Sequence record: NC_054905.1
From: Enterobacteria phage Kha5h
Reading direction: 5' to 3' (one strand)
Length of the DNA: 64,000 nt
Shown: positions 1 through 64,000 of the stretch, piece after piece
Layout of the letters: every line of letters begins with the position of its first letter
Position numbering within the stretch: the stretch's first letter is position 1
Made by a program: the position numbers and the translations under genes
Notes under the pieces: generated by a model
What the model was told of the DNA's origin: nothing
What the model saw: the letters and a program-made list of their open reading frames with translations, nothing else
Databases searched by the model: none

Positions 1-6
1 GTTATT

Positions 7-879
<873 letters not shown>

Positions 880-890
880 ATTATCTCCTA

Positions 891-1223
891 TTAAAAAGGA
901 TCAGGAACATATCCACTAGCTTTAATCATTTTAACTAATGTTACCATTCCTTTGTTAACTGCTTGTGAGATTTCATCAAAAACTTCATCATTAAAAAGTT
1001 CTAGCACACCCTTCTGAACTTTTAATTTACAGCCAACAATTTCGTCATCGCCTATAGTAAATTCATTACCGCCAATTCCACCGAAAAACTTAATTACCCC
1101 AGTTAACTGTCTTCCACGAGAATATGGGTCATGTGATAAAGTAATATGAGTCACCCCAGGTACAGTTTTAAATTGACAGCGAATGTTTACTTGAGAAATT
1201 CCAGTTACATGAATGTCAGACAT
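891..1223 (-). CDS. hypothetical early protein (110 aa)
   Basis: track ORF in compact head-to-tail array. Confidence 0.55.
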   Translation of the reverse strand: MSDIHVTGISQVNIRCQFKTVPGVTHITLSHDPYSRGRQLTGVIKFFGGIGGNEFTIGDDEIVGCKLKVQKGVLELFNDEVFDEISQAVNKGMVTLVKMIKASGYVPDPF

Positions 1224-1233
1224 AATATTTTCC

Positions 1234-1476
1234 TCAAACAGACTTTTTCACAATTTTCCAATCAGCTTTAAACTGTTCAACGTCAGAATGGTAAATCCAG
1301 AATCCTGCGCTTTCTCCATCCTCATAAAGAGGGCATCCATCACATTCATCTTCCCACCCCATGTCACGTAAAAGATGTTCAGCTTTTTCAACAAGTTCAG
1401 AATCTTTACCGATGATATTAAAATACCATTTACCTTTAACTTCTGAATCTTTGATGCTCTGACGTTGTAATCTCAT
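1234..1476 (-). CDS. hypothetical early protein (80 aa)
   Basis: track ORF immediately downstream of an early-promoter-like motif. Confidence 0.55.
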   Translation of the reverse strand: MRLQRQSIKDSEVKGKWYFNIIGKDSELVEKAEHLLRDMGWEDECDGCPLYEDGESAGFWIYHSDVEQFKADWKIVKKSV

Positions 1477-1501
1477 TTTATTCTCCTTAGTTGATAGGGT
1501 A

Positions 1502-1531
1502 ATAGTATCACACTACTACCCTTCTGTAAAC
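1502..1531 (-). promoter_or_regulatory. sigma70-type phage early promoter (-35 GTTTAC, 18-nt spacer, -10 TACTAT)
   Basis: minus-strand GTTTAC at 1526..1531 and TACTAT at 1502..1507; same cassette recurs through the window. Confidence 0.5.
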
Positions 1532-1917
1532 TACTTTTTGAAAGTTTTTCGCAAAAGTTCAATGATTTCATCTACATTGTTTTCGTCTACAATGCAGTGA
1601 ATTTTTGTTACGCCAGAAACTATACCTTCATTAGCGGATTGAGGCTTTTCTAAAGTTACCTCAGTAAAGTATTTGAATTCTTCAGAGTAAATCTCAAAAT
1701 ACGTCTCAAGTGGGCCACCCGCCATGTATTCAGTGCCATCTTCCATAGTTACACGTACCACACATTCACCAGCACAATCATCACTTTCCATTTCATCTAC
1801 AACAAAACTAGGTCCGTGCTTCTCTATTAAATTTAGCATCATTACATTGCAACGACACTCGTTAGCAAAGTCATTTTTAAATAAAGGGTTAATGATATAA
1901 GTTTTTCCAACTTCCAT
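1531..1917 (-). CDS. hypothetical early protein (128 aa)
   Basis: track ORF. Confidence 0.55.
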   Translation of the reverse strand: MEVGKTYIINPLFKNDFANECRCNVMMLNLIEKHGPSFVVDEMESDDCAGECVVRVTMEDGTEYMAGGPLETYFEIYSEEFKYFTEVTLEKPQSANEGIVSGVTKIHCIVDENNVDEIIELLRKTFKK

Positions 1918-1963
1918 TTTGATTTCCTCATTTTAACGGGGCTATCAAATAGCCCCTTGATAA

Positions 1964-2191
1964 TTATTGTTCAATCAATCCCATGTAAAATTCTGCGTCT
2001 TCAGAATCCATGCCATCACAATATTCATTAGCCATAAAGCGGGTGAGGTCTTCAAGAGGACCTTCAATAACGATTTGAATACTCCAAAACTTAGAATCTT
2101 GCACGCTTGTGATACTAAGTTCAGGATAACGATTACGAATAATTTCTTCAATATATTCAAAATCAACGATGTCAATATCAACTTTAGCCAT
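1964..2191 (-). CDS. hypothetical early protein (~75 aa; start moved to internal ATG with strong SD AAAGAGGAAA)
   Basis: track ORF 1964..2254 extends into the promoter; ATG at 2189..2191 is preceded by a Shine-Dalgarno. Confidence 0.5.
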
Positions 2192-2234
2192 ATTATTTTC
2201 CTCTTTAATCATCAGCAGTATTGCCGATAGTTGT

Positions 2235-2264
2235 ATAGTACCACGGAAGAACAAGGATGTAAAC
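2235..2264 (-). promoter_or_regulatory. phage early promoter (GTTTAC, 18 nt, TACTAT)
   Basis: minus-strand GTTTAC 2259..2264, TACTAT 2235..2240. Confidence 0.5.
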
Positions 2265-2297
2265 CGTTTTGTGAAAAAAAATTTTTGAAATAAAAAA

Positions 2298-2316
2298 GGG
2301 GACCCTAGAGGTCCCC
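2298..2316 (-). terminator. rho-independent terminator downstream of gene 32
   Basis: 7-bp GC stem ggggacc/ggtcccc with 5-nt loop, followed on the minus strand by a T-run. Confidence 0.7.
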
Positions 2317-2338
2317 GATTAATTAGTAATATAATCTA

Positions 2339-3247
2339 TTAAAGGTCATTCAAAAGGTCATCCAGGTCCGTGTCATCAGCACTAGATGAACTACCAGAGC
2401 TTGAGCTCATAAAATCATCTTCAGTTTTTGTATTGAAGTCATCAACATTGAATGCATCCAAATCATCAGCAACTTTATCAGCTTTCTTAGCAGCAGTTGC
2501 AGCGGCACCGCCCATCACAGCAGTTCCCATGACTTGACCGAATTTAGTGCTCAGTTCTTCAAATGATTTGAATTTATCTTTAGAAGTCATTTCAGAAAGG
2601 TCAACCATTTGTTCGAACAGTTCTTTCTGGAAAGATTCATCATCAATGTTTGGAATCGCAGATTGATTCAGGAATTTAGATTCGTCGTAGTTACTAAAAC
2701 CAGAAACTTGTTTAACTTTCAGTACAAAGTTAGCACCTTCCCACGGACAAGTTACATCAACCGGAGTTTCACCCATTTCAACATCAACTGCAATCATTGC
2801 ATTGATTTTATCCCAGATTTTCTTACCGAAACGGTATTTAAATACTTTACCTTCGTTTTCTGGAGCAGCTGGGTCTTTTACTACAAGAATGTTAGCCCAG
2901 TAAGAAGTTTTACGTTTAACAAGACCGTACTCTTTATTGTCAGTGTTGTACAGATCATTTTTACTGATGTACTGACATACTGGGCAAGAATCGTAATCAC
3001 CGTGGGTAGATGAACAGTTTTCAATATACCATTTACCATTTTTCTTGAAACCGTGATTTACAAGAATTGCGAATGGTGCTTGTTCATCATTTTTAGACGG
3101 AAGAAAACGAATTACTGCTTGACCGTTACCCGCATTGTCGAGTTTCAGTTTCCACTCGCCTTTATCTTCAGAAGAAAAACCGCCTTTATTTCCAGCCAGT
3201 TTAGCCATTTGTGCAGCGAGTTCAGCAGTAGATTTACGTTTAAACAT
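2339..3247 (-). CDS. 32: single-stranded DNA-binding protein gp32
   Basis: 302 aa; [19 protein letters not shown]... matches T4 gp32 from memory, acidic C-terminus. Confidence 0.97.
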
Positions 3248-3330
3248 TTTTATTTCCTTTTTAATTTAATTAACAGTTGGTGCTATGACGATGTATGACC
3301 TCATAGCTGGTCAGTGAGATAATTATAATC
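3248..3330 (-). promoter_or_regulatory. gene 32 autoregulatory translational operator (5' leader pseudoknot plus AU-rich tract)
   Basis: minus-strand leader reads GCUAUGAGGUCAUACAUCGUCAUAGCACCAACUGUUAAUUAAAUUAAAAAGGAAAUAAAAAUG, as remembered for the T4 gene 32 operator. Confidence 0.75.
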
Positions 3331-3338
3331 TATTTATA
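3331..3338 (-). promoter_or_regulatory. late-promoter-like TATAAATA box upstream of gene 32
   Basis: exact TATAAATA on the minus strand. Confidence 0.45.
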
Positions 3339-3346
3339 ATAAGCAA

Positions 3347-4000
3347 TTAATACTTGCAAGATTTCACAGTTTCAATAAAAACACTTTTAGCTTTCTGTGA
3401 ATCAATATTTAAAATTTTTCTATAAGCCTTTAACTTTATAGAATAATTATTCCAGACTAAATTATCAGTCTGTTCATCATGTTTATCAATTATATTTAAA
3501 AACGAATCAAGCAAGATAAACGTCTCAAACGAAATTATGTTCGATTGCAGAAGTTTAAAAATATAACTTGACTGAACCTTTGGATTATATTCAAAGATTT
3601 CTTTAAAAGCAGAAACTTCAACTTTTTTACTAAAATAATAAATGTTGCGAATATCTTCTTCAAACTTAAATTTAATTTGCTTTAAGCGTCCGATATATTC
3701 ACGATAAAACACAAGTGCATCAGCGTCAGAGATGTCACCAATCCAAGCATCTTGGTTAGCAACCAAATTGCTTATAAAGATTAAAGCAAGTTCCTTTAAT
3801 TTATATTTTTCTGATAACTTCTGGAAAAAATACTTATCCCTTCGCTTTTGATAAGCGGCATCAGACACCCGCATGCACCAATTATACTTAATAACATCAT
3901 ACTTTCCATTCATATGCTGTTTTATCATTAAGTATAATTTATAAACTGATTTACCATCAATGTATCTTTCACCACCAGCAGGCATGCGGAGTTTAATCAT
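3347..4000 (-). CDS. 59: gp59 helicase loader
   Basis: 217 aa, matches T4 gp59 from memory. Confidence 0.93.
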   Translation of the reverse strand: MIKLRMPAGGERYIDGKSVYKLYLMIKQHMNGKYDVIKYNWCMRVSDAAYQKRRDKYFFQKLSEKYKLKELALIFISNLVANQDAWIGDISDADALVFYREYIGRLKQIKFKFEEDIRNIYYFSKKVEVSAFKEIFEYNPKVQSSYIFKLLQSNIISFETFILLDSFLNIIDKHDEQTDNLVWNNYSIKLKAYRKILNIDSQKAKSVFIETVKSCKY

Positions 4001-4335
4001 AGCAGAAAATCTAATGTATTAGTTTTTTCACAACGAACAACAGAAGGACGTAAAAGATTTTCGTCAATGGCTTCTGACTGAATTTTTTCAATTATACCCG
4101 AAGGAATAAATTTAGCAAATTGAGTTTCAGGAATAGAATTTTCTTCCAAGAATGCTGTTGTAGCTTCAAGATAACTCATTCCAAACTCTTCTACCATTTT
4201 TTCAATAATAAATCCATTTTCTTGACGATCAAGAAGCTTTGCTATTTCATCCTTTTCTTTCTTAATTGAAAGTTCTTTTTCTGAAAGACCGGTCTCATCG
4301 ACCGGACGAATATCATTTAGAGAAAACTGTGTCAT
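3997..4335 (-). CDS. 33: gp33 late-transcription co-activator
   Basis: 112 aa from ATG 4335 (MTQFSLNDIRPVDETGLSEKELSIKKEKDEIAKLLDRQENGF...); track ORF starts 3 codons upstream. Confidence 0.88.
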   Translation of the reverse strand: MTQFSLNDIRPVDETGLSEKELSIKKEKDEIAKLLDRQENGFIIEKMVEEFGMSYLEATTAFLEENSIPETQFAKFIPSGIIEKIQSEAIDENLLRPSVVRCEKTNTLDFLL

Positions 4336-4582
4336 AAAGTTCAACTACCTCTTCAGTTTCAGCTTCAAACACATCACGGTTATCTTTATGATACAAAGCT
4401 AATAGACGATTAAACATCTTACCATCAACGCCAAGTTCATCTTTAGCACGAATTCGAATATCTTTAATCAGTTCATTATAACCGGAAATTTTCAGTTTAT
4501 GATCAGATGCTTCTTTAATAAATTTAGCCAAATCTTCGCCGTGGATAGCTTCATCAAATTCAACCATTTCTTTTTTAGCCAT
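4313..4582 (-). CDS. dsbA: dsDNA-binding protein DsbA
   Basis: 89 aa, T4 position between rnh and 33. Confidence 0.8.
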   Translation of the reverse strand: MAKKEMVEFDEAIHGEDLAKFIKEASDHKLKISGYNELIKDIRIRAKDELGVDGKMFNRLLALYHKDNRDVFEAETEEVVELYDTVFSK

Positions 4583-4590
4583 TATTCACC

Positions 4591-5508
4591 TCAAAATTCA
4601 TTAATGCTATTAGTTAATTTAGAAAGACCCGCTTTTACAAAATATGAATAAATTTTGCCACGCGGTGGTAATTTATATGAATTATAGTAATTCACAATGT
4701 TTGAAGCAATATTATCAGGAATATAATCAAAATCAATTAGAACTAAATTTTCTTTATAACGATTATATTCAGATTCTGTGAGAAGCACCTTAGCTTGCTC
4801 ACGGTCATTAGCAATAGCTTCAACGATTGAAGTTTTCATTGAAGGAGTTCGTTCACCTTCAACTTTGGTAAACCAAAAGTCAGATCGTACTTTAACTGAA
4901 GCAACGTTATCCTTTTTGTCGCCTTTAAGGATTTTAGTCATGCAATCAATTTCAGCAGAACCGCTTTTAATTTTAACCCATTTCTTATGCATCGGTGACC
5001 ATTGCTTAACATTTGGGTATTTGTGAAGCTGTGTAAAGTCACCATCCGACGAAATGATTAAAATCTTATGTCCTTCTAAAGAGAACTTTTTAACAAGAAC
5101 AGCAATATGGTCATCTGCTTCATACTTATCAATATCCATAACAATGTATGGCATATAAGCTTTCAATTCATCTATAACTTTATGGCTGGATTCAAAATAA
5201 CCTTCCCAGTCCCAAGTAGATTCTTCTCGTGCTTTTCCACGGTTTTTCTTGTAATAATACGCAAAATCACGACGCCAGTATCCAGATTTCGCGTTATCAA
5301 TACACAGTACAATTTTAGTGTATCCAAGCGTTTTTGCTTTTTTGACATTAAACTTAATTGAGTTCAATATCAAATGACGAACCATTGATAAATTAATTTT
5401 TTCTTTATCTGGGAAGTTTACCAAAGCAGTTGAAAGCGCAATTTGACTAAAGTCAATAAAGCAAATTCCTTCTTTGTAATCTTCATCCAGCATCATTTCT
5501 AAATCCAT
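4591..5508 (-). CDS. rnh: RNase H (5'-3' exonuclease, FEN family)
   Basis: 305 aa from ATG 5508 (MDLEMMLDEDYKEGICFIDFSQ...); track ORF begins at an upstream TTG. Confidence 0.93.
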   Translation of the reverse strand: MDLEMMLDEDYKEGICFIDFSQIALSTALVNFPDKEKINLSMVRHLILNSIKFNVKKAKTLGYTKIVLCIDNAKSGYWRRDFAYYYKKNRGKAREESTWDWEGYFESSHKVIDELKAYMPYIVMDIDKYEADDHIAVLVKKFSLEGHKILIISSDGDFTQLHKYPNVKQWSPMHKKWVKIKSGSAEIDCMTKILKGDKKDNVASVKVRSDFWFTKVEGERTPSMKTSIVEAIANDREQAKVLLTESEYNRYKENLVLIDFDYIPDNIASNIVNYYNSYKLPPRGKIYSYFVKAGLSKLTNSINEF

Positions 5509-5570
5509 ATGAACCTCGTTCAATTAGTGAGATTTCTATTATATACCATCCAAATCTTAAAGTAAACAAG

Positions 5571-5578
5571 TATAAATA
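5571..5578 (+). promoter_or_regulatory. late promoter (TATAAATA) for gene 34
   Basis: exact TATAAATA 35 nt upstream of the gene 34 ATG. Confidence 0.7.
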
Positions 5579-5612
5579 CTTATTATTGAAAACACAATAG
5601 GAGCCCGGGAGA

Positions 5613-8600
5613 ATGGCCGAGATTAAAAGAAAGTTCAGAGCAGAAGATGGTCTGGACGCAGGTGGTGATAAAATAATCAACGTAGCTTTAGCTGATCGTA
5701 CCGTAGGAACTGACGGTGTTAACGTTGATTACTTAATTCAAGAAAACACAGTTCAACAATACGATCCAACTCGTGGATATTTAAAAGATTTTGTAATCAT
5801 TTATGATAATCGCTTTTGGGCTGCTATAAATGATATTCCAAAACCGGCAGGAGCTTTTAATAGCGGACGCTGGAGAGCATTACGTACCGATGCTAACTGG
5901 ATTACGGTTTCATCTGGTTCATATCAATTAAAATCTGGTGAAGCTATTTCGGTTAACACCGCAGCTGGTAATGATATTACATTTACTTTACCATCTACCC
6001 CAATTGATGGTGATACTATCGTTCTCCAAGATATTGGAGGAAAACCTGGAGTTAACCAAGTTTTAATTGTAGCTCCAGTGCAAAGTATTGTAAACTTCAG
6101 AGGCGAACAAGTACGTTCAGTACTAATGACTCATCCAAAGTCACAGTTAGTTTTAATTTTTAGTAATCGTCTGTGGCAAATGTATGTAGCTGATTATAGT
6201 AGAGAAGCTGTAGTTGTAACACCAGCGAATACTTATCAAGCGCAATCCAACGACTTTATCGTACGTAGATTTACTTCTGCTGCACCGATAAATATTAAAC
6301 TTCCGAGATTTGCTAATCACGGCGATATTATTAATTTCGTCGATTTGGATAAATTAAACCCTCTTTATCATACAATTGTTACGACATACGATGAAACGAC
6401 ATCAGTACAAGAAGATGGAACTCATTCCATTGAAGGCCGTACATCGATTGATGGCTTTTTAATGTATGATGATAACGAAAAATTATGGAGACTGTTTGAC
6501 GGGGACAGTAAAGCACGTTTACGCATTATAACAACCAATTCTAATATTCGTCCAAATGAAGAAGTTATGGTATTTGGTGCGAATAATGGAACAACCCAAA
6601 CAATTGAACTTCAGCTTCCAACTAATATTTCTGTTGGTGATACTGTTAAAATTTCCATGAATTACATGAGAAAAGGACAAACAGTTAAAATCAAAGCTGC
6701 CGGTGAAGATAAAATTGCTTCTTCGGTTCAATTGTTGCAATTCCCAAAACGCTCAGAATATCCGCCTGAAGCTGAATGGGTTACAGTCCAAGAATTAGTT
6801 TTTAACGGTGAAACTAATTATGTTCCAGTTTTACAACTTGCTTATATTGAAGATTCTGATGGAAAATATTGGGTTGTACAGCAAAACGTTCCAACTGTCG
6901 AAAGAGTAGATTCTTTAAATGATTCTACTAGAGCAAGATTAGGCGTAATTGCTTTAGCTACACAAGCTCAAGCTAACGTCGATTTAGAAAATTCTCCACA
7001 AAAAGAATTAGCAATTACTCCAGAAACATTAGCTAACCGTACTGCTACAGAAACTCGTAGAGGTATCGCAAGAATAGCAACTACTGCTCAAGTGAATCAG
7101 AACACCACATTCTCTTTTGCTGATGATATTATCATCACTCCTAAAAAGCTGAATGAAAGAACTGCTACAGAAACTCGTAGAGGTGTTGCTGAAATTGCTA
7201 CGCAACAGGAAACTAATGCAGGTACTGATGATACTACAATCATCACTCCTAAAAAGCTTCAAGCTCGACAAGGTTCTGAATCATTATCTGGTATTGTAAC
7301 CTTTGTATCTACCGCAGGAGCTACTCCAGCTTCTAGCCGTGAATTAAATGGTACGAATGTTTATAATAAAAACACTAATAATTTAGTTGTTTCGCCAAAA
7401 GCTTTGGATCAATATAAAGCTACTCCAACGCAACAAGGTGCAGTAATTTTAGCAGTTGAAAGTGAAGTAATTGCTGGACAAAGCCAAGAAGGATGGGCAA
7501 ATGCGGTTGTAACGCCAGAAACGTTACATAAAAAGACATCAACTGATGGAAGAATTGGTTTAATTGAAATTGCTACGCAAAGTGAAGTTAATACAGGAAC
7601 TGATTATACTCGTGCAGTCACTCCTAAAACTTTAAATGACCGTAGAGCAACTGAAAGTTTAAGTGGTATAGCTAAAATTGCTACACAAGTTGAATTCGAC
7701 GCAGGCGTCGACGATACTCGTATCTCTACACCATTAAAAATTAAAACTAGATTTAATAGTACTGATCGTACTTCTGTTGTTGCTCTATCTGGATTAGTTG
7801 AATCAGGAACTCTCTGGGACCATTATACCCTTAATATTCTTGAAGCAAATGAGACACAGCGTGGTACACTTCGTGTAGCTACACAGGTTGAAGCTGCTGC
7901 AGGAACATTAGATAATGTTTTAATAACTCCTAAAAAGCTTTTAGGTACTAAATCTACCGAAGCACAGGAAGGTGTTATTAAAGTTGCAACTCAGTCTGAA
8001 ACTGTAGCTGGAACGTCAGCGAACACTGCTGTATCTCCAAAAAATTTAAAATGGATTGTGCAGAGTGAACCTACTTGGGCAGCTACTACTGCAATAAGAG
8101 GTTTTGTTAAAACTTCATCTGGTTCAATTACATTCGTTGGTAATGATACAGTCGGTTCTACCCAAGATTTAGAACTGTATGAGAAAAATAGCTATGCGGT
8201 ATCACCATATGAATTAAACCGTGTATTAGCAAATTATTTGCCATTAAAAGCAAAAGCTGCTGATACAAATTTATTGGATGGTCTAGATTCATCTCAGTTC
8301 ATTCGTAGGGATATTGCACAGACAGTTAATGGTTCACTAACCTTAACCCAACAAACGAATCTGAGTGCCCCTCTTGTATCATCTAGTACTGGTGAATTTG
8401 GTGGTTCATTGGCCGCTAACTCAGCATTTACTATCCGTAACACAGGAACTATGACGCCCCGTATCGTTTTCGAAAAAGGTCCTGCATCTGGTGCAAACCC
8501 GGCACAGTCAATGAGTATTCGTGTATGGGGTAACCAATTTGGTGGCGGTAGTGATACGACTCGTTCGACAGTGCTTGAAGTTGGCGATGAAACATCTTAT

Positions 8601-9485
8601 CACTTTTATTCTCAACGTAATAAAGACGGTAATATAGCGTTTAGCATTAATGGTACTGTAATGCCAATAAATGTTAATGCTTCCGGTTTGATGAATGTGA
8701 ATGGCACTGCAACATTCGGTCGTTCAGTTACAGCCAATGGTGAATTCATTAGCAAGTCTGCAAATGCATTTAGAGCAATTAGTGGTGATTACGGATTCTT
8801 TATTCGCAATGATGCTGCTAATACCTATTTTATGCTCACTGCATCTGGTGATCAGACTGGCGGATTTAATGGATTACGTCCTTTAGCTATTAATAATGCA
8901 TCTGGTCAGGTTACGATTGGTGAAGGCTTAATCATTGCCAAAGGTGTTACTATAAATTCAGGTGGTTTGACTGTTAACTCGAGAATTCGTTCTCAGGGTA
9001 CTAAAACAGCTGATTTATATACCCGTGCGCCAACATCTGATACTGTAGGATTCTGGTCAATCGATATTAACGATTCAGCCACTTATAACCAGTTCCCAGG
9101 TTATTTTAAAATGGTTGAAAAAACTAATGAAGTGACTGGGCTTCCATACTTAGAACGTGGCGAAGAAGTTAAATCTCCTGGTACACTGACTCAGTTTGGT
9201 AACACACTTGATTCGCTTTACCAAGATTGGATTACTTATCCAACGACGCCAGAAGCGCGTACCACTCGCTGGACACGTACATGGCAGAAAACCAAAAACT
9301 CTTGGTCAAGTTTTGTTCAGGTATTTGATGGAGGTAACCCTCCTCAACCATCTGATATCGGTGCTTTACCATCTGATAATGCTACAATGGGGAATCTTAC
9401 TATTCGTGATTTCTTACGAATTGGTAATGTTCGCATTATTCCTGACCCAGTGAATAAAACGGTTAAATTTGAATGGGTTGAATAA
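5613..9485 (+). CDS. 34: long tail fibre proximal subunit gp34
   Basis: 1290 aa; length and sequence as T4 gp34. Confidence 0.96.
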   Translation: MAEIKRKFRAEDGLDAGGDKIINVALADRTVGTDGVNVDYLIQENTVQQYDPTRGYLKDFVIIYDNRFWAAINDIPKPAGAFNSGRWRALRTDANWITVSSGSYQLKSGEAISVNTAAGNDITFTLPSTPIDGDTIVLQDIGGKPGVNQVLIVAPVQSIVNFRGEQVRSVLMTHPKSQLVLIFSNRLWQMYVADYSREAVVVTPANTYQAQSNDFIVRRFTSAAPINIKLPRFANHGDIINFVDLDKLNPLYHTIVTTYDETTSVQEDGTHSIEGRTSIDGFLMYDDNEKLWRLFDGDSKARLRIITTNSNIRPNEEVMVFGANNGTTQTIELQLPTNISVGDTVKISMNYMRKGQTVKIKAAGEDKIASSVQLLQFPKRSEYPPEAEWVTVQELVFNGETNYVPVLQLAYIEDSDGKYWVVQQNVPTVERVDSLNDSTRARLGVIALATQAQANVDLENSPQKELAITPETLANRTATETRRGIARIATTAQVNQNTTFSFADDIIITPKKLNERTATETRRGVAEIATQQETNAGTDDTTIITPKKLQARQGSESLSGIVTFVSTAGATPASSRELNGTNVYNKNTNNLVVSPKALDQYKATPTQQGAVILAVESEVIAGQSQEGWANAVVTPETLHKKTSTDGRIGLIEIATQSEVNTGTDYTRAVTPKTLNDRRATESLSGIAKIATQVEFDAGVDDTRISTPLKIKTRFNSTDRTSVVALSGLVESGTLWDHYTLNILEANETQRGTLRVATQVEAAAGTLDNVLITPKKLLGTKSTEAQEGVIKVATQSETVAGTSANTAVSPKNLKWIVQSEPTWAATTAIRGFVKTSSGSITFVGNDTVGSTQDLELYEKNSYAVSPYELNRVLANYLPLKAKAADTNLLDGLDSSQFIRRDIAQTVNGSLTLTQQTNLSAPLVSSSTGEFGGSLAANSAFTIRNTGTMTPRIVFEKGPASGANPAQSMSIRVWGNQFGGGSDTTRSTVLEVGDETSYHFYSQRNKDGNIAFSINGTVMPINVNASGLMNVNGTATFGRSVTANGEFISKSANAFRAISGDYGFFIRNDAANTYFMLTASGDQTGGFNGLRPLAINNASGQVTIGEGLIIAKGVTINSGGLTVNSRIRSQGTKTADLYTRAPTSDTVGFWSIDINDSATYNQFPGYFKMVEKTNEVTGLPYLERGEEVKSPGTLTQFGNTLDSLYQDWITYPTTPEARTTRWTRTWQKTKNSWSSFVQVFDGGNPPQPSDIGALPSDNATMGNLTIRDFLRIGNVRIIPDPVNKTVKFEWVE

Positions 9486-9493
9486 GAGGTATT

Positions 9494-10609
9494 ATGGAAA
9501 AATTTATGGCAGAGTTTGGACAAGGATATGTCCAAACGCCATTTTTATCGGAAAGTAATTCAGTAAGATACAAAATAAGTATAGCGGGTTCTTGCCCGCT
9601 TTCTACTGCAGGACCATACGTTAAATTTCAGGATAATCCTGTAGGAAGTCAAACATTTAGCGCAGGTCTTCATTTAAGAGTTTTTGACCCTTCCACCGGA
9701 GCATTAGTTGATAGTAAGTCATATGCTTTTTCGACTTCAAATGATACTACATCAGCTGCTTTTGTTAGTTTCATGAATTCTTTGGCGAATAATAGACTTG
9801 TTGCTATATTAACTAACGGAAAAGTTAATTTTCCTCCTGAAGTAGCATCTTGGTTAAGAACCGCCGGAACGTCTGCTTTTCCATCTGATTCTATATTGTC
9901 AAGATTTGACGTATCATATGCTGCTTTTTATACTTCTTCTAAAAGAGCTATCGCATTAGAGCATGTTAAACTGAGTAATAGAAAAAGCACAGATGACTAT
10001 CAAACTATTTTAGATGTTGTATTTGACAGTTTAGAAGACGTCGGAGCTACCGGGTTTCCAAGAAGAACGTATGAAAGCGTTGAGCAATTCATGTCAGCGG
10101 TTGGTGGAACTAATAACGAAATTGCAAGATTACCAACTTCAGCTGCTATAAGTAAATTATCTGATTATAATTTAATTCCCGGAGATGTTCTTTATCTTAA
10201 AGCTCAGTTATATGCTGATGCCGATTTACTTGCTCTTGGAACTACAAATATATCTATCCGTTTTTATAATGCATCAAATGGATATATTTCTTCAACACAA
10301 GCTGAATTTACTGGGCAAGCTGGGTCATGGGAATTAAAGGAAGATTATGTAGTTGTTCCAGAAAACGCAGTAGGATTTACGATATATGCACAAAGAACTG
10401 CACAAGCTGGTCAAGGCGGCATGAGAAATTTAAGTTTTTCTGAAGTATCAAGAAACGGCGGTATTTCAAAACCTGCTGAATTTGGCGTCAATGGTATTCG
10501 TGTTAATTATATCTGTGAATCTGCTTCACCTCCGGATATAATGGTACTTCCTACACAAGCATCGTCTAAAACTGGTAAAGTGTTTGGACAAGAATTTAGA
10601 GAAGTATAA
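9494..10609 (+). CDS. 35: long tail fibre hinge protein gp35
   Basis: 371 aa, synteny. Confidence 0.93.
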   Translation: MEKFMAEFGQGYVQTPFLSESNSVRYKISIAGSCPLSTAGPYVKFQDNPVGSQTFSAGLHLRVFDPSTGALVDSKSYAFSTSNDTTSAAFVSFMNSLANNRLVAILTNGKVNFPPEVASWLRTAGTSAFPSDSILSRFDVSYAAFYTSSKRAIALEHVKLSNRKSTDDYQTILDVVFDSLEDVGATGFPRRTYESVEQFMSAVGGTNNEIARLPTSAAISKLSDYNLIPGDVLYLKAQLYADADLLALGTTNISIRFYNASNGYISSTQAEFTGQAGSWELKEDYVVVPENAVGFTIYAQRTAQAGQGGMRNLSFSEVSRNGGISKPAEFGVNGIRVNYICESASPPDIMVLPTQASSKTGKVFGQEFREV

Positions 10610-10614
10610 ATTGA

Positions 10615-10640
10615 GGGAGCCTTCGGGTTCCCTTTTTCTT
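10615..10640 (+). terminator. hairpin plus T-run after gene 35
   Basis: gggagccttcgggttccc followed by tttttcttt. Confidence 0.55.
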
Positions 10641-10648
10641 TATAAATA
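10641..10648 (+). promoter_or_regulatory. late promoter (TATAAATA) for genes 36-37
   Basis: exact TATAAATA 23 nt upstream of the gene 36 ATG. Confidence 0.7.
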
Positions 10649-10671
10649 CTATTAAAATAAAGGGGCATATA

Positions 10672-11334
10672 ATGGCTGATTTAAAAGTAGGTTCAACAAC
10701 TGGAGGCTCTGTCATTTGGCATCAAGGAAATTTTCCATTGAATCCAGCCGGTGACGATGTACTCTATAAATCATTTAAAATATATTCAGAATATAATAAA
10801 CCACAAGCTGCTGATAACGATTTCGTTTCTAAAGCTAATGGTGGTACTTACGCCGCGACTGTTCGATTTAATGGAGGAGTACATGTTCCTACTATAGGTA
10901 GTAGTCAACAGTGCGGTGTTTATCCAGGTAACGGTGATGCAGCTACTTTTGCTATGGCAAATATTGACATCGTTTCGTGGAATGGTATTGGTTTTAAATC
11001 ATCACAAGGTTCAGCAGACCGAACTGTTGTAATTAATGCACGTAATGGTGATATTAGTACAAAAGGCGTTATGACAGCAGTAGGTCAAATAAGAAGTAAT
11101 GCAGTTGCTCCTATAGCAGTGAATGACCTTACTAGAAAGGACTATGTTGATGGAGCAATAAATACTGTTACGGCAAATGCGAACTCTAGGGTGCTACGAT
11201 CTGGTGACACCATGACAGGTAATTTAACAGCGCCAAACTTTTTCTCGCAGAATCCTGCATCTCAACCTTCACATGTTCCACGATTTGACCAAATCGTAAT
11301 TAAGGATTCTGTTCAAGATTTCGGCTATTATTAA
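10672..11334 (+). CDS. 36: long tail fibre distal connector gp36
   Basis: 220 aa, synteny. Confidence 0.93.
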
Positions 11335-11342
11335 GAGGACTT

Positions 11343-14300
11343 ATGGCTACTTTAAAACAAATACAATTTAAAAGAAGCAAAACCGCAGGTGCACGTCCTG
11401 CTGCTTCAGTATTAGCCGAAGGTGAATTGGCTATAAACTTAAAAGATAGAACAATTTTTACTAAAGATGATACAGGAAATATCATTGATCTAGGTATTGC
11501 TAAAGGCGGTCAAATTGATGGAAATGTAACTATTGATGGAACTTTACGCGTCAATGGACCAATAAACAACTTTGGAAATTTTTCTACAAGTGGTACTATT
11601 ACGGCAAGTAATATTGTTTCTGCTACAGTATTCAGATCAACATCCGGTTCATTTTATACAAGAGCAATAAATGATACTGCAAATGCCCATCTTTGGTTTG
11701 AAAATACGAATGGATCGGAGAGAGGGGTTTTATATTCAAAACCACAGTCTGAAAATGAAGGCGTAATTACAATGCGCGTTCGCCAAGGAACCGCAGCAGG
11801 GGCTCAAAATTCAGAATTTCATTTCATTTCTACTGATGGCGGTATCTTCCAGGCACGCAAATTAACTGCTTTAACTTCTATTAGTACACCAACTATTAGT
11901 GTTAATTTAATTAATCATGATTCTAAAGCCTTTGGACAATACGATTCACAATCATTAGTTCAGTATGTTTATCCTGGAACCGGTGAAACAAATGGTGTAA
12001 ACTATCTTCGTAAAGTTCGAGCTAAATCAGGTGGCACTATGTGGCATGAGCTTTGTACTGCTCAGACTGGCCAGGCTGATGAAATGTCTTGGTGGACAGG
12101 TAATACTCCATCATCTAAACAATATGGCATTCGTAATGACGGACGAATGGCAGGCCGTAATAGCCTTGCATTAGGTACATTCACTACAAATTTCCCGTCT
12201 AGTGATTATGGCAACGTCGGTGTAATGGGCGATAAATATCTTGTTCTCGGTGACACTGTAACTGGCTTGTCATACAAAAAAACTGGTGTATTTGATCTAG
12301 TTGGCGGTGGATATTCTGTTGCTTCTATTACTCCTGACAGTTTCCGTAGTACTCGTAAAGGTATATTTGGTCGTTCCGAGGACCAAGGCACCACATGGAT
12401 TATGCCTGGCACTAATGCCGCTTTCTTGTCTGTTCAAACGCAAGCTGATAATAACAATGCTGGAGACGGCCAGACGCATATTGGGTACAATGCTGGCGGT
12501 AAAATGAGTCATTATTTCCGCGGTAAAGGCAAAACTAATATTAATACTCAGGAAGGTGTAGACGTTAACCCAGGTATATTGAAGTTAATCACCGGCGGTG
12601 AAAGTATTAGCTTTAATGCCGCAACTGGAAGTATTAATTCTACATTAGCTTTTCGTCTTAATAAAGGCATAATTATTGATGGACCTGATAATCAGGGATT
12701 CCAGTTTAACGCCCCGACCGCTGCAGATGGTACTAGAAGTATATATTGGAACAGTGGTACTCGCGCAGGTCAAAACAAAAGCCCTGTTACAGTTAAAGCA
12801 TGGGGAAATTCATTTAACGCATCTGGTGATCGTAATCGTGAAACAGTCTTTGAAGTATCAGATGGGCAAGGTTACCATTTTTATTCTCAACGCGTAGCTC
12901 CTGCACCTGGTTCGACTGTCGGGCCTATTCAACTCCGAGTTAATGGTGGTTTATTAACTTCAGGTAGTATTGTTACTTCTGGTTCTATTACAACCGAATC
13001 AAGCTTAGTTGCAAATAATGGATTATCTGTAAACGGACAAGCTAAATTTGGTGGAACAGCAAATGCATTAAGAATTTGGAACGCCGAATATGGCGCTATT
13101 TTCCGTCGTTCTGAAAGTAACTTTTACATTATTCCAACCAATCAAAATGAAGGCGAAAGTGGAGACATTCACAGCTCTTTAAGACCTGTGAGAATAGGAT
13201 TAAGCGATGGCATGGTTGGGTTAGGAAGAGATTCTTTTATAGTAGATCAAAATAATGCTTTAACTACGATAAACAGTAACTCTCGCATTAATGCCAACTT
13301 TAGAATGCAATTAGGGCAGTCGACATATATTGATGCAGAATGCACTGATGCCGTTAGACCTGCAGGGGCTGGTTCATTTGCCTCGCAAAATAATGAAAAC
13401 GTCCGTGCTCCGTTCTATATGAATATTAATCGCACAGATACAAGTACTTACGTTCCAATTGTTAAACAGAGATACGTACAAAATAATAGTTGCTATTCTA
13501 TTGGTACTTTAATTAATGGCGGTAATTTTAGAGTTCATTATCATGAAGGTGGTGATGGCGGTTCTACTGGCGCGATTATAAAGGATTTAGGTTGGGAATT
13601 TAATAAAAACGGTGATTTTTACTCTCCTGGTAAATTAGGTGCTGGAAATATTCGTATCGGAACAGACGGTAATATTACAGGTGGTTCTGGTAATTTTGCT
13701 AACTTGAATACCACATTAAACCGTAAGGTCAATTCCGGATTTGTAACATACGGTGCAACTGCTGGATGGTATAAATTCGCTACAGTAACGATGCCACAAT
13801 CTACTTCTACTGTTTCATTTACTATAACTGGTGGTAAAGGATTTAATACTGGACTGTTTACACAGTGTGCTATAACAGAAATTGTTCTTCGTACTGGTAA
13901 TGACCGCCCAGCAGGTTTAAACGCCGTGATGTATACCAGAACAGCTGCAGGTCTTACTGATATTGCTGTAGTTAATACCTCAGGAAATACATATGATATC
14001 TATGTTGAATCGGGTACTTATGCCAACCAATTAGCTTATACTTGGCATACAGTTGATAATGCTACCGTAGAAGTTATCGGCGCTTTTGGTCCTACTCAAG
14101 ACCCGGTAGATTCTTTGCCGGCTAATTATGTTAAAGGCCAAGTAGCTAACATGCTTAACAACCTGGTAGACACAGGTAAAGTAAAACGTTATGTAGCAGA
14201 ATCTGAAATTGCTATTAATAACCAAACGGGTCTTCGTATTACGAGTAATTCTGATAGATCAGGTTCTAATTCCGTTTTATTTCGAAATGACGGTGGAAGC

Positions 14301-15281
14301 TTCTATATTTTACTGACTGACAAAAACTCTTCAGACGGCGATAATAAAGCAACTGAAGGTGATTGGAATGGAAAACGACCGTTTTCAATCGATATGACTG
14401 CTGGTACTGTTCGTCTTGGCGAAAATACTTCTTTTGATAAAGATATTACTATTAATGGAAACATTAATTCACGAGTTAAAGCTGCCGGACAATGGAGTGT
14501 TAGCTTTTCTGCTATTTCAGATGTGACTCGCGACAATTCTGCATTCTTAGCGAATACGGGTGGCATTTCCAAGACAAGTCAAGCTTATTACCCGCTATTT
14601 TCTGGATACAGTTTTTTAACTGACGCGGGTTATCGACAATCGTTTGAATTTGGATGGTTAGGTGTTTCTGGTACTTGGCGCCAAGGCATTATTCGCATGC
14701 GTGGTGACAGCGCATCGGGGCAACAGGCTCGTTGGACTTTTGATATGGATGGAACATTTTATGCTCCTATACTATCATGCGGATCTGCGAGAGCATTCGG
14801 TGTCAATACATCAAATGGTCTCGGTGGAAATAGTATAACATTTGGTGATAGCGATACTGGTATTAAGCAAAATGGCGATGGATTATTAGACATATATGCG
14901 AACAGCGTACAAGTATTCCGTTTCCAAAACGGTGATTTGTACTCATACAAAAATATAAATGCTCCAAACGTTTATATTCGTTCTGATATTCGTTTAAAAT
15001 CCAACTTCAAACCTATCGAAAATGCGCTTGATAAAGTTGAAAAACTTAACGGTGTCATTTACGATAAAGCTGAATATATCGGTGGAGAGGCAATTGAAAC
15101 TGAAGCGGGTATTGTGGCTCAAACGTTACAAGACGTTTTACCAGAAGCTGTCCGTGAAACAGAAGACAGTAAGGGTAATAAAATACTCACTGTTTCTTCT
15201 CAAGCCCAGATTGCTCTTCTGGTTGAAGCTGTGAAAACACTTTCTGCTCGTGTAAAAGAACTTGAATCTAAACTTATGTAA
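11343..15281 (+). CDS. 37: long tail fibre distal subunit gp37, T2-type with C-terminal extension
   Basis: 1312 aa (T4 gp37 is ~1026 aa); conserved N-terminus [39 protein letters not shown]. Confidence 0.95.
14982..15281 (+). other. C-terminal intramolecular chaperone-like domain of gp37 (peptidase S74-like, predicted auto-cleaved)
   Basis: last ~100 aa begin [30 protein letters not shown], resembling the Ser-Lys motif of endosialidase / T5 pb1 chaperone domains. Confidence 0.6.
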
Positions 15282-15282
15282 A

Positions 15283-15300
15283 AGAGGGCTTCGGCCCTCT
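15283..15300 (+). promoter_or_regulatory. intercistronic stable hairpin between genes 37 and 38
   Basis: agagggc ttcg gccctct. Confidence 0.4.
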
Positions 15301-15311
15301 AAGGATTTTTA

Positions 15312-16103
15312 ATGGCAATTGTAGGTGTTCCTGGCTGGATTGGTGAATCTGCCGTGAATGAAACTGGACAACGCTGGATGGATGCTGCAATGAAAGCAGT
15401 TCGCGTTTCAGTTCCTGGCTGGATGAGTTCAATGGCTGGACAATCTAAAGAAGTATATTATAGTGTTGGTGCTAGTAATTCTTATAATAAAGACACACTA
15501 ATAAATTGGATAAAAGCTCAAGGCAGTACTCCTGTTGTTATTACTATTACAGGAAATATTGTTTCTCAATCTACTGGTGTTCCATGCTTAGATTTTCCTA
15601 GCTCATTAACTAATGCGTATGTTACCTTAAATATTAATAGCGGGGTTCATGTATTAGGTCGGGGAGGAAATGGCGGAAGTAACTCTGCTGGTAGAGCAGG
15701 AGGAACTGCAATAAATAACGGAATTGGAACTCGTTTAAGAATAAACAATAACGGTATTATTGGTGGCGGTGGCGGTGGCGGCGCTGGTGCTAGATACCAT
15801 CCTTTCCCTCAAATGGATATGATATTTGGTGGCGGCGGAGGTCGTCCATTTGGCGCTGCTGGCGCAGCAGGAGGTGGCGCAGCGGCAGCATCTGCTGGTA
15901 CAATTTCTGCTCCTGGTAAAGGTACTGTTTCTGGGGTTCACTATGGAGGAAATGGTGGAGATTTGGGAGCTGCTGGCAAATCTTCATATATTCAAGGTGG
16001 TACTGGAGGAACTGTTCACTCGGGTGGTGCTGCGGGTAAAGCTGTTACTGGTAATGCTCCAACTTGGACTAAAGTTGGTACAATATACGGTTCAAGAGTA
16101 TAA
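15312..16103 (+). CDS. 38: receptor-recognising adhesin gp38, T2/T6 type
   Basis: 263 aa; conserved MAIVGVPGWIGESAVNETGQRW and ...GNAPTWTKVGTIYGSRV ends; several glycine-rich motifs separating variable segments. Confidence 0.88.
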   Translation: MAIVGVPGWIGESAVNETGQRWMDAAMKAVRVSVPGWMSSMAGQSKEVYYSVGASNSYNKDTLINWIKAQGSTPVVITITGNIVSQSTGVPCLDFPSSLTNAYVTLNINSGVHVLGRGGNGGSNSAGRAGGTAINNGIGTRLRINNNGIIGGGGGGGAGARYHPFPQMDMIFGGGGGRPFGAAGAAGGGAAAASAGTISAPGKGTVSGVHYGGNGGDLGAAGKSSYIQGGTGGTVHSGGAAGKAVTGNAPTWTKVGTIYGSRV

Positions 16104-16135
16104 TTTTTGAATAAATATCCTTAAAAGGAGGGTCT

Positions 16136-16792
16136 ATGGCAGCACCTAGAATATCATTTTCGCCCTCTGATATTCTGTTTGGTGTTCTAGATCGCTTGTT
16201 CAAAGATAACGCTACCGGGAAGGTTCTTGCTTCCCGGGTAGCTGTCGTAATTCTTTTGTTTATAATGGCGATTGTTTGGTATAGGGGAGATAGTTTCTTT
16301 GAGTACTATAAGCAATCAAAGTATGAAACATACAGTGAAATTATTGAAAAGGAAAGAAATGCACGCTTTGAATCTGTCGCCCTGGAACAACTCCAGATAG
16401 TTCATATATCATCTGAGGCAGACTTTAGTGCGGTGTATTCTTTCCGCCCTAAAAACTTAAACTATTTTGTTGATATTATAGCATACGAAGGAAGATTACC
16501 TTCAACAATAACTGAAAAATCACTTGGAGGATATCCTGTTGATAAAACTATGGATGAATATACAGTTCATTTAAATGGACGTCATTATTATTCTGACTCA
16601 AAATTTGCTTTTTTACCAACTAAAAAGCCTACTCCCGAAATAAACTACATGTACAGTTGTCCATATTTTAATTTGGATAATATCTATGCTGGAACGATAA
16701 CCATGTACTGGTATAGAAATGATCATATAAGTAATGACCGCCTTGAATCAATATGTGCCCAGGCGGCCAGAATATTAGGAAGGGCTAAATAA
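16136..16792 (+). CDS. t: holin
   Basis: 218 aa, MAAPRISFSPSDILFGVLDRLFKDN..., matches T4 holin T. Confidence 0.96.
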   Translation: MAAPRISFSPSDILFGVLDRLFKDNATGKVLASRVAVVILLFIMAIVWYRGDSFFEYYKQSKYETYSEIIEKERNARFESVALEQLQIVHISSEADFSAVYSFRPKNLNYFVDIIAYEGRLPSTITEKSLGGYPVDKTMDEYTVHLNGRHYYSDSKFAFLPTKKPTPEINYMYSCPYFNLDNIYAGTITMYWYRNDHISNDRLESICAQAARILGRAK

Positions 16793-17065
16793 TTATTTGT
16801 TCGTATACATCTCTAGATATCGATATACACCCTCAAAACCCTCGTTGAATTCGTCGATGAGGGTTTTCTTATCTTCCTGAGTTAATTCAGAAACAATTTT
16901 ACGGAATGAATTCTGATTTAATTTTCTACCTTCATGCGTTACTCCAATCTCATTCAGAAATGCAATAAAATTAGCACGATTCTCAACAATATCTTCTCTG
17001 GAAAATTTAATCAAAATAGACGCAACAGTAATAATTTCACGAACTGTATCAATGTTTTTATTCAT
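16793..17065 (-). CDS. asiA: anti-sigma70 factor AsiA
   Basis: 90 aa, MNKNIDTVREIITVASILIKFSREDIVENRANF... Confidence 0.95.
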   Translation of the reverse strand: MNKNIDTVREIITVASILIKFSREDIVENRANFIAFLNEIGVTHEGRKLNQNSFRKIVSELTQEDKKTLIDEFNEGFEGVYRYLEMYTNK

Positions 17066-17077
17066 TAACTATACCAC

Positions 17078-17230
17078 TCAATTAGTTGACTTTATTATAA
17101 TATCATCAGACGCTTGATTTGTAAACTGGTCTGTGTTATTTTCTTCAAAAATTTTTTCTACGAATTCCTTGAACGACTCGCGTTCCTGAGCTACATTATG
17201 CTCAATTACCATTTCAAGATTATGACTCAT
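17078..17230 (-). CDS. possible small protein (50 aa)
   Basis: ATG overlaps the arn stop; no Shine-Dalgarno; acidic. Confidence 0.3.
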   Translation of the reverse strand: MSHNLEMVIEHNVAQERESFKEFVEKIFEENNTDQFTNQASDDIIIKSTN

Positions 17231-17505
17231 TCGAAATAATCTTCAATTTCATAATCATGGACATAAAACATTATAGTTTTTAATACATCATCGATACTTT
17301 TTCCTGGAGCTGGAATTACGTAAAAATATCCTGCTTTTGAGAGGTCTTTATAAGTTCCAATCAAGAAATCATTATTCTCGAGATGTAGTTCTTCAACTAA
17401 TTCATTAACAATTGAGTGGTATAAATTTGGTAGAAACTTATATAGCTTTTCTAGAATATCAATTTTGATTGTGTATTGAACCACGGACTGAGAATCAATA
17501 ATCAT
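17227..17505 (-). CDS. arn: anti-restriction protein Arn (McrBC inhibitor)
   Basis: 92 aa, MIIDSQSVVQYTIKIDILEKLYKFLPNLYHS... Confidence 0.85.
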   Translation of the reverse strand: MIIDSQSVVQYTIKIDILEKLYKFLPNLYHSIVNELVEELHLENNDFLIGTYKDLSKAGYFYVIPAPGKSIDDVLKTIMFYVHDYEIEDYFE

Positions 17506-17588
17506 AGACCTTCCCCTTATGTTTCTGTTTGCGATTAGATTCTTTAAACGCTTTCTTCTTATCCTTATGAACAGAAGCTTTATTAAAA

Positions 17589-17807
17589 TTATGTTTTGCG
17601 ACTAAATTGTTCATAGTGCTGAATTACCTCTCTCAAACATTTGCATGTGAATGAAAACTTTTTAGCTACACCACATTCAAATATATGTTCTCTTAAATCA
17701 CGTGTATCGGTATATCCCATCTCAACAATAAAATGCCGTATTAAATTTTTATCTTTATCATTGAGAGAATTAAAATAGTCAGATTTTGAATTAATTTCCC
17801 TGGCCAA
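17589..17807 (-). CDS. hypothetical protein (72 aa), arn-motA interval
   Basis: track ORF; Cys-containing. Confidence 0.5.
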   Translation of the reverse strand: MAREINSKSDYFNSLNDKDKNLIRHFIVEMGYTDTRDLREHIFECGVAKKFSFTCKCLREVIQHYEQFSRKT

Positions 17808-18087
17808 ATTGAATCACCTTCAGTTGACGTTTTAATTCTTTTATCATTTCTTCGTTCATCGCAATATAAAGATCGCGTAAAGCAGGTTTTAGCATTCCAT
17901 TTATTGGAGAACTAAATGGACATACATAATCTTTTCCTACGAGCTTTTTGGTGAATTCCATATTACAGAACTTAAATCCCGGTTCATTGGCATAAATTCC
18001 CCAATTAGTTGACATCATTTTATTGGCATATTCCAATGCCTGGATTTGATTCATAATTCCATCAATTTGAAACTTTTTAATATTCAT
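17791..18087 (-). CDS. hypothetical protein (98 aa)
   Basis: track ORF, overlapping start/stop with neighbours. Confidence 0.55.
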   Translation of the reverse strand: MNIKKFQIDGIMNQIQALEYANKMMSTNWGIYANEPGFKFCNMEFTKKLVGKDYVCPFSSPINGMLKPALRDLYIAMNEEMIKELKRQLKVIQFGQGN

Positions 18088-18548
18088 TAGTAAAGATCCT
18101 CAGAGTAAAGTTCTTTTTCACTACCACCGCGTTCAATACGTACTTGTCCGGCGTAAGTTGCAATAATCATTGCTTCTTCACGTGTCCAATAATTACTATA
18201 TTGGTCAATAAACCCTTGGTCATCATCACAAACTTGCTGAGTAACTAATTGAGGTTTAACTACATCTAAAACTTCTGCCATATCTTTAGAATAATGACGA
18301 GCACCTGGAATAATAAGAGTTCGTCCATCTTTTAATTTAAAACGGTTGGCTGCGCAAACAATTCGTCGTTGATATTTTTGATTTTCGTCCCAATATGCAG
18401 ACTGCCAACAGATTTCAGGAACTTCTTTCAGAATATCTTCTTCTGTGCATTTATAACCATGCGCTTTAAATTTTTCAACAAGACTTTCTGGAGTCTCACG
18501 AGATAAAGGAACATTCAACATTTTTAAACGATTAATAAATGGGTTCAT
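18087..18548 (-). CDS. hypothetical protein (153 aa)
   Basis: track ORF. Confidence 0.55.
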
Positions 18549-18874
18549 TTAAACCATCCTTTAATACGCTGCCACAAAGTTTTCTGTTGAGCTTTGTTAA
18601 CACCAATTGAGCGAATAACTGGTTGAGATTCCTGGAATTCTTTATAATCAGCAAGGTAAATTTCATAAGCCGCTTGAACAAAAGTACTGATCGCTGCCAT
18701 AAAGTTCTTGCGAATTCCCATAGAGGCTTCAGAACCGCCACGGATGATTAAATATTTACCAGTCTTAATCTTTACGATACTTCCAAGATAAGCTCCATGG
18801 TACCAGATATCCCAACCCTCTTGAGTAGGTTCTGCACAACGACGAAGTTCATTGATAATTTCTAACTTGTTCAT
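18545..18874 (-). CDS. hypothetical protein (109 aa)
   Basis: track ORF. Confidence 0.55.
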
Positions 18875-18884
18875 TATTTATTCC

Positions 18885-19520
18885 TCACAGTTCAGATGCT
18901 ACAGTGATTACAGCTTCAATGTTTTCTGCTGAACGTTTAATGTCAAGATACACATTACCGTTTTTAGCGATTTTACATGACATTCCGATATCAGTAAATT
19001 TCTGAATATGATGTTCCATCATTTTGTATCCAAAAATTCGCATATTTCCATTATTGTTAATTTCAAAATTACGAATTCCGTGAGTGCGTTTTTCTAAAAT
19101 AGCGAGATAGTTACTGCGATAAGTTTCAACCTTTTTAAGAACAAATCCATTTTCATCTAAAAGTTTTAACATGAAGTCTTTATCTTCTTCCATATCAGAA
19201 GTAATCTCACGAGATTTACGAGTTGCTCGTTTTTTCAGCAGTTCCGGAGCATTTTCCTGTGCGTATAAAGTTGCTGCGTTTGAAATAATATCCTGAGCTT
19301 CACCAGTAATGATTAATCCATCACCAGATTTCTCTACCAGGCCCTTTTTAATCAATACACCAATATTACTATTAACTACTGCGTTACCTAAATCTGGATG
19401 CACCTCACGAACTTCTGCAGCTGTAATGAAATCTTTCTTAGCAATAGTAATTAAAATCGCAGCAGTTTTTTCATTCAGAACATCGTTAGAAGCTTTGATG
19501 ATGTAAGTTACTTTAGACAT
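18885..19520 (-). CDS. motA: middle-transcription activator MotA
   Basis: 211 aa, MSKVTYIIKASNDVLNEKTAAILITIAKKDFITAAEVREV... Confidence 0.95.
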   Translation of the reverse strand: MSKVTYIIKASNDVLNEKTAAILITIAKKDFITAAEVREVHPDLGNAVVNSNIGVLIKKGLVEKSGDGLIITGEAQDIISNAATLYAQENAPELLKKRATRKSREITSDMEEDKDFMLKLLDENGFVLKKVETYRSNYLAILEKRTHGIRNFEINNNGNMRIFGYKMMEHHIQKFTDIGMSCKIAKNGNVYLDIKRSAENIEAVITVASEL

Positions 19521-19561
19521 TTTCTAATCTCCGTAATTCTGTATCAGTAGTTGATAGTTGT

Positions 19562-19591
19562 ATAGTACCATAGAATGCTTTGGTTGTAAAC
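19562..19591 (-). promoter_or_regulatory. phage early promoter (GTTTAC, 18 nt, TACTAT) upstream of motA
   Basis: minus-strand GTTTAC 19586..19591, TACTAT 19562..19567. Confidence 0.55.
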
Positions 19592-19620
19592 CGTTTTGTG
19601 AAAAAATTTTAAAATAAAAA

Positions 19621-19640
19621 GGGAGAGCCGAGGCTCTCCC
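19621..19640 (-). terminator. rho-independent terminator
   Basis: gggagagcc tcgg ctctccc followed on the minus strand by tttttatttt. Confidence 0.65.
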
Positions 19641-19645
19641 TAAAA

Positions 19646-19795
19646 TTACTGCATGACTGTGATAACTGTCATGATAACACGTTGAATTCCGAACGCAAGA
19701 AGACCTCCTGCTACGGCTGGAACAACGCCTAAACCCGCCAGTAAAATGCTACCAGATACTAATGCAGCACTTGTAATACCAATGAATGGACTCAT
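19646..19795 (-). CDS. small hydrophobic membrane protein (49 aa)
   Basis: MSPFIGITSAALVSGSILLAGLGVVPAVAGGLLAFGIQRVIMTVITVMQ; ATGA overlap with gene 52 stop. Confidence 0.5.
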   Translation of the reverse strand: MSPFIGITSAALVSGSILLAGLGVVPAVAGGLLAFGIQRVIMTVITVMQ

Positions 19796-21120
19796 TTGAT
19801 TTCCTCTAAATCTTTAGTGTATTCAGTAACTACATCAGTAGTTTTCCAATATTCGTTTTCTTCTTTTTTGGCTTTAGCTTCTTCGGCAAGTTTCTTCGCT
19901 TCATCGGAAGTCATATGAAAAATATTCATTCCAACTAGTTTATCAACATAAGAAGAATACATATCGATTTTAGAAAGTTCTTCGGTCAGTTCTTTACGAG
20001 TTTTACCCTGCACAACAATTTCACCTGAAATTACTTTCTTAATGAAATGTGCCTTGGCAAAAGCTAAACGAAAAGCTGACTCAGTTTCTTTAATTTTATT
20101 ATCAATTCGTTTTTGGACATAAGTTTTACGAACTTCAACAAAGTCTTTAATTAAATCGACTACGTTATCGTAAACTTGTAGTTTTCCTTTCTCATTAATA
20201 ACCGTAATATTCTGGGAACGACGCTCAATCAACCCGAAGTCTTTCATAATTTTTGCATGGCGTTCTTCTTCGTTATCGCTCAAAGAATATTCTTTACGGA
20301 ATTTAACTTTGAATCCAAACCCGTGCTCACCGCAAGCATCATCCCATGTAATGAAGCCTTTATCTTCAAGTGGGTCTAAGATTTTACTCACATAAGTTTC
20401 ACGATCATACTTATACGGAATCTCAGTGATATGCATTTGAGTTCGTGAAGTAAACTTATATGTTCCACGAATTTCATATTGCCCATCAATTTCAACGACT
20501 TCACCACGAAATTCTGGGAATTCTACCTTCGGTTTAGTTACTTTCTTTCCTTGAAGAGCTTGCAGTACAGCTTTCTTAACAGAAGAAACACTATGAGGAA
20601 GAATGTAAGTTGCATAACCAGTTGCAATACCGGAAACGCCATTAAGAAGAACAGTAGGAATAATAGGCAAATAGAAAGCAGGCGGAATGTGTTCTTTATC
20701 TTGATGTACCGGAGCATATTCAGTATCTTTATATACGTTATAGAAATTTTTACTTACACGAGCAAAAATATAACGACTTGCCGCTGCCTTTTGGACAGTA
20801 CGAGAACCAAAGTTTCCTTGACCATCTAACAGAGGAAAGTTATTATTCCAAGTATTAGCCATCAAAGCACCTGCATCTTGTGCAGAGTTTTCGCCATGGT
20901 GATATCCAAGGTCCGCTACACCGCCTGCAATAGAAGCGAGTTTGTGAAACTTATCTTTATTTCCTCGTGCCAAATCAAGAGCTCGAGCAATAACAAATCG
21001 TTGAACTGGCTTAAATCCGTCAATCATATTTGGGATAGCACGATTTTCAACCGTGTACATAGCATAAGCCAGTGCTTCATTATCAATGATACTTTTTAAA
21101 TCGCGATTATTCAGTTGCAT
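19792..21120 (-). CDS. 52: DNA topoisomerase II medium subunit gp52
   Basis: 442 aa, type IIA topoisomerase A-subunit-like. Confidence 0.93.
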   Translation of the reverse strand: MQLNNRDLKSIIDNEALAYAMYTVENRAIPNMIDGFKPVQRFVIARALDLARGNKDKFHKLASIAGGVADLGYHHGENSAQDAGALMANTWNNNFPLLDGQGNFGSRTVQKAAASRYIFARVSKNFYNVYKDTEYAPVHQDKEHIPPAFYLPIIPTVLLNGVSGIATGYATYILPHSVSSVKKAVLQALQGKKVTKPKVEFPEFRGEVVEIDGQYEIRGTYKFTSRTQMHITEIPYKYDRETYVSKILDPLEDKGFITWDDACGEHGFGFKVKFRKEYSLSDNEEERHAKIMKDFGLIERRSQNITVINEKGKLQVYDNVVDLIKDFVEVRKTYVQKRIDNKIKETESAFRLAFAKAHFIKKVISGEIVVQGKTRKELTEELSKIDMYSSYVDKLVGMNIFHMTSDEAKKLAEEAKAKKEENEYWKTTDVVTEYTKDLEEIK

Positions 21121-21124
21121 AAAT

Positions 21125-21265
21125 TTACCATACTAGTGAATGTAGTGCCATAATAACATCAGAAATGAAAAGCACGACTTGAATTAATCCGAACATTACT
21201 CCATAATATAGTGCTACTAATAAAGTAGCAAGGGCTAATGAATAGCCCAAGATTTTCTTAATCAT
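21125..21265 (-). CDS. small hydrophobic membrane protein (46 aa)
   Basis: MIKKILGYSLALATLLVALYYGVMFGLIQVVLFISDVIMALHSLVW; start overlaps the ac stop. Confidence 0.45.
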   Translation of the reverse strand: MIKKILGYSLALATLLVALYYGVMFGLIQVVLFISDVIMALHSLVW

Positions 21266-21416
21266 TAGTAGATAACAACACAAGTGTTAAATATGCACAC
21301 ATACCCTGGGCTAAAGCTTGTGAAAACACACTGCTAGCATCAATACAGATAGTTAAAACACATGCTACTATCCAACAAATAAATGAAATAACTCCTAATA
21401 ATTTTGCGATATTCAT
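21258..21416 (-). CDS. ac: small membrane protein, probable acridine-sensitivity protein Ac (52 aa)
   Basis: hydrophobic 52-aa ORF at the T4 ac position between 52 and stp. Confidence 0.5.
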   Translation of the reverse strand: MNIAKLLGVISFICWIVACVLTICIDASSVFSQALAQGMCAYLTLVLLSTND

Positions 21417-21423
21417 ATTTTCC

Positions 21424-21504
21424 TCACTGGCGTCCGAAGACGCCTTTAGTTTTAAGATTGTTACGATAAAACTGCATCACATGTTCGTTGTGGAAATTAC
21501 TCAT
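21424..21504 (-). CDS. stp: Stp peptide (26 aa)
   Basis: translation [26 protein letters not shown] matches T4 Stp as remembered. Confidence 0.85.
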
Positions 21505-21947
21505 TAATATGCCTGCAAAACGAATTTAAAGTTATCAGCCAACATACGGTTCATTTCTTCAAGTGTTTGATACTCAGAATGATGATTACGAGTAAACGCC
21601 AAAGCTAACTGACCTTTACCAAATCCTGTCGTCAGAGGTTTCATCTTAGAAGCAGGCAGATAAAATACTGTGTATGGAACATTGTTATTTGCAATAGTAC
21701 GCGCAAGTTGAGACCGGCGTTGACGAATATGACTTAGAACTGCGCTGAATCCTTGCTTAGAACGCTGATTACCCACATAAAATCGTGCGGATACGCATGA
21801 ACCATCGAATTCATTTACTAAAAAGTAAAATCCAGGTTTAGATAAAATATCTTTATGCGGAGTTCCCAAAAACCACTCACCGCCCTTGATTGTACCAATA
21901 ACAGTAGCGCCTGCGTTGTTCAGATCAGTAACAGCCATATATTTCAT
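21504..21947 (-). CDS. ndd: nucleoid disruption protein Ndd
   Basis: [42 protein letters not shown]...; track ORF extended upstream. Confidence 0.85.
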
Positions 21948-22007
21948 TTTAATTTCCTCTAAATTATTTTCTACTCCAAGGCCGCATGAATACATACGGC
22001 CGATAAA

Positions 22008-22223
22008 TTAATCGTCGCAGTCGACGCTCAATTCCCAAAACTCTTCTACAGTATAAGTTTCAGTATCATTTTCAATACAGAAACGTTCATTACTATTATT
22101 TGCTAAAGTAGCATTAGCTGTCGGTTTCTCGCTAGTGCTCTTAAGAGGTGAAATACGAATTAACTGATCACCATTATCTAAACAGAAAATTTCACCAACT
22201 TTTACATCTTTAAAACTTTTCAT
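22008..22223 (-). CDS. hypothetical protein (71 aa)
   Basis: track ORF. Confidence 0.5.
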   Translation of the reverse strand: MKSFKDVKVGEIFCLDNGDQLIRISPLKSTSEKPTANATLANNSNERFCIENDTETYTVEEFWELSVDCDD

Positions 22224-22338
22224 AATTCACCTCAAGGAGTATAAAATCCAAATGCAGTTGTTGACCATCCCATCCAATATGGGAAATTTGCACCAATGTA
22301 AAACATGAGAATATAAAACCAACCACTCAGCAAATTCA

Positions 22339-22557
22339 TCATTTTACACCATTCCAAATTGTTTCAACCACAGATTTTAAACCATTTTGATGAATATCCA
22401 TTCCGACTACCGCCATCAAATAGATTCCAACTACAACTGAACCTAAGGCAAAAATCAGCATGAAAATGAATAAAGCCGGAAAAATATTATCGAAAAACCA
22501 TTCAATAAATGTAAAAGCACTACGTTTACGCTTCATATTTTCCTCACATAAATCCAA
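22339..22557 (-). CDS. hypothetical membrane protein (72 aa)
   Basis: track ORF, hydrophobic core. Confidence 0.5.
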   Translation of the reverse strand: MDLCEENMKRKRSAFTFIEWFFDNIFPALFIFMLIFALGSVVVGIYLMAVVGMDIHQNGLKSVVETIWNGVK

Positions 22558-22657
22558 AATAAGCGTTTAATACATCAATCATTAAAACGATTGGGAATAT
22601 ACTCAAAACTATTAGTATTATAACTACATTCCATATAGCTTTAATAATCTTTTTCAT
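22544..22657 (-). CDS. small membrane peptide (37 aa)
   Basis: ATG at 22657 preceded by GGAGGAACAGAAA; MKKIIKAIWNVVIILIVLSIFPIVLMIDVLNAYFGFM. Confidence 0.5.
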   Translation of the reverse strand: MKKIIKAIWNVVIILIVLSIFPIVLMIDVLNAYFGFM

Positions 22658-22685
22658 TTTCTGTTCCTCCGTAGTTGATAGGGTA

Positions 22686-22715
22686 ATAGTACCACGGAAG
22701 AACAGTCTTGTAAAC
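22686..22715 (-). promoter_or_regulatory. phage early promoter (GTTTAC, 18 nt, TACTAT)
   Basis: minus-strand GTTTAC 22710..22715, TACTAT 22686..22691. Confidence 0.5.
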
Positions 22716-22900
22716 AACTTTTTTAAAAATATTCGTAATAAATGTGAATACCAACTACTACCGCTGAAACCTGTGCAACCCACCACGCACAAGCAATAAG
22801 TACAGAATTCAAAATTTTCATAATAACCTCATCACAAAAGTAAATGTTAAACAAATTACTGGAATACTAATTAACCAAACAAAACACCACCATAATGAAC

Positions 22901-23164
22901 TCATAGCTCAATCTCAGCGATTTTCATTTCATTACTATTAATAGCCTCTTTAAGACTATCTGAAAGAATTACATTCCAGTGGTCATTCATATGACCATTA
23001 ACTAAGCGTGTAATTTCTTCAGGAGTTGAAAAATAAGGCTGATCAGACTCCCAATGCGATAATCCTAAGCGAGTATAAATCATGCCTTCATCATCGCTCG
23101 AATATTCAACTGACACAAACTCATCAGTTATTTTATGTTTAGCGTAATAAAATTTAAATTTCAT
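22901..23164 (-). CDS. hypothetical protein (87 aa)
   Basis: ATG 23164 preceded by GGAG; track ORF begins at upstream TTG. Confidence 0.55.
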   Translation of the reverse strand: MKFKFYYAKHKITDEFVSVEYSSDDEGMIYTRLGLSHWESDQPYFSTPEEITRLVNGHMNDHWNVILSDSLKEAINSNEMKIAEIEL

Positions 23165-23201
23165 TTTATTCTCCAAATCCGTATCAGTAGTTGATAGTTG
23201 T

Positions 23202-23231
23202 ATAGTACCACGGTCCTTGTGGTATGTAAAC
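23202..23231 (-). promoter_or_regulatory. phage early promoter (GTTTAC, 18 nt, TACTAT)
   Basis: minus-strand GTTTAC 23226..23231, TACTAT 23202..23207. Confidence 0.5.
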
Positions 23232-23249
23232 CGTTTTGTGAAAAAAATT

Positions 23250-23807
23250 TTAAATGGAAAGATACCATCCGTTGTAGTTGCTTTTTCTTACAACCTTACG
23301 AAGGTCTTCTCTGTCACCGATGAACTTCGGAGTGTACTGGATGACACCTGGATGAATTTCTTTAGTGTTGAATATAATTATACAGTCAGCGACTTGATGA
23401 TTTAGAATGGGCCCTAAATTTATTCCAGAACCATATGGATACTCTCCGCTGCATCCCGTTGTTACCGAAATCCAACGCGAGTCAGTTTGATGTGTTTTGA
23501 CTTCTACACGAAGCCCGCAATATTTTGGATGCGCTAAAACATCCCATGCATACGTGTACGGATCATCGACATTTTCTTGGCCTTTATTGACATATCCGCT
23601 TAGCCAATCTGCCACAAAAAACTCTGCGTACACAGCGATACGGCATCTTTCGATAACTTCTGCTTTATCCTGGTTCGGGTTTTGTTTTAAAGAGTATCTT
23701 GCTGTATCAGCAATTTTGACCTTCATTTCACTAGTCAAGTCACTGTTCGATAGGGTAAATGTCGGAATCTGAAATAGTCTCTGTAAACCCGGATTCGTTT
23801 TCTGCAT
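23250..23807 (-). CDS. denB: endonuclease IV (DenB)
   Basis: 185 aa, MQKTNPGLQRLFQIPTFTLSNSDLTSEMKVKIADTARYSL... Confidence 0.9.
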   Translation of the reverse strand: MQKTNPGLQRLFQIPTFTLSNSDLTSEMKVKIADTARYSLKQNPNQDKAEVIERCRIAVYAEFFVADWLSGYVNKGQENVDDPYTYAWDVLAHPKYCGLRVEVKTHQTDSRWISVTTGCSGEYPYGSGINLGPILNHQVADCIIIFNTKEIHPGVIQYTPKFIGDREDLRKVVRKSNYNGWYLSI

Positions 23808-23853
23808 TTAAACTTTCCTTTATGTCGGAATCATAATTTCTCTTAAAACAAAA

Positions 23854-23865
23854 GGGCCGAAGCCC
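23854..23865 (-). terminator. UUCG-tetraloop hairpin with flanking U-runs
   Basis: minus strand gggc uucg gccc. Confidence 0.5.
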
Positions 23866-23870
23866 TTATT

Positions 23871-24065
23871 TTATTTGAATTGTGCGATTCTTTTCTCTAG
23901 ACACTCAGCATAAGATTTCATTGAGATGAACTGCGAAAGTAGCAGTTCTTGCTCAACTGCGTTAACTGTTAGAAACTTTGCGCTTTCTAAAAATTTGCTC
24001 AGTGCATTAATTTTGAGCATTAATTGATCGTATTCTTCTTTTACTCGTGCTTGATAACCTAACAT
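23871..24065 (-). CDS. hypothetical protein (64 aa)
   Basis: track ORF between rIIB and denB. Confidence 0.5.
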   Translation of the reverse strand: MLGYQARVKEEYDQLMLKINALSKFLESAKFLTVNAVEQELLLSQFISMKSYAECLEKRIAQFK

Positions 24066-24085
24066 AATTTTCCTTAATATGATAA

Positions 24086-24097
24086 GGGCCGAAGCCC
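24086..24097 (-). promoter_or_regulatory. UUCG-tetraloop hairpin directly after the rIIB stop
   Basis: minus strand gggc uucg gccc. Confidence 0.5.
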
Positions 24098-25036
24098 TTA
24101 TTTAAATTGTTCAGTAACGTCTTCAACTACTTCGTATTGGCAGGTACGCATTTTAGCATCGTTGTAATCAATCGGAATTGATACTACATCACGTGGATGT
24201 ACTTTAACTTTTACAACTCGGCTGGTTGAACTGCCAAAGTGACGAATATAAGATTTAGAACATACATGCAGACCACGAGAACAAGTTTGTGTATCATCGT
24301 CATTCACACGAGTACGCGGCATTTTAACTACTTTACCAGGACTGTTATCAAAGGTGTTTGAGTGACAGTCAAAGTAGTTGTCACGAACTACTTTCCAAGC
24401 ATAGAAGTAACCATCTTCTGTAATTTCAATATCGTTTGCTACCAAGAAATCAAAGAGTCGAGATACCGCTTTCTGGCTTGGGTTTTCCAGCAGATTTTCC
24501 AAGAACGGAAAATAAAATTCAAAGTTTTCACCTTTTTCCATCGAATCGAGAATACGATCAACTAAACCAGACCGTAATTCGATATTTTGATAGAACAAGC
24601 TTCCGCCTTCAATTCGAACATCGCCGGAAATATATTTTTCAACAGCGCGACGAACATTAATTTTTTGTGCCGCTTCTTCCAACTTATCTGCTACAAGCAG
24701 ATTAAGAATTTCCTGGAAGTTTGAATGAGTATTAGGAGTTGCGTTATAAGTTACACCGTCAACAGTAATTGAAATGAATTTTTTAGATGCATTCCAAATA
24801 ATGTCAGATTTAGCAACTGGAGCAATAACTGCATCGCTATTAACTTTAACTGTAATATCACCGCTAATAGTAACTTTAGGGCGTTTAGCTTCTTCAGCAT
24901 TTTTCAAAACACGACGGATTGTGTCAACCGATACATCCTTCCAATAAGCTAATTCCTGCTGAGTGTAATTACCACTTGAATACAGTTTAACAATTTCAGC
25001 TTGTTCGTTTTTGGTCAGGCATTTAATATTGTACAT
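24098..25036 (-). CDS. rIIB: rIIB protein
   Basis: 312 aa, MYNIKCLTKNEQAEIVKLYSSGNYTQQELA... Confidence 0.95.
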   Translation of the reverse strand: MYNIKCLTKNEQAEIVKLYSSGNYTQQELAYWKDVSVDTIRRVLKNAEEAKRPKVTISGDITVKVNSDAVIAPVAKSDIIWNASKKFISITVDGVTYNATPNTHSNFQEILNLLVADKLEEAAQKINVRRAVEKYISGDVRIEGGSLFYQNIELRSGLVDRILDSMEKGENFEFYFPFLENLLENPSQKAVSRLFDFLVANDIEITEDGYFYAWKVVRDNYFDCHSNTFDNSPGKVVKMPRTRVNDDDTQTCSRGLHVCSKSYIRHFGSSTSRVVKVKVHPRDVVSIPIDYNDAKMRTCQYEVVEDVTEQFK

Positions 25037-25047
25037 AATTTTCCTTA

Positions 25048-27225
25048 TTAGGCCGCAAGGGCCTTCATAGTTTTAGCGATTTGGGAAACTTCATCATCAC
25101 TTAAAGAACTGCGATATCCGATGAAGTCGGAAACAATACGGAATTTCTTGGTAAACTCAGCAACCATTTTATCACTGTTTTTTGAAGCATTATTTGATAA
25201 TACATCAAAGAGATTAGTTACTGTCCAGATATCATGACCGATGGTATCTTTTCCACCATTGAAATACACACCGCGTAATGAACTAACCATATTACCAAGT
25301 CGTGTATATTCTTCAGAAACTTCATCTGTACTGAAGTACTTCATCATAAAATCTAGTTCAGGATACTTGATAATTTTATCAATATATCGTTGAGCTGAAC
25401 TTGAATAACCTACATACTTATCATAATCTACATCATCAAAAGCATCTACATATAAATCACGCAAAGCTTCAAAAATACATTGGCACTGACCGAGTTCTTT
25501 TACCTTTTTCTGTAAAAGCGGACGAATAACATAAAATTCATTAATGCCAATAAGATTAGCCATACGAATCAAAATATTCATAGATGGATGACAAAGTGAT
25601 GTAGTACCATCCATAGAGAAAATATCAGAACGATGCATATACGCTACATAACCAGTAATTTCATCTGCTTCTGACGTAAGTGTAAATAGTTCCTCTTTTT
25701 CCCAGCGCCCATCTTTAATTTCAAACTTAAATGCTGTAGCAGCTTTAGGACGAGGAGCTTTACTTTTAACTACCTTTGGAATATAGTTTTTAACTAAAGC
25801 TTCAATTTCTGACAAATAATGAATGTTAACTTCATCACTTTCAAACATCGCCATAATATCAGGAAGCAAATCAATCTGCGATTCTACTTCTGGGTTAATA
25901 AACAGAAGGCGTTCGTTGTGATGAATATTCAAAGTGTTATTAAATTCACTATCATCTAACGCACGTGCTAATCCACGGACAATATTAACACGATTTTTAA
26001 TATTATCAATAACGATATTAATTTTTGTTGTATTAATACCAAACAGACGATAACTTGATGCAACGGCTGAAGTTTCATGACTTTGCTTAATGCGTTTCAG
26101 TCGAGGGTCAAGATTTACTTCATACACAACTCCTGCATTGCATAACTTACTGTCAGGTTCAAACATGCTCTGCATCTTTTTATATGACAGATTTTTAGTC
26201 GTGAATTTGACTGAATTACTAATCATATAATCTCGAGCAGAATACCCCATCTTCATTAATTCGCGATATGTATGACGAGGAGATGTAGATTCTTTAAATC
26301 GTTTTACATCTTCATTAAATGCTTGCTCACTGAGTTCTTTAACTCGTTCAATGATATTTTTACGAGTGCGATCATCTAGTGAAAGAGCCTCGCGAGATGG
26401 AGCAATATCAAGTGAACCCATTGGAAACTTAATGTAATTCACTTCATTGCGAATGCTTAGCCAGTTACGGTCTCTAATAACACCATCGATAGGATAAACA
26501 ATACCGCCATAGATAGCATATAATCCACCACGATCAGGCCAGTATCTTTCTGGATTTACACCATAATAATCATCAAAATCAGGAAAATAATCAATTTCGC
26601 GGTCAAGACCATTAATGATAGCCAAATCTTTGAACGGTCGCATGATATAAGAAACTTCATAAGCAAAGTTTCTAAAGTCTTTTTCTTCAACTGGAACTAC
26701 GATTTCAATACCAGTTTTATCATCTGGACCCATTTCTTTTACGAATGTAGGTTTAATCTGTGGGCCATCACCATCCATGTAAGCTACATAACCACGAATT
26801 TCACCTTTATGATACGAAGTAATACTAAACGTATCAGTATAACTAAACGGAGATTTAGAACCTAAACCAAATCCGCCAATAAAGTCATTAGATTCAGCCT
26901 TAGATGAACTGAAGTATGAATTATACAGCCCAGGAGAATTATCATCACCCTGAATATCAAAATCACTCATACCCGGACCAAAATCTCGACAAACAAATCG
27001 TGGATCTAATCGTCCTGGAACTTGAATGATAAATTTTTCAGGATTTCCATTAAGTGCATGAGCATCAATCATGTTAGTAATCAATTCACGGACTACTGCG
27101 CGAATCTTGTTTGTATACAAATCAGATGACAGAATTTTAAATACTTTAGGAGATGCTGTGATGCTAAATGCTTTTGATTTAGAACCATTACCAAGAATTG
27201 TTTCTTTTTCAGTGGTGATAATCAT
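25048..27225 (-). CDS. rIIA: rIIA protein
   Basis: 725 aa, sequence and synteny. Confidence 0.95.
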
Positions 27226-27235
27226 AATTTCCTCA

Positions 27236-27439
27236 TTAATTCATATTACGCTTAATAACTTCAGCAACTTCTAGTAGTTCATCTTTAGTTGCGGTGTCGG
27301 ATTGAATTTTATCTCTAATATCTTTAAAGCGGTTTTTAAATTCTTCGGCTTCTCCCATATCGAAAAAGCGTTGAATGATTCTATATTCTCGATGAACTGC
27401 TTTATCAAAAAGTTCTAAATTTACTCTATATGATTTCAT
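27236..27439 (-). CDS. hypothetical protein (67 aa), rIIA.1-like by position
   Basis: track ORF. Confidence 0.55.
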
Positions 27440-27493
27440 TTCAATATCCTCATTTGCTCAATTAATTATACCACATCCTTGTGGTAAAGTAAA

Positions 27494-29314
27494 CTACTGG
27501 CTCATCCATTCTTTACGAAGGTCAGCGTTATCTCCCATGAGCATTTCAAAAAGCTCTTTCCAGTTCTCAGGAAGTTTAACAACGTCATATACTGGATTTT
27601 GAATCATTTCACGATATTCAGATTTTTCCAAAGAGCCAAGTCCTTTAATATAACGGATGCTATGTTTAGGTAGAGCATCTTTGGCACTCTCATATTCAGC
27701 GACTGTATAAAACCATTCTTGTTTTTTACCGACCTGAGCGATGATTACAGGAGTTTTGACAAAGCGAATTCGTCCTTGCTCAAACAATTCTGGCCAATTA
27801 CTAAAAAATCCGAGCAGAGAAGGATAAATGCTTCCTAGACCATCATGGTCAGCATCAGTCATAATAGCAATATTGCGATAATTCAAGTTTTCAGCTTTTT
27901 CACCAAGAACTAGACCAGTGATTGCGCAAATATCAAATAGTTCTTTGTTTTTAAGCATATCTGCATAAGACATACCCCAACTGTTGAGAACTTTACCACG
28001 CAATGGATAACCACCGTGAAGTTCTTTATCACGAACATCAATAAGATATCCGATAGCCGAATCACCCTCGGTTAAGAACAATGTAGTATCAGCATCTTTA
28101 CCGCAAAGATTCGCTTTGATATGTTTATGAACCTTAGCTTTAGAAGCCTTTTTAGCTGCTTTAGTTTCTGCTGCTTTTTCTGCTGCCAATTTACGAGCTA
28201 ATGCTGCTTCAATAATTGGCATCAAAATTGCTTCATTATTTAGAATAGCGCGTGAAATCTTTTTAGCATCAAGTTGAATATGACTACGGATTTCACCAAA
28301 TGGAGAAGTCAAACGCTCTTTAGTCTGAGAATCAAATCGCATGTTTTTCATATCACGAACAAACATAACGATAGTCAAACATTCTTTAACACGTGCTTTA
28401 GTTACATCAATTTTGAACTTACGTTTGATTTGTGGAATAAGGTCTTCACAAATATCATCCATAACACAGTCAATGTGATGGCCACCATTCTTAGTATGAA
28501 TGTTATTGACGTACGTCAACTGACGAAAACCATCCGGTGAACGACCAACCGCAATAGAACAATTTTCTTGTTCTTGAACAATAGCATGTTCATCATACTG
28601 TCGTGCATATTTCTTAAAATTGCCCTGAACCTTTTTACCATTAAAGGTAAATTGAATATCAGGATAAACAACAGCAAGTGTCTGGAGACGATCCAGTGTA
28701 ATGTCAAGATAAACTTGGGACAGCTCATTAGTTTCAAATGACATAAAATCAGGAATGAAAGTAACACGGGTTCCTTTCCATTTTCCAGGAATATCTTCCC
28801 ATGATTTATTTTCCATGCCATTTGAACAACGAACTACAATATTATTTTGACCATCGCCAGTTTCACCAACAAACATCACAGAAAAAATGTTTGTCAAACT
28901 AGAACCAACACCGTTCATACCACCGGTGACGCGTTCTTTATCATCACCGAAGTTACCACCTGCTTTTGGAATAGTCCACGCAGCAACAGGACCAGGAATT
29001 TCTTCACCGGTAGGTGTTTTAACCATCGCTTGTGGAATACCACGACCGTTATCTTCAACTGTTACTTGATTGTTTTTAATAGTAACATTAATTTTATTTG
29101 CGAATTTAAACTTAGTACGAATACCTTCATCTACTGAGTTATCGATAATTTCATCAATAAGCTTAACAAGACCAGGTACATACTGAACACTTTCCCATTT
29201 ACCAAACAGAAAGCGCTCATGCATTTCATTAGCAGAAGAGCCAATGTACATGCCACTACGCTTTTTGATATGTTCAATATCGCTCAGAATTTTAATTTCA
29301 TTCTTAATCATCAC
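27494..29314 (-). CDS. 39: DNA topoisomerase II large subunit gp39, uninterrupted form (equivalent to T4 gp39 plus gp60)
   Basis: 606 aa with GyrB-like ATPase and Toprim regions in one ORF. Confidence 0.9.
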   Translation of the reverse strand: MMIKNEIKILSDIEHIKKRSGMYIGSSANEMHERFLFGKWESVQYVPGLVKLIDEIIDNSVDEGIRTKFKFANKINVTIKNNQVTVEDNGRGIPQAMVKTPTGEEIPGPVAAWTIPKAGGNFGDDKERVTGGMNGVGSSLTNIFSVMFVGETGDGQNNIVVRCSNGMENKSWEDIPGKWKGTRVTFIPDFMSFETNELSQVYLDITLDRLQTLAVVYPDIQFTFNGKKVQGNFKKYARQYDEHAIVQEQENCSIAVGRSPDGFRQLTYVNNIHTKNGGHHIDCVMDDICEDLIPQIKRKFKIDVTKARVKECLTIVMFVRDMKNMRFDSQTKERLTSPFGEIRSHIQLDAKKISRAILNNEAILMPIIEAALARKLAAEKAAETKAAKKASKAKVHKHIKANLCGKDADTTLFLTEGDSAIGYLIDVRDKELHGGYPLRGKVLNSWGMSYADMLKNKELFDICAITGLVLGEKAENLNYRNIAIMTDADHDGLGSIYPSLLGFFSNWPELFEQGRIRFVKTPVIIAQVGKKQEWFYTVAEYESAKDALPKHSIRYIKGLGSLEKSEYREMIQNPVYDVVKLPENWKELFEMLMGDNADLRKEWMSQ

Positions 29315-29363
29315 TTATCCTCGTTTGGTTTCGGGAATATTATACTCCGGTAATCATAAAGCT

Positions 29364-29381
29364 AAAGGCCCGAAGGCCTTT
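29364..29381 (-). promoter_or_regulatory. UUCG-tetraloop hairpin
   Basis: aaaggcc cgaa ggccttt. Confidence 0.45.
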
Positions 29382-29651
29382 TTATTTAAAGCGGATAGTT
29401 GAATCCTTAAAGAAAAGCCCAGAACATACTGTTCCTTCTACTTTCTGCCCGGTAGGTCCAATAGCACGAAATCCAGTATGTTGGAAATCATTTTCAGAAC
29501 AACCGAACCAATTATATCCAGTGATTTCAATATTAGTAAAACCACTTGATGATAAAATTTTAGTTGCATTATCAGCATCAGTACATCCTACTAAAGATAC
29601 TGCTAATACTAATGCTGCGATAGAACGATTAATATATTTCATAATTTTCAC
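29382..29651 (-). CDS. putative lipoprotein (89 aa)
   Basis: signal peptide with lipobox LVGC: MKIMKYINRSIAALVLAVSLVGCTD... Confidence 0.6.
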   Translation of the reverse strand: MKIMKYINRSIAALVLAVSLVGCTDADNATKILSSSGFTNIEITGYNWFGCSENDFQHTGFRAIGPTGQKVEGTVCSGLFFKDSTIRFK

Positions 29652-30019
29652 TTAAATTTAATAGCTTGAAGAAGACTAATAATTCTCAAGCGACTTCTTT
29701 CATCTTTAACTGTAAAAGAAAGAGGGTCACCAGATTTCATAGTAATAGTACATTCAAAATCAAAATCTTCTGTGACTTCTTCGAAGAAGTCAAATTCTTC
29801 ATCATAAATTAGAACATTACTCTGAAAACTGTGAAGAATTTTTCCATCATTTCCAGATGCTGTACTAATCATTGTAACATTATTACCTTTCATATCTTCA
29901 ACGATAAATTCGCTTGTAGATATTACAGCATTAATAGAACCATTCCTATAAATAGCAGACATTAGATATTTCTTTTCTTCGCCTTTGCGAATATGATACT
30001 TCTTACCAATTTTAAACAT
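29648..30019 (-). CDS. hypothetical protein (123 aa)
   Basis: track ORF. Confidence 0.55.
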   Translation of the reverse strand: MFKIGKKYHIRKGEEKKYLMSAIYRNGSINAVISTSEFIVEDMKGNNVTMISTASGNDGKILHSFQSNVLIYDEEFDFFEEVTEDFDFECTITMKSGDPLSFTVKDERSRLRIISLLQAIKFK

Positions 30020-30021
30020 AA

Positions 30022-30198
30022 TTATCCTTTAAGTAAGTCGTAAAATCCGCCATTCACATGCTTAGGAGCAGAAGGCCGACGAGTAGACAAACGATGACAT
30101 TTAGGGCAAACATCATTTTCTCGTTCAGAAATCTTTTTAATTTTTTCATATTCATGCCCGCAATCTTCGGATTGGCATTTATAATCATACATTGGCAT
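30022..30198 (-). CDS. small zinc-ribbon protein (58 aa)
   Basis: hand-translated MPMYDYKCQSEDCGHEYEKIKKISERENDVCPKCHRL..., two CxxC pairs; fills the gap between flanking ORFs. Confidence 0.45.
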   Translation of the reverse strand: MPMYDYKCQSEDCGHEYEKIKKISERENDVCPKCHRLSTRRPSAPKHVNGGFYDLLKG

Positions 30199-30200
30199 AA

Positions 30201-30626
30201 TTATTCCTTAAAGTGTGCTTTCAACATCTGATACAAGGACCATGCCTGTTCATTATTTTCAATAGTAACTTTCATGACTGGGAATTCTGTGAAATCTTCT
30301 ATTTGTTCTTGCTCTTTCTCTTCCTGCTCTTGTTCTTCAGCTGCCTGGTATGGATTTTCAACTTCATCAAAGAATTCAGCTTCGCTAGTAGAAAGCCAAA
30401 TAAAATCTTCATCCAAAATATCTTTACCGGAGGATAATGCCAATCTTCCAGTAGATGTCACAATTTTAGTAGGACGACCAAGATAGTCAATATCTATAAC
30501 TTTAAAAGGTTCCATACCTAAACGTCGTGCATAAATTCCGTTTTCAGTATGGTCTTTAATAAAAGCTTCTTGAGCTTGTTTATTTTTAAATTGATACCAT
30601 TTATTGACTTCAAATCTAATAGCCAT
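30201..30626 (-). CDS. goF: GoF (comC-alpha) protein
   Basis: 141 aa, acidic [12 protein letters not shown] tract, T4 position. Confidence 0.75.
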
Positions 30627-30841
30627 TAATAAATTTCCTTCCAGTAAGTTGTACCGTCTTCAGTGATTTCACGGAATACACCATAAATCGGTTGTTTATC
30701 ACCAACCTTTTCATACACATAAACCGAAGTCAAGTGAGTAAACTTGATGGTGTGTTCCTTTTGAACTACTACCAAATCTGGATCGAATAATACATCTTCA
30801 AATTCGTCATTAGTGCAGTTCTGAACAATTTTACGTTTCAT
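30626..30841 (-). CDS. cef: Cef (modifier of suppressor tRNAs)
   Basis: 71 aa at the T4 cef position. Confidence 0.65.
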
Positions 30842-30854
30842 TACAATTTCCTCA

Positions 30855-31124
30855 TTAATTGAACAGTGGAGCGATGCGTTTCAGAAGAGTAGCAGCACCT
30901 TTGGCAAATTTTACATCATGAAAAACAGTTTCTTCTTCCGTTACAACACGAGCTTTAATGTTTTCACAATCCCAATTTTTACGAACAATCTTCAAAAGCT
31001 GCAGTAAATCTTTACATTCAGCAATATCGATAACACATCCACGAGAATCTTCCATTATCGCACGATAACCGTAAGCCATACCATAATCATTGAAAGATTG
31101 CTCGATGATAATTAAATTTTCCAT
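30855..31124 (-). CDS. hypothetical protein (89 aa)
   Basis: ATG 31124 preceded by the conserved leader GGAGAATAAA. Confidence 0.55.
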   Translation of the reverse strand: MENLIIIEQSFNDYGMAYGYRAIMEDSRGCVIDIAECKDLLQLLKIVRKNWDCENIKARVVTEEETVFHDVKFAKGAATLLKRIAPLFN

Positions 31125-31221
31125 TTTATTCTCCAAGTTGTTTTCTGTATCAGTAGTTGATATTGATATAGTACCATAATCAACTACTGATGTATATAGT
31201 TTTATGAAAAAATTTTAAACT

Positions 31222-31713
31222 TTATGCATAGCGAGCTTTGCTGTAGTGTTTAATCCAACTTTCAGGAATGACTTTGTATGTTCCTAAAAATACCGCGTTG
31301 TATAACTTAACGCCATCTTCTACCCATTGATCAGTAATGTATGCACACATAGCGCGAGTACGGTTAACAACACCTTCCTCACCTTCAGTAAATTCAAACT
31401 CATAAGGAGCAACGAACTTGATAGCTTGACCGAGTTTCCACTTAAAGTCTACACCTACATGCGAAGTATCAATCGTTTCAATTCCTTTAGCGGGAACAGC
31501 TTTCAAAAACGCAGGCTCAAGAAATTTCCATCGAACATAACCAAACTGAGGTTTAGACATTCCATCTTTAGGAATGATACGCACTTTTACTTCAGAATCT
31601 TCATCTTTAACACCATGTTTAAGCTGAATGCTTACGACTTCAACCAATTTTCCTGCTGCTTTAGAACGGGATTTATCAGATACACGAGCAATTTCACCGA
31701 TATTAATATTCAT
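31222..31713 (-). CDS. motB: MotB (modifier of transcription)
   Basis: 163 aa, MNINIGEIARVSDKSRSKAAGKLVEVVSIQLKHG... Confidence 0.8.
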   Translation of the reverse strand: MNINIGEIARVSDKSRSKAAGKLVEVVSIQLKHGVKDEDSEVKVRIIPKDGMSKPQFGYVRWKFLEPAFLKAVPAKGIETIDTSHVGVDFKWKLGQAIKFVAPYEFEFTEGEEGVVNRTRAMCAYITDQWVEDGVKLYNAVFLGTYKVIPESWIKHYSKARYA

Positions 31714-31786
31714 AATTATCTCTCACTTGTTAAAAAGATTTTATACTCCGCAGGACCATTATACTCTGGTCCCAAGAGTTTGTAAA

Positions 31787-32224
31787 CTAGCTTACACGAA
31801 CATTAATCACTGCGCTACGAGGAACTACAGAGTATTCTCCAGCATGAACTACGTTCAGAAGTTCAACACCATCTTCAATCCACTGATCAGTCACCCATCC
31901 ACCCACAGGATTCGCGAATGGACGACGAATATAAACTGCCTTACACAGCAGATCAGTTGGATCTTCAGGTTTTTCAATTTCTGTCAATAGACTAAAATCT
32001 TTTTCATAAATAATAAGCGATGATACCATTCCATAATAGTTTCTAATTTCAATATACATCATACCGATAAGAATTCCGCTATTAACACTAATAACAGTAA
32101 AAGGATATCCGCCAGTTAAACCAAGAAGTTCACAAAACTTATTATGAGCTGTATTAGACAGTACCGAAAAATTCTTAATTTCATCAAATTTTTTCAATTG
32201 ATAAACAGCATTATTTTTAATCAT
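31787..32224 (-). CDS. hypothetical protein with MotB C-terminal-like domain (145 aa)
   Basis: C-terminus VTDQWIEDGVELLNVVHAGEYSVVPRS aligns with MotB ITDQWVEDGVKLYNAVFLGTYKVIPES. Confidence 0.6.
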   Translation of the reverse strand: MIKNNAVYQLKKFDEIKNFSVLSNTAHNKFCELLGLTGGYPFTVISVNSGILIGMMYIEIRNYYGMVSSLIIYEKDFSLLTEIEKPEDPTDLLCKAVYIRRPFANPVGGWVTDQWIEDGVELLNVVHAGEYSVVPRSAVINVRVS

Positions 32225-32234
32225 GATTTTCTCT

Positions 32235-32777
32235 TTAATCTAAAGTAATAAAGCCTTTTAATTCGGCATGTGATTTGCGGAACATTACTTGGTGCCCGCC
32301 AATGATAACTTGGTCATCAGGTACTTCGTATACAGCGAGATAAAATCCTTTAGAAGCTAATTCTTCACGCTCTTCTCGTGTGAACCATCTCATCATATCA
32401 TATTCGCTAGCGAAAGCAAAATGATAAAGAGCTATAAACCATCCTGGAATATAGTGATCTACGCCTACATATTCTTCTTTCTCAAAATTAGTATTAATTG
32501 CTATATTAGCATTTTTAACTAATAATTTGTCTTCATGCGGCACAGGAATTCTTTTATTATCATTACTATGATGCATAAAATTGGGTCTGTCATAACCTAC
32601 GCGTAATAACCACTCTTCACTCCATGAATCTATTATACTCCTGTACGGAGTTATTTGAACACAAAGATTTCGACGTATTGTTATAGCATCTTCATAATTA
32701 AGAATACTAAACGATGATTCAACACGATAAATTTTCATTTTATTATCCTCAGTAGCTATGGTGTTATAATACCACAA
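32235..32777 (-). CDS. hypothetical protein (180 aa)
   Basis: track ORF. Confidence 0.55.
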   Translation of the reverse strand: MWYYNTIATEDNKMKIYRVESSFSILNYEDAITIRRNLCVQITPYRSIIDSWSEEWLLRVGYDRPNFMHHSNDNKRIPVPHEDKLLVKNANIAINTNFEKEEYVGVDHYIPGWFIALYHFAFASEYDMMRWFTREEREELASKGFYLAVYEVPDDQVIIGGHQVMFRKSHAELKGFITLD

Positions 32778-32801
32778 CTAACCGAGGAAGTAAACAACTT
32801 T

Positions 32802-33485
32802 TTATCGTTTTGTTGGAAGAGACAGAGGATCGCACTCTTCCTCTGACGGAGCATCTTCAAGACCCATAGCATAGCGCAAAGCATACTTCATCATCAGGAT
32901 GTCTTTCGCACAGTCATGAATAGAATCATGTGCAACGAATCCATCTAAGGTTCCCTTTGGAAGAGGACAAGTGGTCATATCACGAACAAGGAGAAGTGCT
33001 TCAATTCTAGTACGAATGTCGCGTTGATTCCAGAATTTACACGGTTCTAACTTAAATGTATCAAGCTCATTCTCGGAAACGCCGTTAAGACGTTGAATAT
33101 CGCGAATGAGATCGACTAAAATTGGAAAATCAAACGACATTCCACGGCACCAACCTTGAGATTTCCAAGGATCGATATTATGTGCATTGATGTAATCATT
33201 AAATTTTGCAATACCGTCAATAGTGCTTACATCTTCATCTGATGGTGCAATATTTTTTCTAGCTTCAGGTGATTGATTTTTCCACCATTCGATAGTGCTT
33301 TTAGTAAAAAGACGATGTCCTTTTTGGCTTTTTAAATCAAATTTGATTTTAATGCCACGTGAAACTAATTCATCAAACGTTTCAACGACTTCTGGATTAG
33401 GGTCAAAAGCAATTACAGCCAAATCAATAACAGCTGCTTTTTCACCACTTCCCATTGTTTCAAAATCTATAATAAAATCAAACAT
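32802..33485 (-). CDS. dexA: exonuclease A (DexA, 3'-5' DEDD-type)
   Basis: 227 aa, MFDFIIDFETMGSGEKAAVIDLAVIAF... Confidence 0.9.
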   Translation of the reverse strand: MFDFIIDFETMGSGEKAAVIDLAVIAFDPNPEVVETFDELVSRGIKIKFDLKSQKGHRLFTKSTIEWWKNQSPEARKNIAPSDEDVSTIDGIAKFNDYINAHNIDPWKSQGWCRGMSFDFPILVDLIRDIQRLNGVSENELDTFKLEPCKFWNQRDIRTRIEALLLVRDMTTCPLPKGTLDGFVAHDSIHDCAKDILMMKYALRYAMGLEDAPSEEECDPLSLPTKR

Positions 33486-33760
33486 TAAACTTTCCTCGCT
33501 AAATCGCGAATTTGACCTACAGTATAATCTTGGATATAAACTTTATTAATAGGCTCATCAATAAATTTTGCCATAGATTCAATATCTTTTTGTATCTCTT
33601 CAAGACTGTATACTATCTTTAAAGCTTTTTCGCGAATAGTAATATTTTCAGGACTAGAATTTTCCTCAATGACAGCTTTAACATTTGTCATAAGAGATTT
33701 AAACTGATGCAAACTTAATTCAATCATTAATAACCGCCTTATAAAGATGGCTAATTTCAC
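33485..33760 (-). CDS. hypothetical protein (91 aa), member of a tandem paralog trio
   Basis: C-terminal half LEEIQKDIES...VYIQDYTVGQIRDL resembles the next ORF. Confidence 0.5.
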   Translation of the reverse strand: MKLAIFIRRLLMIELSLHQFKSLMTNVKAVIEENSSPENITIREKALKIVYSLEEIQKDIESMAKFIDEPINKVYIQDYTVGQIRDLARKV

Positions 33761-33980
33761 CTAAAACATAATCACTGATTGTGACAGTTTTCACTTCACC
33801 ACAAAAGAATTCTAACGCAATTAAATCTCGTTCAATTTCTTCTAATTGAAGCATTAACTTACCAGATTCAATTTTTACATTTCTACGATTTTTACTATAA
33901 GCTATTTCATAAATTTCGCTCACTTTATCTTGAAGTAGATAAAACTGGTCTTTAGTTATTTCCACGAATAGCTTCCTCAA
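33720..33980 (-). CDS. hypothetical protein (86 aa), tandem paralog
   Basis: LEEIERDLIA...VTISDYVLGEISHL. Confidence 0.5.
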   Translation of the reverse strand: MRKLFVEITKDQFYLLQDKVSEIYEIAYSKNRRNVKIESGKLMLQLEEIERDLIALEFFCGEVKTVTISDYVLGEISHLYKAVIND

Positions 33981-34212
33981 ATTTAATTAGTAATTTACAG
34001 ACACTTTCATCTAGTGTAATTACCGTATCTGTATTACTGTGATATGATTGTTTTTCAATTCGTTTAATTGCTAATATAGTATCACTTATAAGATAAAGCT
34101 TATGAAGGAGCTCAGCTCCTGTTACCATAACATCGAGATTATCTTGCTTATTAGTATGCTTCCTTATACCATCTATTAGACGATTTAAATATTTTGAATT
34201 GATGTTAATCAT
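33952..34212 (-). CDS. hypothetical protein (86 aa), possible third paralog
   Basis: weaker similarity (IKRIEKQ...VITLDESVCKLL). Confidence 0.45.
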   Translation of the reverse strand: MININSKYLNRLIDGIRKHTNKQDNLDVMVTGAELLHKLYLISDTILAIKRIEKQSYHSNTDTVITLDESVCKLLIKFEEAIRGNN

Positions 34213-34218
34213 ATAGCC

Positions 34219-35538
34219 TCACACATAAAATACATCATAACGACCACGAGTTACACCAACATAAAGAAGTTGTTGAGCTAATTCAGCATCTGCATAATGA
34301 ATACAAGGTGTATAAATGAAAGCACGGTCTACAGACATACCCTGAGCTTTATGGAATGTTGATGCAGGAAGTGCTTTCACTTTACTGAACTGTGATTTAG
34401 CATCCCAAAAATCACTCCACGGAGCTTTTCCGCCTTTGTTCCAATTTTTATAAGTTTCTGCCGTTTTACCTAAAAATAAATTAAACTTATATAGCTCTTC
34501 ATCAGATGAAATTATTTTAATCTTTTCACGATAATATTCATCATCGCCGTAAGTTTCTACTGTTAAATCCCAATGACGAATTAAGTATTCTCCAGGAACA
34601 CCACGAGCTTTAACAAACGTTGATGTATACTCTGCTTCTATAATACGAACTAATTGTCCGTTATTAAAAATAATTTCTGACACAGGCTTTCCATCAATTT
34701 TATATGTTTTAATTAATGGTTCCTGCATTACAATAATTTCACCAACAATAAAATCTTTATCAGTTTCAAAAATCTTTTTACGAATAATGCTATTTAACTT
34801 GTCAACAGATTTATTCGTAAATGCCATTACGCGATTTTCAAACAAATCATCTAAAGATTTGACGATTGAAAAATAATTTACCATAAAATCGCGTAAAGCG
34901 GTATCACCAGTAAATCCACGTACTCCATGCCCGTCAACAACTTTATCATAAATCCACTTACCGTTACGAACATCAGTAGCTACATCAATAATAGGAGCAT
35001 TACTGCGTTTAACTTCAGTAAGTTCACACTGATAAAAATCTTTGTGTGTAAAGAATGGACTGATATAAGCAGTATTTTCTCCTGGATCAACAGGTCTAAT
35101 TTGCTTATTATCACCTATTCCAATTATAGTACACCAAGGTGGAATAGTTGAAAGCAGAATTTTAAATAGCTTTCTATCATACATTGACACTTCGTCGCAG
35201 ATTAATACCCTGCATTTAGCTAAATCTGGTACTTCCTTCTGCTCAAAGAGGACATTTTCTTCATATGTTACCGGGTTAATTTTGAGAATACTGTGAATAG
35301 TACTCGCTTCTTTCCCTGATAGTTTTGAAAGAATCTTTTTAGCCGCATGAGTAGGAGCTGCTAAAATAATACCAGTTTCACCCGTAGATATTAAAGCTTC
35401 AATGATGAACTTAGTAAGAGTAGTCTTACCAGTACCAGCAGGTCCATTAATAGTTACATGATGTTTCTTTTCTTTAATAGCATTCATAACAATGTTAAAG
35501 ACATTTTTCTGGCCTTCGGTCAAATCATCAAATGTCAT
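34219..35538 (-). CDS. dda: Dda DNA helicase (SF1B)
   Basis: 439 aa, Walker A GPAGTGKTT. Confidence 0.95.
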   Translation of the reverse strand: MTFDDLTEGQKNVFNIVMNAIKEKKHHVTINGPAGTGKTTLTKFIIEALISTGETGIILAAPTHAAKKILSKLSGKEASTIHSILKINPVTYEENVLFEQKEVPDLAKCRVLICDEVSMYDRKLFKILLSTIPPWCTIIGIGDNKQIRPVDPGENTAYISPFFTHKDFYQCELTEVKRSNAPIIDVATDVRNGKWIYDKVVDGHGVRGFTGDTALRDFMVNYFSIVKSLDDLFENRVMAFTNKSVDKLNSIIRKKIFETDKDFIVGEIIVMQEPLIKTYKIDGKPVSEIIFNNGQLVRIIEAEYTSTFVKARGVPGEYLIRHWDLTVETYGDDEYYREKIKIISSDEELYKFNLFLGKTAETYKNWNKGGKAPWSDFWDAKSQFSKVKALPASTFHKAQGMSVDRAFIYTPCIHYADAELAQQLLYVGVTRGRYDVFYV

Positions 35539-35846
35539 CGGAAAGTCCCTGCAATTGGAATACTAACAATACGCCCAGTATCTAGAATTCGTTGATATAA
35601 TCTTTGTGTATCTACATCAGGCTTAACATGTTTAACTTCTATTTTATTAAACCAAAATTTACGTGGAGTCTCAACTAATCTTGGAATTCCCTTACCTAAA
35701 GCTAGTTGATACTGCTCTTTAAGAGTGGTAAATACTTTGTCAGCAATATTCCATTCAAAAAATACAGCAGGACGATGTTCATCAAGCGGAACTGGCGCCG
35801 TAAATCCGTCTTTGTCTCGGTAAACTATCGCATATACATAAACCAT
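35535..35846 (-). CDS. hypothetical protein (103 aa)
   Basis: track ORF. Confidence 0.55.
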   Translation of the reverse strand: MVYVYAIVYRDKDGFTAPVPLDEHRPAVFFEWNIADKVFTTLKEQYQLALGKGIPRLVETPRKFWFNKIEVKHVKPDVDTQRLYQRILDTGRIVSIPIAGTFR

Positions 35847-35847
35847 A

Positions 35848-36594
35848 TTATCCTCGGATAAGTTTAAAAATTGAACAATTTAGCGGGTATCCTCTTTTTA
35901 ATTTGAGTTTATCAATAAATGATAAGTTTTGAAACCGCTCTACACCTTGAATAATTTTATCACACATATCATATTGCATTTCTGCTTCTGACAACTTTTT
36001 CACAGTTTTCCAATCCGAGCCTTTAAGAAGAACGTTCAATTTAACAACTTCAGCGCCTTCTGCTATACGAGAACCATCAATACGAGCTTTAAGTGCTATA
36101 ATTCTTAGCTTAATGTCAGAGGTCTGTTTTGATTTAGAAAGCTGAGAAATGTGTTCAATTCGGTTTTCACGTTTTTTCTGTATAGCTTTAATTTGATTAT
36201 AAGTCTTTTTGATTTTAGCCCATTTCTTTTCATCTAAATTTAGTTTATGAACTTTTTTCGCAGATGAACGACCAATTCGCAAAGCAAATAAATCACGCTT
36301 TTCAATCAACTCTTCTAAAGTATAATCAGAACGAAATGTATTATACTTTTTCTTTACTGCAATAACATTCCCTTTAATGTATCCAACGTTATTATCAAAA
36401 CGTTCTAATGATAATTTCTCTCCTTCAATACGATTATCAAAAGGTTCTCCCGAGTAAGCGCAAACTTTTTGATCTAAAATGTTCTTAATGTAATTGAAGT
36501 CTAAGTTAAAATCTTTAGAACGTCTTTTTGCAGATGCCTGAGTATGCTCTAAACGACGTTTAATTTTACGAATTTGGTTATTAGACAGCTTCAT
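35848..36594 (-). CDS. srd: Srd-like protein
   Basis: 248 aa basic protein at the T4 srd position. Confidence 0.6.
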   Translation of the reverse strand: MKLSNNQIRKIKRRLEHTQASAKRRSKDFNLDFNYIKNILDQKVCAYSGEPFDNRIEGEKLSLERFDNNVGYIKGNVIAVKKKYNTFRSDYTLEELIEKRDLFALRIGRSSAKKVHKLNLDEKKWAKIKKTYNQIKAIQKKRENRIEHISQLSKSKQTSDIKLRIIALKARIDGSRIAEGAEVVKLNVLLKGSDWKTVKKLSEAEMQYDMCDKIIQGVERFQNLSFIDKLKLKRGYPLNCSIFKLIRG

Positions 36595-36630
36595 ATTTTT
36601 CTCACATCTTACGGACGGTTAACTACTTAT

Positions 36631-36660
36631 ACTATAACATTTTTACTTTAACCTGTAAAC
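36631..36660 (-). promoter_or_regulatory. phage early promoter (GTTTAC, 18 nt, TATAGT) upstream of srd
   Basis: minus-strand GTTTAC 36655..36660, TATAGT 36631..36636. Confidence 0.5.
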
Positions 36661-36717
36661 AACTTTATGTAAAAATGCTTTAAAAATTTCATGGTATAAT
36701 GAATCTAAGTCCTTCCA

Positions 36718-37320
36718 TTATAGATTAAATCCTTCAAAATCAAGAGTATAGATAGTGTATGTTGAATACTTTTTGTACTCATATCTATCTGCAATTCTAA
36801 ATACACTTCCAGCTGGTATCATTACTTCTTGTTCATCTGAAACTAATTCCATATTACGATAACGATGGCTATCCGGAAACTTAAAGTTTGGATTGTATTC
36901 TTTACAGCGTAGAGCTTTTATAGCATACTCCTGGAAATTGAATACCATAGGAGCTTTGAATTCAAAAATAACTTGTGTGTTATACTCTAAACCGGAAGCA
37001 AAATGTAGAGCTATATTTTTATCATATGAAGCTGATACTACTTTATCAAATGTAATAATATCAATTCCTTGATTTAACACTTGCTTAGTCTCGACTGGAA
37101 CACCTCTCCAAAGAGGTTTATCGTTTGGAACCAAACGAGATTTGATTATTTCATTTAACCAAGTATGGTCATCTGGTTTGTTGGTAATACAATGAATTAA
37201 AAGTTCAATTTCAGATAAATTAAACCCTTCAGAAAGTAATTCTTCACGAATAGAAGCACGCACCGATGCATCCATTGATTTTATTTTAAAATCTTTTAGT
37301 TGCATTACTGAGTATTTCAT
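36718..37320 (-). CDS. modA: ADP-ribosyltransferase ModA
   Basis: 200 aa, size and position as T4. Confidence 0.75.
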   Translation of the reverse strand: MKYSVMQLKDFKIKSMDASVRASIREELLSEGFNLSEIELLIHCITNKPDDHTWLNEIIKSRLVPNDKPLWRGVPVETKQVLNQGIDIITFDKVVSASYDKNIALHFASGLEYNTQVIFEFKAPMVFNFQEYAIKALRCKEYNPNFKFPDSHRYRNMELVSDEQEVMIPAGSVFRIADRYEYKKYSTYTIYTLDFEGFNL

Positions 37321-37940
37321 TCAATTACCTCAATATCATAAACTTTAAATGTTCCAAATGAATCGTGTAATTTTTCTTTTGAAATAGAAGTTATTTTATA
37401 CTTTCCAATTGGAATCATCCATTCTTGTTCATGTACAATCATCATTAAGTTATCAGTTCTTTCTGAATCTAACCCATCAGTATCTTCATACGTGTACTTA
37501 AACTCAGTGTTAGGAGAAGAAAGTATAATATCGCTGATATGGTCAGAATAATTAAAAGCTTTATCAGTTTTTAAACGAAGTATTGTTTCAGTGAAATATT
37601 CAGCATAAGAAAAAGAACACGCTGTATGCAAACTAGTAGTAAATGAATCTACTCTGTTCGTTGAAAACACTTCTCCAACTTGTAAATCTTTAATAAGTTC
37701 TTTTGTCGATTTTGATATACCACGATATAATTGATAAGGCGATTTAGTTAAATGCTTTTTAATGATTTTATTCAACTGCCTATGAAGAGCTTCATTCTTT
37801 TTGGCTTCCATACATTGCCAAAGAACAGACTGCTCGAAGTCAGTAAATTTTTCACAGACTTTTTTATACATATCATGTTGAAAATCAACGCTTTCAGCTT
37901 TTATAGATAACTGTTCAACATCTGCAGGATTAATAATCAT
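37317..37940 (-). CDS. modB: ADP-ribosyltransferase ModB
   Basis: 207 aa, adjacent paralog of modA. Confidence 0.75.
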   Translation of the reverse strand: MIINPADVEQLSIKAESVDFQHDMYKKVCEKFTDFEQSVLWQCMEAKKNEALHRQLNKIIKKHLTKSPYQLYRGISKSTKELIKDLQVGEVFSTNRVDSFTTSLHTACSFSYAEYFTETILRLKTDKAFNYSDHISDIILSSPNTEFKYTYEDTDGLDSERTDNLMMIVHEQEWMIPIGKYKITSISKEKLHDSFGTFKVYDIEVIE

Positions 37941-38007
37941 GATAGCCTCCGTATACTTCAGAAGCTATCATATCATCGTTAGAAAGGAAAGTAAACAACT
38001 TTTTGAA

Positions 38008-38190
38008 TTATTTTGCCCAGGGAGCCCAAGGCGGAGGGTCAAGATGGTATGAAGCTAGTTCTTCTAGAAGAGCATCTGGGGCTTCAATTCCATAATTCTG
38101 TAATACTATACGGTACTCTTTCTTATAATCACTAGAATCATTCTGGATATTCGTAGAATGATTATCTTCTAACATCTCAAATAAATCCAT
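38008..38190 (-). CDS. hypothetical protein (60 aa)
   Basis: track ORF. Confidence 0.5.
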   Translation of the reverse strand: MDLFEMLEDNHSTNIQNDSSDYKKEYRIVLQNYGIEAPDALLEELASYHLDPPPWAPWAK

Positions 38191-38198
38191 ATTAATTC

Positions 38199-38669
38199 CT
38201 AGCGATAAAAACCAAAGTGACGATTAGCTTCAACAATCTTTCTTTCTTCTTCAGACATTCTCCAGCGTAGTCCAACATCAAAATGAGCCCAGACCATCCT
38301 AACAAATGCATTTATATCTTTAATATCTTCAATAATGAATGTTTTACTTTTAGAAGGTTGACTCGCTAATTTAACTTTATCGTCTTCAAACATGTCAAAA
38401 AGACCATATTCATGAGCTCTTTTATAGCCTTTAATAGTTAAAGCTTCAGAAGAAGAAAACGGTGAATCAGTATTCTGCAAAATATCTTCAGTATGCTTTA
38501 TAATTAGAATAATATTTTCTGGATATTTTCTTTCTTTTATATCTTTAATTAAAATATCCGGATTTTCTGCTAAAGGAATAATTAACGAGCAATTTTTATC
38601 AAGTGTATTTACCGATTTACCTTCTTTAGACATAAATTCTATTGAATAATGTTTTGCTACTTCAATCAT
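38199..38669 (-). CDS. hypothetical protein (156 aa)
   Basis: track ORF. Confidence 0.55.
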
Positions 38670-38826
38670 GGGATTTCCTTTTGCCTACTAATGGACCATC
38701 GGGAATTTTGTTTTCCTGGATATATTTCTCATTTTCTTCCATCATTTTACTACCAATTTTAAGAAGCAAATCCATTGCTTCATTTGCTTTTGCTTTAGCC
38801 TCTTCCAATGTCATATCTTTGCTCAT
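38662..38826 (-). CDS. possible small protein (54 aa)
   Basis: hand-translated [32 protein letters not shown]...; overlapping start/stop with neighbours. Confidence 0.4.
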
Positions 38827-39026
38827 GATTTATCACCATAGATGTCTCTCATCAATTTAAGCGCTGAGCGTTCTAATTTCTTTTCTTTCTCAACGCTAAT
38901 CATTGATTTCATCCATTCTTCTGATTCATTCTGCATTTCTTTATTTGCTTGTTCAACCCAACCGTCGTCAATGTACATTGAGTTTGGTCTATTGAACCAT
39001 TCAAACATTTTCTTCAGAACTTTCAT
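38823..39026 (-). CDS. hypothetical protein (67 aa)
   Basis: track ORF. Confidence 0.5.
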
Positions 39027-39498
39027 TTGTTTTACCTAAAACAACAGTAGGAGCATCATCAAATTCATGAATTTTTAGCAAATTTGGATGTAAACTATTC
39101 CATACAGAAGAAATAAAGTATGATAACGCATCTTCACTCGCAATTATAAATTTGTTTCCTTTGTCTATTTTCCAGTTATATACTGAATCGTACGAATAAA
39201 AAGATAAGGGTTTATCATTATATTGTTCTGCGCTAACATTAATGTATTCGGATTTAGTAAATGCTTCAATTGCTCTAAATGGAATATTTGGTACAGTTTC
39301 AATAATTCCGATCTTTTTAAGTTTTATTTCAGCATCTTCTGGAACTGGCATTGAAACGAAATTTTCTACGAGATACATTGGGTCACAATAACCCTTATCA
39401 ATCATTACGGCTACAGTAATTGGAACATCTTTAGCAAACGACATGCTATTACTGCTAATATACATTTCAAACAAAATCGCTTCCATAATTTTCCTCAA
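39001..39498 (-). CDS. hypothetical protein (165 aa)
   Basis: track ORF. Confidence 0.5.
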
Positions 39499-39836
39499 TC
39501 ACAAGATGTAGATGAACAACTAGAATCACAAGAACTTCCGCATGAATCGCCCGTCCATACATGAACAGGAACATTAGTATCATATGAATCAGAACTAGAT
39601 CGTGTATTCTGTGTGTTAGATGATGTAGTAGGTGTTGACCAGCGCCAAGGATTTTTATAATATTCTTGGGCTTCTTCATAAGTCATAGTAACTGCTTCTA
39701 CTGTTCCATCTCCCATATAAACATACTCAACTACAGTTAAAGGAAGGTAGTCATTTGAAATAGGAACTACACCTTCCCCAGGAGTCGTAGAGAAAAAATC
39801 CGTAAAGAAACTTTTAAACCAATTAAAGATAAACAT
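39495..39836 (-). CDS. hypothetical protein with Ser/Thr-rich linker and Cys-rich C-terminal tail (113 aa)
   Basis: ...[20 protein letters not shown]...[18 protein letters not shown]. Confidence 0.5.
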
Positions 39837-40042
39837 TACAAAAAGCCTCTCTTAAATTCGACTTGCTTCTCGCCATAATCATATCGAATCTCTGCATTAA
39901 ATTCGACAGAACCATCTGCGTACATCATAAATGAATGTACAACAACTTCTGTAGACCATGGCTGTAGTTCATATTTCTTCATTACATGCCGTGAAATGAT
40001 AATATCTAAATCTTCATTTGGTTTAATCCAGCGATTTAACAT
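39836..40042 (-). CDS. hypothetical protein (68 aa)
   Basis: track ORF downstream of an early promoter. Confidence 0.5.
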   Translation of the reverse strand: MLNRWIKPNEDLDIIISRHVMKKYELQPWSTEVVVHSFMMYADGSVEFNAEIRYDYGEKQVEFKRGFL

Positions 40043-40068
40043 AGTGCTCTCCTCTATAAGATAATTCT

Positions 40069-40098
40069 ATTATACCATACTCATTTTGGAAAGTAAAC
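40069..40098 (-). promoter_or_regulatory. phage early promoter (GTTTAC, 18 nt, TATAAT)
   Basis: minus-strand GTTTAC 40093..40098, TATAAT 40069..40074. Confidence 0.55.
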
Positions 40099-40113
40099 CG
40101 TTTAAATGAAAAA

Positions 40114-40133
40114 AGGACTCCCGAAGGAGTCCT
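40114..40133 (-). terminator. UUCG-tetraloop hairpin after soc
   Basis: aggactcc cgaa ggagtcct. Confidence 0.5.
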
Positions 40134-40140
40134 TGAATTA

Positions 40141-40377
40141 TTAACCACCTATTTCTGTAGGCGTAAACATTGCAGCATTCTTAGTTTTCCAGTCAGCTGC
40201 ATCAGAAACTACAGTAGAATATGCCGCCTTTTCAGAAGGAAAGGTCTGATAATAAGAATCTGCAATACGATGCTCGTTAGAATAGATTTCAAATGGAACA
40301 GAAACTTCCATACCTTTAACTTCTTTGCCTTCACCTGCTGGATGAGTAAAGGTCTTGATGTTAACGAAACCACCCAT
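40141..40377 (-). CDS. soc: small outer capsid protein Soc
   Basis: 78 aa; ...YQTFPSEKAAYSTV... resembles T4 Soc. Confidence 0.75.
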   Translation of the reverse strand: MGGFVNIKTFTHPAGEGKEVKGMEVSVPFEIYSNEHRIADSYYQTFPSEKAAYSTVVSDAADWKTKNAAMFTPTEIGG

Positions 40378-40411
40378 AATAAACTCCTTTATTGTTTAAT
40401 TACAAGTGTAT

Positions 40412-41248
40412 TTATAAACCATTTTCAAACCTCTTTATCATATTTATATAGTTTTCATCGGGATAACCTAGACTAACTGCTAACTTTCTAAAATTGACAT
40501 ATTTAGGTTTGTTGTTATTAATCCATAATTCTCTAAGCTCTTTTTCATAATTCCATTTAAGTTGATTTCTGCGTGCAGTTTTGCTTAAAGTTTTTCCTTT
40601 AGCTTTTAAAGCTTTTTCGGATGATTGTTTTAATTTTTGAATATTTAAAACTTCTTCTATAGATAAATTATTTTCCTTTGAATACCTTATGCAAAAATCT
40701 TTTACTACGGCTATTAGGCAATTTTTGTGAGTACCTAAAATTTCTGGGTTATTTTCTTCAACTAAAATTCCCCAATATCTTCGGTAGCGAGGCATATCCC
40801 TTGAAATCCAGTCATTATACCAAAAATCAAAGTTGGAATACATGAAAGATTTTCTTTTGCGAAGAGTATCTTGGTTTATCCATTGCTCACGTTTATCAGC
40901 CCATAACTTAATAGTAAAGTCTTTCTCTAAGTCAGAAAGCTTCTTAAATTGCGAGCTATTTACTGAGGTCATTCTCTGGAATGCATTCAGCAATCCAAAT
41001 CTTCCAGTTGAACATAAGAGATAGTGAACATATATGTGTTGATATATTGGGAGATATACTCTATTCCAAGGATATATTTTAAAATCACTATACTCAGGAA
41101 ATGCGCATTTAGGAAGTATATGATGGGCTTCTGTTTTAGATTTAATGTGAGTGTTTAACTTATACTTATCTATAATTTTTAAGTACTCATCTAAAAGTTC
41201 CCATTGCGGGAACTTTTCTTTAAGAGCAGATTTGAAATTAATATCCAT
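40412..41248 (-). CDS. putative HNH-family homing endonuclease
   Basis: 278 aa from ATG 41248; EAHHILPKCAFPEY...NRVYLPIYQHIYVH fits an HNH motif, basic C-terminal half; start overlaps the 3' end of gene 56. Confidence 0.65.
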   Translation of the reverse strand: MDINFKSALKEKFPQWELLDEYLKIIDKYKLNTHIKSKTEAHHILPKCAFPEYSDFKIYPWNRVYLPIYQHIYVHYLLCSTGRFGLLNAFQRMTSVNSSQFKKLSDLEKDFTIKLWADKREQWINQDTLRKRKSFMYSNFDFWYNDWISRDMPRYRRYWGILVEENNPEILGTHKNCLIAVVKDFCIRYSKENNLSIEEVLNIQKLKQSSEKALKAKGKTLSKTARRNQLKWNYEKELRELWINNNKPKYVNFRKLAVSLGYPDENYINMIKRFENGL

Positions 41249-41756
41249 TATCTTGACGTTCAAAATTATGTTTGTTCTTCAGATAATAAAGTTTAAAGAT
41301 TTCTTCAGCCGTAAGACCGAGACCTTGGAACATGTTCAGAACGAAATGAAGAATATCAATCATTTCGAATTTAATTTCCAACTGGTCTTGTGGAGACAAA
41401 TCAGTAATTAAAGTTTCACGACGTTCACCATGTTGAGCTTTCCAAGGCTTCCATACAGCAGATGCATCTTTTTCGCCATTGCTCATACCACCAAGAGAAG
41501 TCAATAGTTCGCGGAATTCATCATCAATATAATCTTTCTGATTACGCAGCCAATCAACAACTTCACCCGCAGTAGCCAAATCATCAGGATGACGGTTATA
41601 TTCAGGTTTATCTTTAGCTAAACGAACCTGAAGAGATTTCTGCATATCAAGCATAACTTGCAGCGGGTCTTTTTCATCACCGAGAATATCCCAGTATTCA
41701 TTTTGAGCTTTATCAGCGCCTTCAATCAGTTGACTACATTCGTTGAAATGTGGCAT
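41238..41756 (-). CDS. 56: dCTP pyrophosphatase gp56 (MazG-like)
   Basis: 172 aa, sequence and position. Confidence 0.88.
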   Translation of the reverse strand: MPHFNECSQLIEGADKAQNEYWDILGDEKDPLQVMLDMQKSLQVRLAKDKPEYNRHPDDLATAGEVVDWLRNQKDYIDDEFRELLTSLGGMSNGEKDASAVWKPWKAQHGERRETLITDLSPQDQLEIKFEMIDILHFVLNMFQGLGLTAEEIFKLYYLKNKHNFERQDNGY

Positions 41757-41829
41757 GTTATTTTTCCTTTCAATTCATGGGTTAGTAGATTAATTATACA
41801 ATAAATATATAAAGCAATAAGGAGGACAT

Positions 41830-42030
41830 ATGGTACAAAAATTAATGGCACTTGTTAATGCCATAAAAGGTAATAAAAAGCGTATAGCTTTTACTATTTC
41901 TGCTATGGTAGGAATTTTACTCTGGAACTTTATTCTATCACCTGTTGCAATTGCGCATGGTATTAATATTCCAGTAGTTACTCTTGATACATTTGTAGAT
42001 TTAGCATTTGCTTTAGTTGGGTTGATTTAA
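41830..42030 (+). CDS. small hydrophobic protein (66 aa) on the opposite strand to the surrounding early genes
   Basis: strong SD AAGGAGG 7 nt before ATG; two hydrophobic segments; AT-rich TAAATATATAAAG upstream. Confidence 0.45.
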   Translation: MVQKLMALVNAIKGNKKRIAFTISAMVGILLWNFILSPVAIAHGINIPVVTLDTFVDLAFALVGLI

Positions 42031-43055
42031 ATCTTAGCATATTTAGATAGCCGCATTTTAGCCATCAACCCCTGGGCAATATTATTTTTCATATATTCCA
42101 TAATTTGTTCAGGGGTTGCACCTTCCTTTCTAATCATATCATTGACATCTTTTGATTTCCAGGGAGATTTATCCCAAAACATAACCCTTTCTCCTGCATC
42201 AACTAATTTAGTCATTCGCTTAATAGTGTCAGGATGACGAGGTTCATTATCTAAAACCCACACACGTCTATCTTTAAATGGAACAACTTCTAGGTCTAAT
42301 TGACCACCCGTAATAGCTATACCATTTTCAATAAAAAGTGAATCTATAGGTCCTTCTAGAACATATACATCACCATCTTTAACTCGTTCGACTCCATAGA
42401 TTTTTGTTGCTTCAGGATAAGCTTTGATGGTGATATATTTTTGAGGAGCATCTTTCTTTAATGCACGTCCTTGAAAAGACTCAGCTTTTCCATTAGCATT
42501 ATAAATTGGAATAACAAGACGAGGCTCAGAAATTTCCTTTTTGTATGTTCCTGGTGCTATGCTATTAACTAATTTAGGCCATTCGGTTGTAAACCAAAGA
42601 TATTTCCATTTATCCTTTGGAATACAACGAGCTTTTACATATTTTATAATTGCATGGTCTTCCGCCAGTTTATCTAATCGAACACATGACGGAAGAGATT
42701 TAATTATTTTCTTCTCAGGTTGTTTAGGAAGTTCTTTAGGTTTTTCTACTGGACGACTTTTACCTTTTTCTTTTCTTATTTCAAAGATATACTCACGATA
42801 TAAATCAGGTTCAAACTCCTTTAAATATATTCCGATTGGTGCATGATAGTTACAGTTATAACAATGAATATTTCCTTCATTATTATCACCATAATACCAT
42901 CCACGAGCTTTATTCTGGTCGGTTTTTGAATCTCCACAAACAGGACATCTAAACCGTAATTTAAAAGTTGAACTATTATTTACTTGTGTGAATTTAGGTA
43001 AATGAGCTAATGCACGGTATGCAAACTCATTATCAATCCAAGGTATTGATGACAT
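42027..43055 (-). CDS. 61: DNA primase gp61
   Basis: 342 aa; zinc-ribbon CPVC...CYNC and Toprim region. Confidence 0.95.
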   Translation of the reverse strand: MSSIPWIDNEFAYRALAHLPKFTQVNNSSTFKLRFRCPVCGDSKTDQNKARGWYYGDNNEGNIHCYNCNYHAPIGIYLKEFEPDLYREYIFEIRKEKGKSRPVEKPKELPKQPEKKIIKSLPSCVRLDKLAEDHAIIKYVKARCIPKDKWKYLWFTTEWPKLVNSIAPGTYKKEISEPRLVIPIYNANGKAESFQGRALKKDAPQKYITIKAYPEATKIYGVERVKDGDVYVLEGPIDSLFIENGIAITGGQLDLEVVPFKDRRVWVLDNEPRHPDTIKRMTKLVDAGERVMFWDKSPWKSKDVNDMIRKEGATPEQIMEYMKNNIAQGLMAKMRLSKYAKI

Positions 43056-43057
43056 TT

Positions 43058-43222
43058 TTACTCTTCTTTTTCTTTAGATTCCTCTTTTTTCTTTTTAGGA
43101 ATCTGCTCAGGGCCTTTATTTACTACAGCGCCTGACGTTGTTCCAGTAGAGATATTTTCAGGATTACCACCTGAATCTCCAGCGACCATATCTTCTTTAA
43201 TAAATTCTTTATATGTTTTCAT
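43058..43222 (-). CDS. possible small protein (54 aa)
   Basis: hand-translated MKTYKEFIKEDMVAGDSGGNPENISTGTTSGAVVNKGPEQIPKKKKEESKEKEE; ATG lies inside the 49-bp junction repeat. Confidence 0.45.
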   Translation of the reverse strand: MKTYKEFIKEDMVAGDSGGNPENISTGTTSGAVVNKGPEQIPKKKKEESKEKEE

Positions 43223-43268
43223 ATTAACCTCTATTCATAAAAGCATTAAAAATTTGGTCATCAATAGA
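43220..43268. repeat. 49-bp direct repeat, copy 1 (gene-junction repeat)
   Basis: 48/49 identical to 43578..43626; covers the last 14 codons, stop, and next start codon. Confidence 0.9.
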
Positions 43269-43580
43269 TGGAATAGCAACCTTTTCGGCATCATTTAGCA
43301 AATCATTAATTTCATCAGATAGCATAACACATGTGCCTTTATTTCCTGTAATTGTTACTGCACAATTACGAACGTTTTCTTTATCAAATTTTAGGTTAAT
43401 ATTTTCGTAGTGAAAATCCTTTAATGCCGAATATATCTTTAAAATGAAATTGTCTTTTACTACAATAAACCCAACTTCACTATTAAAACGTGGTTCATGG
43501 AAACTGTAATAAACCTTTTCATCTATAAAATCGTATGAAATTTTTTCCATTTTTAAATATGAAAATTCAGAACTATACAT
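43224..43580 (-). CDS. hypothetical protein (118 aa), paralog of the adjacent 208-aa protein
   Basis: shares C-terminal SIDDQIFNAFMNRG and an F(I/V)VKDNxI motif with 43582..44208. Confidence 0.6.
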   Translation of the reverse strand: MYSSEFSYLKMEKISYDFIDEKVYYSFHEPRFNSEVGFIVVKDNFILKIYSALKDFHYENINLKFDKENVRNCAVTITGNKGTCVMLSDEINDLLNDAEKVAIPSIDDQIFNAFMNRG

Positions 43581-43626
43581 ATTAACCTTTATTCATAAAA
43601 GCATTAAAAATTTGGTCATCAATAGA
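43578..43626. repeat. 49-bp direct repeat, copy 2
   Basis: see copy 1. Confidence 0.9.
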
Positions 43627-44208
43627 AACATTTACTTTAGACTGTTTTTCAGATGGCAATTCATATCCACATATTACAATTTTATGATCAATATTAAAAT
43701 ACACAGAAGCAATATGATTAATGATATTTTCAGTGAAGTCTAAATCGACATCAATATCTTTTTGACCAAAGCCCAAAGGATAAATAATGCGAGTAATTCG
43801 ATTATCTTTAACAAAGATTCCACCGACATACTCTGTACTGCGTTTAAAGTCTACACGCCGACGAAATGAAAAATATTCAGGCTCTCTATGAGCTCGGCTC
43901 ATAGGACACAACGAGTAACTAGAATAAGAGATGTCAAATCCTACACCTTCGATATGAGCCAAAGTGTTATGATTAAACCAATTATAATCGTACGCCAAAT
44001 CCATTAGATTATAATATGTAAAAGGCACCGGATTAACATCATTAGTCACAAGCATATAATTAGCAACTGCTATAATTTCATTGTTTTTAACGAATACAAA
44101 CCGTGATTGATGCGAATGACCTGGACCCGCGTTTTCACGATTAATGATATAACACTGGGCACCTTTATATTTGTATGTATCTTTGCACTTGTGCATTTGA
44201 TAGAGCAT
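43582..44208 (-). CDS. hypothetical protein (208 aa), 61.2-like by position
   Basis: track ORF with two internal copies of the FVKNN/FVKDN motif; C-terminal SIDDQIFNAFMNKG. Confidence 0.6.
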   Translation of the reverse strand: MLYQMHKCKDTYKYKGAQCYIINRENAGPGHSHQSRFVFVKNNEIIAVANYMLVTNDVNPVPFTYYNLMDLAYDYNWFNHNTLAHIEGVGFDISYSSYSLCPMSRAHREPEYFSFRRRVDFKRSTEYVGGIFVKDNRITRIIYPLGFGQKDIDVDLDFTENIINHIASVYFNIDHKIVICGYELPSEKQSKVNVSIDDQIFNAFMNKG

Positions 44209-44501
44209 TATTCACCTACCACTTCAGCGATGATATTTTTGTTATTAAAGTTTTTATCGCAATACAGAACATAATTATACTGCATTACACCACCAGACTT
44301 AAGTTGTTTTTGCACTTCAGCTTTCATTTCAGGACGATCGCGCTCAACGATATTCATAATATCCGCTTCAATTTGAGTTTCAACTTCAGTCTGATCTGCA
44401 GTCATAGACCATTCACACAAATCTTTATCATATCCTGCCATAGCAGGCTGAGCAGCGCAAGAAGCTAAAGCAAAAATTGTGGCAAAGATAAATTTTTTCA
44501 T
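44208..44501 (-). CDS. sp: periplasmic protein Spackle-like (superinfection exclusion)
   Basis: 97 aa with N-terminal signal peptide MKKFIFATIFALASCAAQPAMA, size and position as T4 sp. Confidence 0.7.
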   Translation of the reverse strand: MKKFIFATIFALASCAAQPAMAGYDKDLCEWSMTADQTEVETQIEADIMNIVERDRPEMKAEVQKQLKSGGVMQYNYVLYCDKNFNNKNIIAEVVGE

Positions 44502-44561
44502 GATAATCTCCTCAGTAGTTTATGTTTATATAGTATCTCAATTTCCAACAAAAGTAAACAG

Positions 44562-44861
44562 CTATTTTAAAACTTCTGCGTAATCACATGTTACAAACTG
44601 TTTCTCTAGCTTAACGATTTTACGAAAATACCTTTTATACTGACGAATCTGCCTCTTCGTAGGACGTACAGCAAACTTAATAAATTCCACTAGACCAAAT
44701 GGAGGACTTTCTTCTGCTGGAATATCTAACACCAATTCCCACGTATCTGCAATAAGTGCTTTGAATTGCGTATTTTTCCTGACGTTATACGGAGTAGGTT
44801 TAAATAAAACAATATGCATATTATCCTCGGCAATCCACTTCGCACACTTTCTTGTCATCAA
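44562..44861 (-). CDS. hypothetical protein (99 aa), 61.4-like by position
   Basis: track ORF. Confidence 0.5.
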   Translation of the reverse strand: MMTRKCAKWIAEDNMHIVLFKPTPYNVRKNTQFKALIADTWELVLDIPAEESPPFGLVEFIKFAVRPTKRQIRQYKRYFRKIVKLEKQFVTCDYAEVLK

Positions 44862-45003
44862 TGAAAGCTTTAACTAATGCTTTATTAACTTCAGCATACT
44901 GAGTAGTAGCCCATTGAACGTCATCTTTCATCATTGTGGTTTCTTTAGTAAACATGCTTTCATTCTTAAACCACCCCATAAAAACTACCTTTACCAATTC
45001 CAT
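44821..45003 (-). CDS. dmd: Dmd-like antitoxin (discriminator of mRNA degradation)
   Basis: 60 aa at the T4 dmd position next to gene 41. Confidence 0.65.
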   Translation of the reverse strand: MELVKVVFMGWFKNESMFTKETTMMKDDVQWATTQYAEVNKALVKAFIDDKKVCEVDCRG

Positions 45004-45032
45004 AACAATCTCCTCATTTAACCAACAAGACT

Positions 45033-45062
45033 ACTATACCATAGTCTCGTCAGCTTGTAAAC
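45033..45062 (-). promoter_or_regulatory. phage early promoter (GTTTAC, 18 nt, TATAGT) upstream of the dmd-like gene
   Basis: minus-strand GTTTAC 45057..45062, TATAGT 45033..45038. Confidence 0.5.
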
Positions 45063-46489
45063 TAAAATTTTAATTCATTCGCCAAAGCATCTAACTGAGC
45101 TCGAGTCGATTCGTTTCTTTGATAGCGATTCTGTTCAGCCTGAATCTGTTGTGAACCTGCTACCTCACTCACTTCAGTTGGAGTAGAATCTTGTTCAATT
45201 TCTACCCATTTCTGATTTCCCTTTTGAACACCCATCAAAAACTTATTCCACTTATTCTTATCGCCATATCGTGATTTGATTTGCTTAATGAGTTGTTGTT
45301 CAGCAGCTGCTAGCTCCTCGGTTTCAATGACCGCAAGCATAAAATCAGCTGTTGCTGGAAGACCAGCAGATTCTGCAATATCGCTCATGTTAACATCAGA
45401 AGAGTCCCAAGCTTGTTTACCGACCTGTGCTGCAGTCCAAAGAACAGTTTCGGTTTCAACAGCCAGAGCACGCAATTCCTCTGCAATAGCTTTAACAGTT
45501 GTGTAACTATTTTCTGAATAAACTCTGATGCGGCAAGATTTACAAATACCTAGATAGTCGACAATAATGATTGTTGGAACAAAATTCTTTTTGAGCTTTA
45601 ATTCATTTAAAAGTGATCGAAATGTATTAGCATCTGCTCCACCAGTAGGGTACTGTTTAACGATTAAACGACCAAGAGTAGATTTCTCACGCCATTTTTC
45701 CATTTTTCCTTTATACTCGGCGTAAGAAATATGTCCATCATCAATATCGTCAAGAGAAACATCGAGCATATTAGCATCAATACGTTTAGCGCAGACTTCT
45801 TCTGCCATTTCCATGGAGATATAAAGAACGTTATGACCAAGCTGCAAATAATCTGCTGCTAATGAACAAAGTCCTAATGATTTACCAACGTTAACGCCAG
45901 CCATTAAAACGTTCAGTGTTCCAGTCTCAGCTCCGCCTTTAGTAATTTTGTTTAGAATTCTGAGTTTAAATGGAACCTTACGAGCTTTATTCATATAAGA
46001 TAGCCAACGCGCTTCGTAGTCATCCATCCAATCATGACCAACGTAACTATCAAATGAAATTGATAATGCTTGGCGCATGATGTCAGGAATAGCACCTACA
46101 TCTGGCATTTTCTTATTTCGTTTTTCCGGAGGAAGCTCAGCATTAGTTTGAATTTCGATTATTTTAGACGTAGCATTAAACATCGCCCTTTGCTGAACAT
46201 ATTTTTCTGTTTCTTTTACTAACCAACTGTGGTCTTCCGGAGAATCAGCTAGTTTTGAAATAAGTGTTTTTACACCAGAATATTCTGTTTCAGTAAATGA
46301 ACTATTTTCTAATGCAACATTTAACGCATTAATAGATGGAACGCTATGATACTCATTGACATGAGATTTAATTAATTTGAATGTATTTTTAGCTGGACCA
46401 CTTTCAAAATATTCTGAATCCATATATGGCCAAACTTTTGAAAAATAAGCTTGATCAAATATGAGATGAGAAAGAATAATTTCTACCAC
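45062..46489 (-). CDS. 41: replicative DNA helicase gp41 (DnaB-like)
   Basis: 475 aa; Walker A GVNVGKS. Confidence 0.95.
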   Translation of the reverse strand: MVEIILSHLIFDQAYFSKVWPYMDSEYFESGPAKNTFKLIKSHVNEYHSVPSINALNVALENSSFTETEYSGVKTLISKLADSPEDHSWLVKETEKYVQQRAMFNATSKIIEIQTNAELPPEKRNKKMPDVGAIPDIMRQALSISFDSYVGHDWMDDYEARWLSYMNKARKVPFKLRILNKITKGGAETGTLNVLMAGVNVGKSLGLCSLAADYLQLGHNVLYISMEMAEEVCAKRIDANMLDVSLDDIDDGHISYAEYKGKMEKWREKSTLGRLIVKQYPTGGADANTFRSLLNELKLKKNFVPTIIIVDYLGICKSCRIRVYSENSYTTVKAIAEELRALAVETETVLWTAAQVGKQAWDSSDVNMSDIAESAGLPATADFMLAVIETEELAAAEQQLIKQIKSRYGDKNKWNKFLMGVQKGNQKWVEIEQDSTPTEVSEVAGSQQIQAEQNRYQRNESTRAQLDALANELKF

Positions 46490-46498
46490 ACTTACTCC

Positions 46499-46840
46499 TT
46501 AAAAGAATTTAAATTTTTTCTTTGACCTTTTATTAAATGCATCTTGCAGTTGCATTGTAATACATTTTTCTACATGAGGAGCTAACTCAGCTTTTCTTTC
46601 TTGGTCAAGAACAGCAAAGTCCATTACAACCTTTCCATCAACCCAATCCAGTTTAGTTACATACACTATATGTGTAGAACCATCTTCTAGTTTAATGACA
46701 ATCTCCTGGATAACATTTTCCATGGCAGATTTAATTATCTTAAGAGACTCGTTAAAAAGACGTTCTTTTCTTTCTTCCCCCTCCGAAGAGGGGGATTCAT
46801 CGATAATTTCTAGATCTAAGTCTAAATCATCTTTATTCAT
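46499..46840 (-). CDS. 40: gp40 head vertex assembly chaperone
   Basis: position between uvsX and 41; acidic N-terminus; start set to internal ATG. Confidence 0.65.
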   Translation of the reverse strand: MNKDDLDLDLEIIDESPSSEGEERKERLFNESLKIIKSAMENVIQEIVIKLEDGSTHIVYVTKLDWVDGKVVMDFAVLDQERKAELAPHVEKCITMQLQDAFNKRSKKKFKFF

Positions 46841-48014
46841 TAAATTCTTCCATATCACTTAACTGCTCGAGGTCAGTTTCTAAATCAGCTGCTGATTTAC
46901 TTTTACTTTCTGGAGATTTAAATTTTTCAACCTTTGAGTTAATCAATTCATCAACTTCAGCTTCAACAATTTCATTACTATCAATAGCACCTAACTGATA
47001 AGCACGTTTAATAGCATCTCGGAATGGTTGATGCTTAAATAAAGGACCCCAGAATGTAGTGCAGTTGGTATCTTTTGCACGCCAAGATTTTTCTTCGCGA
47101 ATCATCTCGCCAGTTTCTTCGTCAAGAAATTCACGAGCATACCAACCATTCTTAGGTTTTACAACAAATCCTAATTCTAGAGCCATATCTAACAATCCAG
47201 AATAAGGATCGATACCACCGTCAAATTTAACATCAATAAAGAATTTACTTTTTTCTTTAACGGTACGAGATTTTTCTACATTTAGAACAAATTGATACCC
47301 CTGAAGATCAGAACCATCTTTAATCTGGCGTTTACCGATAATGAATACAGTATCAGCCGAATACATTACGCCTGTACCACCTGTCATCACGGTTTTACTA
47401 AACATTTCAATTGTTTCAATTGTATGGTTAACCGCAACACATGGAATATTTTTAATGCTAAAATAAGGAGTAACAATACGGAATAATGACTTCAGTGATT
47501 TAGCACGAGTCATATCTGCCACAGATTTTTCATTCAAGGCATCTTCCGTTTCTTTCTTAGAAGCCATATTACCGATTGAGTCGATGAATACAATAACCTT
47601 TTCACCACGCTCAATAGCTTCAAGCTGGTTCACCATATCAATTTTCAGCTGTTCAACTGACTGAATTGGCGTATGAATTACTCGTTCCGGGTCAACTCCC
47701 ATGGATCGTAAATAAGCTGGAGTAATACCAAATTCGCTATCATAGAATAGACAAACCGCGTCAGGATATTTGTTCAAATATGCCGCAACCATAGTCAAAG
47801 ACATATTTGATTTAAAGTGTTTAGAAGGCCCTGCGAAAATAGTTAAACCAGACTGCATGCCGCCATCAATCGCACCAGAAATAGCAATATTAAGCATTGG
47901 GATTTTTGTACGGATTACATCCTTTTCATTAAAGAATTTAGATGTAGTCAGTTCAGCAGTCATTTTAGAAGTGGAAGCTTTAATCAAACGGGATTTTAAA
48001 TCTGCAATAGACAT
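46833..48014 (-). CDS. uvsX: UvsX recombinase (RecA-like)
   Basis: 393 aa, MSIADLKSRLIKASTSK..., Walker A GPSKHFKS. Confidence 0.95.
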   Translation of the reverse strand: MSIADLKSRLIKASTSKMTAELTTSKFFNEKDVIRTKIPMLNIAISGAIDGGMQSGLTIFAGPSKHFKSNMSLTMVAAYLNKYPDAVCLFYDSEFGITPAYLRSMGVDPERVIHTPIQSVEQLKIDMVNQLEAIERGEKVIVFIDSIGNMASKKETEDALNEKSVADMTRAKSLKSLFRIVTPYFSIKNIPCVAVNHTIETIEMFSKTVMTGGTGVMYSADTVFIIGKRQIKDGSDLQGYQFVLNVEKSRTVKEKSKFFIDVKFDGGIDPYSGLLDMALELGFVVKPKNGWYAREFLDEETGEMIREEKSWRAKDTNCTTFWGPLFKHQPFRDAIKRAYQLGAIDSNEIVEAEVDELINSKVEKFKSPESKSKSAADLETDLEQLSDMEEFNE

Positions 48015-48091
48015 TCATTTTTTCCATAGGCATCATTATATTTTCCTCACTGGTTAAAGATAGAGTAATTATAACACAATAAATTTAGGCA

Positions 48092-48940
48092 TTAATCAAC
48101 TGCTATTGGATGAATAGCATTAAACTTATGAAATGCTTCTGATTTTTCTTTACGTGAAACACACATGCGAAGAACCTTTAATGGCTCGTCTTCTTCACCC
48201 AACGATTTTCGTTTTTCAATATTAGAAGTTTTCCAACGAGCTTGCTCTGGAAACTCTCTATTGATTTGCTCAAGCGCTCTATTATGTTTAGAATTACTGC
48301 GAATTGAACTACACCCGCCAGGAGCTTGTGCTTTTCCAGATACAACCAGATATTTGAACAAGGCCAAATGCGGATAACCTTGACTAATTAAATTGAGAAA
48401 TGCATACATATCTTCGCATAAATCAATTTTTCCATACCCAATTTGTTCTGTAGTAAGTTTTCCGAGGTCATACCATGTATTCGTGAATCCATATGAATTT
48501 TCACGATAATTACCCCAAGATGAAGTAATTTTAAAAATAGGTAGACGAGCATGGCCATGATAATACCCACAATCCATGGCATCCTCAACATATTGAATCA
48601 ATTCATAGAACTGTTCATGAGTCAATTGATTGACTTTATCCACACAACGACGGTCATCTCTTTTTCGCATTGAACTCATACGAATAGTAGTATCATCGTC
48701 AATCATCCAAATTCGTTGACCTGCATACATATCAGTAATTGCTTTACGAGTACCGGCAATTCCGTTTACATCATCAGGAATAGTTATAATTTTAGCTCTA
48801 GACCCATAAGCATCATAATAAGCTTTTTCTTCGTGTTCACGCACTACAATATGGGGTTCATAATCAGTCGGAAACATATTAAGGGCAGAAACTGCCCCTA
48901 CACGCTGATAACTTGGAATTACGAATTGAATCATTTCCAC
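48092..48940 (-). CDS. putative DNA-modifying glycosyltransferase at the beta-gt locus (not T4 beta-gt-like)
   Basis: 282 aa with DXD-like motif WMIDDDTT; T4 beta-gt at this locus is ~351 aa. Confidence 0.45.
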   Translation of the reverse strand: MEMIQFVIPSYQRVGAVSALNMFPTDYEPHIVVREHEEKAYYDAYGSRAKIITIPDDVNGIAGTRKAITDMYAGQRIWMIDDDTTIRMSSMRKRDDRRCVDKVNQLTHEQFYELIQYVEDAMDCGYYHGHARLPIFKITSSWGNYRENSYGFTNTWYDLGKLTTEQIGYGKIDLCEDMYAFLNLISQGYPHLALFKYLVVSGKAQAPGGCSSIRSNSKHNRALEQINREFPEQARWKTSNIEKRKSLGEEDEPLKVLRMCVSRKEKSEAFHKFNAIHPIAVD

Positions 48941-49671
48941 TCACCGTTATAATCTTTTTTCACAATATGAGTTTCGCCAGTATTCCACCAATGATCAACC
49001 AAGTAAAAATGACGAGAATATACATGAAGACTTCCAACATTCCATATAATAGAACCTGCTTTATACTGACGAGTTGAATCGCCTGCATTCAAATCAGATA
49101 CTAATTTATCTAATACGTATTTTTGCCATGCATAATCATTACGGAATCCGAAGACCACGTCATTTGAGCGCATGCTTACTACTGCATTGACTTTCTTATC
49201 ACGAATCAGGTACTGTACTGTATTAGTACACATGAAATCTGACATACCATCTTTATTGTAGTCAAATTGCATGGATGGACGAGTATAAATCATGATACCA
49301 CGCCGAGAATCAGGATTTTGACCAAGTTCAGCTAAACACATATCATACTGGGCATAGTTATCTTCTGACCAAATAGCCCAACCATAATTCGAGTTAATTT
49401 CGCCTTTAGAAGATGCTACCTGCTGCCAAATCTTTGGTGTTTCACCTGGAATATCTTTAACAAACAAGCTCTTAGATTTATACCATTCAAGTTCGCGCTG
49501 AATGTATTCATCATTAAGAGCGCCAAAAATAAACGGTTCATCTGCTACAAATGATGCGCCAATAATTTCAATAGTTTTAACACCAGTTTTATCAACTACG
49601 AAATCTTTTTCCTTTAATGCAAGCCCCAAATGAAGACGGATTTCTTCAACTGTCATAGAGTCACTAATCAT
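48931..49671 (-). CDS. 42: dCMP hydroxymethylase gp42
   Basis: 246 aa, thymidylate-synthase-like fold sequence. Confidence 0.95.
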   Translation of the reverse strand: MISDSMTVEEIRLHLGLALKEKDFVVDKTGVKTIEIIGASFVADEPFIFGALNDEYIQRELEWYKSKSLFVKDIPGETPKIWQQVASSKGEINSNYGWAIWSEDNYAQYDMCLAELGQNPDSRRGIMIYTRPSMQFDYNKDGMSDFMCTNTVQYLIRDKKVNAVVSMRSNDVVFGFRNDYAWQKYVLDKLVSDLNAGDSTRQYKAGSIIWNVGSLHVYSRHFYLVDHWWNTGETHIVKKDYNGEWK

Positions 49672-49697
49672 TTAAACCTCAATTGATGCATTCATAT

Positions 49698-49829
49698 TTA
49701 AATTGTAACAGTAATAAACCCCACCCCTATGATAAGAGTTGGAATCATAGCAGGAACTGTTACGCTATAGTATATACTTATTATAACCATCAAGATTAAA
49801 AGCAACACTGTTATAATTTTGCTTTTCAT
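49698..49829 (-). CDS. small membrane peptide (43 aa)
   Basis: MKSKIITVLLLILMVIISIYYSVTVPAMIPTLIIGVGFITVTI; ATGA overlap with imm stop. Confidence 0.4.
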   Translation of the reverse strand: MKSKIITVLLLILMVIISIYYSVTVPAMIPTLIIGVGFITVTI

Positions 49830-50077
49830 TCTTTCTCTCTGATGATAATTACCTGATTTGGCTGTGCAGACTTTTTAGTTTCACCAGCAATTGACCAAAT
49901 AAATGTAATAAACCAACCAATAATTGACCAGTTAAACAGTAAAGATGTGAAAAAGATTCCTACTGTCGATTTTGACCCACGCATCAAGGCGATAAACCAT
50001 GGAAGCATGTATATAATAATAGCCAACACACCTGAAACTAAAACCATAAAAATTGAACCTGCTACTAAAGTTTCCAT
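49826..50077 (-). CDS. imm: superinfection immunity protein Imm
   Basis: 83 aa membrane protein, METLVAGSIFMVLVSGVLAIIIYMLPWFIALMRG... Confidence 0.85.
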   Translation of the reverse strand: METLVAGSIFMVLVSGVLAIIIYMLPWFIALMRGSKSTVGIFFTSLLFNWSIIGWFITFIWSIAGETKKSAQPNQVIIIREKE

Positions 50078-50084
50078 GTTTTCC

Positions 50085-50465
50085 TCACTTAGTCAAATTT
50101 TTTACACATGAATTATAAGAATTCACTACATACTCCATCGGAGCATTTTTACCAGTACGCCATTGGTAATTATTAGCCCAATTAGCCCAAATTTCGGCGC
50201 AGTAGTTTTCAATTTTTTCTTCGCGTGTAATTACATCAGAATTACGATATGCTTGAGCAGATTCATCTGGACGAATAGCTTCGTCAAAATTCGCCTGCAT
50301 TTGTTCGACTGTTTGCTTTGGAGCTTCTTTATAACACTTGACATTAGGATTATAAAATTTGCTTGAACAGTTTACAATTTTTCCTACATCAGACTGATTT
50401 ACTACCGGTCCTTGAGCTACACAACCAGTAAGACCTAATGCAATAACCAAAATAGCGATTTTCAT
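50085..50465 (-). CDS. putative lipoprotein (126 aa)
   Basis: signal peptide with lipobox LTGC: MKIAILVIALGLTGCVAQ... Confidence 0.6.
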   Translation of the reverse strand: MKIAILVIALGLTGCVAQGPVVNQSDVGKIVNCSSKFYNPNVKCYKEAPKQTVEQMQANFDEAIRPDESAQAYRNSDVITREEKIENYCAEIWANWANNYQWRTGKNAPMEYVVNSYNSCVKNLTK

Positions 50466-50475
50466 AATAATTTCC

Positions 50476-50712
50476 TCAAATGCAAGTAGTAATTACTCCA
50501 GTAGTGCTTATGCAGGTATTACCCATTTGCACACCTAAAGATCCATTTGTATTCACATGAAGATTATCATCAATTTTAACTGATATTTTACCATTAGTGT
50601 GAATAACGGTGCTAGATTCAATCACAGGTTGAGTATCATTTTCAACACTAACAAATGGAACTGCTGCTAATGCAACTAAACAAACTGCTAAGCATCCCAT
50701 AACAATTTTCAT
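50476..50712 (-). CDS. putative secreted Cys-containing protein (78 aa)
   Basis: ATG 50712 after conserved leader; MKIVMGCLAVCLVALAAVPFVSVEN... Confidence 0.55.
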   Translation of the reverse strand: MKIVMGCLAVCLVALAAVPFVSVENDTQPVIESSTVIHTNGKISVKIDDNLHVNTNGSLGVQMGNTCISTTGVITTCI

Positions 50713-50746
50713 TTTATTCTCCAAATCCGTATTAGTTGATAGTTGT

Positions 50747-50776
50747 ATAGTACCATGGAAGAACAGTCTTGTAAAC
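50747..50776 (-). promoter_or_regulatory. phage early promoter (GTTTAC, 18 nt, TACTAT)
   Basis: minus-strand GTTTAC 50771..50776, TACTAT 50747..50752. Confidence 0.5.
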
Positions 50777-50862
50777 AGTTTTGTGAAAATTTTTTAGGGA
50801 ATTCTAAAGGTCCAGAATCATCTGTTTTTCATAAGTATAGATTTATATTACTTGTATGAAAA

Positions 50863-50880
50863 AGGGACCCGGAGGTCCCT
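50863..50880 (-). terminator. hairpin after gene 43
   Basis: agggacc cgga ggtccct. Confidence 0.5.
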
Positions 50881-50892
50881 AGATTTATTCTA

Positions 50893-53589
50893 TCAGCCAA
50901 ACAGGAAGTCTAACGAAGCTTTTTCTTCATAGTCCATGCCAGCCGATTCACACATACCCGCAAGCGGTTTAACAAACGATTTTTGGAACAAAGTTGAGTA
51001 GTCAATCCAAGACAGTACGTCAGAACGAATTTCTTTTGGAAGTTCTGTACCCGACGGCCAAGCAATGCATTTGTCACCAAATGGATTTCCTTCACGCAAT
51101 GGAAGAACCATTACTTTATTTCCATCCAAAATTGGAGCTACACCTAAACCGCTAACAGCTCGACGATAAGTTAGCACACCACGAATATGGAACGGACATT
51201 TAAATCCTGGCCAACCTTTATCATCATATTTCGCTATATCGTTCGCAGTTTTTACTTCAGCAATAACTTTATAGTCAAGTTGACGATATTCTTTCTCGAA
51301 GTTCTTGTAATATTCTTGGACAGACTCTTCACCTTCCTGAAGAATACGACGAATACTTTCTTCGAGAGCTTCTTGAACCGCTTTAGGCGTTGAACTTTGC
51401 TGAGTTTCCATACCCATGATTTTTAGATGCGGTTCAGCAAATCGCTTATCTTCCATATCATAAACGTTCAGAGCATAACGCTTTTTCGCTTTCCAAAATC
51501 CACCAACACCCTTTGAACCAAGCGGAGGGCAAGAAATAGCTTCACGGTCCATATGCATCAGATGCTCGCGGTTATTCATATAATCACATAACTCACGATA
51601 TGCAACATCAATCATAGGTTCCATCTTTTTCTTACCGAACTGATTCATAAATTCAACCAAATCGTTCTGCTCTTTGAATCGGTCAAGACCTACTTTTTCA
51701 ATAACTTTATCTACGCAAACATATACCGAATCAGTATCACCTGCTGCGATGAAATCTTCGCCATTAGTTCCGCACACTTTATTCAGATACTCATTAATTT
51801 TACGAGCAATCCACTGAATACCAACTTGGCCGAAAATTGTGATAGCAGTAGCATTTCGCAAATCATAGTAACGGAAATGAATATTACCAAGAGCACCGTA
51901 AAGGCTGTTAATAAGAATTTTACGGTTCAGCTGATTTGTATTAGCAAGTGTAGCTGCTTTTTCACATTCCTCAATCAGACTATTGAGAACAGATTCAGTA
52001 TAATTCGATAGTTCATTTAAGAAATCATCATTGAACTTAACATATCGTTCAACTTCTGGTTTAGTTGAACAAGACCCTGCGCCTTTCATAATAATCTTTT
52101 TAATAGCTTCGGCATTCATTTCTTCAGCGAACATTTTCTTTTTCCAATCTTTACGCTGGAAAAATACTTTAGCGATTTCCTTTGGAATGATACCTTCTTG
52201 ATGCTTATCGTACATCCATCCATTCGGAGAACAAGAATATTCATCACTCGGTTTAGGAGCTGTTCCTGCGATATATTCATGAATTGGATGAACTTTAAAC
52301 TGACCACGAATAGTCTCAGGACTAATGTTAACCTGACGAATAATGCTCGGATACAGAGACGTCAAGTCAAAACTCATAATATATCGACGAGCAATTGGTT
52401 TAGGTTCAAATACAAATGCACCCGGAAAACTTTGTTTAACGTGCGAACCTTGTTGAGGAATAACCTTGTGTTCACCTTTCAATGAGTTAAAAATAATAGC
52501 ATCCCAAGTTTTAATAGGACTCATTACACCAGAAAAAGGCATTTTAGCGTAATAAGACATACTTAAAACTAGATCGATAAACCCGCGAATTTTATCAATT
52601 GCTTGAACTGATTCTACGTCAATGATGTTATAACTAATGTATCGTTGATGATTAGTCTCACGAAGTTTATTAATAGGACCGTCGTATGGTAATTTACCTT
52701 TTTTGGTTTCATGTTGAGCAACTGATTCCAAAGAGAATGACGGCAAATTAGTAAAAGCAAATTTCTTGTACAAATCTAAATAATCAAGAATAGATACGCC
52801 ATCAATAGAATAAATTTCTTTGCTGCCGTACATATTTTGAATTAGTTTAGATTTTACTCGACCGATTGGAGAGAAGCGTTTCATACTACGTTCACCGAGA
52901 ACCATTTTAACGCGATTCATGATATACGGAACGTCAAATCCCTCAATATTCCAACCAGTAAAAATAGCAGGTCGTTTCTGTTCCCAGAGATTGATATATT
53001 CCATGAGCATATCACGCTCATTATCGAATGGCATATAAATTACTCGGTCAAGAATTTCTTGAGGAACTTCATCACCACCTTCACAGTCAAGCTTAGCAGC
53101 TAACTTTGCATCCCATTTTGATACTGAACCGTACATTGAATTCAAAAGGTCGAAAACATAAAAACGATCATCAATTGAATCGTAATGAGTGATAGCATCA
53201 ATTTCATATTCAGCTTTCATTGGGTCAGGAAATTTATCACCAGTAACCTCAATGTCACAGTTAGCTACACGAACAAATTTTCGGTCATAAACAATTTCTG
53301 AACCGTATGTATCACTGATATAAGCGAGTTTAAAATCGTTCATACCGAGAGCTTCGAGACCGATGTCTTCCATTCGTTTCATCCAATCTCGAGCATCTTT
53401 CATTGATGGAAATTTTTGAGGAGCGCAGTTTTTACCATAGATGTCTTTGTATTTTGACTCTTCCTTACAATGCCTAAACATAGTTGGAAGATATTCTACT
53501 TCACGAGTACGTTCCTTTCCGTTTTCATCAATATAACGTTCAACAATGTTATTTCCAACTGTTTCGATAGAGATATAAAATTCTTTCAT
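50893..53589 (-). CDS. 43: DNA polymerase gp43 (family B)
   Basis: 898 aa, sequence and length as T4 gp43. Confidence 0.97.
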   Translation of the reverse strand: MKEFYISIETVGNNIVERYIDENGKERTREVEYLPTMFRHCKEESKYKDIYGKNCAPQKFPSMKDARDWMKRMEDIGLEALGMNDFKLAYISDTYGSEIVYDRKFVRVANCDIEVTGDKFPDPMKAEYEIDAITHYDSIDDRFYVFDLLNSMYGSVSKWDAKLAAKLDCEGGDEVPQEILDRVIYMPFDNERDMLMEYINLWEQKRPAIFTGWNIEGFDVPYIMNRVKMVLGERSMKRFSPIGRVKSKLIQNMYGSKEIYSIDGVSILDYLDLYKKFAFTNLPSFSLESVAQHETKKGKLPYDGPINKLRETNHQRYISYNIIDVESVQAIDKIRGFIDLVLSMSYYAKMPFSGVMSPIKTWDAIIFNSLKGEHKVIPQQGSHVKQSFPGAFVFEPKPIARRYIMSFDLTSLYPSIIRQVNISPETIRGQFKVHPIHEYIAGTAPKPSDEYSCSPNGWMYDKHQEGIIPKEIAKVFFQRKDWKKKMFAEEMNAEAIKKIIMKGAGSCSTKPEVERYVKFNDDFLNELSNYTESVLNSLIEECEKAATLANTNQLNRKILINSLYGALGNIHFRYYDLRNATAITIFGQVGIQWIARKINEYLNKVCGTNGEDFIAAGDTDSVYVCVDKVIEKVGLDRFKEQNDLVEFMNQFGKKKMEPMIDVAYRELCDYMNNREHLMHMDREAISCPPLGSKGVGGFWKAKKRYALNVYDMEDKRFAEPHLKIMGMETQQSSTPKAVQEALEESIRRILQEGEESVQEYYKNFEKEYRQLDYKVIAEVKTANDIAKYDDKGWPGFKCPFHIRGVLTYRRAVSGLGVAPILDGNKVMVLPLREGNPFGDKCIAWPSGTELPKEIRSDVLSWIDYSTLFQKSFVKPLAGMCESAGMDYEEKASLDFLFG

Positions 53590-53649
53590 AGATATTCCTT
53601 AGTTTATAGCCCGAGTTATTAGGCTCTTGATATATTATACTCCAAATAA

Positions 53650-53663
53650 GGGGCCGAAGCCCC
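53650..53663 (-). promoter_or_regulatory. UUCG-tetraloop hairpin
   Basis: ggggc cgaa gcccc. Confidence 0.45.
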
Positions 53664-53669
53664 TTTGCT

Positions 53670-53906
53670 TTAAATTTCTACTGTACAACGCGATATAACG
53701 GACTTGCCATCTTTATTTGTGGTTTTGATAATCGCATGAAATGCGCGTTGGCGTGGGTAAACTAATCGTTGGAATTCTTTTTGGAATTCTATTTGTTTAT
53801 CTTCCGGGAGGTCAAAAACCAGTTGGGTAGAAGACAGACCATATGTTTGTTTTAGATTTTCGAATATTAGAAAAGCTTCGGTAAACTGAATCTCTGATTG
53901 TGTCAT
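53670..53906 (-). CDS. hypothetical protein (78 aa)
   Basis: ATG 53906 preceded by AAGGT; track ORF extends upstream into regA. Confidence 0.5.
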   Translation of the reverse strand: MTQSEIQFTEAFLIFENLKQTYGLSSTQLVFDLPEDKQIEFQKEFQRLVYPRQRAFHAIIKTTNKDGKSVISRCTVEI

Positions 53907-53916
53907 ATAATTTACC

Positions 53917-54285
53917 TTAATTACCAATCGTATATTTAGGAACGAGTTTCCATTCATGTTTTTGTTTAAAAGAAATAACTCGGAAGTTATTAGTTAAATC
54001 TTTCATAAAAGTTCTTTGACCAGGAACGATTTCAATCAGTCCCCAATCTTCTAACAACCATGCAATCGAATCACGACGAACTTCATCTTCTTCTGTCATT
54101 TCAACTTGACGGCCATCCATACGAAGCATTTCTTTAAAATGAACGATATAGTATAGTCCTTTTTTCTGAAGAATATGACAGGACTGATACAGAACTTTAT
54201 CTTTATTATTAGCAATTCCCATACGAGTCAAAGTTTCTTTTACTTTCAGAAAATCTTCAGGTTTTTTAAGAGTAATTTCAATCAT
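53917..54285 (-). CDS. regA: translational repressor RegA
   Basis: 122 aa, MIEITLKKPEDFLKVKETLTRMGIANNKDKVLYQSCHILQKKG... Confidence 0.92.
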   Translation of the reverse strand: MIEITLKKPEDFLKVKETLTRMGIANNKDKVLYQSCHILQKKGLYYIVHFKEMLRMDGRQVEMTEEDEVRRDSIAWLLEDWGLIEIVPGQRTFMKDLTNNFRVISFKQKHEWKLVPKYTIGN

Positions 54286-54286
54286 T

Positions 54287-54850
54287 TTACCATTCCAATG
54301 CTAGTTTTTTGAGTTGTTTCTGTTCTTTTACGTTCTTAGTCACTTCTTTTAAAAAATCATCCGTGACTAATCCTTTAAGTTCTTTTAATACTAAAGGTAG
54401 TTTTCCATTTTTAGTAAGAATTGATTTATAGTTAATTGCATCATTTGTATTAACTTGATACCGCTTAGCAAGTAACTTAATAATCAATACTTCGGTGGAA
54501 TCTTCAACTAGTTTTGCCCATTTACCATATCTTTTACCACGAGGAACTGCAGCCATTAGATAATTAAAATGAGCTTCATCACTTAAGCCTGATCCAATTA
54601 AATTCATAGCATATACAGCTGGCATGCACTCTGGAAATTGTGATAATGCATTTTCAACCATGAATTTTGAATAATCTTTTTGAGCAATAGAGCATTTAGT
54701 TTTATTATTAATAGCTCCAATTATTTCAAAAAATTCATTTTCAGCTTTTTCTTTAAAAGTATCAGCAGCAGATTGGACAGCTGTCCAATCTTTAGAATAC
54801 CAAGCAACTTGATGCTCGTTTAATTGAATATCATCTTCAAATAAGCTCAT
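54287..54850 (-). CDS. 62: clamp loader small subunit gp62
   Basis: 187 aa from ATG 54850 ([22 protein letters not shown]...). Confidence 0.9.
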
Positions 54851-54851
54851 A

Positions 54852-55811
54852 TCACTTCCACTGCATTTCACATGCTAATTGAATGAAAAGATAAACTAAA
54901 TGTAATTCAGTGTTAGCTGCAATTCCATGATACTGATTATTTTCACCAACAATTTCGTACATACGAATAATACTTTGTGGAGTTACACGTGAATAGATTT
55001 CTTCGGCAAGTTTACCCACGAACCACGAATAATCGGCTGCATATTTTGGTGCTAAAGCTCTGAGTTGTTTAACATCTTTATTTTTGAGAGACTCAAGAAC
55101 ATCATCAATAGCACCACGATCGTTAGTAACCAGTGATAAAATACCAGCATCCAAAACACCTTTAGATGAATAACTATCGAGCTCGCCAATAGTTTTACGA
55201 AAATCAGGAAAATTCTTTTTAACCAAAGCTGCTACAACTTTCATATCAGCTATAGCAATACCTTCATGTTTACAGATTTCAGTCAATCGACGAATCATCT
55301 GCTTCATCATTTCAATTTTATCTTCATCGGTCGGTTGACCGAATGTAATAACTCGGCAGCGTGACTGAAGTGGTTTAATAATACCATCAATATTGTTAGC
55401 AGTAATAATAATACTACAGTTTGAACTATAAGCTTCCATAAAGGAACGAAGATGTCGCTGAGATTCTGCTAAACCTGAACGGTCAAATTCATCAATAACA
55501 ATTACCTTTTGACGACCATCAAATGAAGCGGCGCTGGCAAAATTAGTCAAAGGACCACGAACGAAATCAATTTTACAGTCTGATCCATTCACAAACATCA
55601 TATCAGCATTTACATCATGACACAATGCTTTTGCTACAGTTGTTTTACCTGTTCCTGGAGAAGGAGAATGAAGAATAATATGTGGAATCTTACCTTTACT
55701 TGTAATAGATTTAAAGGTTTCTTTATCAAAGGCGGGAAGAATACATTCATCGATAGTAGATGGACGATATTTCTGTTCAAGAATGTGTTCTTTTTCATTT
55801 ACGGTAATCAT
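54852..55811 (-). CDS. 44: clamp loader ATPase gp44
   Basis: 319 aa from ATG 55811; Walker [11 protein letters not shown]. Confidence 0.95.
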
Positions 55812-55846
55812 AATTTCCTCATTCAAGTTTTAGTGTAAATTATAAA

Positions 55847-55858
55847 GGGCCGAAGCCC
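55847..55858 (-). promoter_or_regulatory. UUCG-tetraloop hairpin between genes 45 and 44
   Basis: gggc cgaa gccc. Confidence 0.45.
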
Positions 55859-55862
55859 TCTA

Positions 55863-56549
55863 TTAAAAATCGTGGGTAGAATCAGCTTCAAGAGCTACTA
55901 CATAATTCGCGTGTTCACCTTCAAATTTAGCAGCGCCTTGTTTACCTTTTGCCCAGAGCAGAAGTTTATAATTTCCTGGTTGCATTTTCATATTTGCCAT
56001 ATTGATAATGAAATTAAATGTATTTTCACCATCATAATCACCAAGAGTCAAAGAATATTTAACACGGGTCAGAGCAGAATCTTCTACTTTATTAAAACCG
56101 TTAATTACGATTTTACCTTCTTTTACCGTGATAGCAATTGTATCAATTTGCAGACCACGAGATACACGCAACAGTTGTTGAAGGTCTTCAGCTTTAATTT
56201 CAGTAACAACAGATGCTACCGGGAATGGAATTGGTTTATTAGGAGCAACTACTGTACTCGGATCGGCTGCTGGCCAAAAAATTGTTGAACGAGCATCAGC
56301 AATTTTAATATTTCCATCTTCTGACTGGGAAATTTCTGCATCATCATTAACTAGCGACAGAATACCGAGAAAACCGTTCAAATCGTAAATTGCTACATCA
56401 AAATCAATAACGTCAGAAATATTTGCTTCCGCATAAGTTGTACCATTAACTGCGCGAGTCATAATAAATTGACCGGATTTAAGCATAATACCAGAGTTAA
56501 TAGTAGCGAAATTTTTAAGCAGAGCAGTAGTATCTTTAGACAGTTTCAT
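55863..56549 (-). CDS. 45: sliding clamp gp45
   Basis: 228 aa, sequence and length. Confidence 0.95.
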   Translation of the reverse strand: MKLSKDTTALLKNFATINSGIMLKSGQFIMTRAVNGTTYAEANISDVIDFDVAIYDLNGFLGILSLVNDDAEISQSEDGNIKIADARSTIFWPAADPSTVVAPNKPIPFPVASVVTEIKAEDLQQLLRVSRGLQIDTIAITVKEGKIVINGFNKVEDSALTRVKYSLTLGDYDGENTFNFIINMANMKMQPGNYKLLLWAKGKQGAAKFEGEHANYVVALEADSTHDF

Positions 56550-56604
56550 GTAATTTCCTTCAATTCAAATGAGATTTAATTTTATAACTAATTTAATAAA
56601 GCAA

Positions 56605-56994
56605 TTAACGATTAAAATCAGCTGCGATTGTTTCGGCAACAATTTGAGCAGCAACAATCAGACGTTCATCTGCATTGCCGCAATATTCATCTTCAAGGCG
56701 TTCACCACATGAAGTCATAATAAATTTAGCACCGGCGTTTAGGGATTCTGCAGTATGTTTGCGCATTAGTTCAATCCATTTATTACTTACTTCACGATCG
56801 ATAGCTTCATAATACGCATGACGAGCAGGTGCAGATTTAATTTTGTTCTGAATAACTTCCATTGCGTTATCAGAAAGAGACAAAACCCATGCTCGACGAA
56901 TTTTATTTTGGTTTTGTGGATTTGATTCAGAACGCACGTGTTTTGGCTGAATATCTTTTACATCAACAGTATAATTCACAGTAATTTTAGTCAT
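56605..56994 (-). CDS. rpbA: RNA polymerase-binding protein RpbA
   Basis: 129 aa at the T4 rpbA position. Confidence 0.75.
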
Positions 56995-57003
56995 AATACA
57001 CCT

Positions 57004-57192
57004 TTAGTCATAATAATCAGTAACAGTCCAAGCTTCATTTCTATTGGACATTATTTTTGTATATTCTGCTTTAAATGCATTCCTAAGCATAGATTCAGTA
57101 ACTATATGCTCTTCATTAGAAAAATTATTTCTCAGAATATATCGTTTTATTTCAGGAAAAGTTAATAGATGCTGTCCAGTTGAATATTCCAT
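57004..57192 (-). CDS. hypothetical protein (62 aa)
   Basis: track ORF. Confidence 0.55.
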   Translation of the reverse strand: MEYSTGQHLLTFPEIKRYILRNNFSNEEHIVTESMLRNAFKAEYTKIMSNRNEAWTVTDYYD

Positions 57193-57247
57193 GTTTTTCC
57201 TCCATAGAGATTATACTCTAATAAATTAAAGCATAATCTCTTATAAA

Positions 57248-58930
57248 TTAAACCATTACAGTAAATCGACCAACTTTCTTCATTTGAAGATGCTGACCGT
57301 ATGCTTGCGGGTCATGGTCTCTATGTGAAATAACAAAAACATTAGTATTTTTTAAACTATCTAAAATAGTTGAAATAGCTTTTACACCTTCAACGTCGGT
57401 CGCTGAATCAAAAACTTCATCAAGAATTAGTGTGTTTATTTTAACACCTGAAACTTTTTCAGCAATATCACGCCAAGTAAATAAAAGAGCAATATCAATT
57501 CGCGCTTTTTCACCTTGACTGAATGAAGCATAACTAAAATCTTCACGACCACGGGATTTAATTGTCTCATTAAATTCTTCATCTAATGTAAACACATAAT
57601 CCGCTTCCATTATTTTAAGATAATGGTTAATCTGCTTATTAAATAATGGAATGTACTTTTTAATAATAGCACCTTTAATACCAGAATCTTTGAGCATATC
57701 AGTCAAAATTCCTCTGTGGTATTTTTCCATTACTAAATTAGTTTTTGTCTTAACAATTTTATCAAGTTCTTCTTGAAGCAGTGCTATTTCATCAGCATGG
57801 TCAATAAACTCAGAAGATGCTTTTTCTATAGCCGCTTTAACCTTTTTAGCTTTATCTACTGTCGTGATTAGAGATTGCTTTTTATTGCGAATATCATTTG
57901 CCAACGACTGTTGGGTTTTAATATTATCTCGGTATTCATCAACAAGAACTTTTAAATTATCACGATGTGTTGAAAGCTGTTCAAACGAATGCGTACATTC
58001 AGAAACTTTATCTTTAATTTTAGAAACAACTTTATCACCTGAACTTAATTGTGACAAGCAGGTTGGACATAATCCACCTTCGTGATACATATTAATGACT
58101 TTATTATACGAGTCAATTTTTGATTTAATTAAAACTGCTTCTTGACCGATTTTATTAAATGCATCAGTTGGGTCTTCATCCAAAACAATATTAACTAATC
58201 TTTCATTAGCTTCTTCTATTTCCGATTTTAGCGTTCTAGCTTCTTTTGCCAAATCATCATACATATTTTGTAGACGAGTAAGGTTGTCACCAGTTAATTT
58301 TTTCTGGCGTTCAACGTTATCATTATATATTTTAATTTGTTGGATAATACTATCTTTTTTAACATCAAGCACTTGGTTCTGCGAATTTAATTCACGTATT
58401 AGTGCTTTATTAAGCTTATCCATTTCAGCTAATGTTCCTACCTCAAGCAGGTCTTCCACAAGCTTTCTTCGTGCAGGGGTCGACAAACCCATGAAAGGGG
58501 TATACCCTGCTGTACCAAGGACAACAATCTGCTTGAAACTGGCATATGACATTCCGATAAGCTGTTCAAATTCTGCTTGGAAATCTTTACTGCTGGCAGA
58601 TTCATTAAGACGTGTACCGTTAACGGTGATTTCGAAAACGTTTGGTTTTTGTCCTCTTTTGATATAATACTTTTTCTCATCATATTCCATCCACAGTTCA
58701 ACTAAAAGTTCTTTCTTATTTGTGCTGTTTATTAATTGACCTTTCTTTACATCACGAAATGGCTTGCCAAAAAGCCCAAATGTGATGGCTTCTAACATAG
58801 TAGACTTACCACCGCCATTTCGTCCAGTAATAAGAGTTTTTTGAACCTTATCTAGTTGAATGTCAATAGGATTTCCACCTACTGACATTATATTTTGATA
58901 CCTAACTCGGTTTAGTTTAAAATTCTTCAC
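57248..58930 (-). CDS. 46: recombination endonuclease subunit gp46 (Rad50/SbcC-like)
   Basis: 560 aa; Walker A GRNGGGKST, coiled-coil middle, CPTC zinc hook. Confidence 0.95.
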   Translation of the reverse strand: MKNFKLNRVRYQNIMSVGGNPIDIQLDKVQKTLITGRNGGGKSTMLEAITFGLFGKPFRDVKKGQLINSTNKKELLVELWMEYDEKKYYIKRGQKPNVFEITVNGTRLNESASSKDFQAEFEQLIGMSYASFKQIVVLGTAGYTPFMGLSTPARRKLVEDLLEVGTLAEMDKLNKALIRELNSQNQVLDVKKDSIIQQIKIYNDNVERQKKLTGDNLTRLQNMYDDLAKEARTLKSEIEEANERLVNIVLDEDPTDAFNKIGQEAVLIKSKIDSYNKVINMYHEGGLCPTCLSQLSSGDKVVSKIKDKVSECTHSFEQLSTHRDNLKVLVDEYRDNIKTQQSLANDIRNKKQSLITTVDKAKKVKAAIEKASSEFIDHADEIALLQEELDKIVKTKTNLVMEKYHRGILTDMLKDSGIKGAIIKKYIPLFNKQINHYLKIMEADYVFTLDEEFNETIKSRGREDFSYASFSQGEKARIDIALLFTWRDIAEKVSGVKINTLILDEVFDSATDVEGVKAISTILDSLKNTNVFVISHRDHDPQAYGQHLQMKKVGRFTVMV

Positions 58931-59190
58931 AAAAGATTCCTTTTAATGTATCTTTTAGACCATTCTATCATATCATCATAATCTAAAAAGTATTCATCAA
59001 ATTCAGCCATGCAAACAACACCTTGTGCTGTTTTTGATGTAATATAAATTATTCCAACATATCTAGAATCTTCTTCGGTATAATCAATGTTTGCTATGAA
59101 TTCATCATTAATGTCAAATGTCGAAAACTTCACAGTATGCATCCTTAATACAAGATACAGCCATATCTCGTAATGATTTAGGTGTGTCAT
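58927..59190 (-). CDS. hypothetical protein (87 aa)
   Basis: track ORF. Confidence 0.5.
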   Translation of the reverse strand: MTHLNHYEIWLYLVLRMHTVKFSTFDINDEFIANIDYTEEDSRYVGIIYITSKTAQGVVCMAEFDEYFLDYDDMIEWSKRYIKRNLL

Positions 59191-59377
59191 TATCTAAAAT
59201 GTTGAAGTTAAAAGATACAGCCCAGTCAGTGCAGACTGTAACCTTTTTAATACAATTATCTTCAACCTCTAGCGGTTCAAACCAATATTCAATAATTTCT
59301 TTATGACCAATATCATCTTTTACTTCGCATTCAAAATGCTGACTCATCATAACATTTTTAAATTCATCAAAAGTCAT
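59114..59377 (-). CDS. hypothetical protein (87 aa)
   Basis: track ORF. Confidence 0.5.
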   Translation of the reverse strand: MTFDEFKNVMMSQHFECEVKDDIGHKEIIEYWFEPLEVEDNCIKKVTVCTDWAVSFNFNILDNDTPKSLRDMAVSCIKDAYCEVFDI

Positions 59378-60393
59378 TGTGTTGCCTCTACATATAGCTG
59401 ATTTGCATATTGAATAAGTGCTTCACGGTCAGAATCAGTGATGTCTGGAATTGCATTAATGTATTCTTCCATCAACGTCTGAAGAGATTGAACTTCAACT
59501 TCTTCACTATCATCTGACTCGACAGAGTTATCAATCTTTGACACAACTCGTAACGAATGCACAACTTTTTCTAGTTCAGATTCGAACTTCGTTAGATTTT
59601 TGTCTACTTCAGTTACTATAACACGTACTGATAGATTTGTAAAATCTTTATAGTCAATTTTTCCTTTAAATGGATAATGAATTCTACGATGCCAGGTAGT
59701 ATTGTTTGGAATAAATTCCATTCGTTCTGTTTCTGTATCAAACATCCAGAACCCACGAGGGTCATTCTCGTCACCTGCAGTTAGTGTCCATGGTGTCCCA
59801 ATATATCTGACGTTTGCAGCCTCAGAAATAGTATGGAAGTGACCAGACCACACTTCTTTATAAGTCTTAAGGAAATCAGGTTCAAGACCGTGAGATTTCA
59901 TTCCTTTATAAAAATAAAATCCATTCAGTTCCCAGTGACCAACACAAAAAGAAGCAGATGAAGTTTTGATGTGCTCAAGAATTTCACCAGTATTTTCTTC
60001 ACACATCCAAGGAATTAAATCAATTAAACATCCGTCAAAATCTACTGTTGTAGGCTTATCATATACTTTAACATTGGGATATTTAGCCAAAAGCTCAGTA
60101 GAAGCATTTGGATGCATTACATTTTTGTAGTGGAGATCGTGATTTCCTACAATAGTATGTAATGTGATTCCAGCATCATCAAGCATTTGAACTATTTCGC
60201 GAGCGAACTCCATAGTTTTATGCGTGATTGCTTTTCGCACATCAAAAATATCGCCGTATTGAATCCATGTAGTAATTCCATTTTTCTTAGAATATTCTAT
60301 TGCTTGTTTAATTCCATCAATTTGAATACCGCGAATCCACTCATCATCAGCTTTAACGCCTAAATGCCAATCACCTAAATTTAAAATTTTCAT
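59374..60393 (-). CDS. 47: recombination endonuclease subunit gp47 (Mre11/SbcD-like)
   Basis: 339 aa; phosphoesterase motifs GDWH, GNHD. Confidence 0.95.
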   Translation of the reverse strand: MKILNLGDWHLGVKADDEWIRGIQIDGIKQAIEYSKKNGITTWIQYGDIFDVRKAITHKTMEFAREIVQMLDDAGITLHTIVGNHDLHYKNVMHPNASTELLAKYPNVKVYDKPTTVDFDGCLIDLIPWMCEENTGEILEHIKTSSASFCVGHWELNGFYFYKGMKSHGLEPDFLKTYKEVWSGHFHTISEAANVRYIGTPWTLTAGDENDPRGFWMFDTETERMEFIPNNTTWHRRIHYPFKGKIDYKDFTNLSVRVIVTEVDKNLTKFESELEKVVHSLRVVSKIDNSVESDDSEEVEVQSLQTLMEEYINAIPDITDSDREALIQYANQLYVEATQ

Positions 60394-60530
60394 ATATCAA
60401 GAACCGTCATTGAAATGCAAAATAAAATTATTGAAATAAATCCATCTGGAGTGCTAAAGAACCCAATCCAACATGCTCTAGTGAATAGATAAAATGCAAG
60501 AAAAAGTATCACATATCCAAGAAATATCAT
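60390..60530 (-). CDS. small membrane peptide (46 aa)
   Basis: MIFLGYVILFLAFYLFTRACWIGFFSTPDGFISIILFCISMTVLDI; stop overlaps gene 47 start. Confidence 0.4.
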   Translation of the reverse strand: MIFLGYVILFLAFYLFTRACWIGFFSTPDGFISIILFCISMTVLDI

Positions 60531-60553
60531 TATATCAAACTCCGTATAAAGCT

Positions 60554-60571
60554 AAAGGGCCGAAGCCCTTT
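60554..60571 (-). terminator. UUCG-tetraloop hairpin after alpha-gt
   Basis: aaagggc cgaa gcccttt followed by T-run. Confidence 0.5.
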
Positions 60572-61772
60572 ATTTTGTAATAATGTCAAATTGCTCTTTA
60601 AAGCAGAAGCTTGAATCTTGATGCTGATACAAAAATTCATACGCTTTTTCTCGCTCACGGTCATAAAGAGCTCGGTCAGATGACAGTTCTTTAATACGCT
60701 CGAATGTTGATTCCATATCATTTTCATCAAACCAAACGATACCGCTATCATGCGAAATTAGCGGAGTATTATCAACACGGAATTTTAAATTTTCGCCAGT
60801 AGATTTCCAAAATACCGGAATTGTTCCACATGCACCAAGCTCGAGATGAGTATATTCTAAAGAACGCTGTAGATATTTTTTATCCAACTTACTCAACTGA
60901 TAACCAAATCCGGATTTACTCATACGTTCAAGCATTTCGCTATTTACATAACGGTCAAGAATTTGCGTTGGCAAATTAGGAGCAATTTTAATTTGGTCTA
61001 CTTGATGAAGACGATAATACTCGTATGGAATTCCTTTTTCTTTAATAGGAATGAACGCTGGAGAACGTTCCAGACCTTCCATAATAGTACTTAGTCCTGC
61101 AGGTTTAAGATGTTTTTCGTGAAAATCAAACATCTGATAAAAACCTTTCCATGTAGTCGTACGACCAATCCAACGGTTGATATTCATGTTAATTTCAGAA
61201 ACATCTTTCCAGTAAGTTGACCGAACCTTCGCAATATCCATAGGAGGCTGAAAGTTATATACTGTCGGTGCTTCTTCAATATCATCAAACAGAGAAACAG
61301 TTTCTGGATACCATTCTTTCATCAGAACTTTATTAAAATCACCATTATCAGAATGGCTAAAAATAACATCAGCTCGACGAACAGTTTCTTCTAATCCCAA
61401 ATTTCGGCGCAAAGAAAGAGAAGAATGGTCATGTTGATAAACTACAACACGAACAGAAGGTTTAATGTTATCAATAATTTTTTTATAGTTATTAATCGTG
61501 TCTTCTTCAACCGAAGTAGCAGGAACTGAATTGATAATTAGAATATCACAATCATTTACCAGCTTAAGTGTTTTATCATATTCTTTTGCCAATAAAACCG
61601 GAATTGAAAATGATTTATAATCATGCGCGCAATTACGAGTAAATGATTTATCTTTAGCATAAACCAAAGTCACTTCATGACCATTTTTAATAAACCAATC
61701 ACGTTGCTCGAGTGAGAATTTTGTTACACCACAACCTTCAAGACCTCGAGCCATAAAAATACATACTTTCAT
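60570..61772 (-). CDS. a-gt: DNA alpha-glucosyltransferase
   Basis: 400 aa, MKVCIFMARGLEGCGVTKFSLEQRDWFIKNGHEVTLVYAKDK... Confidence 0.9.
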   Translation of the reverse strand: MKVCIFMARGLEGCGVTKFSLEQRDWFIKNGHEVTLVYAKDKSFTRNCAHDYKSFSIPVLLAKEYDKTLKLVNDCDILIINSVPATSVEEDTINNYKKIIDNIKPSVRVVVYQHDHSSLSLRRNLGLEETVRRADVIFSHSDNGDFNKVLMKEWYPETVSLFDDIEEAPTVYNFQPPMDIAKVRSTYWKDVSEINMNINRWIGRTTTWKGFYQMFDFHEKHLKPAGLSTIMEGLERSPAFIPIKEKGIPYEYYRLHQVDQIKIAPNLPTQILDRYVNSEMLERMSKSGFGYQLSKLDKKYLQRSLEYTHLELGACGTIPVFWKSTGENLKFRVDNTPLISHDSGIVWFDENDMESTFERIKELSSDRALYDREREKAYEFLYQHQDSSFCFKEQFDIITK

Positions 61773-61824
61773 TTAATATCCTCTTTGTTTTGGTTTATTT
61801 TACCAAAAATTTATAAAGCAATAT

Positions 61825-61840
61825 AGGAGCCGAAGCTCCT
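61825..61840 (-). promoter_or_regulatory. UUCG-tetraloop hairpin
   Basis: aggagc cgaa gctcct. Confidence 0.4.
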
Positions 61841-62015
61841 ATCCGCATAATACGCCACACAGAGGCTCGTTAGAACTTTTAAATTTTATGCGCTTATATG
61901 TTATAGTTCCTTCTGCTTTAGCTTTATCATGAGACTCTTTAAAGCGTCTCATCATTTCCTCTTTAGAGGAACGAATTTTATTATAATCTATTTCAGAAGT
62001 CTGGGTGTTCATCTT

Positions 62016-62222
62016 TCATAACTGCCACCATTTTTTGACTTGATAAGAATCAACCCACACTTTCATATTAGGGTCTGCTCTTACAATAGGAGGATTAACT
62101 TCTTTAATTGAACTATCATGGTATTCTTTTTCAGAAATTTTCACACAAAGATGACCATTCAAAGATTCAGTAAATCCTGCATTAATTTTAAGACGCTTGA
62201 ATTTTACGTGTGTAAGCATCAA
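62016..62222 (-). CDS. hypothetical protein (68 aa)
   Basis: track ORF. Confidence 0.5.
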   Translation of the reverse strand: MMLTHVKFKRLKINAGFTESLNGHLCVKISEKEYHDSSIKEVNPPIVRADPNMKVWVDSYQVKKWWQL

Positions 62223-62505
62223 TCATATCCTCAATTTGCGATCTAGTAGTCTTCCAAAGAATACTGATGAGTTCATCGTTATATGGCTGTTTTAGAATAT
62301 CCCGACTTTTCTTGATAGCATATTCGTATTGAGCAAAATTATTATTTTCAGCTGCAATCTGAGCGTGCTTATAAAGACGATTCAGTTCACGTTTGTTTTT
62401 AGACAATAACTTATTTGCTTTTCTTTCTGCTTCAAGACGGTTCTTTTCTTCAATAGAAGAAATAAGCTTTTCCACTTCATCATTAATTTCGGGTTTATCA
62501 GTCAT
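62188..62505 (-). CDS. hypothetical protein (105 aa)
   Basis: track ORF. Confidence 0.5.
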   Translation of the reverse strand: MTDKPEINDEVEKLISSIEEKNRLEAERKANKLLSKNKRELNRLYKHAQIAAENNNFAQYEYAIKKSRDILKQPYNDELISILWKTTRSQIEDMIDAYTRKIQAS

Positions 62506-62506
62506 A

Positions 62507-62725
62507 TTATTTCTCTAATATAAAATAAAAATCATCATCTGTTAAATGATACCGATAGTTTAATTCTACACCATTAGATTTAAAAGCGGTATCATACGGA
62601 TTTTCTGGATCAATATCAATGTCAAGAGCTAAAACTTCCCTGAGATACATTTTAAGTAAATAGGGAATAGCTTCAACTTCAGGTATTTCTTCCAAGAATC
62701 CGGAGAGGTTAATCGTTAGCCTCAT
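62507..62725 (-). CDS. hypothetical protein (72 aa)
   Basis: track ORF. Confidence 0.5.
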
Positions 62726-63266
62726 ATAAAAAATCCAAACTAGGAGAATCGTCTACAACACTTTTCTTTTCAGCCCCCGGTGTTCTATAGGTTGATTCTT
62801 CGTAATGCGTCATTTTATCGTAGATGTCTTGAATAAAAGTTTCATCTACTAACGCAACCATATCGTCGTCACGACTGTCATAGACATTGTGAACGAAGTA
62901 ACTATATTTCTTTGCAACTTCCTTACGTTCTTTTTTAATACGCTGGACGAATGCATTAAAACAAGCTTGAGTTATATACGCATGTGGGTTTTTATATTTC
63001 GTTTCATCAAAATTATGAAGCCCCTTAATAGAAGCTTCTATACCATCTGCAATCATTTCTTGTTTCCAAGACTGGGTGTATCCTGAAAAGTTGAAACGTT
63101 TAGATAAGCCTTCTGCAATAAGCATAATGGCTAATCCGATAGTATCATTCTGACGAACTACTTTATTTGGGTCTTTATTATTTGCTAATTCTGTTTTCCA
63201 ATCAATAATAGCTTGTAAAAGCTCTTTATTGTTTACGTAATTATATTTAGGCTTAGTTTCTGACAT
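62709..63266 (-). CDS. 55: late-gene sigma factor gp55
   Basis: 185 aa from ATG 63266 ([24 protein letters not shown]...). Confidence 0.9.
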
Positions 63267-63344
63267 TTTCACCTCTTAGCTCAATTCATAGATCTATTAT
63301 ATCATAATATTTGAAGATCTATCTTAAAGCATAGAGGATATCAG

Positions 63345-63614
63345 TTATCTAAGTAAACAGTATGCTTGGAACACTTTTTCCATCATCTTTTTAAATTCAT
63401 GAATATCTATGTAATGACTAGTTAAATCAGCATGATATAAAAAGTCTAAAAACTTTTCATGTGTACTAACATATTCACTTTCATTTAATTCAGAAACATG
63501 GCTTTCCCAATATCCAACACCAGTCTTATTTGGGAAAAATGAAATTTTCATGTATTGGTCAACATAGAAAATGCCACAATTTTCAATAGTAATAGAAATA
63601 TTAATAAATTTCAT
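63345..63614 (-). CDS. hypothetical protein (89 aa)
   Basis: track ORF. Confidence 0.5.
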   Translation of the reverse strand: MKFINISITIENCGIFYVDQYMKISFFPNKTGVGYWESHVSELNESEYVSTHEKFLDFLYHADLTSHYIDIHEFKKMMEKVFQAYCLLR

Positions 63615-63826
63615 ACATTCATCAACTTAGCCGCTCCAAGAGCTGCATCTAGTGAATCAAATTGGTCAACATATTCAATCAATTCGCCGTAATTGGCATA
63701 TAACCACCATTGGCTAAATTCATACTCAAGGATGAATCCGTTTCCTTCAATTTGAGTTAAACCAATGCCATTTGTATTTACTTCATACCCAGCAAGACGT
63801 AAATCGTTAATAAGAGCTTCGTTCAT
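63611..63826 (-). CDS. hypothetical protein (71 aa)
   Basis: track ORF. Confidence 0.5.
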   Translation of the reverse strand: MNEALINDLRLAGYEVNTNGIGLTQIEGNGFILEYEFSQWWLYANYGELIEYVDQFDSLDAALGAAKLMNV

Positions 63827-63828
63827 AA

Positions 63829-64000
63829 TTATACCTTAGTAATTTTCAGGTCTGCAAATTTTTTCTTGCGTTGATTTTTCATGCGACGAATAGTTTTATC
63901 GGAAATTTCATGCTTTTGATAAGCTTTAGATTCTACGCCAAAAGCTTTAACATCAAATTCCGACAAGATATATTGAACCAGCAATTCACGGACAGTATTA
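63829..64000 (-). CDS. partial ORF (C-terminal 56 codons; gene continues beyond the window)
   Basis: open frame from the window edge to stop at 63829..63831. Confidence 0.4.
   Translation of the reverse strand, partial: NTVRELLVQYILSEFDVKAFGVESKAYQKHEISDKTIRRMKNQRKKKFADLKITKV

Follow-up and report, generated by a model that had tools for sequence, protein, structure and literature searches.

Early promoters and promoter cassettes of T4-type phages

The early promoters (Pe) of phage T4 were compiled by Liebig & Rueger, Wilkens & Rueger, and Miller et al. (reviewed in PMC2988021). They combine UP, -35, TGn, and -10 elements with additional consensus regions (Hinton 2010, PMC2988021). One of them, Pe148.6, lies 5' of rnh, and primer extension showed its activity at 1 min after infection (PMC6024815). 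T4 early mRNA leaders also contain targets of the RegB/S1 endoribonuclease, in which GGAG doubles as the Shine-Dalgarno sequence of the early gene (Durand et al. 2006; PMC3014915); strong sites have the consensus GG*AGRAYARAA (PMC3014915). In RB49/phi1, cassettes named PeSL (promoter-early stem-loop) were proposed to shuffle genes, with experimental evidence of mini-circles and an analogy drawn to integrons (Arbiol 2010, PMC2839356). The proposal was later extended to PST/T4 and nt-1/KVP40, with a PST/T4 consensus of TTTACW-N17-TAYWAT (Comeau 2014, PMC4122927).

Early-promoter cassettes in the Kha5h genome

The window, a stretch of 64,000 nucleotides from Enterobacteria phage Kha5h (NC_054905.1), was searched for early-promoter motifs and compared with T4 and related phages. 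It belongs to a Tequatrovirus with ~96% identity to phage vB_Eco_Geo, and its gene order from frd to gene 55 is collinear with T4. Six exact copies of GTTTAC-N18-TACTAT lie on the minus strand where the original prediction had placed them (cores at 1502, 2235, 19562, 22686, 23202, and 50747), and a seventh, overlooked there, is at 44530. The related promoters with TATAGT or TATAAT at 36631, 40069, and 45033 were likewise all recovered. With up to one mismatch allowed, the pattern matches 10 times, always on the minus strand (0.50 expected); none of 100 shuffled sequences reached 10. A position-weight scan returned 14 sites of 18–76 bits, again all on the minus strand (highest score in 20 shuffles, 12.7), and a relaxed pattern matched 20 times on the minus strand and once on the plus strand (5.8 expected). 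A generic sigma-70 hexamer scan of this AT-rich DNA found 86 sites where 81.9 were expected, which is chance level; the information therefore lies in the extended, T4-specific motif alone.

The wider scan brought the total to 17 cassettes, each directly 5' of an early gene (Table 1). Every one lies on the minus strand and has an ATG with a preceding Shine-Dalgarno sequence 25–45 nt downstream. GTTTAC is present in 16, spacing from TTTACN is 17 nt in every copy, and most carry TGn. When the -35 is read as TTTACA, the 17-nt spacer is the sigma-70 optimum. The position-weight consensus extends upstream as ttttcAaAaA.C.GTTTAC, with A/T tracts at -40 to -60 in a putative UP-element region. Cassettes are confined to 1–5.6 kb and 16.8–50.8 kb, among early non-essential genes and variable small ORFs; the region from 50.9 to 64 kb (genes 43 to 55) holds none of the 17, with a single candidate intragenic match at 59615.

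A pattern scan of T4 (AF158101) recovered 16 orthologous loci, and alignment placed all 17, including the site at 37967 and the degenerate copy at 31168. Positional orthology with T4 Pe is one-to-one at frd.1, frd.3, rnh, asiA, motA, ndd.4, ndd.6, rIIA.1, motB, motB.2, srd, modB, mrh.2, sp, dmd, and imm.1. The cassettes and T4 Pe further agree in the -35 GTTTAC(A/T), the 17-nt spacer, TGn, and the -10 TAnnnT, in the additional conserved positions, in the A/T richness upstream of the -35, where T4 has the UP element, and in pointing the same way as the early genes. Differences from T4 are not essential: a few spacers and leaders (such as the frd.3 spacer and the leader at 50747) diverge, and the ORFs driven by two cassettes are absent from T4. 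By motif and position, the GTTTAC/TACTAT repeats are thus classical T4-type early promoters with ribosome-binding leaders, as originally called. We consider it very probable that each cassette is a Pe joined to the translation-initiation region belonging to the first of the early genes under its control. Orthology and motif point to promoter activity in Kha5h, and the sites at 37967 and 31168, which are weak motif matches, may be inactive. Such promoters are real, ordinary, and already published, as is the idea that they shuffle small genes.

Immediately after infection, a cassette would recruit unmodified host sigma-70 RNA polymerase through its A/T-rich upstream tract (the UP element in T4), the -35 G-TTTAC-A/T, the 17-nt spacer ending in TGn, and the -10 TAnnnT. 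Transcription would start a few bases past the -10 and yield a leader of 25–45 nt ending in a GGAG-type Shine-Dalgarno sequence.

Table 1. Early-promoter cassettes in the window, with orthologous T4 positions; hairpins and pairings are predicted
Feature	Region	Core	Strand	T4	Leader, hairpin, or product
frd.1 homolog early promoter and leader	1474..1576	1502..1531	-	146114-146143	25-nt leader with GGAGAATAAAA; ATG at 1476; spacer pairs with -10 and initial transcribed region (z -4.3)
Gene 32 terminator hairpin, then frd.3 early promoter	2189..2320	2235..2264	-	146846-146875	Terminator GGGGACC..GGGTCCCC and T-run upstream; 43-nt frd.3 leader
rnh early promoter, -10 TATAAT	5506..5612	5538..5567	-	150734-150763	Pe148.6 ortholog
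asiA early promoter inside asiA.1, -10 TATTAT	17063..17171	17097..17126	-	161182-161211	asiA product begins MNKNIDTV
Terminator hairpin (19620..19641), then motA early promoter	19518..19645	19562..19591	-	163644-163673	41-nt leader; GGAG Shine-Dalgarno
ndd.4 homolog early promoter	22655..22760	22686..22715	-	166778-166807	Spacer TTCTTCCGTGG pairs with leader CTACGGAGGAA, -14.9 kcal/mol
Early promoter, full long leader	23162..23276	23202..23231	-	167057-167086	Exact RegB/S1 consensus; drives ORF 22901..23164, absent from T4
rIIA.1 early promoter, TGn and TATAAT	27437..27539	27465..27494	-	2429-2458	
Degenerate cassette between motB and cef	31122..31242	~31168..31197	-		-35 ATATAC; TGGTACTAT, long leader, and GGAGAATAAAA kept
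motB early promoter, TATAAT	31711..31832	31758..31787	-	7186-7215	GGGACC/GGTCC hairpin over -10, z -3.5
Early promoter between dexA and motB.2	32736..32840	32766..32795	-	8189-8218	Spacer pairs with Shine-Dalgarno-containing leader, -23.7 kcal/mol, z -6.1
srd early promoter, -10 TATAGT	36592..36705	36631..36660	-	11822-11851	
Weaker early-promoter-like site 5' of modB, -10 TATGAT	37938..38041	37967..37996	-		
soc terminator hairpin (~40113..40134), then mrh.2 early promoter, TATAAT	40040..40140	40069..40098	-	15259-15288	
sp (spackle) early promoter, exact GTTTAC-N18-TACTAT	44499..44604	44530..44559	-	20080-20109	
dmd early promoter, TATAGT	45001..45107	45033..45062	-	20583-20612	Hairpin over -10, z -4.8
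Early promoter downstream of gene 43, long leader	50710..50821	50747..50776	-	27051-27080	Exact RegB/S1 consensus; drives ORF 50476..50712, absent from T4, RB32, and ECO07P4

Leaders, start codons, and candidate RegB sites

The sites and motif of the original prediction were borne out, but two of its finer descriptions were not. The six copies, described as near-identical over ~70 bp, average 64% identity in an ungapped 80-nt block (range 50–81%; random, 27%). The shared MENKMK starts arose from taking an in-frame TTG within the Shine-Dalgarno region (TTG GAG AAT AAA ATG AAA) as the start codon. The true starts are ATG codons 6–8 nt past GGAG, and the products begin MKF, MKI, MKK, MSK, MRL, or MAK. 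A conserved leader, ACAACTATCAACTACTGATAC...GGAGAATAAA, had also been proposed; it is recognizable at 19562, 23202, 50747, and the degenerate 31168, whereas leaders elsewhere are shorter and different.

Four leaders (1502, 23202, 31168, and 50747) contain GGAGAATAAAA, an exact match to the RegB/S1 consensus GGAGRAYARAA. GGAG itself occurs in 11 of 17 leaders, where, as in T4, it is the Shine-Dalgarno sequence of the early gene; unlike the T4 targets, the remaining six lack it. In most copies the Shine-Dalgarno sequence would be a potential RegB/S1 substrate, and its cleavage would shut off the early mRNAs a few minutes later. Because GGAG makes a good Shine-Dalgarno sequence in its own right, a RegB reading may add nothing for copies without the full 11-nt consensus.

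Hairpins in and around the cassettes

Predicted folding identified hairpins over the -10 and spacer, with the spacer paired to the leader, at 1502, 22686, 31168, 31758, 32766, and 45033 (z -2.9 to -8.5). A terminator hairpin and T-run lie directly upstream of three of the 17 cassettes (2235, 19562, and 40069), and the remaining copies (~8) have no significant stem-loop by the same predictions. The degenerate copy had been described as lacking its -35 box and forming an 11-bp inverted repeat. GTTTAC is indeed missing and the inverted repeat is there, but it spans 12–13 bp: TCAGTAGTTGAT / ATCAACTACTGA form a perfect repeat with a predicted hairpin of -20.2 kcal/mol (z -8.5) that puts the -10 in the loop. 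In phages whose DexA is ~68% identical, the promoter downstream of dexA has the same hairpin architecture built from another sequence (TTCTCCTCATG / CATGAGGAGAA). Orthologous hairpins are nearly invariant among close relatives, so covariation support comes from one locus in two lineages.

In T4, the late promoters of e, soc, 49, and I-TevI start transcription inside a hairpin, and their RNA leaves the ribosome-binding site unmasked. Promoter-dependent unmasking of this kind was reportedly described for T4 ribosome-binding sites by McPheeters et al. (1986) and Macdonald et al. (1984). A similar arrangement may operate in roughly one third of the Kha5h copies, where the promoter spacer is complementary to the leader. 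RNA reading through from upstream would fold the ribosome-binding site into a hairpin, whose 5' arm would be missing from transcripts that begin at the cassette. As in T4, the read-through hairpin would sequester the Shine-Dalgarno sequence, and a promoter inside the hairpin would make a transcript without that arm; in Kha5h the embedded promoter is early, and translational masking by spacer-leader pairing is suggested by predicted folding only.

Sequence exchange between cassettes

Spacer variants recur at non-orthologous loci. In phage Geo, an identical doubly derived spacer (AAGACTGTTCCTCTGTGG) is found at the 22686 and 50747 loci, 28 kb apart, and in PinkRuby the frd.3 promoter has a spacer that four other genomes carry at the motA promoter (18 of 18 positions identical). 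The AAGACT and ATCCC spacer alleles, as well as the TACCC and ACAAC alleles after the -10, differ between genomes in the loci that they occupy. This recurrence indicates that cassettes exchange sequence ectopically; the exchange may proceed by homologous recombination or gene conversion.

These patterns bear on the reading that the copies resemble each other purely by convergence or function, with every position selected for binding the polymerase, for escape from the promoter, and for translational or RegB control, and with neither common descent nor any role in recombination. The most conserved positions do coincide with known polymerase contact elements and the RegB/S1 site, and most cassettes outside the frd.3/motA/ndd/imm.1 subgroup share only those elements, at 35–55% identity. 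However, non-orthologous loci share identical or almost identical spacers of 15–18 nt, for which no sequence requirement is known, and these spacers co-vary within a genome. Given the derived substitutions at two loci in Geo and the 18/18 spacer in PinkRuby, chance or convergence is insufficient; the purely convergent reading is already contradicted for that subgroup and is quite improbable overall. On our reading, the resemblance between copies is mainly functional, but they also form a family of dispersed repeats whose exchange of sequence probably proceeds through gene conversion or homologous recombination at ectopic sites.

Cassettes and gene-content breakpoints

The suggestion that the cassettes are mobile regulatory modules restates the published PeSL hypothesis (PMC2839356, PMC4122927). 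The PST/T4 PeSL consensus is the same motif as in the Kha5h cassettes, and the ndd.4/.5 exchange in Fig. 6A of PMC4122927 corresponds to the 22.6–23.2 kb part of the window. Like PeSLs, the Kha5h copies are composite early promoters with a Shine-Dalgarno sequence and a start codon at their downstream end; they are concentrated among small non-essential early ORFs, some at indel junctions, and part of them have a predicted stem-loop upstream of the promoter or overlapping it. They differ in the small number with a terminator hairpin directly upstream (3/17) or a hairpin over the -10 (about six).

In its strongest form, the hypothesis makes these cassettes the principal vehicle of gene shuffling: ORF-plus-cassette units, excised and inserted possibly via mini-circles, would set the gene-content differences between T4-like phages. 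Published support includes the mini-circles of RB49/phi1 and the T4/PST extension, and several junctions seen here fit. In ECO07P4, two copies of promoter plus leader, in direct repeat, enclose an extra 228-bp ORF at motA. Two window-specific ORFs, 22901..23164 and 50476..50712, have their join exactly at the ATGAAA(AT) of the leader, the dam module of Geo and ECO07P4 carries its own cassette, and cassettes clearly exchange sequence with one another.

For a quantitative comparison, the window was set against five relatives and gene junctions were classed as cassette-bearing or other. Variable junctions made up 6 of 17 with a cassette and 28 of 85 others (Fisher P = 0.53), although a set of just 17 cassette junctions leaves room for an enrichment of two- to three-fold. 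Among junctions of at least 40 bp in the same five relatives there was no cassette excess (6/15 versus 9/15 variable). Breakpoint edges fell in cassettes more often than at random positions (6/54 versus 2.2 expected, P = 0.02) but not more often than expected from gene-boundary positions (11% versus 15.7%, P = 0.87). Of the ~27 indel events, about two thirds lack a cassette both internally and at their edges. Most small-ORF indels involve different short repeats, located at ribosome-binding sites or at the ends of ORFs, for example a 49-bp ORF-end repeat at 43268/43578, ttATG, and AAAATT. A search for the variable ORFs at a second, non-syntenic locus found none.

Some small-ORF indels end in a cassette, but without enrichment over ordinary gene boundaries. 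The mobile-module reading has qualitative support from the ECO07P4 ORF, the ATGAAA joins, and the spacer swaps, and its prediction of breakpoint enrichment fails at the level of gene junctions. Together with the scarcity of upstream terminator hairpins, these results make it unlikely that cassettes are the principal vehicle. As we see it, cassettes would occasionally provide the junctions at which small ORFs are gained or lost, along with many microhomologies outside promoters, at the starts and ends of genes.

A dedicated site-specific recombinase or autonomous mobile element, with the motifs as its sites in the manner of integron attC, would accord with the integron analogy of Arbiol et al. 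and with the precision of the insertions. We regard it as far-fetched: junctions are scattered over the A/T-rich upstream tract, leader, ATG, and ORF ends, with neither a fixed crossover point nor terminal repeats. No associated recombinase was seen, many cassettes are stable in all six genomes compared, and the nearby mobile genes are homing endonucleases with separate insertions of their own.

Early promoter cassettes

All six GTTTAC-N18-TACTAT sites of the original prediction (1502, 2235, 19562, 22686, 23202, and 50747; named by locus in the table) are exact, and a further exact site lies at 44530..44559. With up to one mismatch, the motif has 10 matches where 0.50 would be expected, every one on the minus strand, and none of the shuffled sequences attained 10. 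A position-weight matrix covering 30 nt upstream and 20 nt downstream gave 14 sites at 18–76 bits, again all on the minus strand (shuffle maximum 12.7, n = 20). A relaxed pattern added 5538, 27465, and 31758. The cassette total is 17, each 25–45 nt upstream of an ATG with a preceding Shine-Dalgarno. A chance origin was rejected, the specific motif being enriched ~20-fold with complete strand bias. A scan for generic sigma-70 hexamers gave 86 hits vs 81.9 expected, which is chance level in this AT-rich DNA; the information therefore sits in the T4-specific extended motif.

A pattern scan placed 16 cassettes at the orthologous loci of T4, ahead of frd.1, frd.3, rnh, asiA, motA, ndd.4, ndd.6, rIIA.1, motB, motB.2, srd, mrh.2, sp, dmd, and imm.1. 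Both the degenerate copy (31168) and the site at modB (37967) likewise align to T4, whose record AF158101 has no annotated promoters. T4 early promoters have UP, -35, TGn, and -10 elements with additional consensus regions and can outcompete host promoters (Hinton review, PMC2988021). Pe148.6 upstream of rnh, the T4 ortholog of 5538, was mapped by primer extension and is active at 1 min (Patterson-West et al., PMC6024815). Motif and T4 orthology support the early promoter call, and on this evidence the cassettes are real and were recognized correctly. The feature is already known, T4 early promoters having been catalogued since the 1980s. No known RNA families were found in the whole window using Rfam at gathering thresholds. 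A site inside gene 47 (TTTACA-N17-TATAGT with TGn), conserved in T4, may be a named T4 early promoter, the candidate being Pe35.3 of the literature.

Coordinates of the features discussed. Cassettes are named by the first coordinate of the promoter core.
Feature	Position	Strand	Remark
Cassette	1502	minus	frd.1
Cassette	2235	minus	frd.3; terminator ends gene 32
Cassette	5538	minus	rnh
Cassette	19562	minus	motA; terminator ends motA.1
Cassette	22686	minus	ndd.4
Cassette	23202	minus	ndd.6
Cassette	27465	minus	rIIA.1
Degenerate cassette	31168	minus	between motB and cef
Cassette	31758	minus	motB
Cassette	32766	minus	motB.2 (dexA-downstream)
Cassette	37967	minus	modB
Cassette	40069	minus	mrh.2; terminator ends soc
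Cassette	44530	minus	sp
Cassette	45033	minus	dmd
Cassette	50747	minus	imm.1
Site inside gene 47	59615-59643	minus	T4 35669-35698
87-aa ORF	22901-23164	minus	phrog_2390 (no function assigned)
ORF behind 50747	50476-50712		
118-aa ORF	43224-43580	minus	T4-absent
49-bp ORF-end repeat	43268/43578		non-cassette indel
ttATG repeat	29644/30017		non-cassette indel
AAAATT repeat	30916/31115		non-cassette indel, inside ORF
89-aa ORF	30855-31124	minus	
Symmetric hairpin	23852-23867	both	between denB and denB.1
rIIA	25048-27225	minus	
Early and middle genes		minus	
Tail-fibre block	5613-16792	plus	genes 34-38, t
Distal tail-fibre region	13708-16111	plus	
gp38-type adhesin ORF	15312-16103		
Glucosyltransferase gene	48092-48934	minus	
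T4 mobile insertion missing	27494-29311	minus	
T4 mobile insertion missing	3310-3346		
T4 mobile insertion missing	41798-41819		
T4 mobile insertion missing	61763-61788		
T4 mobile insertion missing or replaced	40412-41248	minus	

Leaders and stem-loops

The cassettes had been described as near-identical over ~70 bp, which is somewhat overstated: over 80 ungapped nt the six copies average 64% identity (50%–81%), and random pairs 27%. The conserved long leader holds for 19562, 23202, 50747, and the degenerate copy, and is limited to these. In its 3' part the cassette carries a translation-initiation region, with GGAG in 11 of 17 leaders, and the claimed MENKMK protein starts are the Shine-Dalgarno region translated from an in-frame TTG. 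Four leaders (1502, 23202, 31168, and 50747) carry GGAGAATAAAA, which fits the strong RegB/S1 site (GG*AGRAYARAA; PMC3014915) exactly. These matches make a putative RegB-sensitive Shine-Dalgarno, which RegB would cleave, the simplest reading of the conserved GGAGAATAAA-ATG.

The degenerate copy is real and is kept in all six genomes compared. Its -35, thought to be missing, reads ATATAC, and its inverted repeat is 12–13 bp rather than 11 bp. It retains TGGTACTAT, an extended -10, and as a TGn promoter could therefore still fire lacking a -35.

At 2235, 19562, and 40069 the promoter is immediately preceded by a canonical terminator hairpin with a T-run. Six other cassettes (1502, 22686, 31168, 31758, 32766, and 45033) have predicted hairpins (z of -2.9 to -8.5, with -8.5 at the degenerate copy) in which pairing joins the spacer to the leader, leaving the -10 in the loop; at 22686 and 32766 the Shine-Dalgarno is predicted to fall within the 3' arm. 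Phages with DexA ~68% identical have the same architecture in other sequence at the dexA-downstream locus (spacer TTCTCCTCATG, leader CATGAGGAGAA). The ribosome-binding site would then be masked in read-through RNA and unmasked in RNA initiated at the cassette. Such hairpin masking is known from T4, at e, soc, and 49, where the promoters are late ones. The gap between denB and denB.1 holds a separate symmetric hairpin (AAGGGCCGAAGCCCTT) that has T-runs on either strand; RB32 and PinkRuby have an extra insertion of ~241 bp exactly there, without a promoter cassette.

Sequence exchange between cassettes

We know of no sequence requirement in the promoter spacer beyond TGn. The spacer AAGACTGTTCTTCC(G/A)TGG is common to 22686 (ndd.4) and 50747 (imm.1) in most genomes, and Geo has an identical, doubly derived AAGACTGTTCCTCTGTGG at both loci. 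Three unrelated spacers occur at the frd.3 promoter among the genomes compared: one in PinkRuby that equals the motA spacer (18/18), an ATCC(C/T)TGTTCTTCC type in the window, RB32, and ECO07P4 that also occurs at the imm.1 locus, and a third in T4 and Geo. Blocks following the -10 (TACCC or ACAAC) are likewise exchanged between loci. Since spacer alleles are shared between non-orthologous loci, the cassettes appear to recombine with each other, in concerted evolution through ectopic exchange. Convergence as the source of shared spacers is contradicted by the spacer and post-(-10) blocks shared across loci.

Among relatives in IMG/VR, a single genome may carry the same spacer family at as many as five loci, including ~50–57 kb and 66–67 kb (T4-origin coordinates), beyond this window. 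The degenerate spacer pattern matched 20 stretches, usable for allele typing; the exact-pattern scan for the long leader matched only 8, too few for population statistics. More copies of the cassette subfamily, beyond the range of the window, occur in phage vB_EcoM_G8 (IMG/VR 2974742932; ~52 kb) and in Yersinia phage ZN18 (~121 kb). One of them drives a gene that lies close to thioredoxin and begins MNAKDI, and in another an intact -35 is fused with the same leader as in the degenerate copy (31168).

A joint reading is plausible, though slightly less likely than not: the early promoters of frd.3, motA, ndd.4, imm.1, and some further loci would make up a dispersed repeat family in concerted evolution, with whole spacer and leader blocks copied over tens of kilobases, and several spacers would act as anti-Shine-Dalgarno arms tying translation of the first gene to initiation at the proximal promoter. 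Neither part is stated in the PeSL (promoter-early stem-loop) papers or T4 reviews consulted. The explicit evidence for concerted spacer evolution and the spacer/anti-Shine-Dalgarno hairpins are the sole increments here, and both extend known themes.

Cassettes and gene-content breakpoints

The window was aligned to T4, Geo, RB32, ECO07P4, and PinkRuby, and alignments were chained. Some indel junctions do lie at cassettes. At the motA locus of ECO07P4, an extra 228-bp ORF sits between two direct promoter-plus-leader repeats with ~24 nt of leader in common, which is exactly the PeSL topology. Two T4-absent ORFs (22901..23164 and 50476..50712) stand behind the leaders of cassettes 23202 and 50747, with ATGAAA and ATGAAAAT as junction repeats. 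The 1502 leader contains a 71-bp indel, Geo has a 258-bp ORF insertion in the A/T-rich tract immediately upstream of the 1502 -35, and the dam module (Geo, ECO07P4) carries its own cassette. The 87-aa ORF directly behind the 23202 promoter is 52%–57% identical to its syntenic ORF in Geo, PinkRuby, and ECO07P4, with flanks at ~95%, and by this comparison is a hypervariable allele.

Tested over gene junctions, cassettes show no excess of breakpoints. Among 102 minus-strand gene junctions, variability was seen at 6 of the 17 that have a cassette and at 28 of the 85 that do not (Fisher P = 0.53), although n = 17 is still compatible with a two- to three-fold effect. When only junctions of 40 bp or more were counted, the figures were 6 of 15 and 9 of 15. 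Cassettes contain 6 of 54 unique breakpoint edges, above the 2.2 expected at random positions (P = 0.02) and with no excess over the 15.7% expected from gene-boundary positions (P = 0.87). Most small-ORF indels lack the cassette and use other repeats (see table), and homing endonuclease insertions account for five events. No translocated copies of ten variable small ORFs were found in the window and five comparators, all matches being syntenic except a tandem paralog of 61.2. There was no evidence of a site-specific recombination site or autonomous mobile element.

That paralog, a 118-aa ORF 34% identical to 61.2, lies between the two copies of a 49-bp direct repeat consisting of the ORF end and ribosome-binding site, and is a clean promoter-free case of homology-mediated gain or loss. 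An 89-aa ORF is intact in the window, Geo, and PinkRuby; in T4, RB32, and ECO07P4 it has lost 198 bp from its interior, with AAAATT as the microhomology, so that just a short remnant of it persists as an ORF between motB and cef.

A recombination-linker role for T4 early promoters was proposed in print in 1994, 2010, and 2014. PeSLs were defined in RB49/phi1, with promoter and terminator activity and mini-circles shown, by Arbiol et al. (2010), who already cite the T4 early promoter analogs at internal-protein (IP) loci of Repoila et al. (1994). Comeau et al. (2014) list PeSLs for PST/T4 with the consensus TTTACW-N17-TAYWAT, and the ndd.4/.5 exchange in their figure corresponds to 22.6–23.2 kb of the window. 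The shuffling interpretation therefore restates published work, and it is partly borne out, in that cassettes exchange sequence without a breakpoint excess over gene junctions. Its discovery value is small; its use is in calibrating the published shuffling claim, which is tempered by a six-genome sample in which breakpoints follow gene boundaries generally, not promoter cassettes specifically. In the same sample, cassettes exchange sequence mutually and sometimes serve as indel junctions.

Genomic context

Megablast of 1000–9000 and 18800–24200 against a phage collection matched several hundred Tequatrovirus records, the best being vB_Eco_Geo (96.1%) and Sf22 (97.9%). By local BLAST, T4 (AF158101) is collinear with the window from ~145.1 kb across the record end/origin to ~40 kb (frd to gene 55). 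T4 mobile insertions are missing at several sites (see table). Topoisomerase genes 39 and 60 form a single fused 605-aa ORF with neither mobA nor the bypass segment of gene 60. The window also lacks segG, dam, and mobB, and at the segF position it encodes another homing endonuclease, of 278 aa (phrog_655, E 5e-33). T4 segA and beta-gt are replaced by a 280-aa beta-glucosyl-HMC-alpha-glucosyltransferase (phrog_842, E 2e-88), a T2/T6-type DNA glucosylation gene. The distal tail-fibre region is unlike that of T4, with a gp37 of 1312 aa followed by a 263-aa gp38-type adhesin (phrog_2056, E 7e-102) in place of the T4 gp38 chaperone.

Follow-up and report, generated by a model that had tools for sequence, protein, structure and literature searches.

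Phages T2 and T6 and Salmonella phage S16 provide the described precedents for the fibre tip considered here. In T2 and T6, gp37 reportedly undergoes proteolytic processing and receives gp38 as a cap (Trojet 2011, PMC3157838, citing Drexler 1986), and in S16 it is reported to be cleaved between DLNVS and SDRRIKK (PMC7917993). The same article gives a predicted cleavage site between DVYIR and SDGRLKI for the fPS phages, and cites S16 work on the role of tryptophan 'prongs' in the N-terminal domain of gp38. The present analysis concerns genes 37 and 38 of Enterobacteria phage Kha5h (NC_054905.1), within a window of 64,000 nt, i.e. the whole stretch of DNA analysed. The module is an ordinary, well-described T-even receptor-binding tip of the T2-like rather than the T4-like kind; nothing in it is new, and GenBank contains annotated copies that are nearly identical. 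Genes 37 and 38 can be assigned with high confidence to a T2-type T-even long tail fibre, as the genes for its distal half-fibre and tip adhesin, and the same confidence attaches to the whole mechanism proposed below.

Upstream of the module lie gene 34 (gp34; 5613..9485), gene 35 (gp35; 9494..10609) and gene 36 (10672..11334, + strand), whose product (Pfam Phage_T4_gp36, E 6.9e-38) is the distal hinge connector that takes the gp37 N-terminus. Gene 37 (11343..15281, + strand, ATG start) encodes a 1312-aa precursor of the distal subunit of the long tail fibre, gene 38 (15312..16103, + strand) a T2-type tail-fibre tip adhesin of 263 aa, as recognized from the list of open reading frames and Pfam, and holin gene t occupies 16136..16792. 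The limits that a preliminary description had given for the module (11343-16103) are right to the base. The order 37, 38, t, with gene 38 directly 3' of an S74-bearing gene 37 and 5' of t, recurs in T2, T6, S16 and Bas43. An exact-motif search located the T4-type late promoter motif TATAAATA at 10641..10648 (+ strand), 24 nt 5' of gene 36, as the sole such motif between the copy belonging to gene 34 (5571) and position 17500; judging from established knowledge of T4 late promoters, the late transcript of 36-37-38(-t) likely starts there. RNA folding gives an intercistronic hairpin between genes 37 and 38, AGAGGGC-UUCG-GCCCUCU (15283..15300, + strand; MFE -13.4 kcal/mol, z -2.07), that was scored as terminator-like and is followed by AAGGA, the Shine-Dalgarno sequence of gene 38. 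Alignment finds this hairpin unchanged in T2, Bas39, Shfl2 and JLBYU24, with a related one in T4, and it may help to stabilize or process the mRNA.

In the proposed mechanism, gp37 would be synthesized as a precursor of 1312 aa, and three such chains would form a beta-helical shaft, with the 99-residue C-terminal Peptidase_S74 chaperone nucleating and registering trimer folding from the C-terminal end. The S74 domain would then remove itself through autoproteolysis between Arg1213 and Ser1214, dependent on Ser1214 and Lys1219, and would thereby bare a hydrophobic trimer end (...NVYIR) on which gp38 could dock through its N-terminal domain, which is conserved and bears Trp residues. The adhesin would be retained in the virion, its glycine-rich core (a polyglycine-II sandwich) displaying four variable loops that would touch an outer-membrane protein and so govern host range, the primary receptor of this allele most likely being Tsx. 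We infer the cleavage of gp37, its capping by gp38, the composition of the virion and the receptor from relatives, and none of the evidence gathered here contradicts a T2-type fibre-tip architecture.

The C-terminal intramolecular chaperone (gp37 aa 1214-1312; 14982..15278, + strand) lies at the extreme end of the 1312-aa fibre protein and is recognized by the Pfam profile PF13884 (E 3.4e-15; 56.5 bits, the cut-off being 22), which matches aa 1214-1271 over profile positions 1-58 of 58. The preliminary description had proposed a self-cleaving, chaperone-like domain here, quoting a peptide that begins at aa 1213 (nt 14979) and placing the cleavage near 14982. Profile, fold and motif all back the domain, the profile search, a failure of which it would have counted against itself, bears out the assignment, and Ser1214, which would be the first residue of the released domain in NVYIR/SDIRLK, is encoded exactly there (codon 14982-14984; Lys1219, codon 14997-14999). 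The putative catalytic Ser-Lys dyad sits in an S-D-x-R-x-K motif at the N-terminal boundary of the domain, and in an alignment of 39 diverse homologues Ser1214, Asp1215 and Lys1219 are invariant and 90 % or more of the sequences share Arg1217. The predicted auto-cleavage between Arg1213 and Ser1214, followed by domain release, lines up with the S16 and fPS sites. In a single-sequence phmmer search against the PDB, the C-terminal 119 aa of gp37 matched the MyRF ICA domain 7DC3 (E 8e-4) and S16 gp37, and did not reach the endosialidase and GA-1 chaperones, to which the likeness is at the level of fold only. An AF2 model of aa 1150-1312 (mean pLDDT 85.7, and >90 across the chaperone domain) predicts the S74 fold of beta-hairpins and a long C-terminal helix, and its top Foldseek matches in the PDB were 7DC3 (E 3.5e-6; TM 0.56/0.65), the endosialidase chaperone 3GW6 (3.5e-4) and the GA-1 chaperone 3GUD. 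In the comparison with T2 and T6 gp37, suggested at the outset, both carry the same S74 domain, and the last 162 aa (1151-1312) are 100 % identical to those of T2. That the domain is instead a degenerate remnant kept uncleaved at the fibre tip is barely credible, given that it retains the catalytic Ser and Lys, both of them invariant, that it is identical to a T2 domain whose processing is published (as reported in PMC3157838), and that an uncleaved domain would, by the S16 work that PMC7917993 presents, obstruct the docking surface for gp38.

After cleavage, the mature fibre would terminate distally in gp37 aa 1150-1213 (14790..14981, + strand), a stretch that ends in the strand NVYIR and is 100 % identical to T2. 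This stretch aligns with the S16 gp37 tip (6F45_A), the mature chains of which are only 68-72 residues long in 6F45, and, by analogy with the S16 structure as presented in PMC7917993, it is the predicted surface on which the N-terminal domain of gp38 docks.

For gp38, the preliminary description had proposed a T2/T6-type adhesin with conserved termini and glycine-rich motifs separating variable segments, and Pfam, structural homology and an alignment of eight adhesins agree with it. The protein matches the profiles of both the adhesin body (GP38, PF05268; 235 bits, E 9.6e-70, aa 47-263) and the N-terminal attachment domain (Gp38_N, PF21721; 64.7 bits, E 7.3e-18, aa 1-42), as well as phrog_2056, 'host specificity' (E 7e-102), and its family is settled by the homology of aa 8-261 to S16 gp38 (PDB 6F45_D, E 1.7e-48). 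The attachment domain (aa 1-46; 15312..15449, + strand) has a mean pairwise identity of 79 %, and Trp9, Trp22 and Trp37 are invariant in the adhesin alignment. Glycine makes up 60 of 263 residues (23 %), with runs of seven at 151-157 and five at 173-177. In the specificity domain (aa 116-263; 15657..16100, + strand), glycine-rich motifs alternate with four hypervariable segments, HVS1 (aa 158-172, 15783-15827), HVS2 (aa 185-201, 15864-15914), HVS3 (aa 205-211, 15924-15944) and HVS4 (aa 223-237, 15978-16022), all on the + strand, and the C-terminal end is conserved; across the eight adhesins, the glycine blocks and C-terminus show mean pairwise identities of 72-90 %, the four segments 29-43 %. 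By sequence, then, gp38 is an adhesin of the T2/S16 type, and since S16 gp38 was crystallized on the gp37 tip (6F45), it would be located at the virion fibre tip and bind the receptor directly.

Several database records nonetheless name homologues 'distal long tail fiber assembly catalyst' or 'tail assembly protein', as would suit a gp38 that serves solely in assembly, as a chaperone of the T4 kind, is not part of the virion and leaves receptor binding to the gp37 tip. Such a role is extremely improbable. The 183-aa gp38 of T4 is unrelated and matches no Pfam family, whereas the protein here belongs to PF05268 and matches an adhesin crystallized in complex with the gp37 tip. Furthermore, gp37 lacks the receptor-binding C-terminus of T4: T4 gp37 gives no alignment past aa 844, and the Collar and Phage_fiber repeats that Pfam detects in T4 gp37 are not detected in the gp37 of this phage. 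In the same Pfam comparison, S74 is present in gp37 of T2, T6 and S16 and absent from that of T4. A T4-type fibre tip, with a T4-like gp37 C-terminus and a T4-type gp38, is thus not what the locus encodes.

Along its entire length gp37 is spanned by phrog_1699, the distal subunit family (1182 bits), and it shares 99.6 % aa identity with JLBYU24, 92 % with Bas43 and Shfl2 and 65 % with T2 (full length); with T4 gp37 the figure is 69 %, over aa 1-844 only. Its shaft contains a domain homologous to the C-terminal trimerization domain of gp34 (aa 492-617; 12816..13193, + strand; Pfam Gp34_trimer, E 1.7e-10), and aa 464-671 match gp34 structures 4UXE/5NXF in the PDB (E 4e-15). Calling the protein an extended gp37, as was done initially, gives the right count of 1312 aa and the wrong impression of an unusual length, for T2 has 1341 aa, Shfl2 1311 and Bas45 1302, and the T2 class as a whole spans 1260-1341 aa. 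The term misleads because 1312 aa is normal for the class and the S74 domain comprises just 99 residues; the chaperone domain was likewise ruled out as the cause of gp37 length, T6 carrying the same domain in a protein of 994 aa.

Internally, gp37 is a patchwork of T4-like, T2-like and Bas43-like stretches. The preliminary description had set a mosaic tip in a window otherwise most similar to T4, and only the mosaic tip survives. Outside the module, the median identity of 500-nt tiles is 96.0 % to T4, 96.4 % to T2 and 96.2 % to T6, and the notion of a T4-like backbone with a foreign tip was dropped because tiling against T4, T2, T6 and JLBYU24 shows the backbone to be equidistant from the three classical T-evens; by this measure it is a generic Tequatrovirus backbone. 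The evidence for mosaicism is of another kind, namely the gp37 patchwork together with a block of near-identity to JLBYU24. A mismatch map against that phage delimits a recombination block of about 6.3 kb (approximately 10470..16750) that takes in the end of gene 35, genes 36-38 and most of t. The block is 99.7 % identical to JLBYU24, with 0-7 mismatches per 250 nt and tile identities of 98-100 %, and its flanks, at ~96 % (about 4 % diverged; tile median about 96 %), typically have 5-40. Searches with both flanks returned matches of only ~95-96.5 %, so that the collection contains no close relative of the whole window, and the flanks have different best matches there. It has to be weighed whether the near-identity of the cassette reflects vertical descent under strong purifying selection, with no mosaic acquisition. 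Structural genes are conserved in general, and some non-fibre tiles (e.g. 19001, 50501 and 42501) also reach 99-100 % to JLBYU24; however, the fibre-tip genes are the most variable region of T-even genomes, T4, T2 and T6 tiles there reaching just 17-57 %, the block edges near 10470 and 16750 are sharp, with synonymous-level divergence falling about tenfold inside, and the patchwork of gp37 and the different best matches of the flanks also speak against it. Vertical descent is hence judged very unlikely, and the sequence comparisons indicate that the whole fibre cassette was exchanged by recombination among Tequatroviruses.

The primary receptor is the weakest step of the explanation. It is most probably Tsx, the nucleoside channel of Escherichia coli, because gp38 is 99 % identical to that of Bas43, a phage whose primary receptor is given as Tsx in the BASEL table. 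The adhesin differs from that of JLBYU24 by one residue, of Bas43 by two (R128G and Q228K toward Bas43) and of Shfl2 by six; a literature search found no receptor data for JLBYU24, Kelasse or Shfl2. A T6-like set of all four HVS (Trojet 2011) is not present: HVS1 (..PFPQM..) alone resembles T6/Bas39, and HVS2-4 differ from both, and therefore gp38 carries a second, Bas43/Shfl2-type set. This departure from the Tsx-type set of T6/Bas39 lends weight to a receptor other than Tsx (OmpA, OmpF, FadL or LPS), reached through HVS2-4 or through the change at residue 128, with the architecture otherwise as described. Phage Mi, which combines a T6-like HVS1 with novel HVS2-4, does not use Tsx, and single-residue changes can switch receptor (Trojet et al., PMC3157838); moreover, gp38 of the OmpA-dependent Bas45 is still 81 % identical overall. 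Residue 128 (nt 15693) is Arg here and Gly in JLBYU24, Bas43 and Shfl2, i.e. it is private among the four closest alleles, and Gly128-to-Arg is the sole aa change from JLBYU24 gp38. It falls in a glycine-rich block, outside the variable segments, at a position where G, S, A and N already occur across adhesins. Given also that the four HVS of the Tsx-dependent Bas43 are identical save for Q228K, and that published trees place close gp38 relatives on a common receptor (PMC12032242), a non-Tsx receptor is a real but minor possibility. It is unlikely that Gly128-to-Arg is a host-range mutation by which receptor use has been changed or widened compared with the Tsx-dependent, Bas43-type adhesin.

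With Tsx as the probable receptor, the practical use of the analysis is in annotation and host-range prediction. The label suggested for gp38 is T2-type adhesin, Bas43/Shfl2 allele group, probable Tsx target, which would help in composing phage cocktails or foreseeing resistance through tsx loss. Beyond this, the module adds one instance to the cassettes exchanged in the distal-fibre region of T-even phages and raises no new mechanistic question.

Compared with known systems, the nearest modules by DNA identity are those of Escherichia phage JLBYU24 (OK272476; 99.8 %, with gp37 five residues apart), Shigella phage Shfl2 (93.4 %) and Bas43 TadeuszReichstein of the BASEL collection (MZ501106; 92.8 %), the last of which is experimentally Tsx-dependent. 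T2 shares the order 36-37-38-t, the 37-38 hairpin, the Pfam families of gp38, a similar gp37 length and the identical C-terminus, with chaperone domain and cleavage motif; it differs in the gp37 shaft (just 18-60 % identity over aa 51-200 and 800-1150), in gp38 (63 % identical, with other variable segments) and in its receptor, FadL/OmpF as against probably Tsx. The S16 tip complex, PDB 6F45, offers a solved template for both gp37 and gp38, in which the chaperone domain has cut itself off and gp38 comprises an N-terminal attachment domain and a polyglycine-rich sandwich, although S16 gp38 is 49 % identical, S16 gp37 is far shorter (749 aa), cleavage there is S/S rather than R/S, and the phage binds Salmonella OmpC. 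T4 shares gp37 aa 1-844, the flanking genes and a related hairpin, but its gp37 has its own receptor-binding C-terminus (Collar domain and His-rich repeats) without S74, and its gp38 is an unrelated chaperone outside the virion. With the chaperones of endosialidases, the T5 L-shaped fibre, GA-1 and MyRF (PF13884), the gp37 domain has in common the profile family, the Ser-Lys motif at its start and the predicted fold, at a sequence identity of just 16-28 %; what sets it apart from these is that its passenger is a T-even fibre shaft, the newly exposed end of which would serve as the docking site of a separate adhesin.

The stretch at 11343-16103 encodes a real and correctly read feature, a canonical T2-type distal fibre. 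According to a six-frame ORF list, it lies within a co-directional run on the + strand that comprises gp34 (5613-9485), gp35 (9494-10609), gp36 (10672-11334, Pfam-confirmed), the distal long tail fibre subunit gp37 (11343-15281, 1312 aa), the small tip adhesin gp38 (15312-16103, 263 aa) and holin t (16136-16792, confirmed by Pfam as a T holin). ORF list and peptide positions reproduce exactly the coordinates and descriptions of gp37 and gp38 in the preliminary description. On the + strand between 4000 and 17500, the exact T4 late-promoter motif TATAAATA occurs only twice, once ahead of gene 34 (5571) and once ahead of gene 36 (10641). The spacer between genes 37 and 38 contains a hairpin (15283-15300, +) with a 7-bp GC-rich stem and a UUCG loop (-13.4 kcal/mol) that is identical in T2, the BASEL phage Bas39, and the relatives Shfl2 and JLBYU24, with a related version in T4. 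A second, similar GC-rich hairpin with a UUCG tetraloop is found in the 35-36 spacer (10613-10634, +). Both look like the stable hairpins of the C(UUCG)G type that T4 mRNAs have long been known to carry between cistrons.

PHROG 1699 ('long tail fiber protein distal subunit') spans the whole of gp37 with 1182 bits. Within the protein, Pfam places a Gp34_trimer-like shaft domain at aa 492-617, mirrored in a PDB search by matches to T4 gp34 fragments, and Peptidase_S74 ('chaperone of endosialidase', PF13884), an intramolecular chaperone domain, at aa 1214-1271 (56.5 bits, E 3.4e-15; cut-off 22 bits). The PDB search also pairs chain A of 6F45, the solved gp37-gp38 tip complex of Salmonella phage S16, with aa 1158-1310, and phmmer with the last 119 residues alone finds 6F45_A as well as 7DC3, the self-processing ICA domain of human MyRF, whose relationship to S74 is recognised. 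When aa 1150-1312 served as the database query, 96 proteins were returned, most of them carrying PF13884; in a 39-sequence alignment from that search, Ser1214, Asp1215 and Lys1219 never vary, and Arg1217 is kept in at least 90 %. These residues make up the S-D-x-R-x-K motif, which carries the Ser/Lys catalytic dyad of the S74 family. An AlphaFold2 model of the same residues, built from that alignment, has a mean pLDDT of 85.7, exceeding 90 in the chaperone part, and its top Foldseek match in the PDB is the MyRF ICA domain (E 3.5e-6, TM 0.56/0.65), followed by the endosialidase intramolecular chaperone 3GW6, the GA-1 chaperone 3GUD and the mature S16 tip. Profile matches, fold and motif support the chaperone domain; the profile searches, whose failure would have told against it, thus bear it out, and the assignment stands. 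Pfam finds S74 in the gp37 proteins of T2, T6 and S16, but not in T4 gp37, which has Collar and Phage_fiber repeats instead. The qualifier 'extended' fares less well, since 1312 aa is typical of the T2-type class (T2, 1341; Shfl2, 1311; Bas45, 1302; Bas39, 1260); T6 gp37 has 994 aa yet bears the chaperone domain, and the excess over T4 is mostly shaft.

The peptide first taken to open the chaperone-like domain begins at aa 1213 (nt 14979), and the Ser codon of SDIRLK occupies 14982-14984, where cleavage had been placed. S16 gp37 is reported to cleave itself at the Ser-Ser bond in DLNVS|SDRRIKK, uncovering the docking surface for gp38, and related Yersinia phages have DVYIR|SDGRLKI aligned at that site (PMC7917993). 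Alignment of the corresponding motif here, NVYIR|SDIRLKS, with both sites puts the predicted scissile bond at Arg1213-Ser1214 (nt 14981/14982), and cleavage would free 99 residues. The last 125 residues of T2 gp37 are those of the present protein, and compared by segments the two are 100 % identical from aa 1151 onwards; T2 and T6 gp37 are reported to be proteolytically cleaved and capped by gp38 (Trojet et al., PMC3157838, citing Drexler et al.). In 6F45, the S16 tip chains as deposited have just 68-72 residues, which fits a loss of the chaperone domain. The pre-cleavage tip (aa 1150-1213, 14790-14981) is 50-74 % identical to many 'phage tail protein' entries from E. coli, Salmonella and Shigella without S74, which suggests a segment common to the tail fibres of unrelated prophages.

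The adhesin gp38 is covered by Pfam GP38 (E 9.6e-70) and Gp38_N (E 7.3e-18), belongs to PHROG 2056 ('tail fiber protein; host specificity') and has S16 gp38 as its best solved relative (6F45_D, E 1.7e-48 over aa 8-261). T4 gp38, a different protein, has no Pfam match. As first described, the protein is glycine-rich: 23 % of its residues are glycine, including one run of seven (G7) and one of five (G5). Its alignment with the adhesins of Bas43, Shfl2, Bas39, T6, T2, Bas45 and S16 bears out the proposed architecture of conserved termini and glycine motifs separating variable segments: mean pairwise identity among the eight is 79 % (aa 1-46), 78 % (116-157), 90 % (173-184), 72 % (212-222) and 81 % (238-263) in the conserved parts, alternating with 34, 43, 29 and 29 % in the four variable segments (HVS1-HVS4). 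This is the layout of glycine-rich motifs and hypervariable segments defined by Trojet et al. (PMC3157838). Trp9, Trp22 and Trp37, invariant in all eight, are the 'prongs' described for S16 (PMC7917993).

Two residues (R128G and Q228K) distinguish this gp38 from that of Bas43 (TadeuszReichstein), one (R128G) from that of JLBYU24 and six from that of Shfl2. In the BASEL supplementary table, Bas43 is entered as Tsx-dependent with LPS deep-core as terminal receptor, and the receptors given for Bas39, Bas45 and T2 are Tsx, OmpA and FadL, respectively; a 2025 study showed receptor recognition to be shared among closely related gp38 proteins (PMC12032242). Near-identity to the Bas43 adhesin, together with such sharing, makes Tsx the best guess, and a probable one. 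Of the four variable segments, however, HVS1 alone is like its counterpart in the classical T6 set, and the precedents of phage Mi and of receptor switches through a single residue call for caution (PMC3157838). Codon 128 (15693-15695), within a glycine-rich block, specifies Arg here and Gly in the three closest alleles (JLBYU24, Bas43 and Shfl2), and is the sole amino-acid difference from JLBYU24. Arg128 is a possible host-range substitution and, being private to this gp38, adds a caveat to the call for Tsx.

Comparison of 500-nt tiles with the syntenic parts of four phages gives median identities outside the fibre-tip module of 96.0 % (T4), 96.4 % (T2), 96.2 % (T6) and 96.6 % (JLBYU24), so that the backbone, once considered most similar to T4, shows no particular likeness to that phage. 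Within the module (tiles 11001-16001), the means are 41, 57, 18 and 99.6 %, respectively. A base-level map against JLBYU24 reveals a quiet block at ~10470-16750, with 0-7 mismatches per 250 nt vs typically 5-40 in the flanks; searches with either flank give best matches of just ~95-96.5 %, and the top phages differ between flanks. Within gp37, aa 51-200 and 701-1150 are matched by Bas43-type fibres only, aa 201-400 are nearest T4, aa 501-700 match T2, and aa 1151-1312 are those of T2. The JLBYU24-like block and this internal patchwork bear out the mosaic tip proposed earlier and make the cassette mosaic at two scales.

Elsewhere, identity to at least one of the four phages collapses at 23001-23500, 31001-32500, 34001-34500, 43001-44000 and 48001-48500, the last absent from T4 and 98-99 % identical in T2 and T6; these patches are probably the usual T-even insertion/deletion and homing-endonuclease polymorphisms. 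The four phages have hardly any DNA, or none, that corresponds to tiles 40501-41500. A 283-aa ORF at 40412-41263 (-), flanked by soc (40141-40377) and a gene 56 dCTPase-like ORF (41238-41756), matches the PHROG homing endonuclease families phrog_655 (E 9e-34) and HNH phrog_12434, with no Pfam match; in T4, this place is taken by another endonuclease, segF. Between DNA polymerase gene 43 (50893-53589) and regA (53917-54285) sits a 95-aa ORF (53670-53957, -) of the 'Phage RB18 ORF43.1' family (PF25760, E 5e-30), and tile 53501 is just ~33 % matched in the four phages. An Frd.2-family ORF (1531-1917, -; PF03197, E 7e-34), whose DNA is just 16-24 % matched in them, reads as a divergent allele amid an otherwise ~97 % conserved neighbourhood.

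Mosaicism is well-known behaviour of the T-even fibre-gene locus. The mechanism, structural template and receptor logic of such fibres are all already published, and an annotated GenBank copy of the module exists that is 99.8 % identical.

What the first reader, a model, noticed from the sequence alone, without database searches (positions are those of the whole stretch)
31222..32224. MotB followed by a paralog sharing only its C-terminal domain
The 145-aa ORF at 31787..32224 has a C-terminus (VTDQWIEDGVELLNVVHAGEYSVVPRS) clearly homologous to the MotB C-terminus (ITDQWVEDGVKLYNAVFLGTYKVIPES), about 15 of 27 identical, while the N-terminal parts are unrelated. This looks like domain shuffling that makes a second protein with a MotB-like module and a different partner domain.
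Basis: seen in the sequence. Interest (0 to 1): 0.5.

Follow-up and report, generated by a model that had tools for sequence, protein, structure and literature searches.

The report
T4-type MotB and MotB.1 paralogs

Summary
The window is a Tequatrovirus (T4-like) genome. ORF 31222..31713(-) is MotB (Pfam PF17613, E 1e-96). ORF 31787..32224(-) is MotB.1, 100% identical to RB27_012. Their C-termini match at 16/29 residues (BLASTP E 6e-10; Smith-Waterman z 14.9; 0 of 5000 shuffles reach the score). Profile-profile alignment widens the shared region to about 51 columns (MotB.1 91-141, MotB 92-156; E 1e-15). That is a whole five-stranded small beta-barrel, and MotB carries an extra hairpin in it. 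The N-terminal domains are not detectably related. MotB has a KOW-type barrel. MotB.1 has a GoF/Frd.2-type barrel (hhalign E 1.2e-5 against three paralogs in this window; KOW controls score below 1% probability). The domain-shuffling reading is therefore supported. It is not new: Patterson-West et al. 2021 (PMC7827196) reported the shared C-terminal domain and differing N-terminal domains, and Kim et al. 2025 (PMC12152347) described the MotB.1 N-terminal domain. MotB.1's function is still unknown. One side finding may be useful. The T4 reference MotB.1 (119 aa) is cut short by a 1-bp insertion found only in the reference record, and 13 other T4 genomes listed in the same search encode the full-length protein. 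The published plasmid-expression assays therefore probably used a protein without the shared domain.

The parts
31222..31713 (-). motB coding sequence (163 aa plus stop)
   Evidence: Pfam PF17613 full-length match, E 1.1e-96. phrog_1671, E 2e-76. Annotated motB in T4, RB27, phiD1 and Bp7 at the syntenic position.
31510..31713 (-). MotB N-terminal KOW-type small barrel (residues 1-68); basic, net charge +4
   Evidence: AF2 strands 8-11, 23-30, 41-46, 56-61, 65-67. Charge. Remote relatives P0240 and P0249 pass the Pfam KOW PF00467 cut-off at the equivalent position. HHpred KOW assignment in PMC7827196.
31225..31446 (-). MotB C-terminal barrel (residues 90-163), with a hairpin insert at about residues 101-121
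   Evidence: hhalign maps MotB 92-156 to MotB.1 91-141. AF2 strands 97-110, 115-132, 135-142, 145-150, 154-157. Joint alignment A3.
31258..31344 (-). MotB core motif AYITDQWVEDGVKLYNAVFLGTYKVIPES (residues 124-152)
   Evidence: BLASTP. tblastn of the MotB.1 C-terminal domain hits 31344..31258, E 8.6e-9.
31758..31786 (-). Early-type sigma-70 promoter of motB (TTTACA, 17 nt, TATAAT), starting right after the motB.1 stop codon
   Evidence: 11 of 12 consensus match, the best in the region. Sequence read. A 72-73 nt motB.1-motB spacer is seen in phiD1, ESh31 and Bp7, but the T4 reference annotation gives 149 nt because of its frameshift. Function is inferred.
31787..32224 (-). motB.1 coding sequence (145 aa plus stop)
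   Evidence: 100% identical to RB27_012, whose note reads 'motB.1'. phrog_2333, E 6.7e-68. Shine-Dalgarno AAAGAG lies 6 nt before the ATG. dN/dS is 0-0.11 in the C-terminal domain and 0.29-0.42 in the N-terminal domain.
31973..32224 (-). MotB.1 N-terminal GoF/Frd.2-type (LSm/SH3-like) barrel, residues 1-84
   Evidence: AF2 strands 7-10, 42-49, 55-61, 67-73, 80-83 and helices 19-37. hhalign against window paralogs, E 1.2e-5. HMM hit to ORF 29648..30019, E 3.8e-4. Kim 2025.
31790..31963 (-). MotB.1 C-terminal MotB-type barrel (residues 88-145); acidic, net charge -2
   Evidence: hhalign. AF2 strands 96-99, 107-117, 120-127, 130-135, a 3-residue helix, then 139-142. Charge.
31814..31900 (-). MotB.1 core motif GWVTDQWIEDGVELLNVVHAGEYSVVPRS (residues 109-137)
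   Evidence: BLASTP. tblastn of the MotB C-terminal domain hits 31900..31808.
32235..32738 (-). motB.2, probably co-transcribed with motB.1. The likely start is ATG 32738, not the TTG at 32777 that the ORF listing gives.
   Evidence: phrog_1106. RB27_013 is 504 bp. GAGGA lies 8 nt before ATG 32738.
32766..32794 (-). Candidate early promoter for the motB.2-motB.1 unit (GTTTACT, 17 nt, TATTAT)
   Evidence: Consensus match only; function is inferred.
29648..30019 (-). 123-aa paralog of the MotB.1 N-terminal domain (GoF/Frd.2 family, phrog_622)
30201..30626 (-). goF, with an N-terminal domain of the same barrel family
   Evidence: phrog_622, E 3.7e-40. RB27 annotation. Kim 2025.
1531..1917 (-). 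Frd.2-like gene, same barrel family
   Evidence: phrog_622, E 1.1e-38. Lies between frd and gene 32.

Best explanation
These are the T4-type early genes motB.1 (31787..32224, minus strand, upstream) and motB (31222..31713, minus strand, downstream). Shown here: both proteins are built from two small beta-barrels joined by a linker. Their C-terminal barrels are homologous over about 51 aligned positions, with the invariant core [ST]D.W.E.G..L.N.V, and MotB carries an extra hairpin of about 15-20 residues between strands 1 and 2. Their N-terminal barrels come from different families: a basic KOW-type barrel in MotB, and a GoF/Frd.2-type LSm/SH3-like barrel in MotB.1. That second family has three more members in this window. 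MotB.1 is therefore a chimeric paralog made by combining the MotB-type C-terminal module with another N-terminal domain. The split is old (60% nucleotide identity in the core), and the gene is under strong purifying selection. Inferred: motB.2 and motB.1 are transcribed from an early sigma-70 promoter upstream of motB.2, and motB from its own near-consensus early promoter that starts right after the motB.1 stop codon. How it probably works (inference, about 0.3): MotB is a non-specific DNA-binding protein that copurifies with H-NS/StpA and alters how H-NS occupies DNA. Its positive charge sits in the KOW domain, so that domain is the likely DNA binder. The shared C-terminal barrel has a conserved acid-aromatic face and is acidic in MotB.1, so it more likely supplies a common protein contact: self-association, MotB-MotB.1 association, or binding to H-NS/StpA. 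On this view MotB.1 would bring an RNA- or protein-binding LSm-like barrel to the same partner early in infection.
Confidence: 0.85

Rival explanations
1. Tandem duplication of a whole motB-like gene, after which the N-terminal barrel of one copy diverged beyond recognition. No domain swap took place.
For: The genes are adjacent and in the same orientation. Both N-terminal domains are predicted small barrels with a short helix before the last strand. The 2021 paper proposed duplication.
Against: The MotB.1 N-terminal profile aligns with the GoF/Frd.2/ORF123 family (E 1.2e-5), while the KOW profile gives below 1% probability against both. Proteins exist that pair a MotB-type N-terminal domain with a MotB.1-type C-terminal domain, and others with two GoF-like barrels before it. 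This shows real recombination of modules.
Confidence: 0.12
2. The C-terminal similarity comes from recent gene conversion or recombination between the 3' ends of two otherwise unrelated adjacent genes.
For: The most similar part is a compact 29-residue block at the 3' ends of neighbouring genes.
Against: Nucleotide identity in the block is only 60%, with 48% at third codon positions. The same MotB versus MotB.1 difference is kept across genera. Homology also extends upstream of the block.
Confidence: 0.02
3. motB.1 is a decaying, non-functional remnant, as the truncated T4 reference copy and its dispensability might suggest.
For: The T4 reference copy is frameshifted. T4 lacking motB.1 shows no phenotype.
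Against: dN/dS in the C-terminal domain is 0-0.11 at dS 0.28-1.2. tblastn finds matches in 761 phage records (340 covering at least 80% of the protein), and 721 records carry at least 80% of the 63-nt core. The frameshift is confined to the single reference sequence.
Confidence: 0.02
4. Chance or compositional similarity.
For: None beyond the short length of the block.
Against: z 14.9 and 0 of 5000 shuffles reach the score. hhalign E 1e-15. The Pfam hit is above the curated cut-off.
Confidence: 0.01

Closest known systems
T4 MotB.1 (NP_049627 / UniProt P39415) and its orthologs; 'Category 2' of Patterson-West et al. 2021, Viruses 13:84 (PMC7827196)
   Same: Same gene at the same position between motB.2 and motB, with the same two-domain layout. 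It is 79-81% identical to the T4-type protein and 100% identical to RB27_012. The paper states that MotB and MotB.1 share a conserved C-terminal domain and have different N-terminal domains.
   Different: The window protein is full length (145 aa). The T4 reference entry is 119 aa because of a 1-bp insertion and lacks strands 3-5 of the shared barrel. Other alleles carry a 22-aa linker insert (167 aa) or a second N-terminal barrel (about 250 aa).
T4 MotB (Pfam PF17613): a non-specific DNA-binding protein that copurifies with H-NS/StpA (PMC6070864, PMC7827196)
   Same: The window ORF 31222..31713 is an ortholog, 86% identical to the T4-type protein. MotB.1 shares its C-terminal barrel.
   Different: MotB.1 lacks the basic KOW N-terminal domain and the hairpin insert, and it is acidic overall (pI 5.35 against 9.0). 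DNA binding and toxicity therefore cannot be assumed for MotB.1.
GoF / Frd.2 / MotB.1 'LSm-like fold' family (Kim et al. 2025, PMC12152347)
   Same: The MotB.1 N-terminal domain is a five-stranded bent sheet. It is related at profile level to the GoF, Frd.2-like and 123-aa ORF proteins of this window.
   Different: GoF and Frd.2 have other C-terminal regions. Only MotB.1 carries the MotB-type barrel. No RNA-binding activity has been shown for wild-type GoF or for MotB.1.
Tandem small-barrel readers (53BP1 tandem Tudor, Spt5/NusG KOW repeats, PWWP, chromo)
   Different: Sequence identity is only 9-20%. This is fold resemblance only. There is no evidence of common descent or of methyl-lysine reading.

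Membership tests
MotB (Pfam PF17613, phrog_1671), for ORF 31222..31713 | Full-length match to the family profile above the curated cut-off | tested here: met
   321.5 bits against a cut-off of 25; residues 1-163 match profile positions 1-162.
MotB (Pfam PF17613), for ORF 31787..32224 | Match to both the N-terminal KOW part and the C-terminal part of the profile | tested here: not met
   Only residues 104-139 match profile positions 118-153 (32.7 bits). The N-terminal halves score no better than shuffles, and hhalign of the KOW domain against the MotB.1 N-terminal domain gives probability 0.6%. It shares a domain with MotB but is not a MotB ortholog.
MotB.1 orthologs (phrog_2333; T4 gene motB.1) | Full-length similarity to MotB.1 proteins | tested here: met
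   phrog_2333, E 6.7e-68, residues 1-144. 100% identical to RB27_012, annotated motB.1.
MotB.1 orthologs (phrog_2333; T4 gene motB.1) | Position between motB.2 and motB, downstream of dexA | tested here: met
   The window order matches T4, RB27, phiD1, ESh31 and Bp7.
GoF/Frd.2/MotB.1 LSm-like N-terminal domain family (Kim 2025) | N-terminal five-stranded antiparallel bent beta-sheet | tested here: met
   The AF2 model has five strands within residues 7-83 at pLDDT 81-90. This is a prediction, not a solved structure.
GoF/Frd.2/MotB.1 LSm-like N-terminal domain family (Kim 2025) | Detectable sequence or profile relationship to GoF and Frd.2 | tested here: met
   hhalign E 1.2e-5, probability 81%, 72 columns, against an alignment of GoF, the Frd.2-like protein and ORF123. 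ORF123 hits both phrog_622 (E 6.6e-29) and phrog_2333 (E 0.0038). Pairwise BLASTP to GoF shows nothing, so the support is modest.
OB-fold, cold-shock DNA-binding type (assigned to the MotB C-terminal domain in PMC7827196) | Five-stranded Greek-key barrel with a helix between strands 3 and 4 | tested here: inconclusive
SH3-like small beta-barrel (Tudor/KOW/chromo class) | Five strands with a short 3-10 helix between strands 4 and 5, and structural matches to class members | tested here: met
Nucleoid-associated, non-specific DNA-binding protein (the activity of MotB) | Binds DNA; copurifies with H-NS/StpA; toxic when over-expressed | not testable with these tools
   Only a proxy is available: MotB.1 is acidic (pI 5.35, net -3) while MotB is basic (pI 9.0). 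This argues against simple electrostatic DNA coating by MotB.1.

The most novel reading that the evidence does not exclude
The MotB-type C-terminal barrel may be a portable adaptor that brings different small nucleic-acid-binding barrels (KOW in MotB, LSm-like in MotB.1) to one shared partner, such as H-NS/StpA-bound DNA or each other. In addition, the real activity of MotB.1 may never have been assayed in heterologous expression, because those constructs were most likely synthesised from the T4 reference sequence. Its 1-bp insertion removes strands 3-5 of this barrel.
Probability: 0.25. Interest if true: 0.4.

Novelty: already known. Interest (0 to 1): 0.15.

Why it matters
The shared C-terminal domain of MotB and MotB.1 is published, so the finding adds no new biology. 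It is a clean example of how T-even phages build early host-takeover proteins by recombining small barrel domains. Two points here may help people working on these proteins. First, the shared region is a complete barrel that looks SH3/Tudor-like rather than OB-like. Second, the full-length 143-145 aa MotB.1, not the 119-aa T4 reference product, is the form that should be tested for DNA binding, H-NS binding and toxicity.

Tried and rejected
- **Sequence search of the PDB.** Neither protein has a meaningful match (best E 0.29).
- **Pairwise BLASTP of MotB.1 against GoF and against ORF123.** No signal. Only profile methods link them.
- **Further copies of either domain in the 64-kb window.** tblastn found none for the C-terminal domain beyond the two genes.
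- **MotA-box scan (WTGCTTWA).** No site near either gene, so there is no sign of a middle promoter.
- **Terminator scan.** No terminator between the genes. The single hit lies inside motB.1 and is at the chance level.
- **Gene conversion as the cause of the similarity.** Rejected on third-position divergence.
- **Four long repeat proteins found by the C-terminal profile search (P0242, P0244, P0245, P0247).** The two I read (P0242, P0245) are Ig-like and fibre-like repeats that match a short W/G motif several times; the other two show the same multi-stretch pattern. I treat all four as spurious.

Full report
**What is there.** The window is a T4-like phage genome of the genus Tequatrovirus. Region 30800-33500 is 97-98% identical to Shigella phage JK38, Escherichia phage JLBYU22 and many others. 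ORF 31222..31713(-), 163 aa, matches Pfam PF17613 'motB' over its whole length (E 1.1e-96) and phrog_1671. ORF 31787..32224(-), 145 aa, is 100% identical to RB27_012, whose record note reads 'motB.1'. It matches phrog_2333 end to end (E 6.7e-68). The gene order dexA, motB.2, motB.1, motB on the minus strand is the same as in T4, RB27, phiD1, ESh31 and the Dhakavirus Bp7. Both genes are on the minus strand, so motB.1 lies upstream of motB.

**Check of the observation.** The quoted peptides are present and share 16 of 27 identical residues.
- BLASTP gives 16/29 identities, E 6e-10.
- A Smith-Waterman score of 98 compares with 28.2 +/- 4.7 for 5000 shuffles of MotB.1. That is z 14.9, and no shuffle reaches the score.
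- The N-terminal parts score below the shuffle mean.
- The Pfam motB model hits MotB.1 residues 104-139 above its curated cut-off.

**Extent and nature of the shared module.** I aligned 19 MotB.1-type proteins (A1) and 22 MotB-type proteins (A2) and compared the two profiles. MotB.1 91-141 aligns with MotB 92-156: 51 columns, probability 98.6%, E 1.1e-15.

AlphaFold2 models were built for MotB.1 (mean pLDDT 84.8) and MotB (80.9). Each shows two small beta-barrels joined by a linker. Under the hhalign mapping the C-terminal strands correspond one-to-one:

| Strand | MotB.1 | MotB |
|---|---|---|
| 1 | 96-99 | 97-110 |
| 2 | 107-117 | 115-132 |
| 3 | 120-127 | 135-142 |
| 4 | 130-135 | 145-150 |
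| 5 | 139-142 | 154-157 |

MotB has a longer hairpin between strands 1 and 2, which is the 13-15 residue insert seen in alignment A3. In both proteins a 3-residue helix sits between strands 4 and 5. Residues invariant across both families are, in MotB.1 numbering, L93, F103, D113, W115, E117, G119, L122, N124 and V126.

**The partner domains.** MotB's N-terminal domain is the basic KOW-type barrel, with net charge +4. Remote relatives P0240 and P0249 pass the Pfam KOW cut-off at the equivalent position.

MotB.1's N-terminal domain (residues 1-84) is a different family.
- An HMM built from it hits the 123-aa ORF at 29648..30019(-), E 3.8e-4 over the full domain.
- That ORF, GoF (30201..30626) and a Frd.2-like ORF (1531..1917) all fall in phrog_622. 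The 123-aa ORF also touches the MotB.1 family phrog_2333, E 0.0038.
- hhalign of the MotB.1 N-terminal alignment against these three window paralogs gives E 1.2e-5, probability 81%, over 72 columns. MotB's KOW alignment gives below 1% probability against either.
- Foldseek against viral models finds GoF of phage VR7 weakly, E 7.7e-3.

This agrees with Kim et al. [quoted passage not shown]

**Evidence for shuffling.** The C-terminal module occurs in several combinations:
- with one GoF-like barrel (this protein);
- with a 22-aa linker motif inserted (167-aa alleles);
- with two N-terminal barrels (about 250 aa);
- with a different leader (180 aa).

It also occurs in hybrids P0236 and P0241, which carry a MotB-type 'VS..SKSKVAG' N-terminus and a MotB.1-type C-terminal domain. 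That domain is 58% identical to the window protein's.

A profile of the joint C-terminal alignment, searched against 1.84 billion representative proteins, finds only 32 clusters at E <= 0.001. Four of these are repeat-protein artefacts. The module is therefore narrow in distribution.

The two cores share 60% nucleotide identity, and 48% at third codon positions, which rules out recent gene conversion.

**Is motB.1 a real, expressed gene?** dN/dS against four relatives is 0-0.11 in the C-terminal domain (dS 0.28-1.2) and 0.29-0.42 in the N-terminal domain. An AAAGAG Shine-Dalgarno sequence lies 6 nt before the ATG. A GTTTACT, 17 nt, TATTAT promoter lies upstream of motB.2. A near-consensus TTTACA, 17 nt, TATAAT promoter starts right after the motB.1 stop codon and would drive motB. 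No MotA box lies nearby. The literature calls both genes early genes. I have no direct expression data for this phage.

**Mechanism.** Established for MotB: it binds modified and unmodified DNA without sequence specificity, is toxic when over-produced, copurifies with H-NS and StpA, alters H-NS footprints, and doubles burst size. For MotB.1 nothing is established. The T4 deletion mutant has a normal burst and latent period, and the protein had little effect in an RNA reporter assay.

My inference, at a probability of about 0.3, is this. MotB's positive charge is in the KOW domain. The conserved face of the shared barrel is acidic and aromatic, and the whole barrel is acidic in MotB.1. The shared barrel is therefore more likely a protein-contact module, either for self-association or for binding H-NS/StpA, than the DNA binder. 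MotB.1 would then bring a different barrel to the same place. The alternative, that the barrel itself binds DNA, is what the 2021 paper suggested, and I cannot exclude it.

**Comparison with what is known, and novelty.** Patterson-West et al. 2021 (PMC7827196, section 3.2 and Discussion) state that T4 MotB and MotB.1 share a conserved C-terminal domain and have different N-terminal domains. They propose duplication and classify 102 homologs into four categories. Their Table S4 lists Sf22 gp182, from a phage 97.4% identical to this window across the region. The finding is therefore already known.

**Side finding.** The T4 reference MotB.1 (119 aa) ends '...GWVTDQWIGRWR'. A 1-bp insertion (GGATTgGAAG) shifts the frame, and the +1 frame continues with an intact 'LEDGVELLNVVHAGEYSVVPRSAVVAILN'. 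Of 722 phage records carrying this stretch, only AF158101.6 and NC_000866.4, which are the same sequence, have the extra base. Thirteen other T4 records listed in that search lack it, and the one I read encodes a 143-aa protein.

The 2025 study obtained its motB.1 plasmids by gene synthesis, cites NC_000866.4 for its amber-mutant T4 constructs, and reports a 13.8-kDa product. Neither paper mentions a truncation. In the 2021 table the T4 protein is the weakest hit in the portion of Table S4 I read (56 bits against more than 100 for relatives). The heterologous assays therefore probably used a protein that lacks strands 3-5 of the shared barrel. This is an inference from the methods text.

Noticed in passing
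L001 (NC_000866.4) 3792-4151, equivalent to window 31787..31870: The T4 reference motB.1 carries a 1-bp insertion that truncates the protein to 119 aa and removes most of the MotB-like barrel. Only the reference record (AF158101.6 / NC_000866.4) has it. Thirteen other T4 genome records listed in the search, and relatives such as the window phage, are full length. Published plasmid-based assays of MotB.1 (gene synthesis, 13.8-kDa product) probably used the truncated form.
   Followed up: yes
window 29648..30019 (-): A 123-aa ORF sits between the 39.1 and 39.2 homologs. It is absent from T4 and present as RB27_005. It is a further member of the GoF/Frd.2 barrel family (phrog_622, E 6.6e-29), and it is the sequence bridge to the MotB.1 N-terminal domain. 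With it, this window holds four members of that family.
   Followed up: partly
proteins P0236, P0241, P0240 and P0249 from the representative search (no locus): Hybrid architectures exist. P0236 and P0241 combine a MotB-type N-terminus with a MotB.1-type C-terminal barrel. P0240 and P0249 are remote relatives with a bona fide Pfam KOW motif plus the MotB C-terminal barrel. I could not look up their source genomes.
   Followed up: partly
protein P0243 (43 aa, no locus): A 43-aa product joins the first 17 or so residues of MotB.2 (MKIYRVESSFSIL.YED) directly to the MotB.1 core (GVELLNVVHAGDFSVVPRSAVVAILN). This looks like a deletion between motB.2 and motB.1. It recalls the 29-aa RB69 peptide called 'Category 3' in the 2021 paper.
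   Followed up: no
window 32738..32794 (-): the ORF listing starts motB.2 at TTG 32777 (180 aa). However, a GTTTACT, 17 nt, TATTAT promoter (32794..32766) and a GAGGA ribosome-binding site point to ATG 32738 (167 aa, as annotated in RB27).
   Followed up: partly
window 31752..31773 (-): An inverted repeat GGGACC, 10 nt, GGTCCT spans the -10 box of the motB promoter. It is a perfect GGGACC/GGTCCC repeat in T4. It may be a 3' stem-loop of the motB.1 transcript or a regulatory element. I did not test it.
   Followed up: no
window 33485..33760 (-) and 33720..33980 (-): The small ORFs between dexA and dda (dexA.1/dexA.2-like) include a pair of tandem paralogs, 30% identical over 83 aa, E 1e-9. This window has three such small ORFs where T4 has two. 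The third (33952..34212) shows no similarity to its neighbour.
   Followed up: partly
window 30855..31136 (-): A 93-aa ORF (phrog_3720, unknown function) lies between cef and motB. T4 has only an intergenic gap there, and RB27 has two different ORFs. The early region is mosaic here.
   Followed up: no

Follow-up and report, generated by a model that had tools for sequence, protein, structure and literature searches.

When T-even phages co-infect a cell, their homing endonuclease genes bring about localized gene conversion and the exclusion of markers, and SegF, between gene 56 and soc, is the classic intron-less case. Sandegren et al. are said to have described, in 2005, SegH and Hef in place of mobC and mobE in T-even phages, which resembles the situation presented here, as different endonuclease families alternate at one intergenic T-even site.

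T4 SegF (formerly gene 69) is a GIY-YIG enzyme for which cleavage of T2 gene 56 has been demonstrated by experiment. The segF gene overlaps the upstream ORF by 11 bp, and re-initiation or scanning, keeping expression low, has been proposed for its translation (PMC2988022). According to the same work, a 2010 review by Edgell, Gibb, and Belfort, segF and mobE both lack a promoter, overlap the gene upstream, contain a hairpin or terminator early in their coding region, and carry the promoter of the next gene at their 3' end. The mobA, mobC, and mobE genes are free-standing, promoterless, and overlap the upstream gene (PMC2988022), as does the HNH gene of this study.

Two groups of endonucleases are close to this gene at the protein level. 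The T4 MobA to MobE family (the closest members being MobD, MobC, and MobB) has a homologous N-terminal domain with the same H-H...N...H...H motif, and the C-terminal module of MobD is ca. 40% identical to that of the HNH ORF; the insertion site, however, differs from those of the T4 mob genes. The second is the "g030c"-type HNH-NUMOD3 endonuclease of phage fPS-2 (labelled MobE in IME08), which also has an HNH N-terminal domain, adjoins gene 56, and carries a C-terminal module 49 to 52% identical to ours. In contrast to the gene studied here, g030 is located directly upstream of gene 56, i.e., on the opposite side, and codes for a protein of 216 aa with a NUMOD3 linker. No g030-type endonuclease is present in the window. 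A literature search for a paper or experiment on the HNH gene of this study found none.

Genomic context and coding capacity

The window, that is, the whole stretch of 64,000 nt that was analyzed, belongs to a T4-like (Tequatrovirus) genome with ca. 97% identity to several Tequatrovirus records. Along the minus strand, the order of the genes is gene 61 (primase), gene 56 (dCTPase), the HNH ORF, and soc (Table 1). An earlier, sequence-only reading of this DNA had claimed a 278-aa ORF flanked by soc and gene 56, and both neighbors are borne out by their Pfam and PHROG matches. The ORF is listed mechanically as 40412..41263 on the minus strand, with a TTG start and 283 aa; its earliest ATG, at 41248, yields the 278-aa protein (MDINFKS...) quoted in that reading. 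The compact arrangement described there is equally real: the ATG precedes the stop codon of gene 56 (TAA, 41240..41238) by 8 nt, and there is no Shine-Dalgarno sequence, as GGAG, GAGG, and AGGA are all missing from the 19 nt before the ATG (AATTTTGAACGTCAAGATA).

The gene is intact in seven of the eight copies examined, the exception being the frameshifted or truncated copy of the Dhakavirus phage vB_EcoM_005. Every pair among the five genomes compared gave a dN/dS of 0.07 to 0.11, even at a dS of 0.87, and this range covers the whole length of the gene, nuclease domain included. Such values, together with the seven intact copies, indicate a protein under strong selection and not one that is decaying. 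Judging from the intact copies, the low dN/dS, and the 713 relatives found in the protein databases (see below), this is not a chance ORF.

TABLE 1 Features of the gene 56-soc region of the window (positions are those of the whole stretch)
Feature	Position	Strand	Basis
Gene 61, primase	42027..43055	(-)	
Gene 56 (dCTPase), upstream host gene, presumed target	41238..41756	(-)	Pfam dUTPase_2, PHROG 173 (NTP pyrophosphohydrolase)
Variant 3' end of gene 56 linked to the endonuclease, supplies the ATG, candidate resistant allele	41238..41277	(-)	Comparison with PhiZZ6 and T4
Mobile cassette, 861 nt (last 40 nt of gene 56 plus ORF)	40417..41277	(-)	BLAST against PhiZZ6
11-nt overlap ATGGATATTAA, endonuclease ATG within the gene 56 end, without Shine-Dalgarno	41238..41248	(-)	Sequence
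Predicted Mob-type HNH homing endonuclease gene, 278 aa plus stop	40412..41248	(-)	ORF, PHROG 655 (5e-33)
Predicted N-terminal nuclease domain, residues 1-105	40934..41248	(-)	
Putative HNH catalytic motif, His42-His43...Asn62...His71...His75	41024..41125	(-)	Invariance in 104 relatives; alignment to T4 MobB/C/D
RNA hairpin AAAAGUUCCC-GCAAU-GGGAACUUUU, codons 11-19, possible weak terminator/attenuator	41193..41217	(-)	Folding
C-terminal three-helix module, residues 226-277, presumed DNA-binding	40418..40573	(-)	Predicted fold, shared motif
Late promoter of soc, T4 type (TATAAATA), forming the right cassette border	40409..40416	(-)	Five-phage alignment
soc (small outer capsid protein), downstream host gene	40141..40377	(-)	Pfam Soc (9.4e-19), PHROG 1715

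Nuclease domain and family assignment

A HMMER search of 1.84 billion representative proteins recovered 713 relatives of the HNH ORF at E ≤ 1e-3. Residues ~4 to 140 and ~200 to 276 match different sets of proteins, which indicates that the protein is modular. The HNH-like motif quoted in the sequence-only reading (EAHHILPKCAFPEY...NRVYLPIYQHIYVH) is found at residues 40 to 75, and H42, H43, P46, N62, H71, and H75 are invariant across an alignment of 104 N-terminal domains. Apart from these invariant residues, the HNH assignment made there is supported by the matches to PHROG 655 (homing endonuclease) and PHROG 12434 (HNH endonuclease; 5e-10) and by the scores of the N-terminal domain profile, which reach 42.4 bits for T4 MobC, 39.0 for MobB, 38.1 for MobD, and 39.5 for fPS-2 g030, against a maximum of 6.0 bits in 1,000 shuffles. 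A tblastn search with the ORF retrieved mobC, MobE, and "Mob-like" genes of many T4-like phages, with 42% identity to the mobC gene of PST (E of 1e-11).

The Pfam check that had been proposed gave a divided answer. The ORF itself matches nothing in Pfam even at E ≤ 1, so there is no direct match to the HNH model (PF01844, cutoff of 21.4 bits), but the assignment holds transitively, since T4 MobB (22.5 bits) and MobC (27.6 bits) match this model in exactly the aligned HH...N stretch. We attribute the missing match to a longer loop between the His-His pair and Asn in the subgroup of the HNH ORF (HHILPKCAFPEYSDFKIYPWN, compared to HHIIPRCMGGTDDKTN in T4 MobB); this loop (FPEY...PWN) has 18 residues in the HNH ORF versus 12 in T4 MobB, MobC, and MobD. 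HNH Pfam models are matched by between two and four of 60 relatives, and NUMOD3 is present in 11 of the 60, while neither NUMOD1 nor NUMOD3 was found in the ORF itself. Sequence searches of the PDB, using the single sequence and two family profiles, returned spurious matches only; a word-indexed protein homology search gave three matches, a number limited by its index, and a scan of IMG/VR a single locus. The AlphaFold (AF2) model of the N-terminal domain has a pLDDT of 93.6 and a predicted beta-beta-alpha topology. In line with other HNH enzymes, the general base would be His43, the structural asparagine Asn62, and the metal ligands His71 and His75.

The identical protein has been deposited as "HNH endonuclease" or "homing endonuclease" in fPS-2, vb_GEC_SH_GT, and other phages, labels that were evidently assigned by similarity. 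On the profile and motif evidence, the ORF is a new addition to the Mob-type HNH free-standing homing endonucleases.

C-terminal part

The C-terminal half had been described as basic and typical of a DNA-binding module. The first part of this description is exact, as residues 106 to 278 have a pI of 9.6, with 34 K+R versus 23 D+E. The second is plausible, from homology to the C termini of MobD and SegF and from the modeled three-helix fold. The last 50 residues form a module with the motif W..ELW..KP..GYP..NY..I..F, for which the predicted structure has a pLDDT of >90 and helices at residues 235 to 244, 250 to 259, and 268 to 277. T4 MobD and fPS-2 g030 have the same motif, a weaker form of it is seen in SegF, and the PADLOC "HEase" model matches residues 224 to 274 (3.6e-5). 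The overall architecture would then consist of an N-terminal HNH (beta-beta-alpha-metal) domain, a long helical linker, and a three-helix module of the MobD/SegF type.

Expression signals

The regulatory layout of the HNH gene matches the description of segF and mobE in PMC2988022. The gene appears to have neither a promoter nor a ribosome-binding site of its own and would be transcribed by read-through from gene 56. Ribosomes finishing gene 56 could then start again at the ATG just upstream of its stop codon, giving low-level translation.

A hairpin early in the coding region (Table 1) probably lowers expression further. Its 101-nt context folds at -23.6 kcal/mol (z of -4.3), and none of 200 shuffles was as stable. 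All five other copies that were folded or aligned keep the stem unaltered, and in ACG-C40 it is kept although the loop is inverted; as the stem never varies across the copies, there is no covariation to support it. The annotators of fPS-2 label this hairpin a terminator. We discarded the idea of a canonical terminator, as the hairpin was missed by a terminator scan and only four U follow the GC-rich part. An Rfam scan of positions 39500 to 42500 gave nothing near threshold.

At the other end of the gene, the stop codon (TAA, 40414..40412) is located inside the late promoter of soc, which is annotated as such in SA20RB. The cassette would thereby fill the interval with neither neighbor disturbed. 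A second TATAAATA within the ORF, at 40441..40448, was considered as an embedded late promoter and rejected, since it is lost by synonymous changes in fPS-2, SmallBear, KM16, and DK-13.

A mobile cassette with sharp borders

The comparison of the soc-56 junction over T-even genomes, suggested with the sequence-only reading, produced both alternative occupants and the exact borders of the cassette. Aligned by BLAST to the endonuclease-free phage PhiZZ6, the window is 97% identical up to 41278, and homology then resumes at 40416 with 95%. Between these points, the 861-nt cassette stands in for 410 nt of PhiZZ6 that comprise the end of gene 56, soc.2, and soc.1. The left border is thus inside gene 56, and on the right the border coincides with the initial base of the soc late promoter.

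At an identity of at least 80%, the HNH gene was found in ca. 29 phage records, always right after gene 56, whereas hundreds of other T4-like genomes have the same flanks without it. In the latter, the slot contains soc.2 and soc.1 (PhiZZ6, SA20RB, KMB23, and T2) or segF (T4 and 67 other records), and in some phages it is empty. To call this slot a recombination hotspot, as had been done beforehand, is therefore fair.

Over five phage genera, the HNH gene is 85 to 97% identical, with only 65 to 81% in the flanking genes. In nucleotide identity to the window, the Klebsiella phage SmallBear has 97.3% in the HNH gene, 77% in gene 56, and 65% in soc; KM16 (Moonvirus) has 91.9, 80, and 65%; and DK-13 (Gaprivervirus) has 85.1, 72, and 81%, respectively. 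The frameshifted copy in Dhakavirus adds to this distribution. The block of high identity across genera runs from about 41300 to 40430. The patchy distribution, the sharp borders, and a conservation above that of the flanks all support the free-standing homing endonuclease proposed earlier, and from these comparisons we conclude that the element is mobile. The element is of an ordinary kind, with borders of unusual clarity.

The end of gene 56 as a probable part of the element

The host gene itself has a variant end where the cassette is present. The C terminus of gp56 is then KHNFERQDNGY in place of AENFARQDRGY. In the window, the last 53 nt of gene 56 have 16 differences to PhiZZ6 and none to T4, while the preceding 450 nt have no differences to PhiZZ6. 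The consensus of the 3' end in 43 endonuclease-free loci is ...AAAAATGCTGAGAACTTTGCTCGTCAAGACCGAGGTTATTAA, and the HNH-linked version, found in all HNH copies, other genera included, is ...AAGAACAAACATAATTTTGAACGTCAAGATAATGGATATTAA.

The conserved 3' end of gene 56 is the sole sequence near the slot that is common to all types of recipient. This, and the presence of the variant in every HNH copy, makes it the best candidate both for the target of the enzyme and, in its variant form, for the resistant allele. From the sequence comparison, we give about an even chance to the gene 56 end being the target and the variant being resistant. It could be, instead, that the left junction at 41278 merely marks the nearest homology available for crossover and not a cut site.

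Relation to T4 segF

The sequence-only reading had placed segF at this intergenic site in T4, which is correct (PMC2988022, Table 1), and the different endonuclease family that it proposed for the window is confirmed as well. SegF and the HNH gene occupy the same slot between gene 56 and soc, start at the same ATG within gene 56 with the same 11-nt overlap (ATGGATATTAA), and code for proteins that both begin with MDI. Their stop codons are within the same soc late promoter (TATAAATA), and a GC-rich terminator hairpin is located at an equivalent 5' coding position in segF (PMC2988022). The last 69 nt of gene 56 are also identical between T4 and the window, whereas the remainder of the gene differs by 7 to 14 bases per 30.

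In contrast, the nuclease domains, GIY-YIG in SegF and HNH here, are unrelated. A BLAST comparison of the HNH ORF to T4 SegF gave no N-terminal similarity and a 26-residue C-terminal match with an E value of 0.069, and there is no GIY-YIG catalytic domain in the HNH ORF. With hhalign, residues 72 to 196 of SegF, which fall after the GIY-YIG domain, align to residues 104 to 252 of the ORF (90.6% probability, E of 1.3e-6), so the noncatalytic part of SegF seems to be distantly related to the HNH ORF at the family level. This agrees with PMC2988022, where SegF is termed a "hybrid." A more specific kinship between the DNA-binding half of SegF and the ORF was rejected. A tblastn search with the C-terminal half of SegF did not match the ORF, the C-terminal profile gave 16.3 and 13.3 bits for two SegF homologs and 7.4 bits, within the shuffle range, for T4 SegF itself, and the C terminus of the HNH ORF is closer to g030 and MobD.

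The shared end of gene 56 is more informative about the history of the slot. In six other phages with SegF homologs, gp56 ends in AENFARQD[N/R]GY, KANFERQDHGY, or VENFARQDNGY, and two of these homologs (L042 and L046) begin with MAI; the HNH-type end is absent from SegF homologs outside the T4-type phages. Two phages with an empty site encode QHNFERQDNGY with different synonymous codons, which argues that the identity between T4 and the window is due to descent and not to convergence. These sequences are most simply explained if the 40-nt end is a component of the HNH cassette and if, in the T4 lineage, the body of the HNH gene gave way to segF through a crossover at or near ATGGATATTAA. As this end is found in every HNH copy and is missing with the SegF of other genera, the HNH gene was probably present at some time in the T4 lineage. 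Compared to the SegH/Hef case, the HNH/segF pair has the additional feature of a common start codon and a common 40-nt stretch of the upstream gene, which indicates direct succession; our comparison covers seven HNH junctions and seven segF junctions. That both genes are successive tenants of one landing pad, with a shared 40-nt "adapter" that provides the start codon and maybe a resistant allele, is a tentative proposal, to which we give somewhat less than an even chance.

Function of the HNH gene

From its motif, relatives, and distribution, the ORF is probably a free-standing homing endonuclease gene that is functional and belongs to the T4 Mob type. In a mixed infection, the enzyme would nick or cut the allele that lacks the endonuclease gene, in or close to the 3' end of gene 56, and recombinational repair off the carrier genome would copy in the 861-nt cassette, displacing soc.2/soc.1 or whatever else occupies the slot. 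The variant end of gene 56, moving along with the cassette, would protect the carrier.

The best-surviving alternative, which we nonetheless consider unlikely, is a defunct or domesticated relic that no longer cuts and is kept for the context of the soc promoter and the gene 56 end, or as a DNA-binding regulator. As the stop codon is within the late promoter of soc and the cassette includes the final 40 nt of gene 56, an imprecise deletion would be harmful; T4 itself has a defunct endonuclease, I-TevIII (PMC2988022), and the vB_EcoM_005 copy is broken. Strong purifying selection, moreover, would also fit a domesticated non-nuclease role. However, the five residues of the catalytic motif are retained in every copy and in the 104 relatives, and the low dN/dS extends over the nuclease domain. 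Copies that are 97% identical in nucleotides across genera, between flanks of 65 to 77%, also indicate that the gene moved horizontally not long ago, for which an active element or a helper is required.

We assign a smaller probability still to a gene that is chiefly a weapon in the competition between phages, damaging gene 56 of co-infecting relatives and excluding their markers, with its own spread as a by-product. SegF, at the same site, excludes gene 56 markers of T2 (PMC2330249; PMC2988022), an intron endonuclease is reported to mediate interference competition between phages (PMC11620839), and gene 56, the presumed target, is required for the synthesis of hydroxymethyl-C DNA (PMC2993671). 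Sequence data cannot tell such a weapon from homing, but the clean cassette borders and the replacement of soc.1/soc.2 are what homing predicts. Last, a gene that is a fixed, conserved part of these phages and only looks like a nuclease gene would account for the intact reading frame, the orientation and operon shared with the neighbors, and the purifying selection, but it is very improbable, being contradicted by a distribution restricted to those ca. 29 records among hundreds of genomes with the same flanks, by a slot that is elsewhere empty or filled by unrelated genes, and by an HNH phylogeny discordant with that of the flanks.

Implications for T-even phages

With the probable homing endonuclease described here, a second nuclease family, catalytically unrelated to the first, is found at the SegF slot. 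New are the borders of the cassette at the level of single bases, including 40 nt of the essential gene 56, the gene 56 end that appears to travel with it, and the evidence for a succession between the HNH gene and segF. For annotation, the ORF represents a Mob subgroup that goes undetected by Pfam, and the polymorphism at the end of gp56 (KHNFERQDNGY versus AENFARQDRGY) would belong to a mobile element rather than reflect ordinary divergence.

If the HNH enzyme recognizes the common end of gene 56, genomes of the T4 type would be immune to it, while the body of gene 56 in the window, which is not that of T4, may still be cut by SegF. If true, the two selfish nucleases would compete on unequal terms. 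The HNH gene and segF may offer a natural competitor pair in which to follow the displacement of one selfish nuclease by another and the origin of "immune" alleles of a host gene.

Hairpins and a promoter-like motif in the endonuclease gene

The start codon of the HNH endonuclease gene lying between gene 56 (dCTPase) and soc falls within a predicted small AU-rich hairpin, CAUAAUUUUGAACGUCAAGAUAAUG, in which the AUG is paired with bases upstream of it, so the start codon of the endonuclease could be masked. This hairpin is limited to the endonuclease-linked end of gene 56, the variant 3' end that travels with the HNH cassette, and is hence found with T4 segF too. The hairpin inside the endonuclease gene differs in phage ACG-C40, where the 5-nt loop reads AUUGC instead of GCAAU, its reverse complement, which changes Q15-W16 of the protein to L15-R16. 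Both stem arms are intact despite the loop change, and from its sequence the ACG-C40 loop looks like a flip between inverted-repeat arms.

The end of the same gene contains another perfect TATAAATA, located 32 nt upstream of the late promoter of soc. Although there are just 6 copies of TATAAATA across the 64-kb window, this one is probably due to chance, as a synonymous change removes it in four phages (fPS-2, SmallBear, KM16, and DK-13).

Features of the gene 56 and endonuclease region and of related loci
Feature	Record	Coordinates	Strand
Second late-promoter-like motif	Window	40441..40448	-
Loop of the intragenic hairpin	Window	41203..41207	
Equivalent loop in ACG-C40	L006	~2404..2408	
Hairpin at the endonuclease start	Window	41246..41270	-
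Gene 56 body	Window	41291..41740	
Divergent stretch of gene 56	Window	~41381..41440	
Gene 56 start patch	Window	41725..41761	
Hydrophobic ORF (66 aa)	Window	41830..42030	+
vB_EcoM_005 locus	L036 (also L056)	2062..3733	
PP01-type paralogue	L057	1486..2340	

Related endonuclease loci

The closest full-length paralogue family of the window HNH gene is represented by another free-standing endonuclease gene in phage PP01, with ca. 30% identity to the HNH protein across 274 residues. Its insertion site, in PP01 and about a dozen other Tequatroviruses, is between 46.1 and gene 46, a slot that in T4, in contrast, has no endonuclease gene.

Dhakavirus vB_EcoM_005 codes for two gene 56-like ORFs side by side, one just 56% identical and the other 93% identical, the latter spanning residues 39 to 172. 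A 45-residue piece similar to the N terminus of the HNH protein sits between them, and a frameshifted HNH gene follows both. Either a homing event that was botched or illegitimate or sequencing errors could account for this arrangement, the latter considered because the primase gene is fragmented too in the same record.

Gene 56 and its upstream flank

The interval separating gene 56 from primase gene 61 is occupied by dam (DNA adenine methylase) in T4, T2, and ACG-C40 and by additional endonuclease genes in other phages. The window phage lacks dam at this position; a hydrophobic ORF is found there, on the opposite strand. The ORF is kept in PhiZZ6, KMB23, fPS-2, and SmallBear, where it is labeled hypothetical, and a PADLOC search of it gave no matches.

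The start of gene 56, together with the preceding 5 nt, forms a patch of ca. 37 nt (ATAAC ATGCCACATTTCAACGAATGTAGTCAACTGAT, with MPHFNECSQ as the N terminus of gp56) that has the same sequence in the window, fPS-2, and Klebsiella phage SmallBear, while PuKrd, PhiZZ6, T4, T2, and KMB23 diverge from it (ATA ATGGCATACTTTAA...). This patch is the exact point at which g030c, a second endonuclease gene of the HNH-NUMOD3 type, ends in fPS-2; g030c is missing from the window and SmallBear. To judge from these sequences, the patch may represent an "immune" stretch that travels, or the scar of a second endonuclease across gene 56 from the HNH gene.

The body of gene 56 comes in at least three sharply distinct allele types (window/PhiZZ6, T2/KMB23, and T4), with up to 19 differing bases per 30 in the divergent stretch, and these are shuffled among close phage relatives. 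KMB23 is among the genomes closest to the window elsewhere, yet its gene 56 is of the T2/KMB23 type. By sequence comparison, gene 56 is strongly mosaic, as would be expected, since endonuclease landing sites adjoin it.
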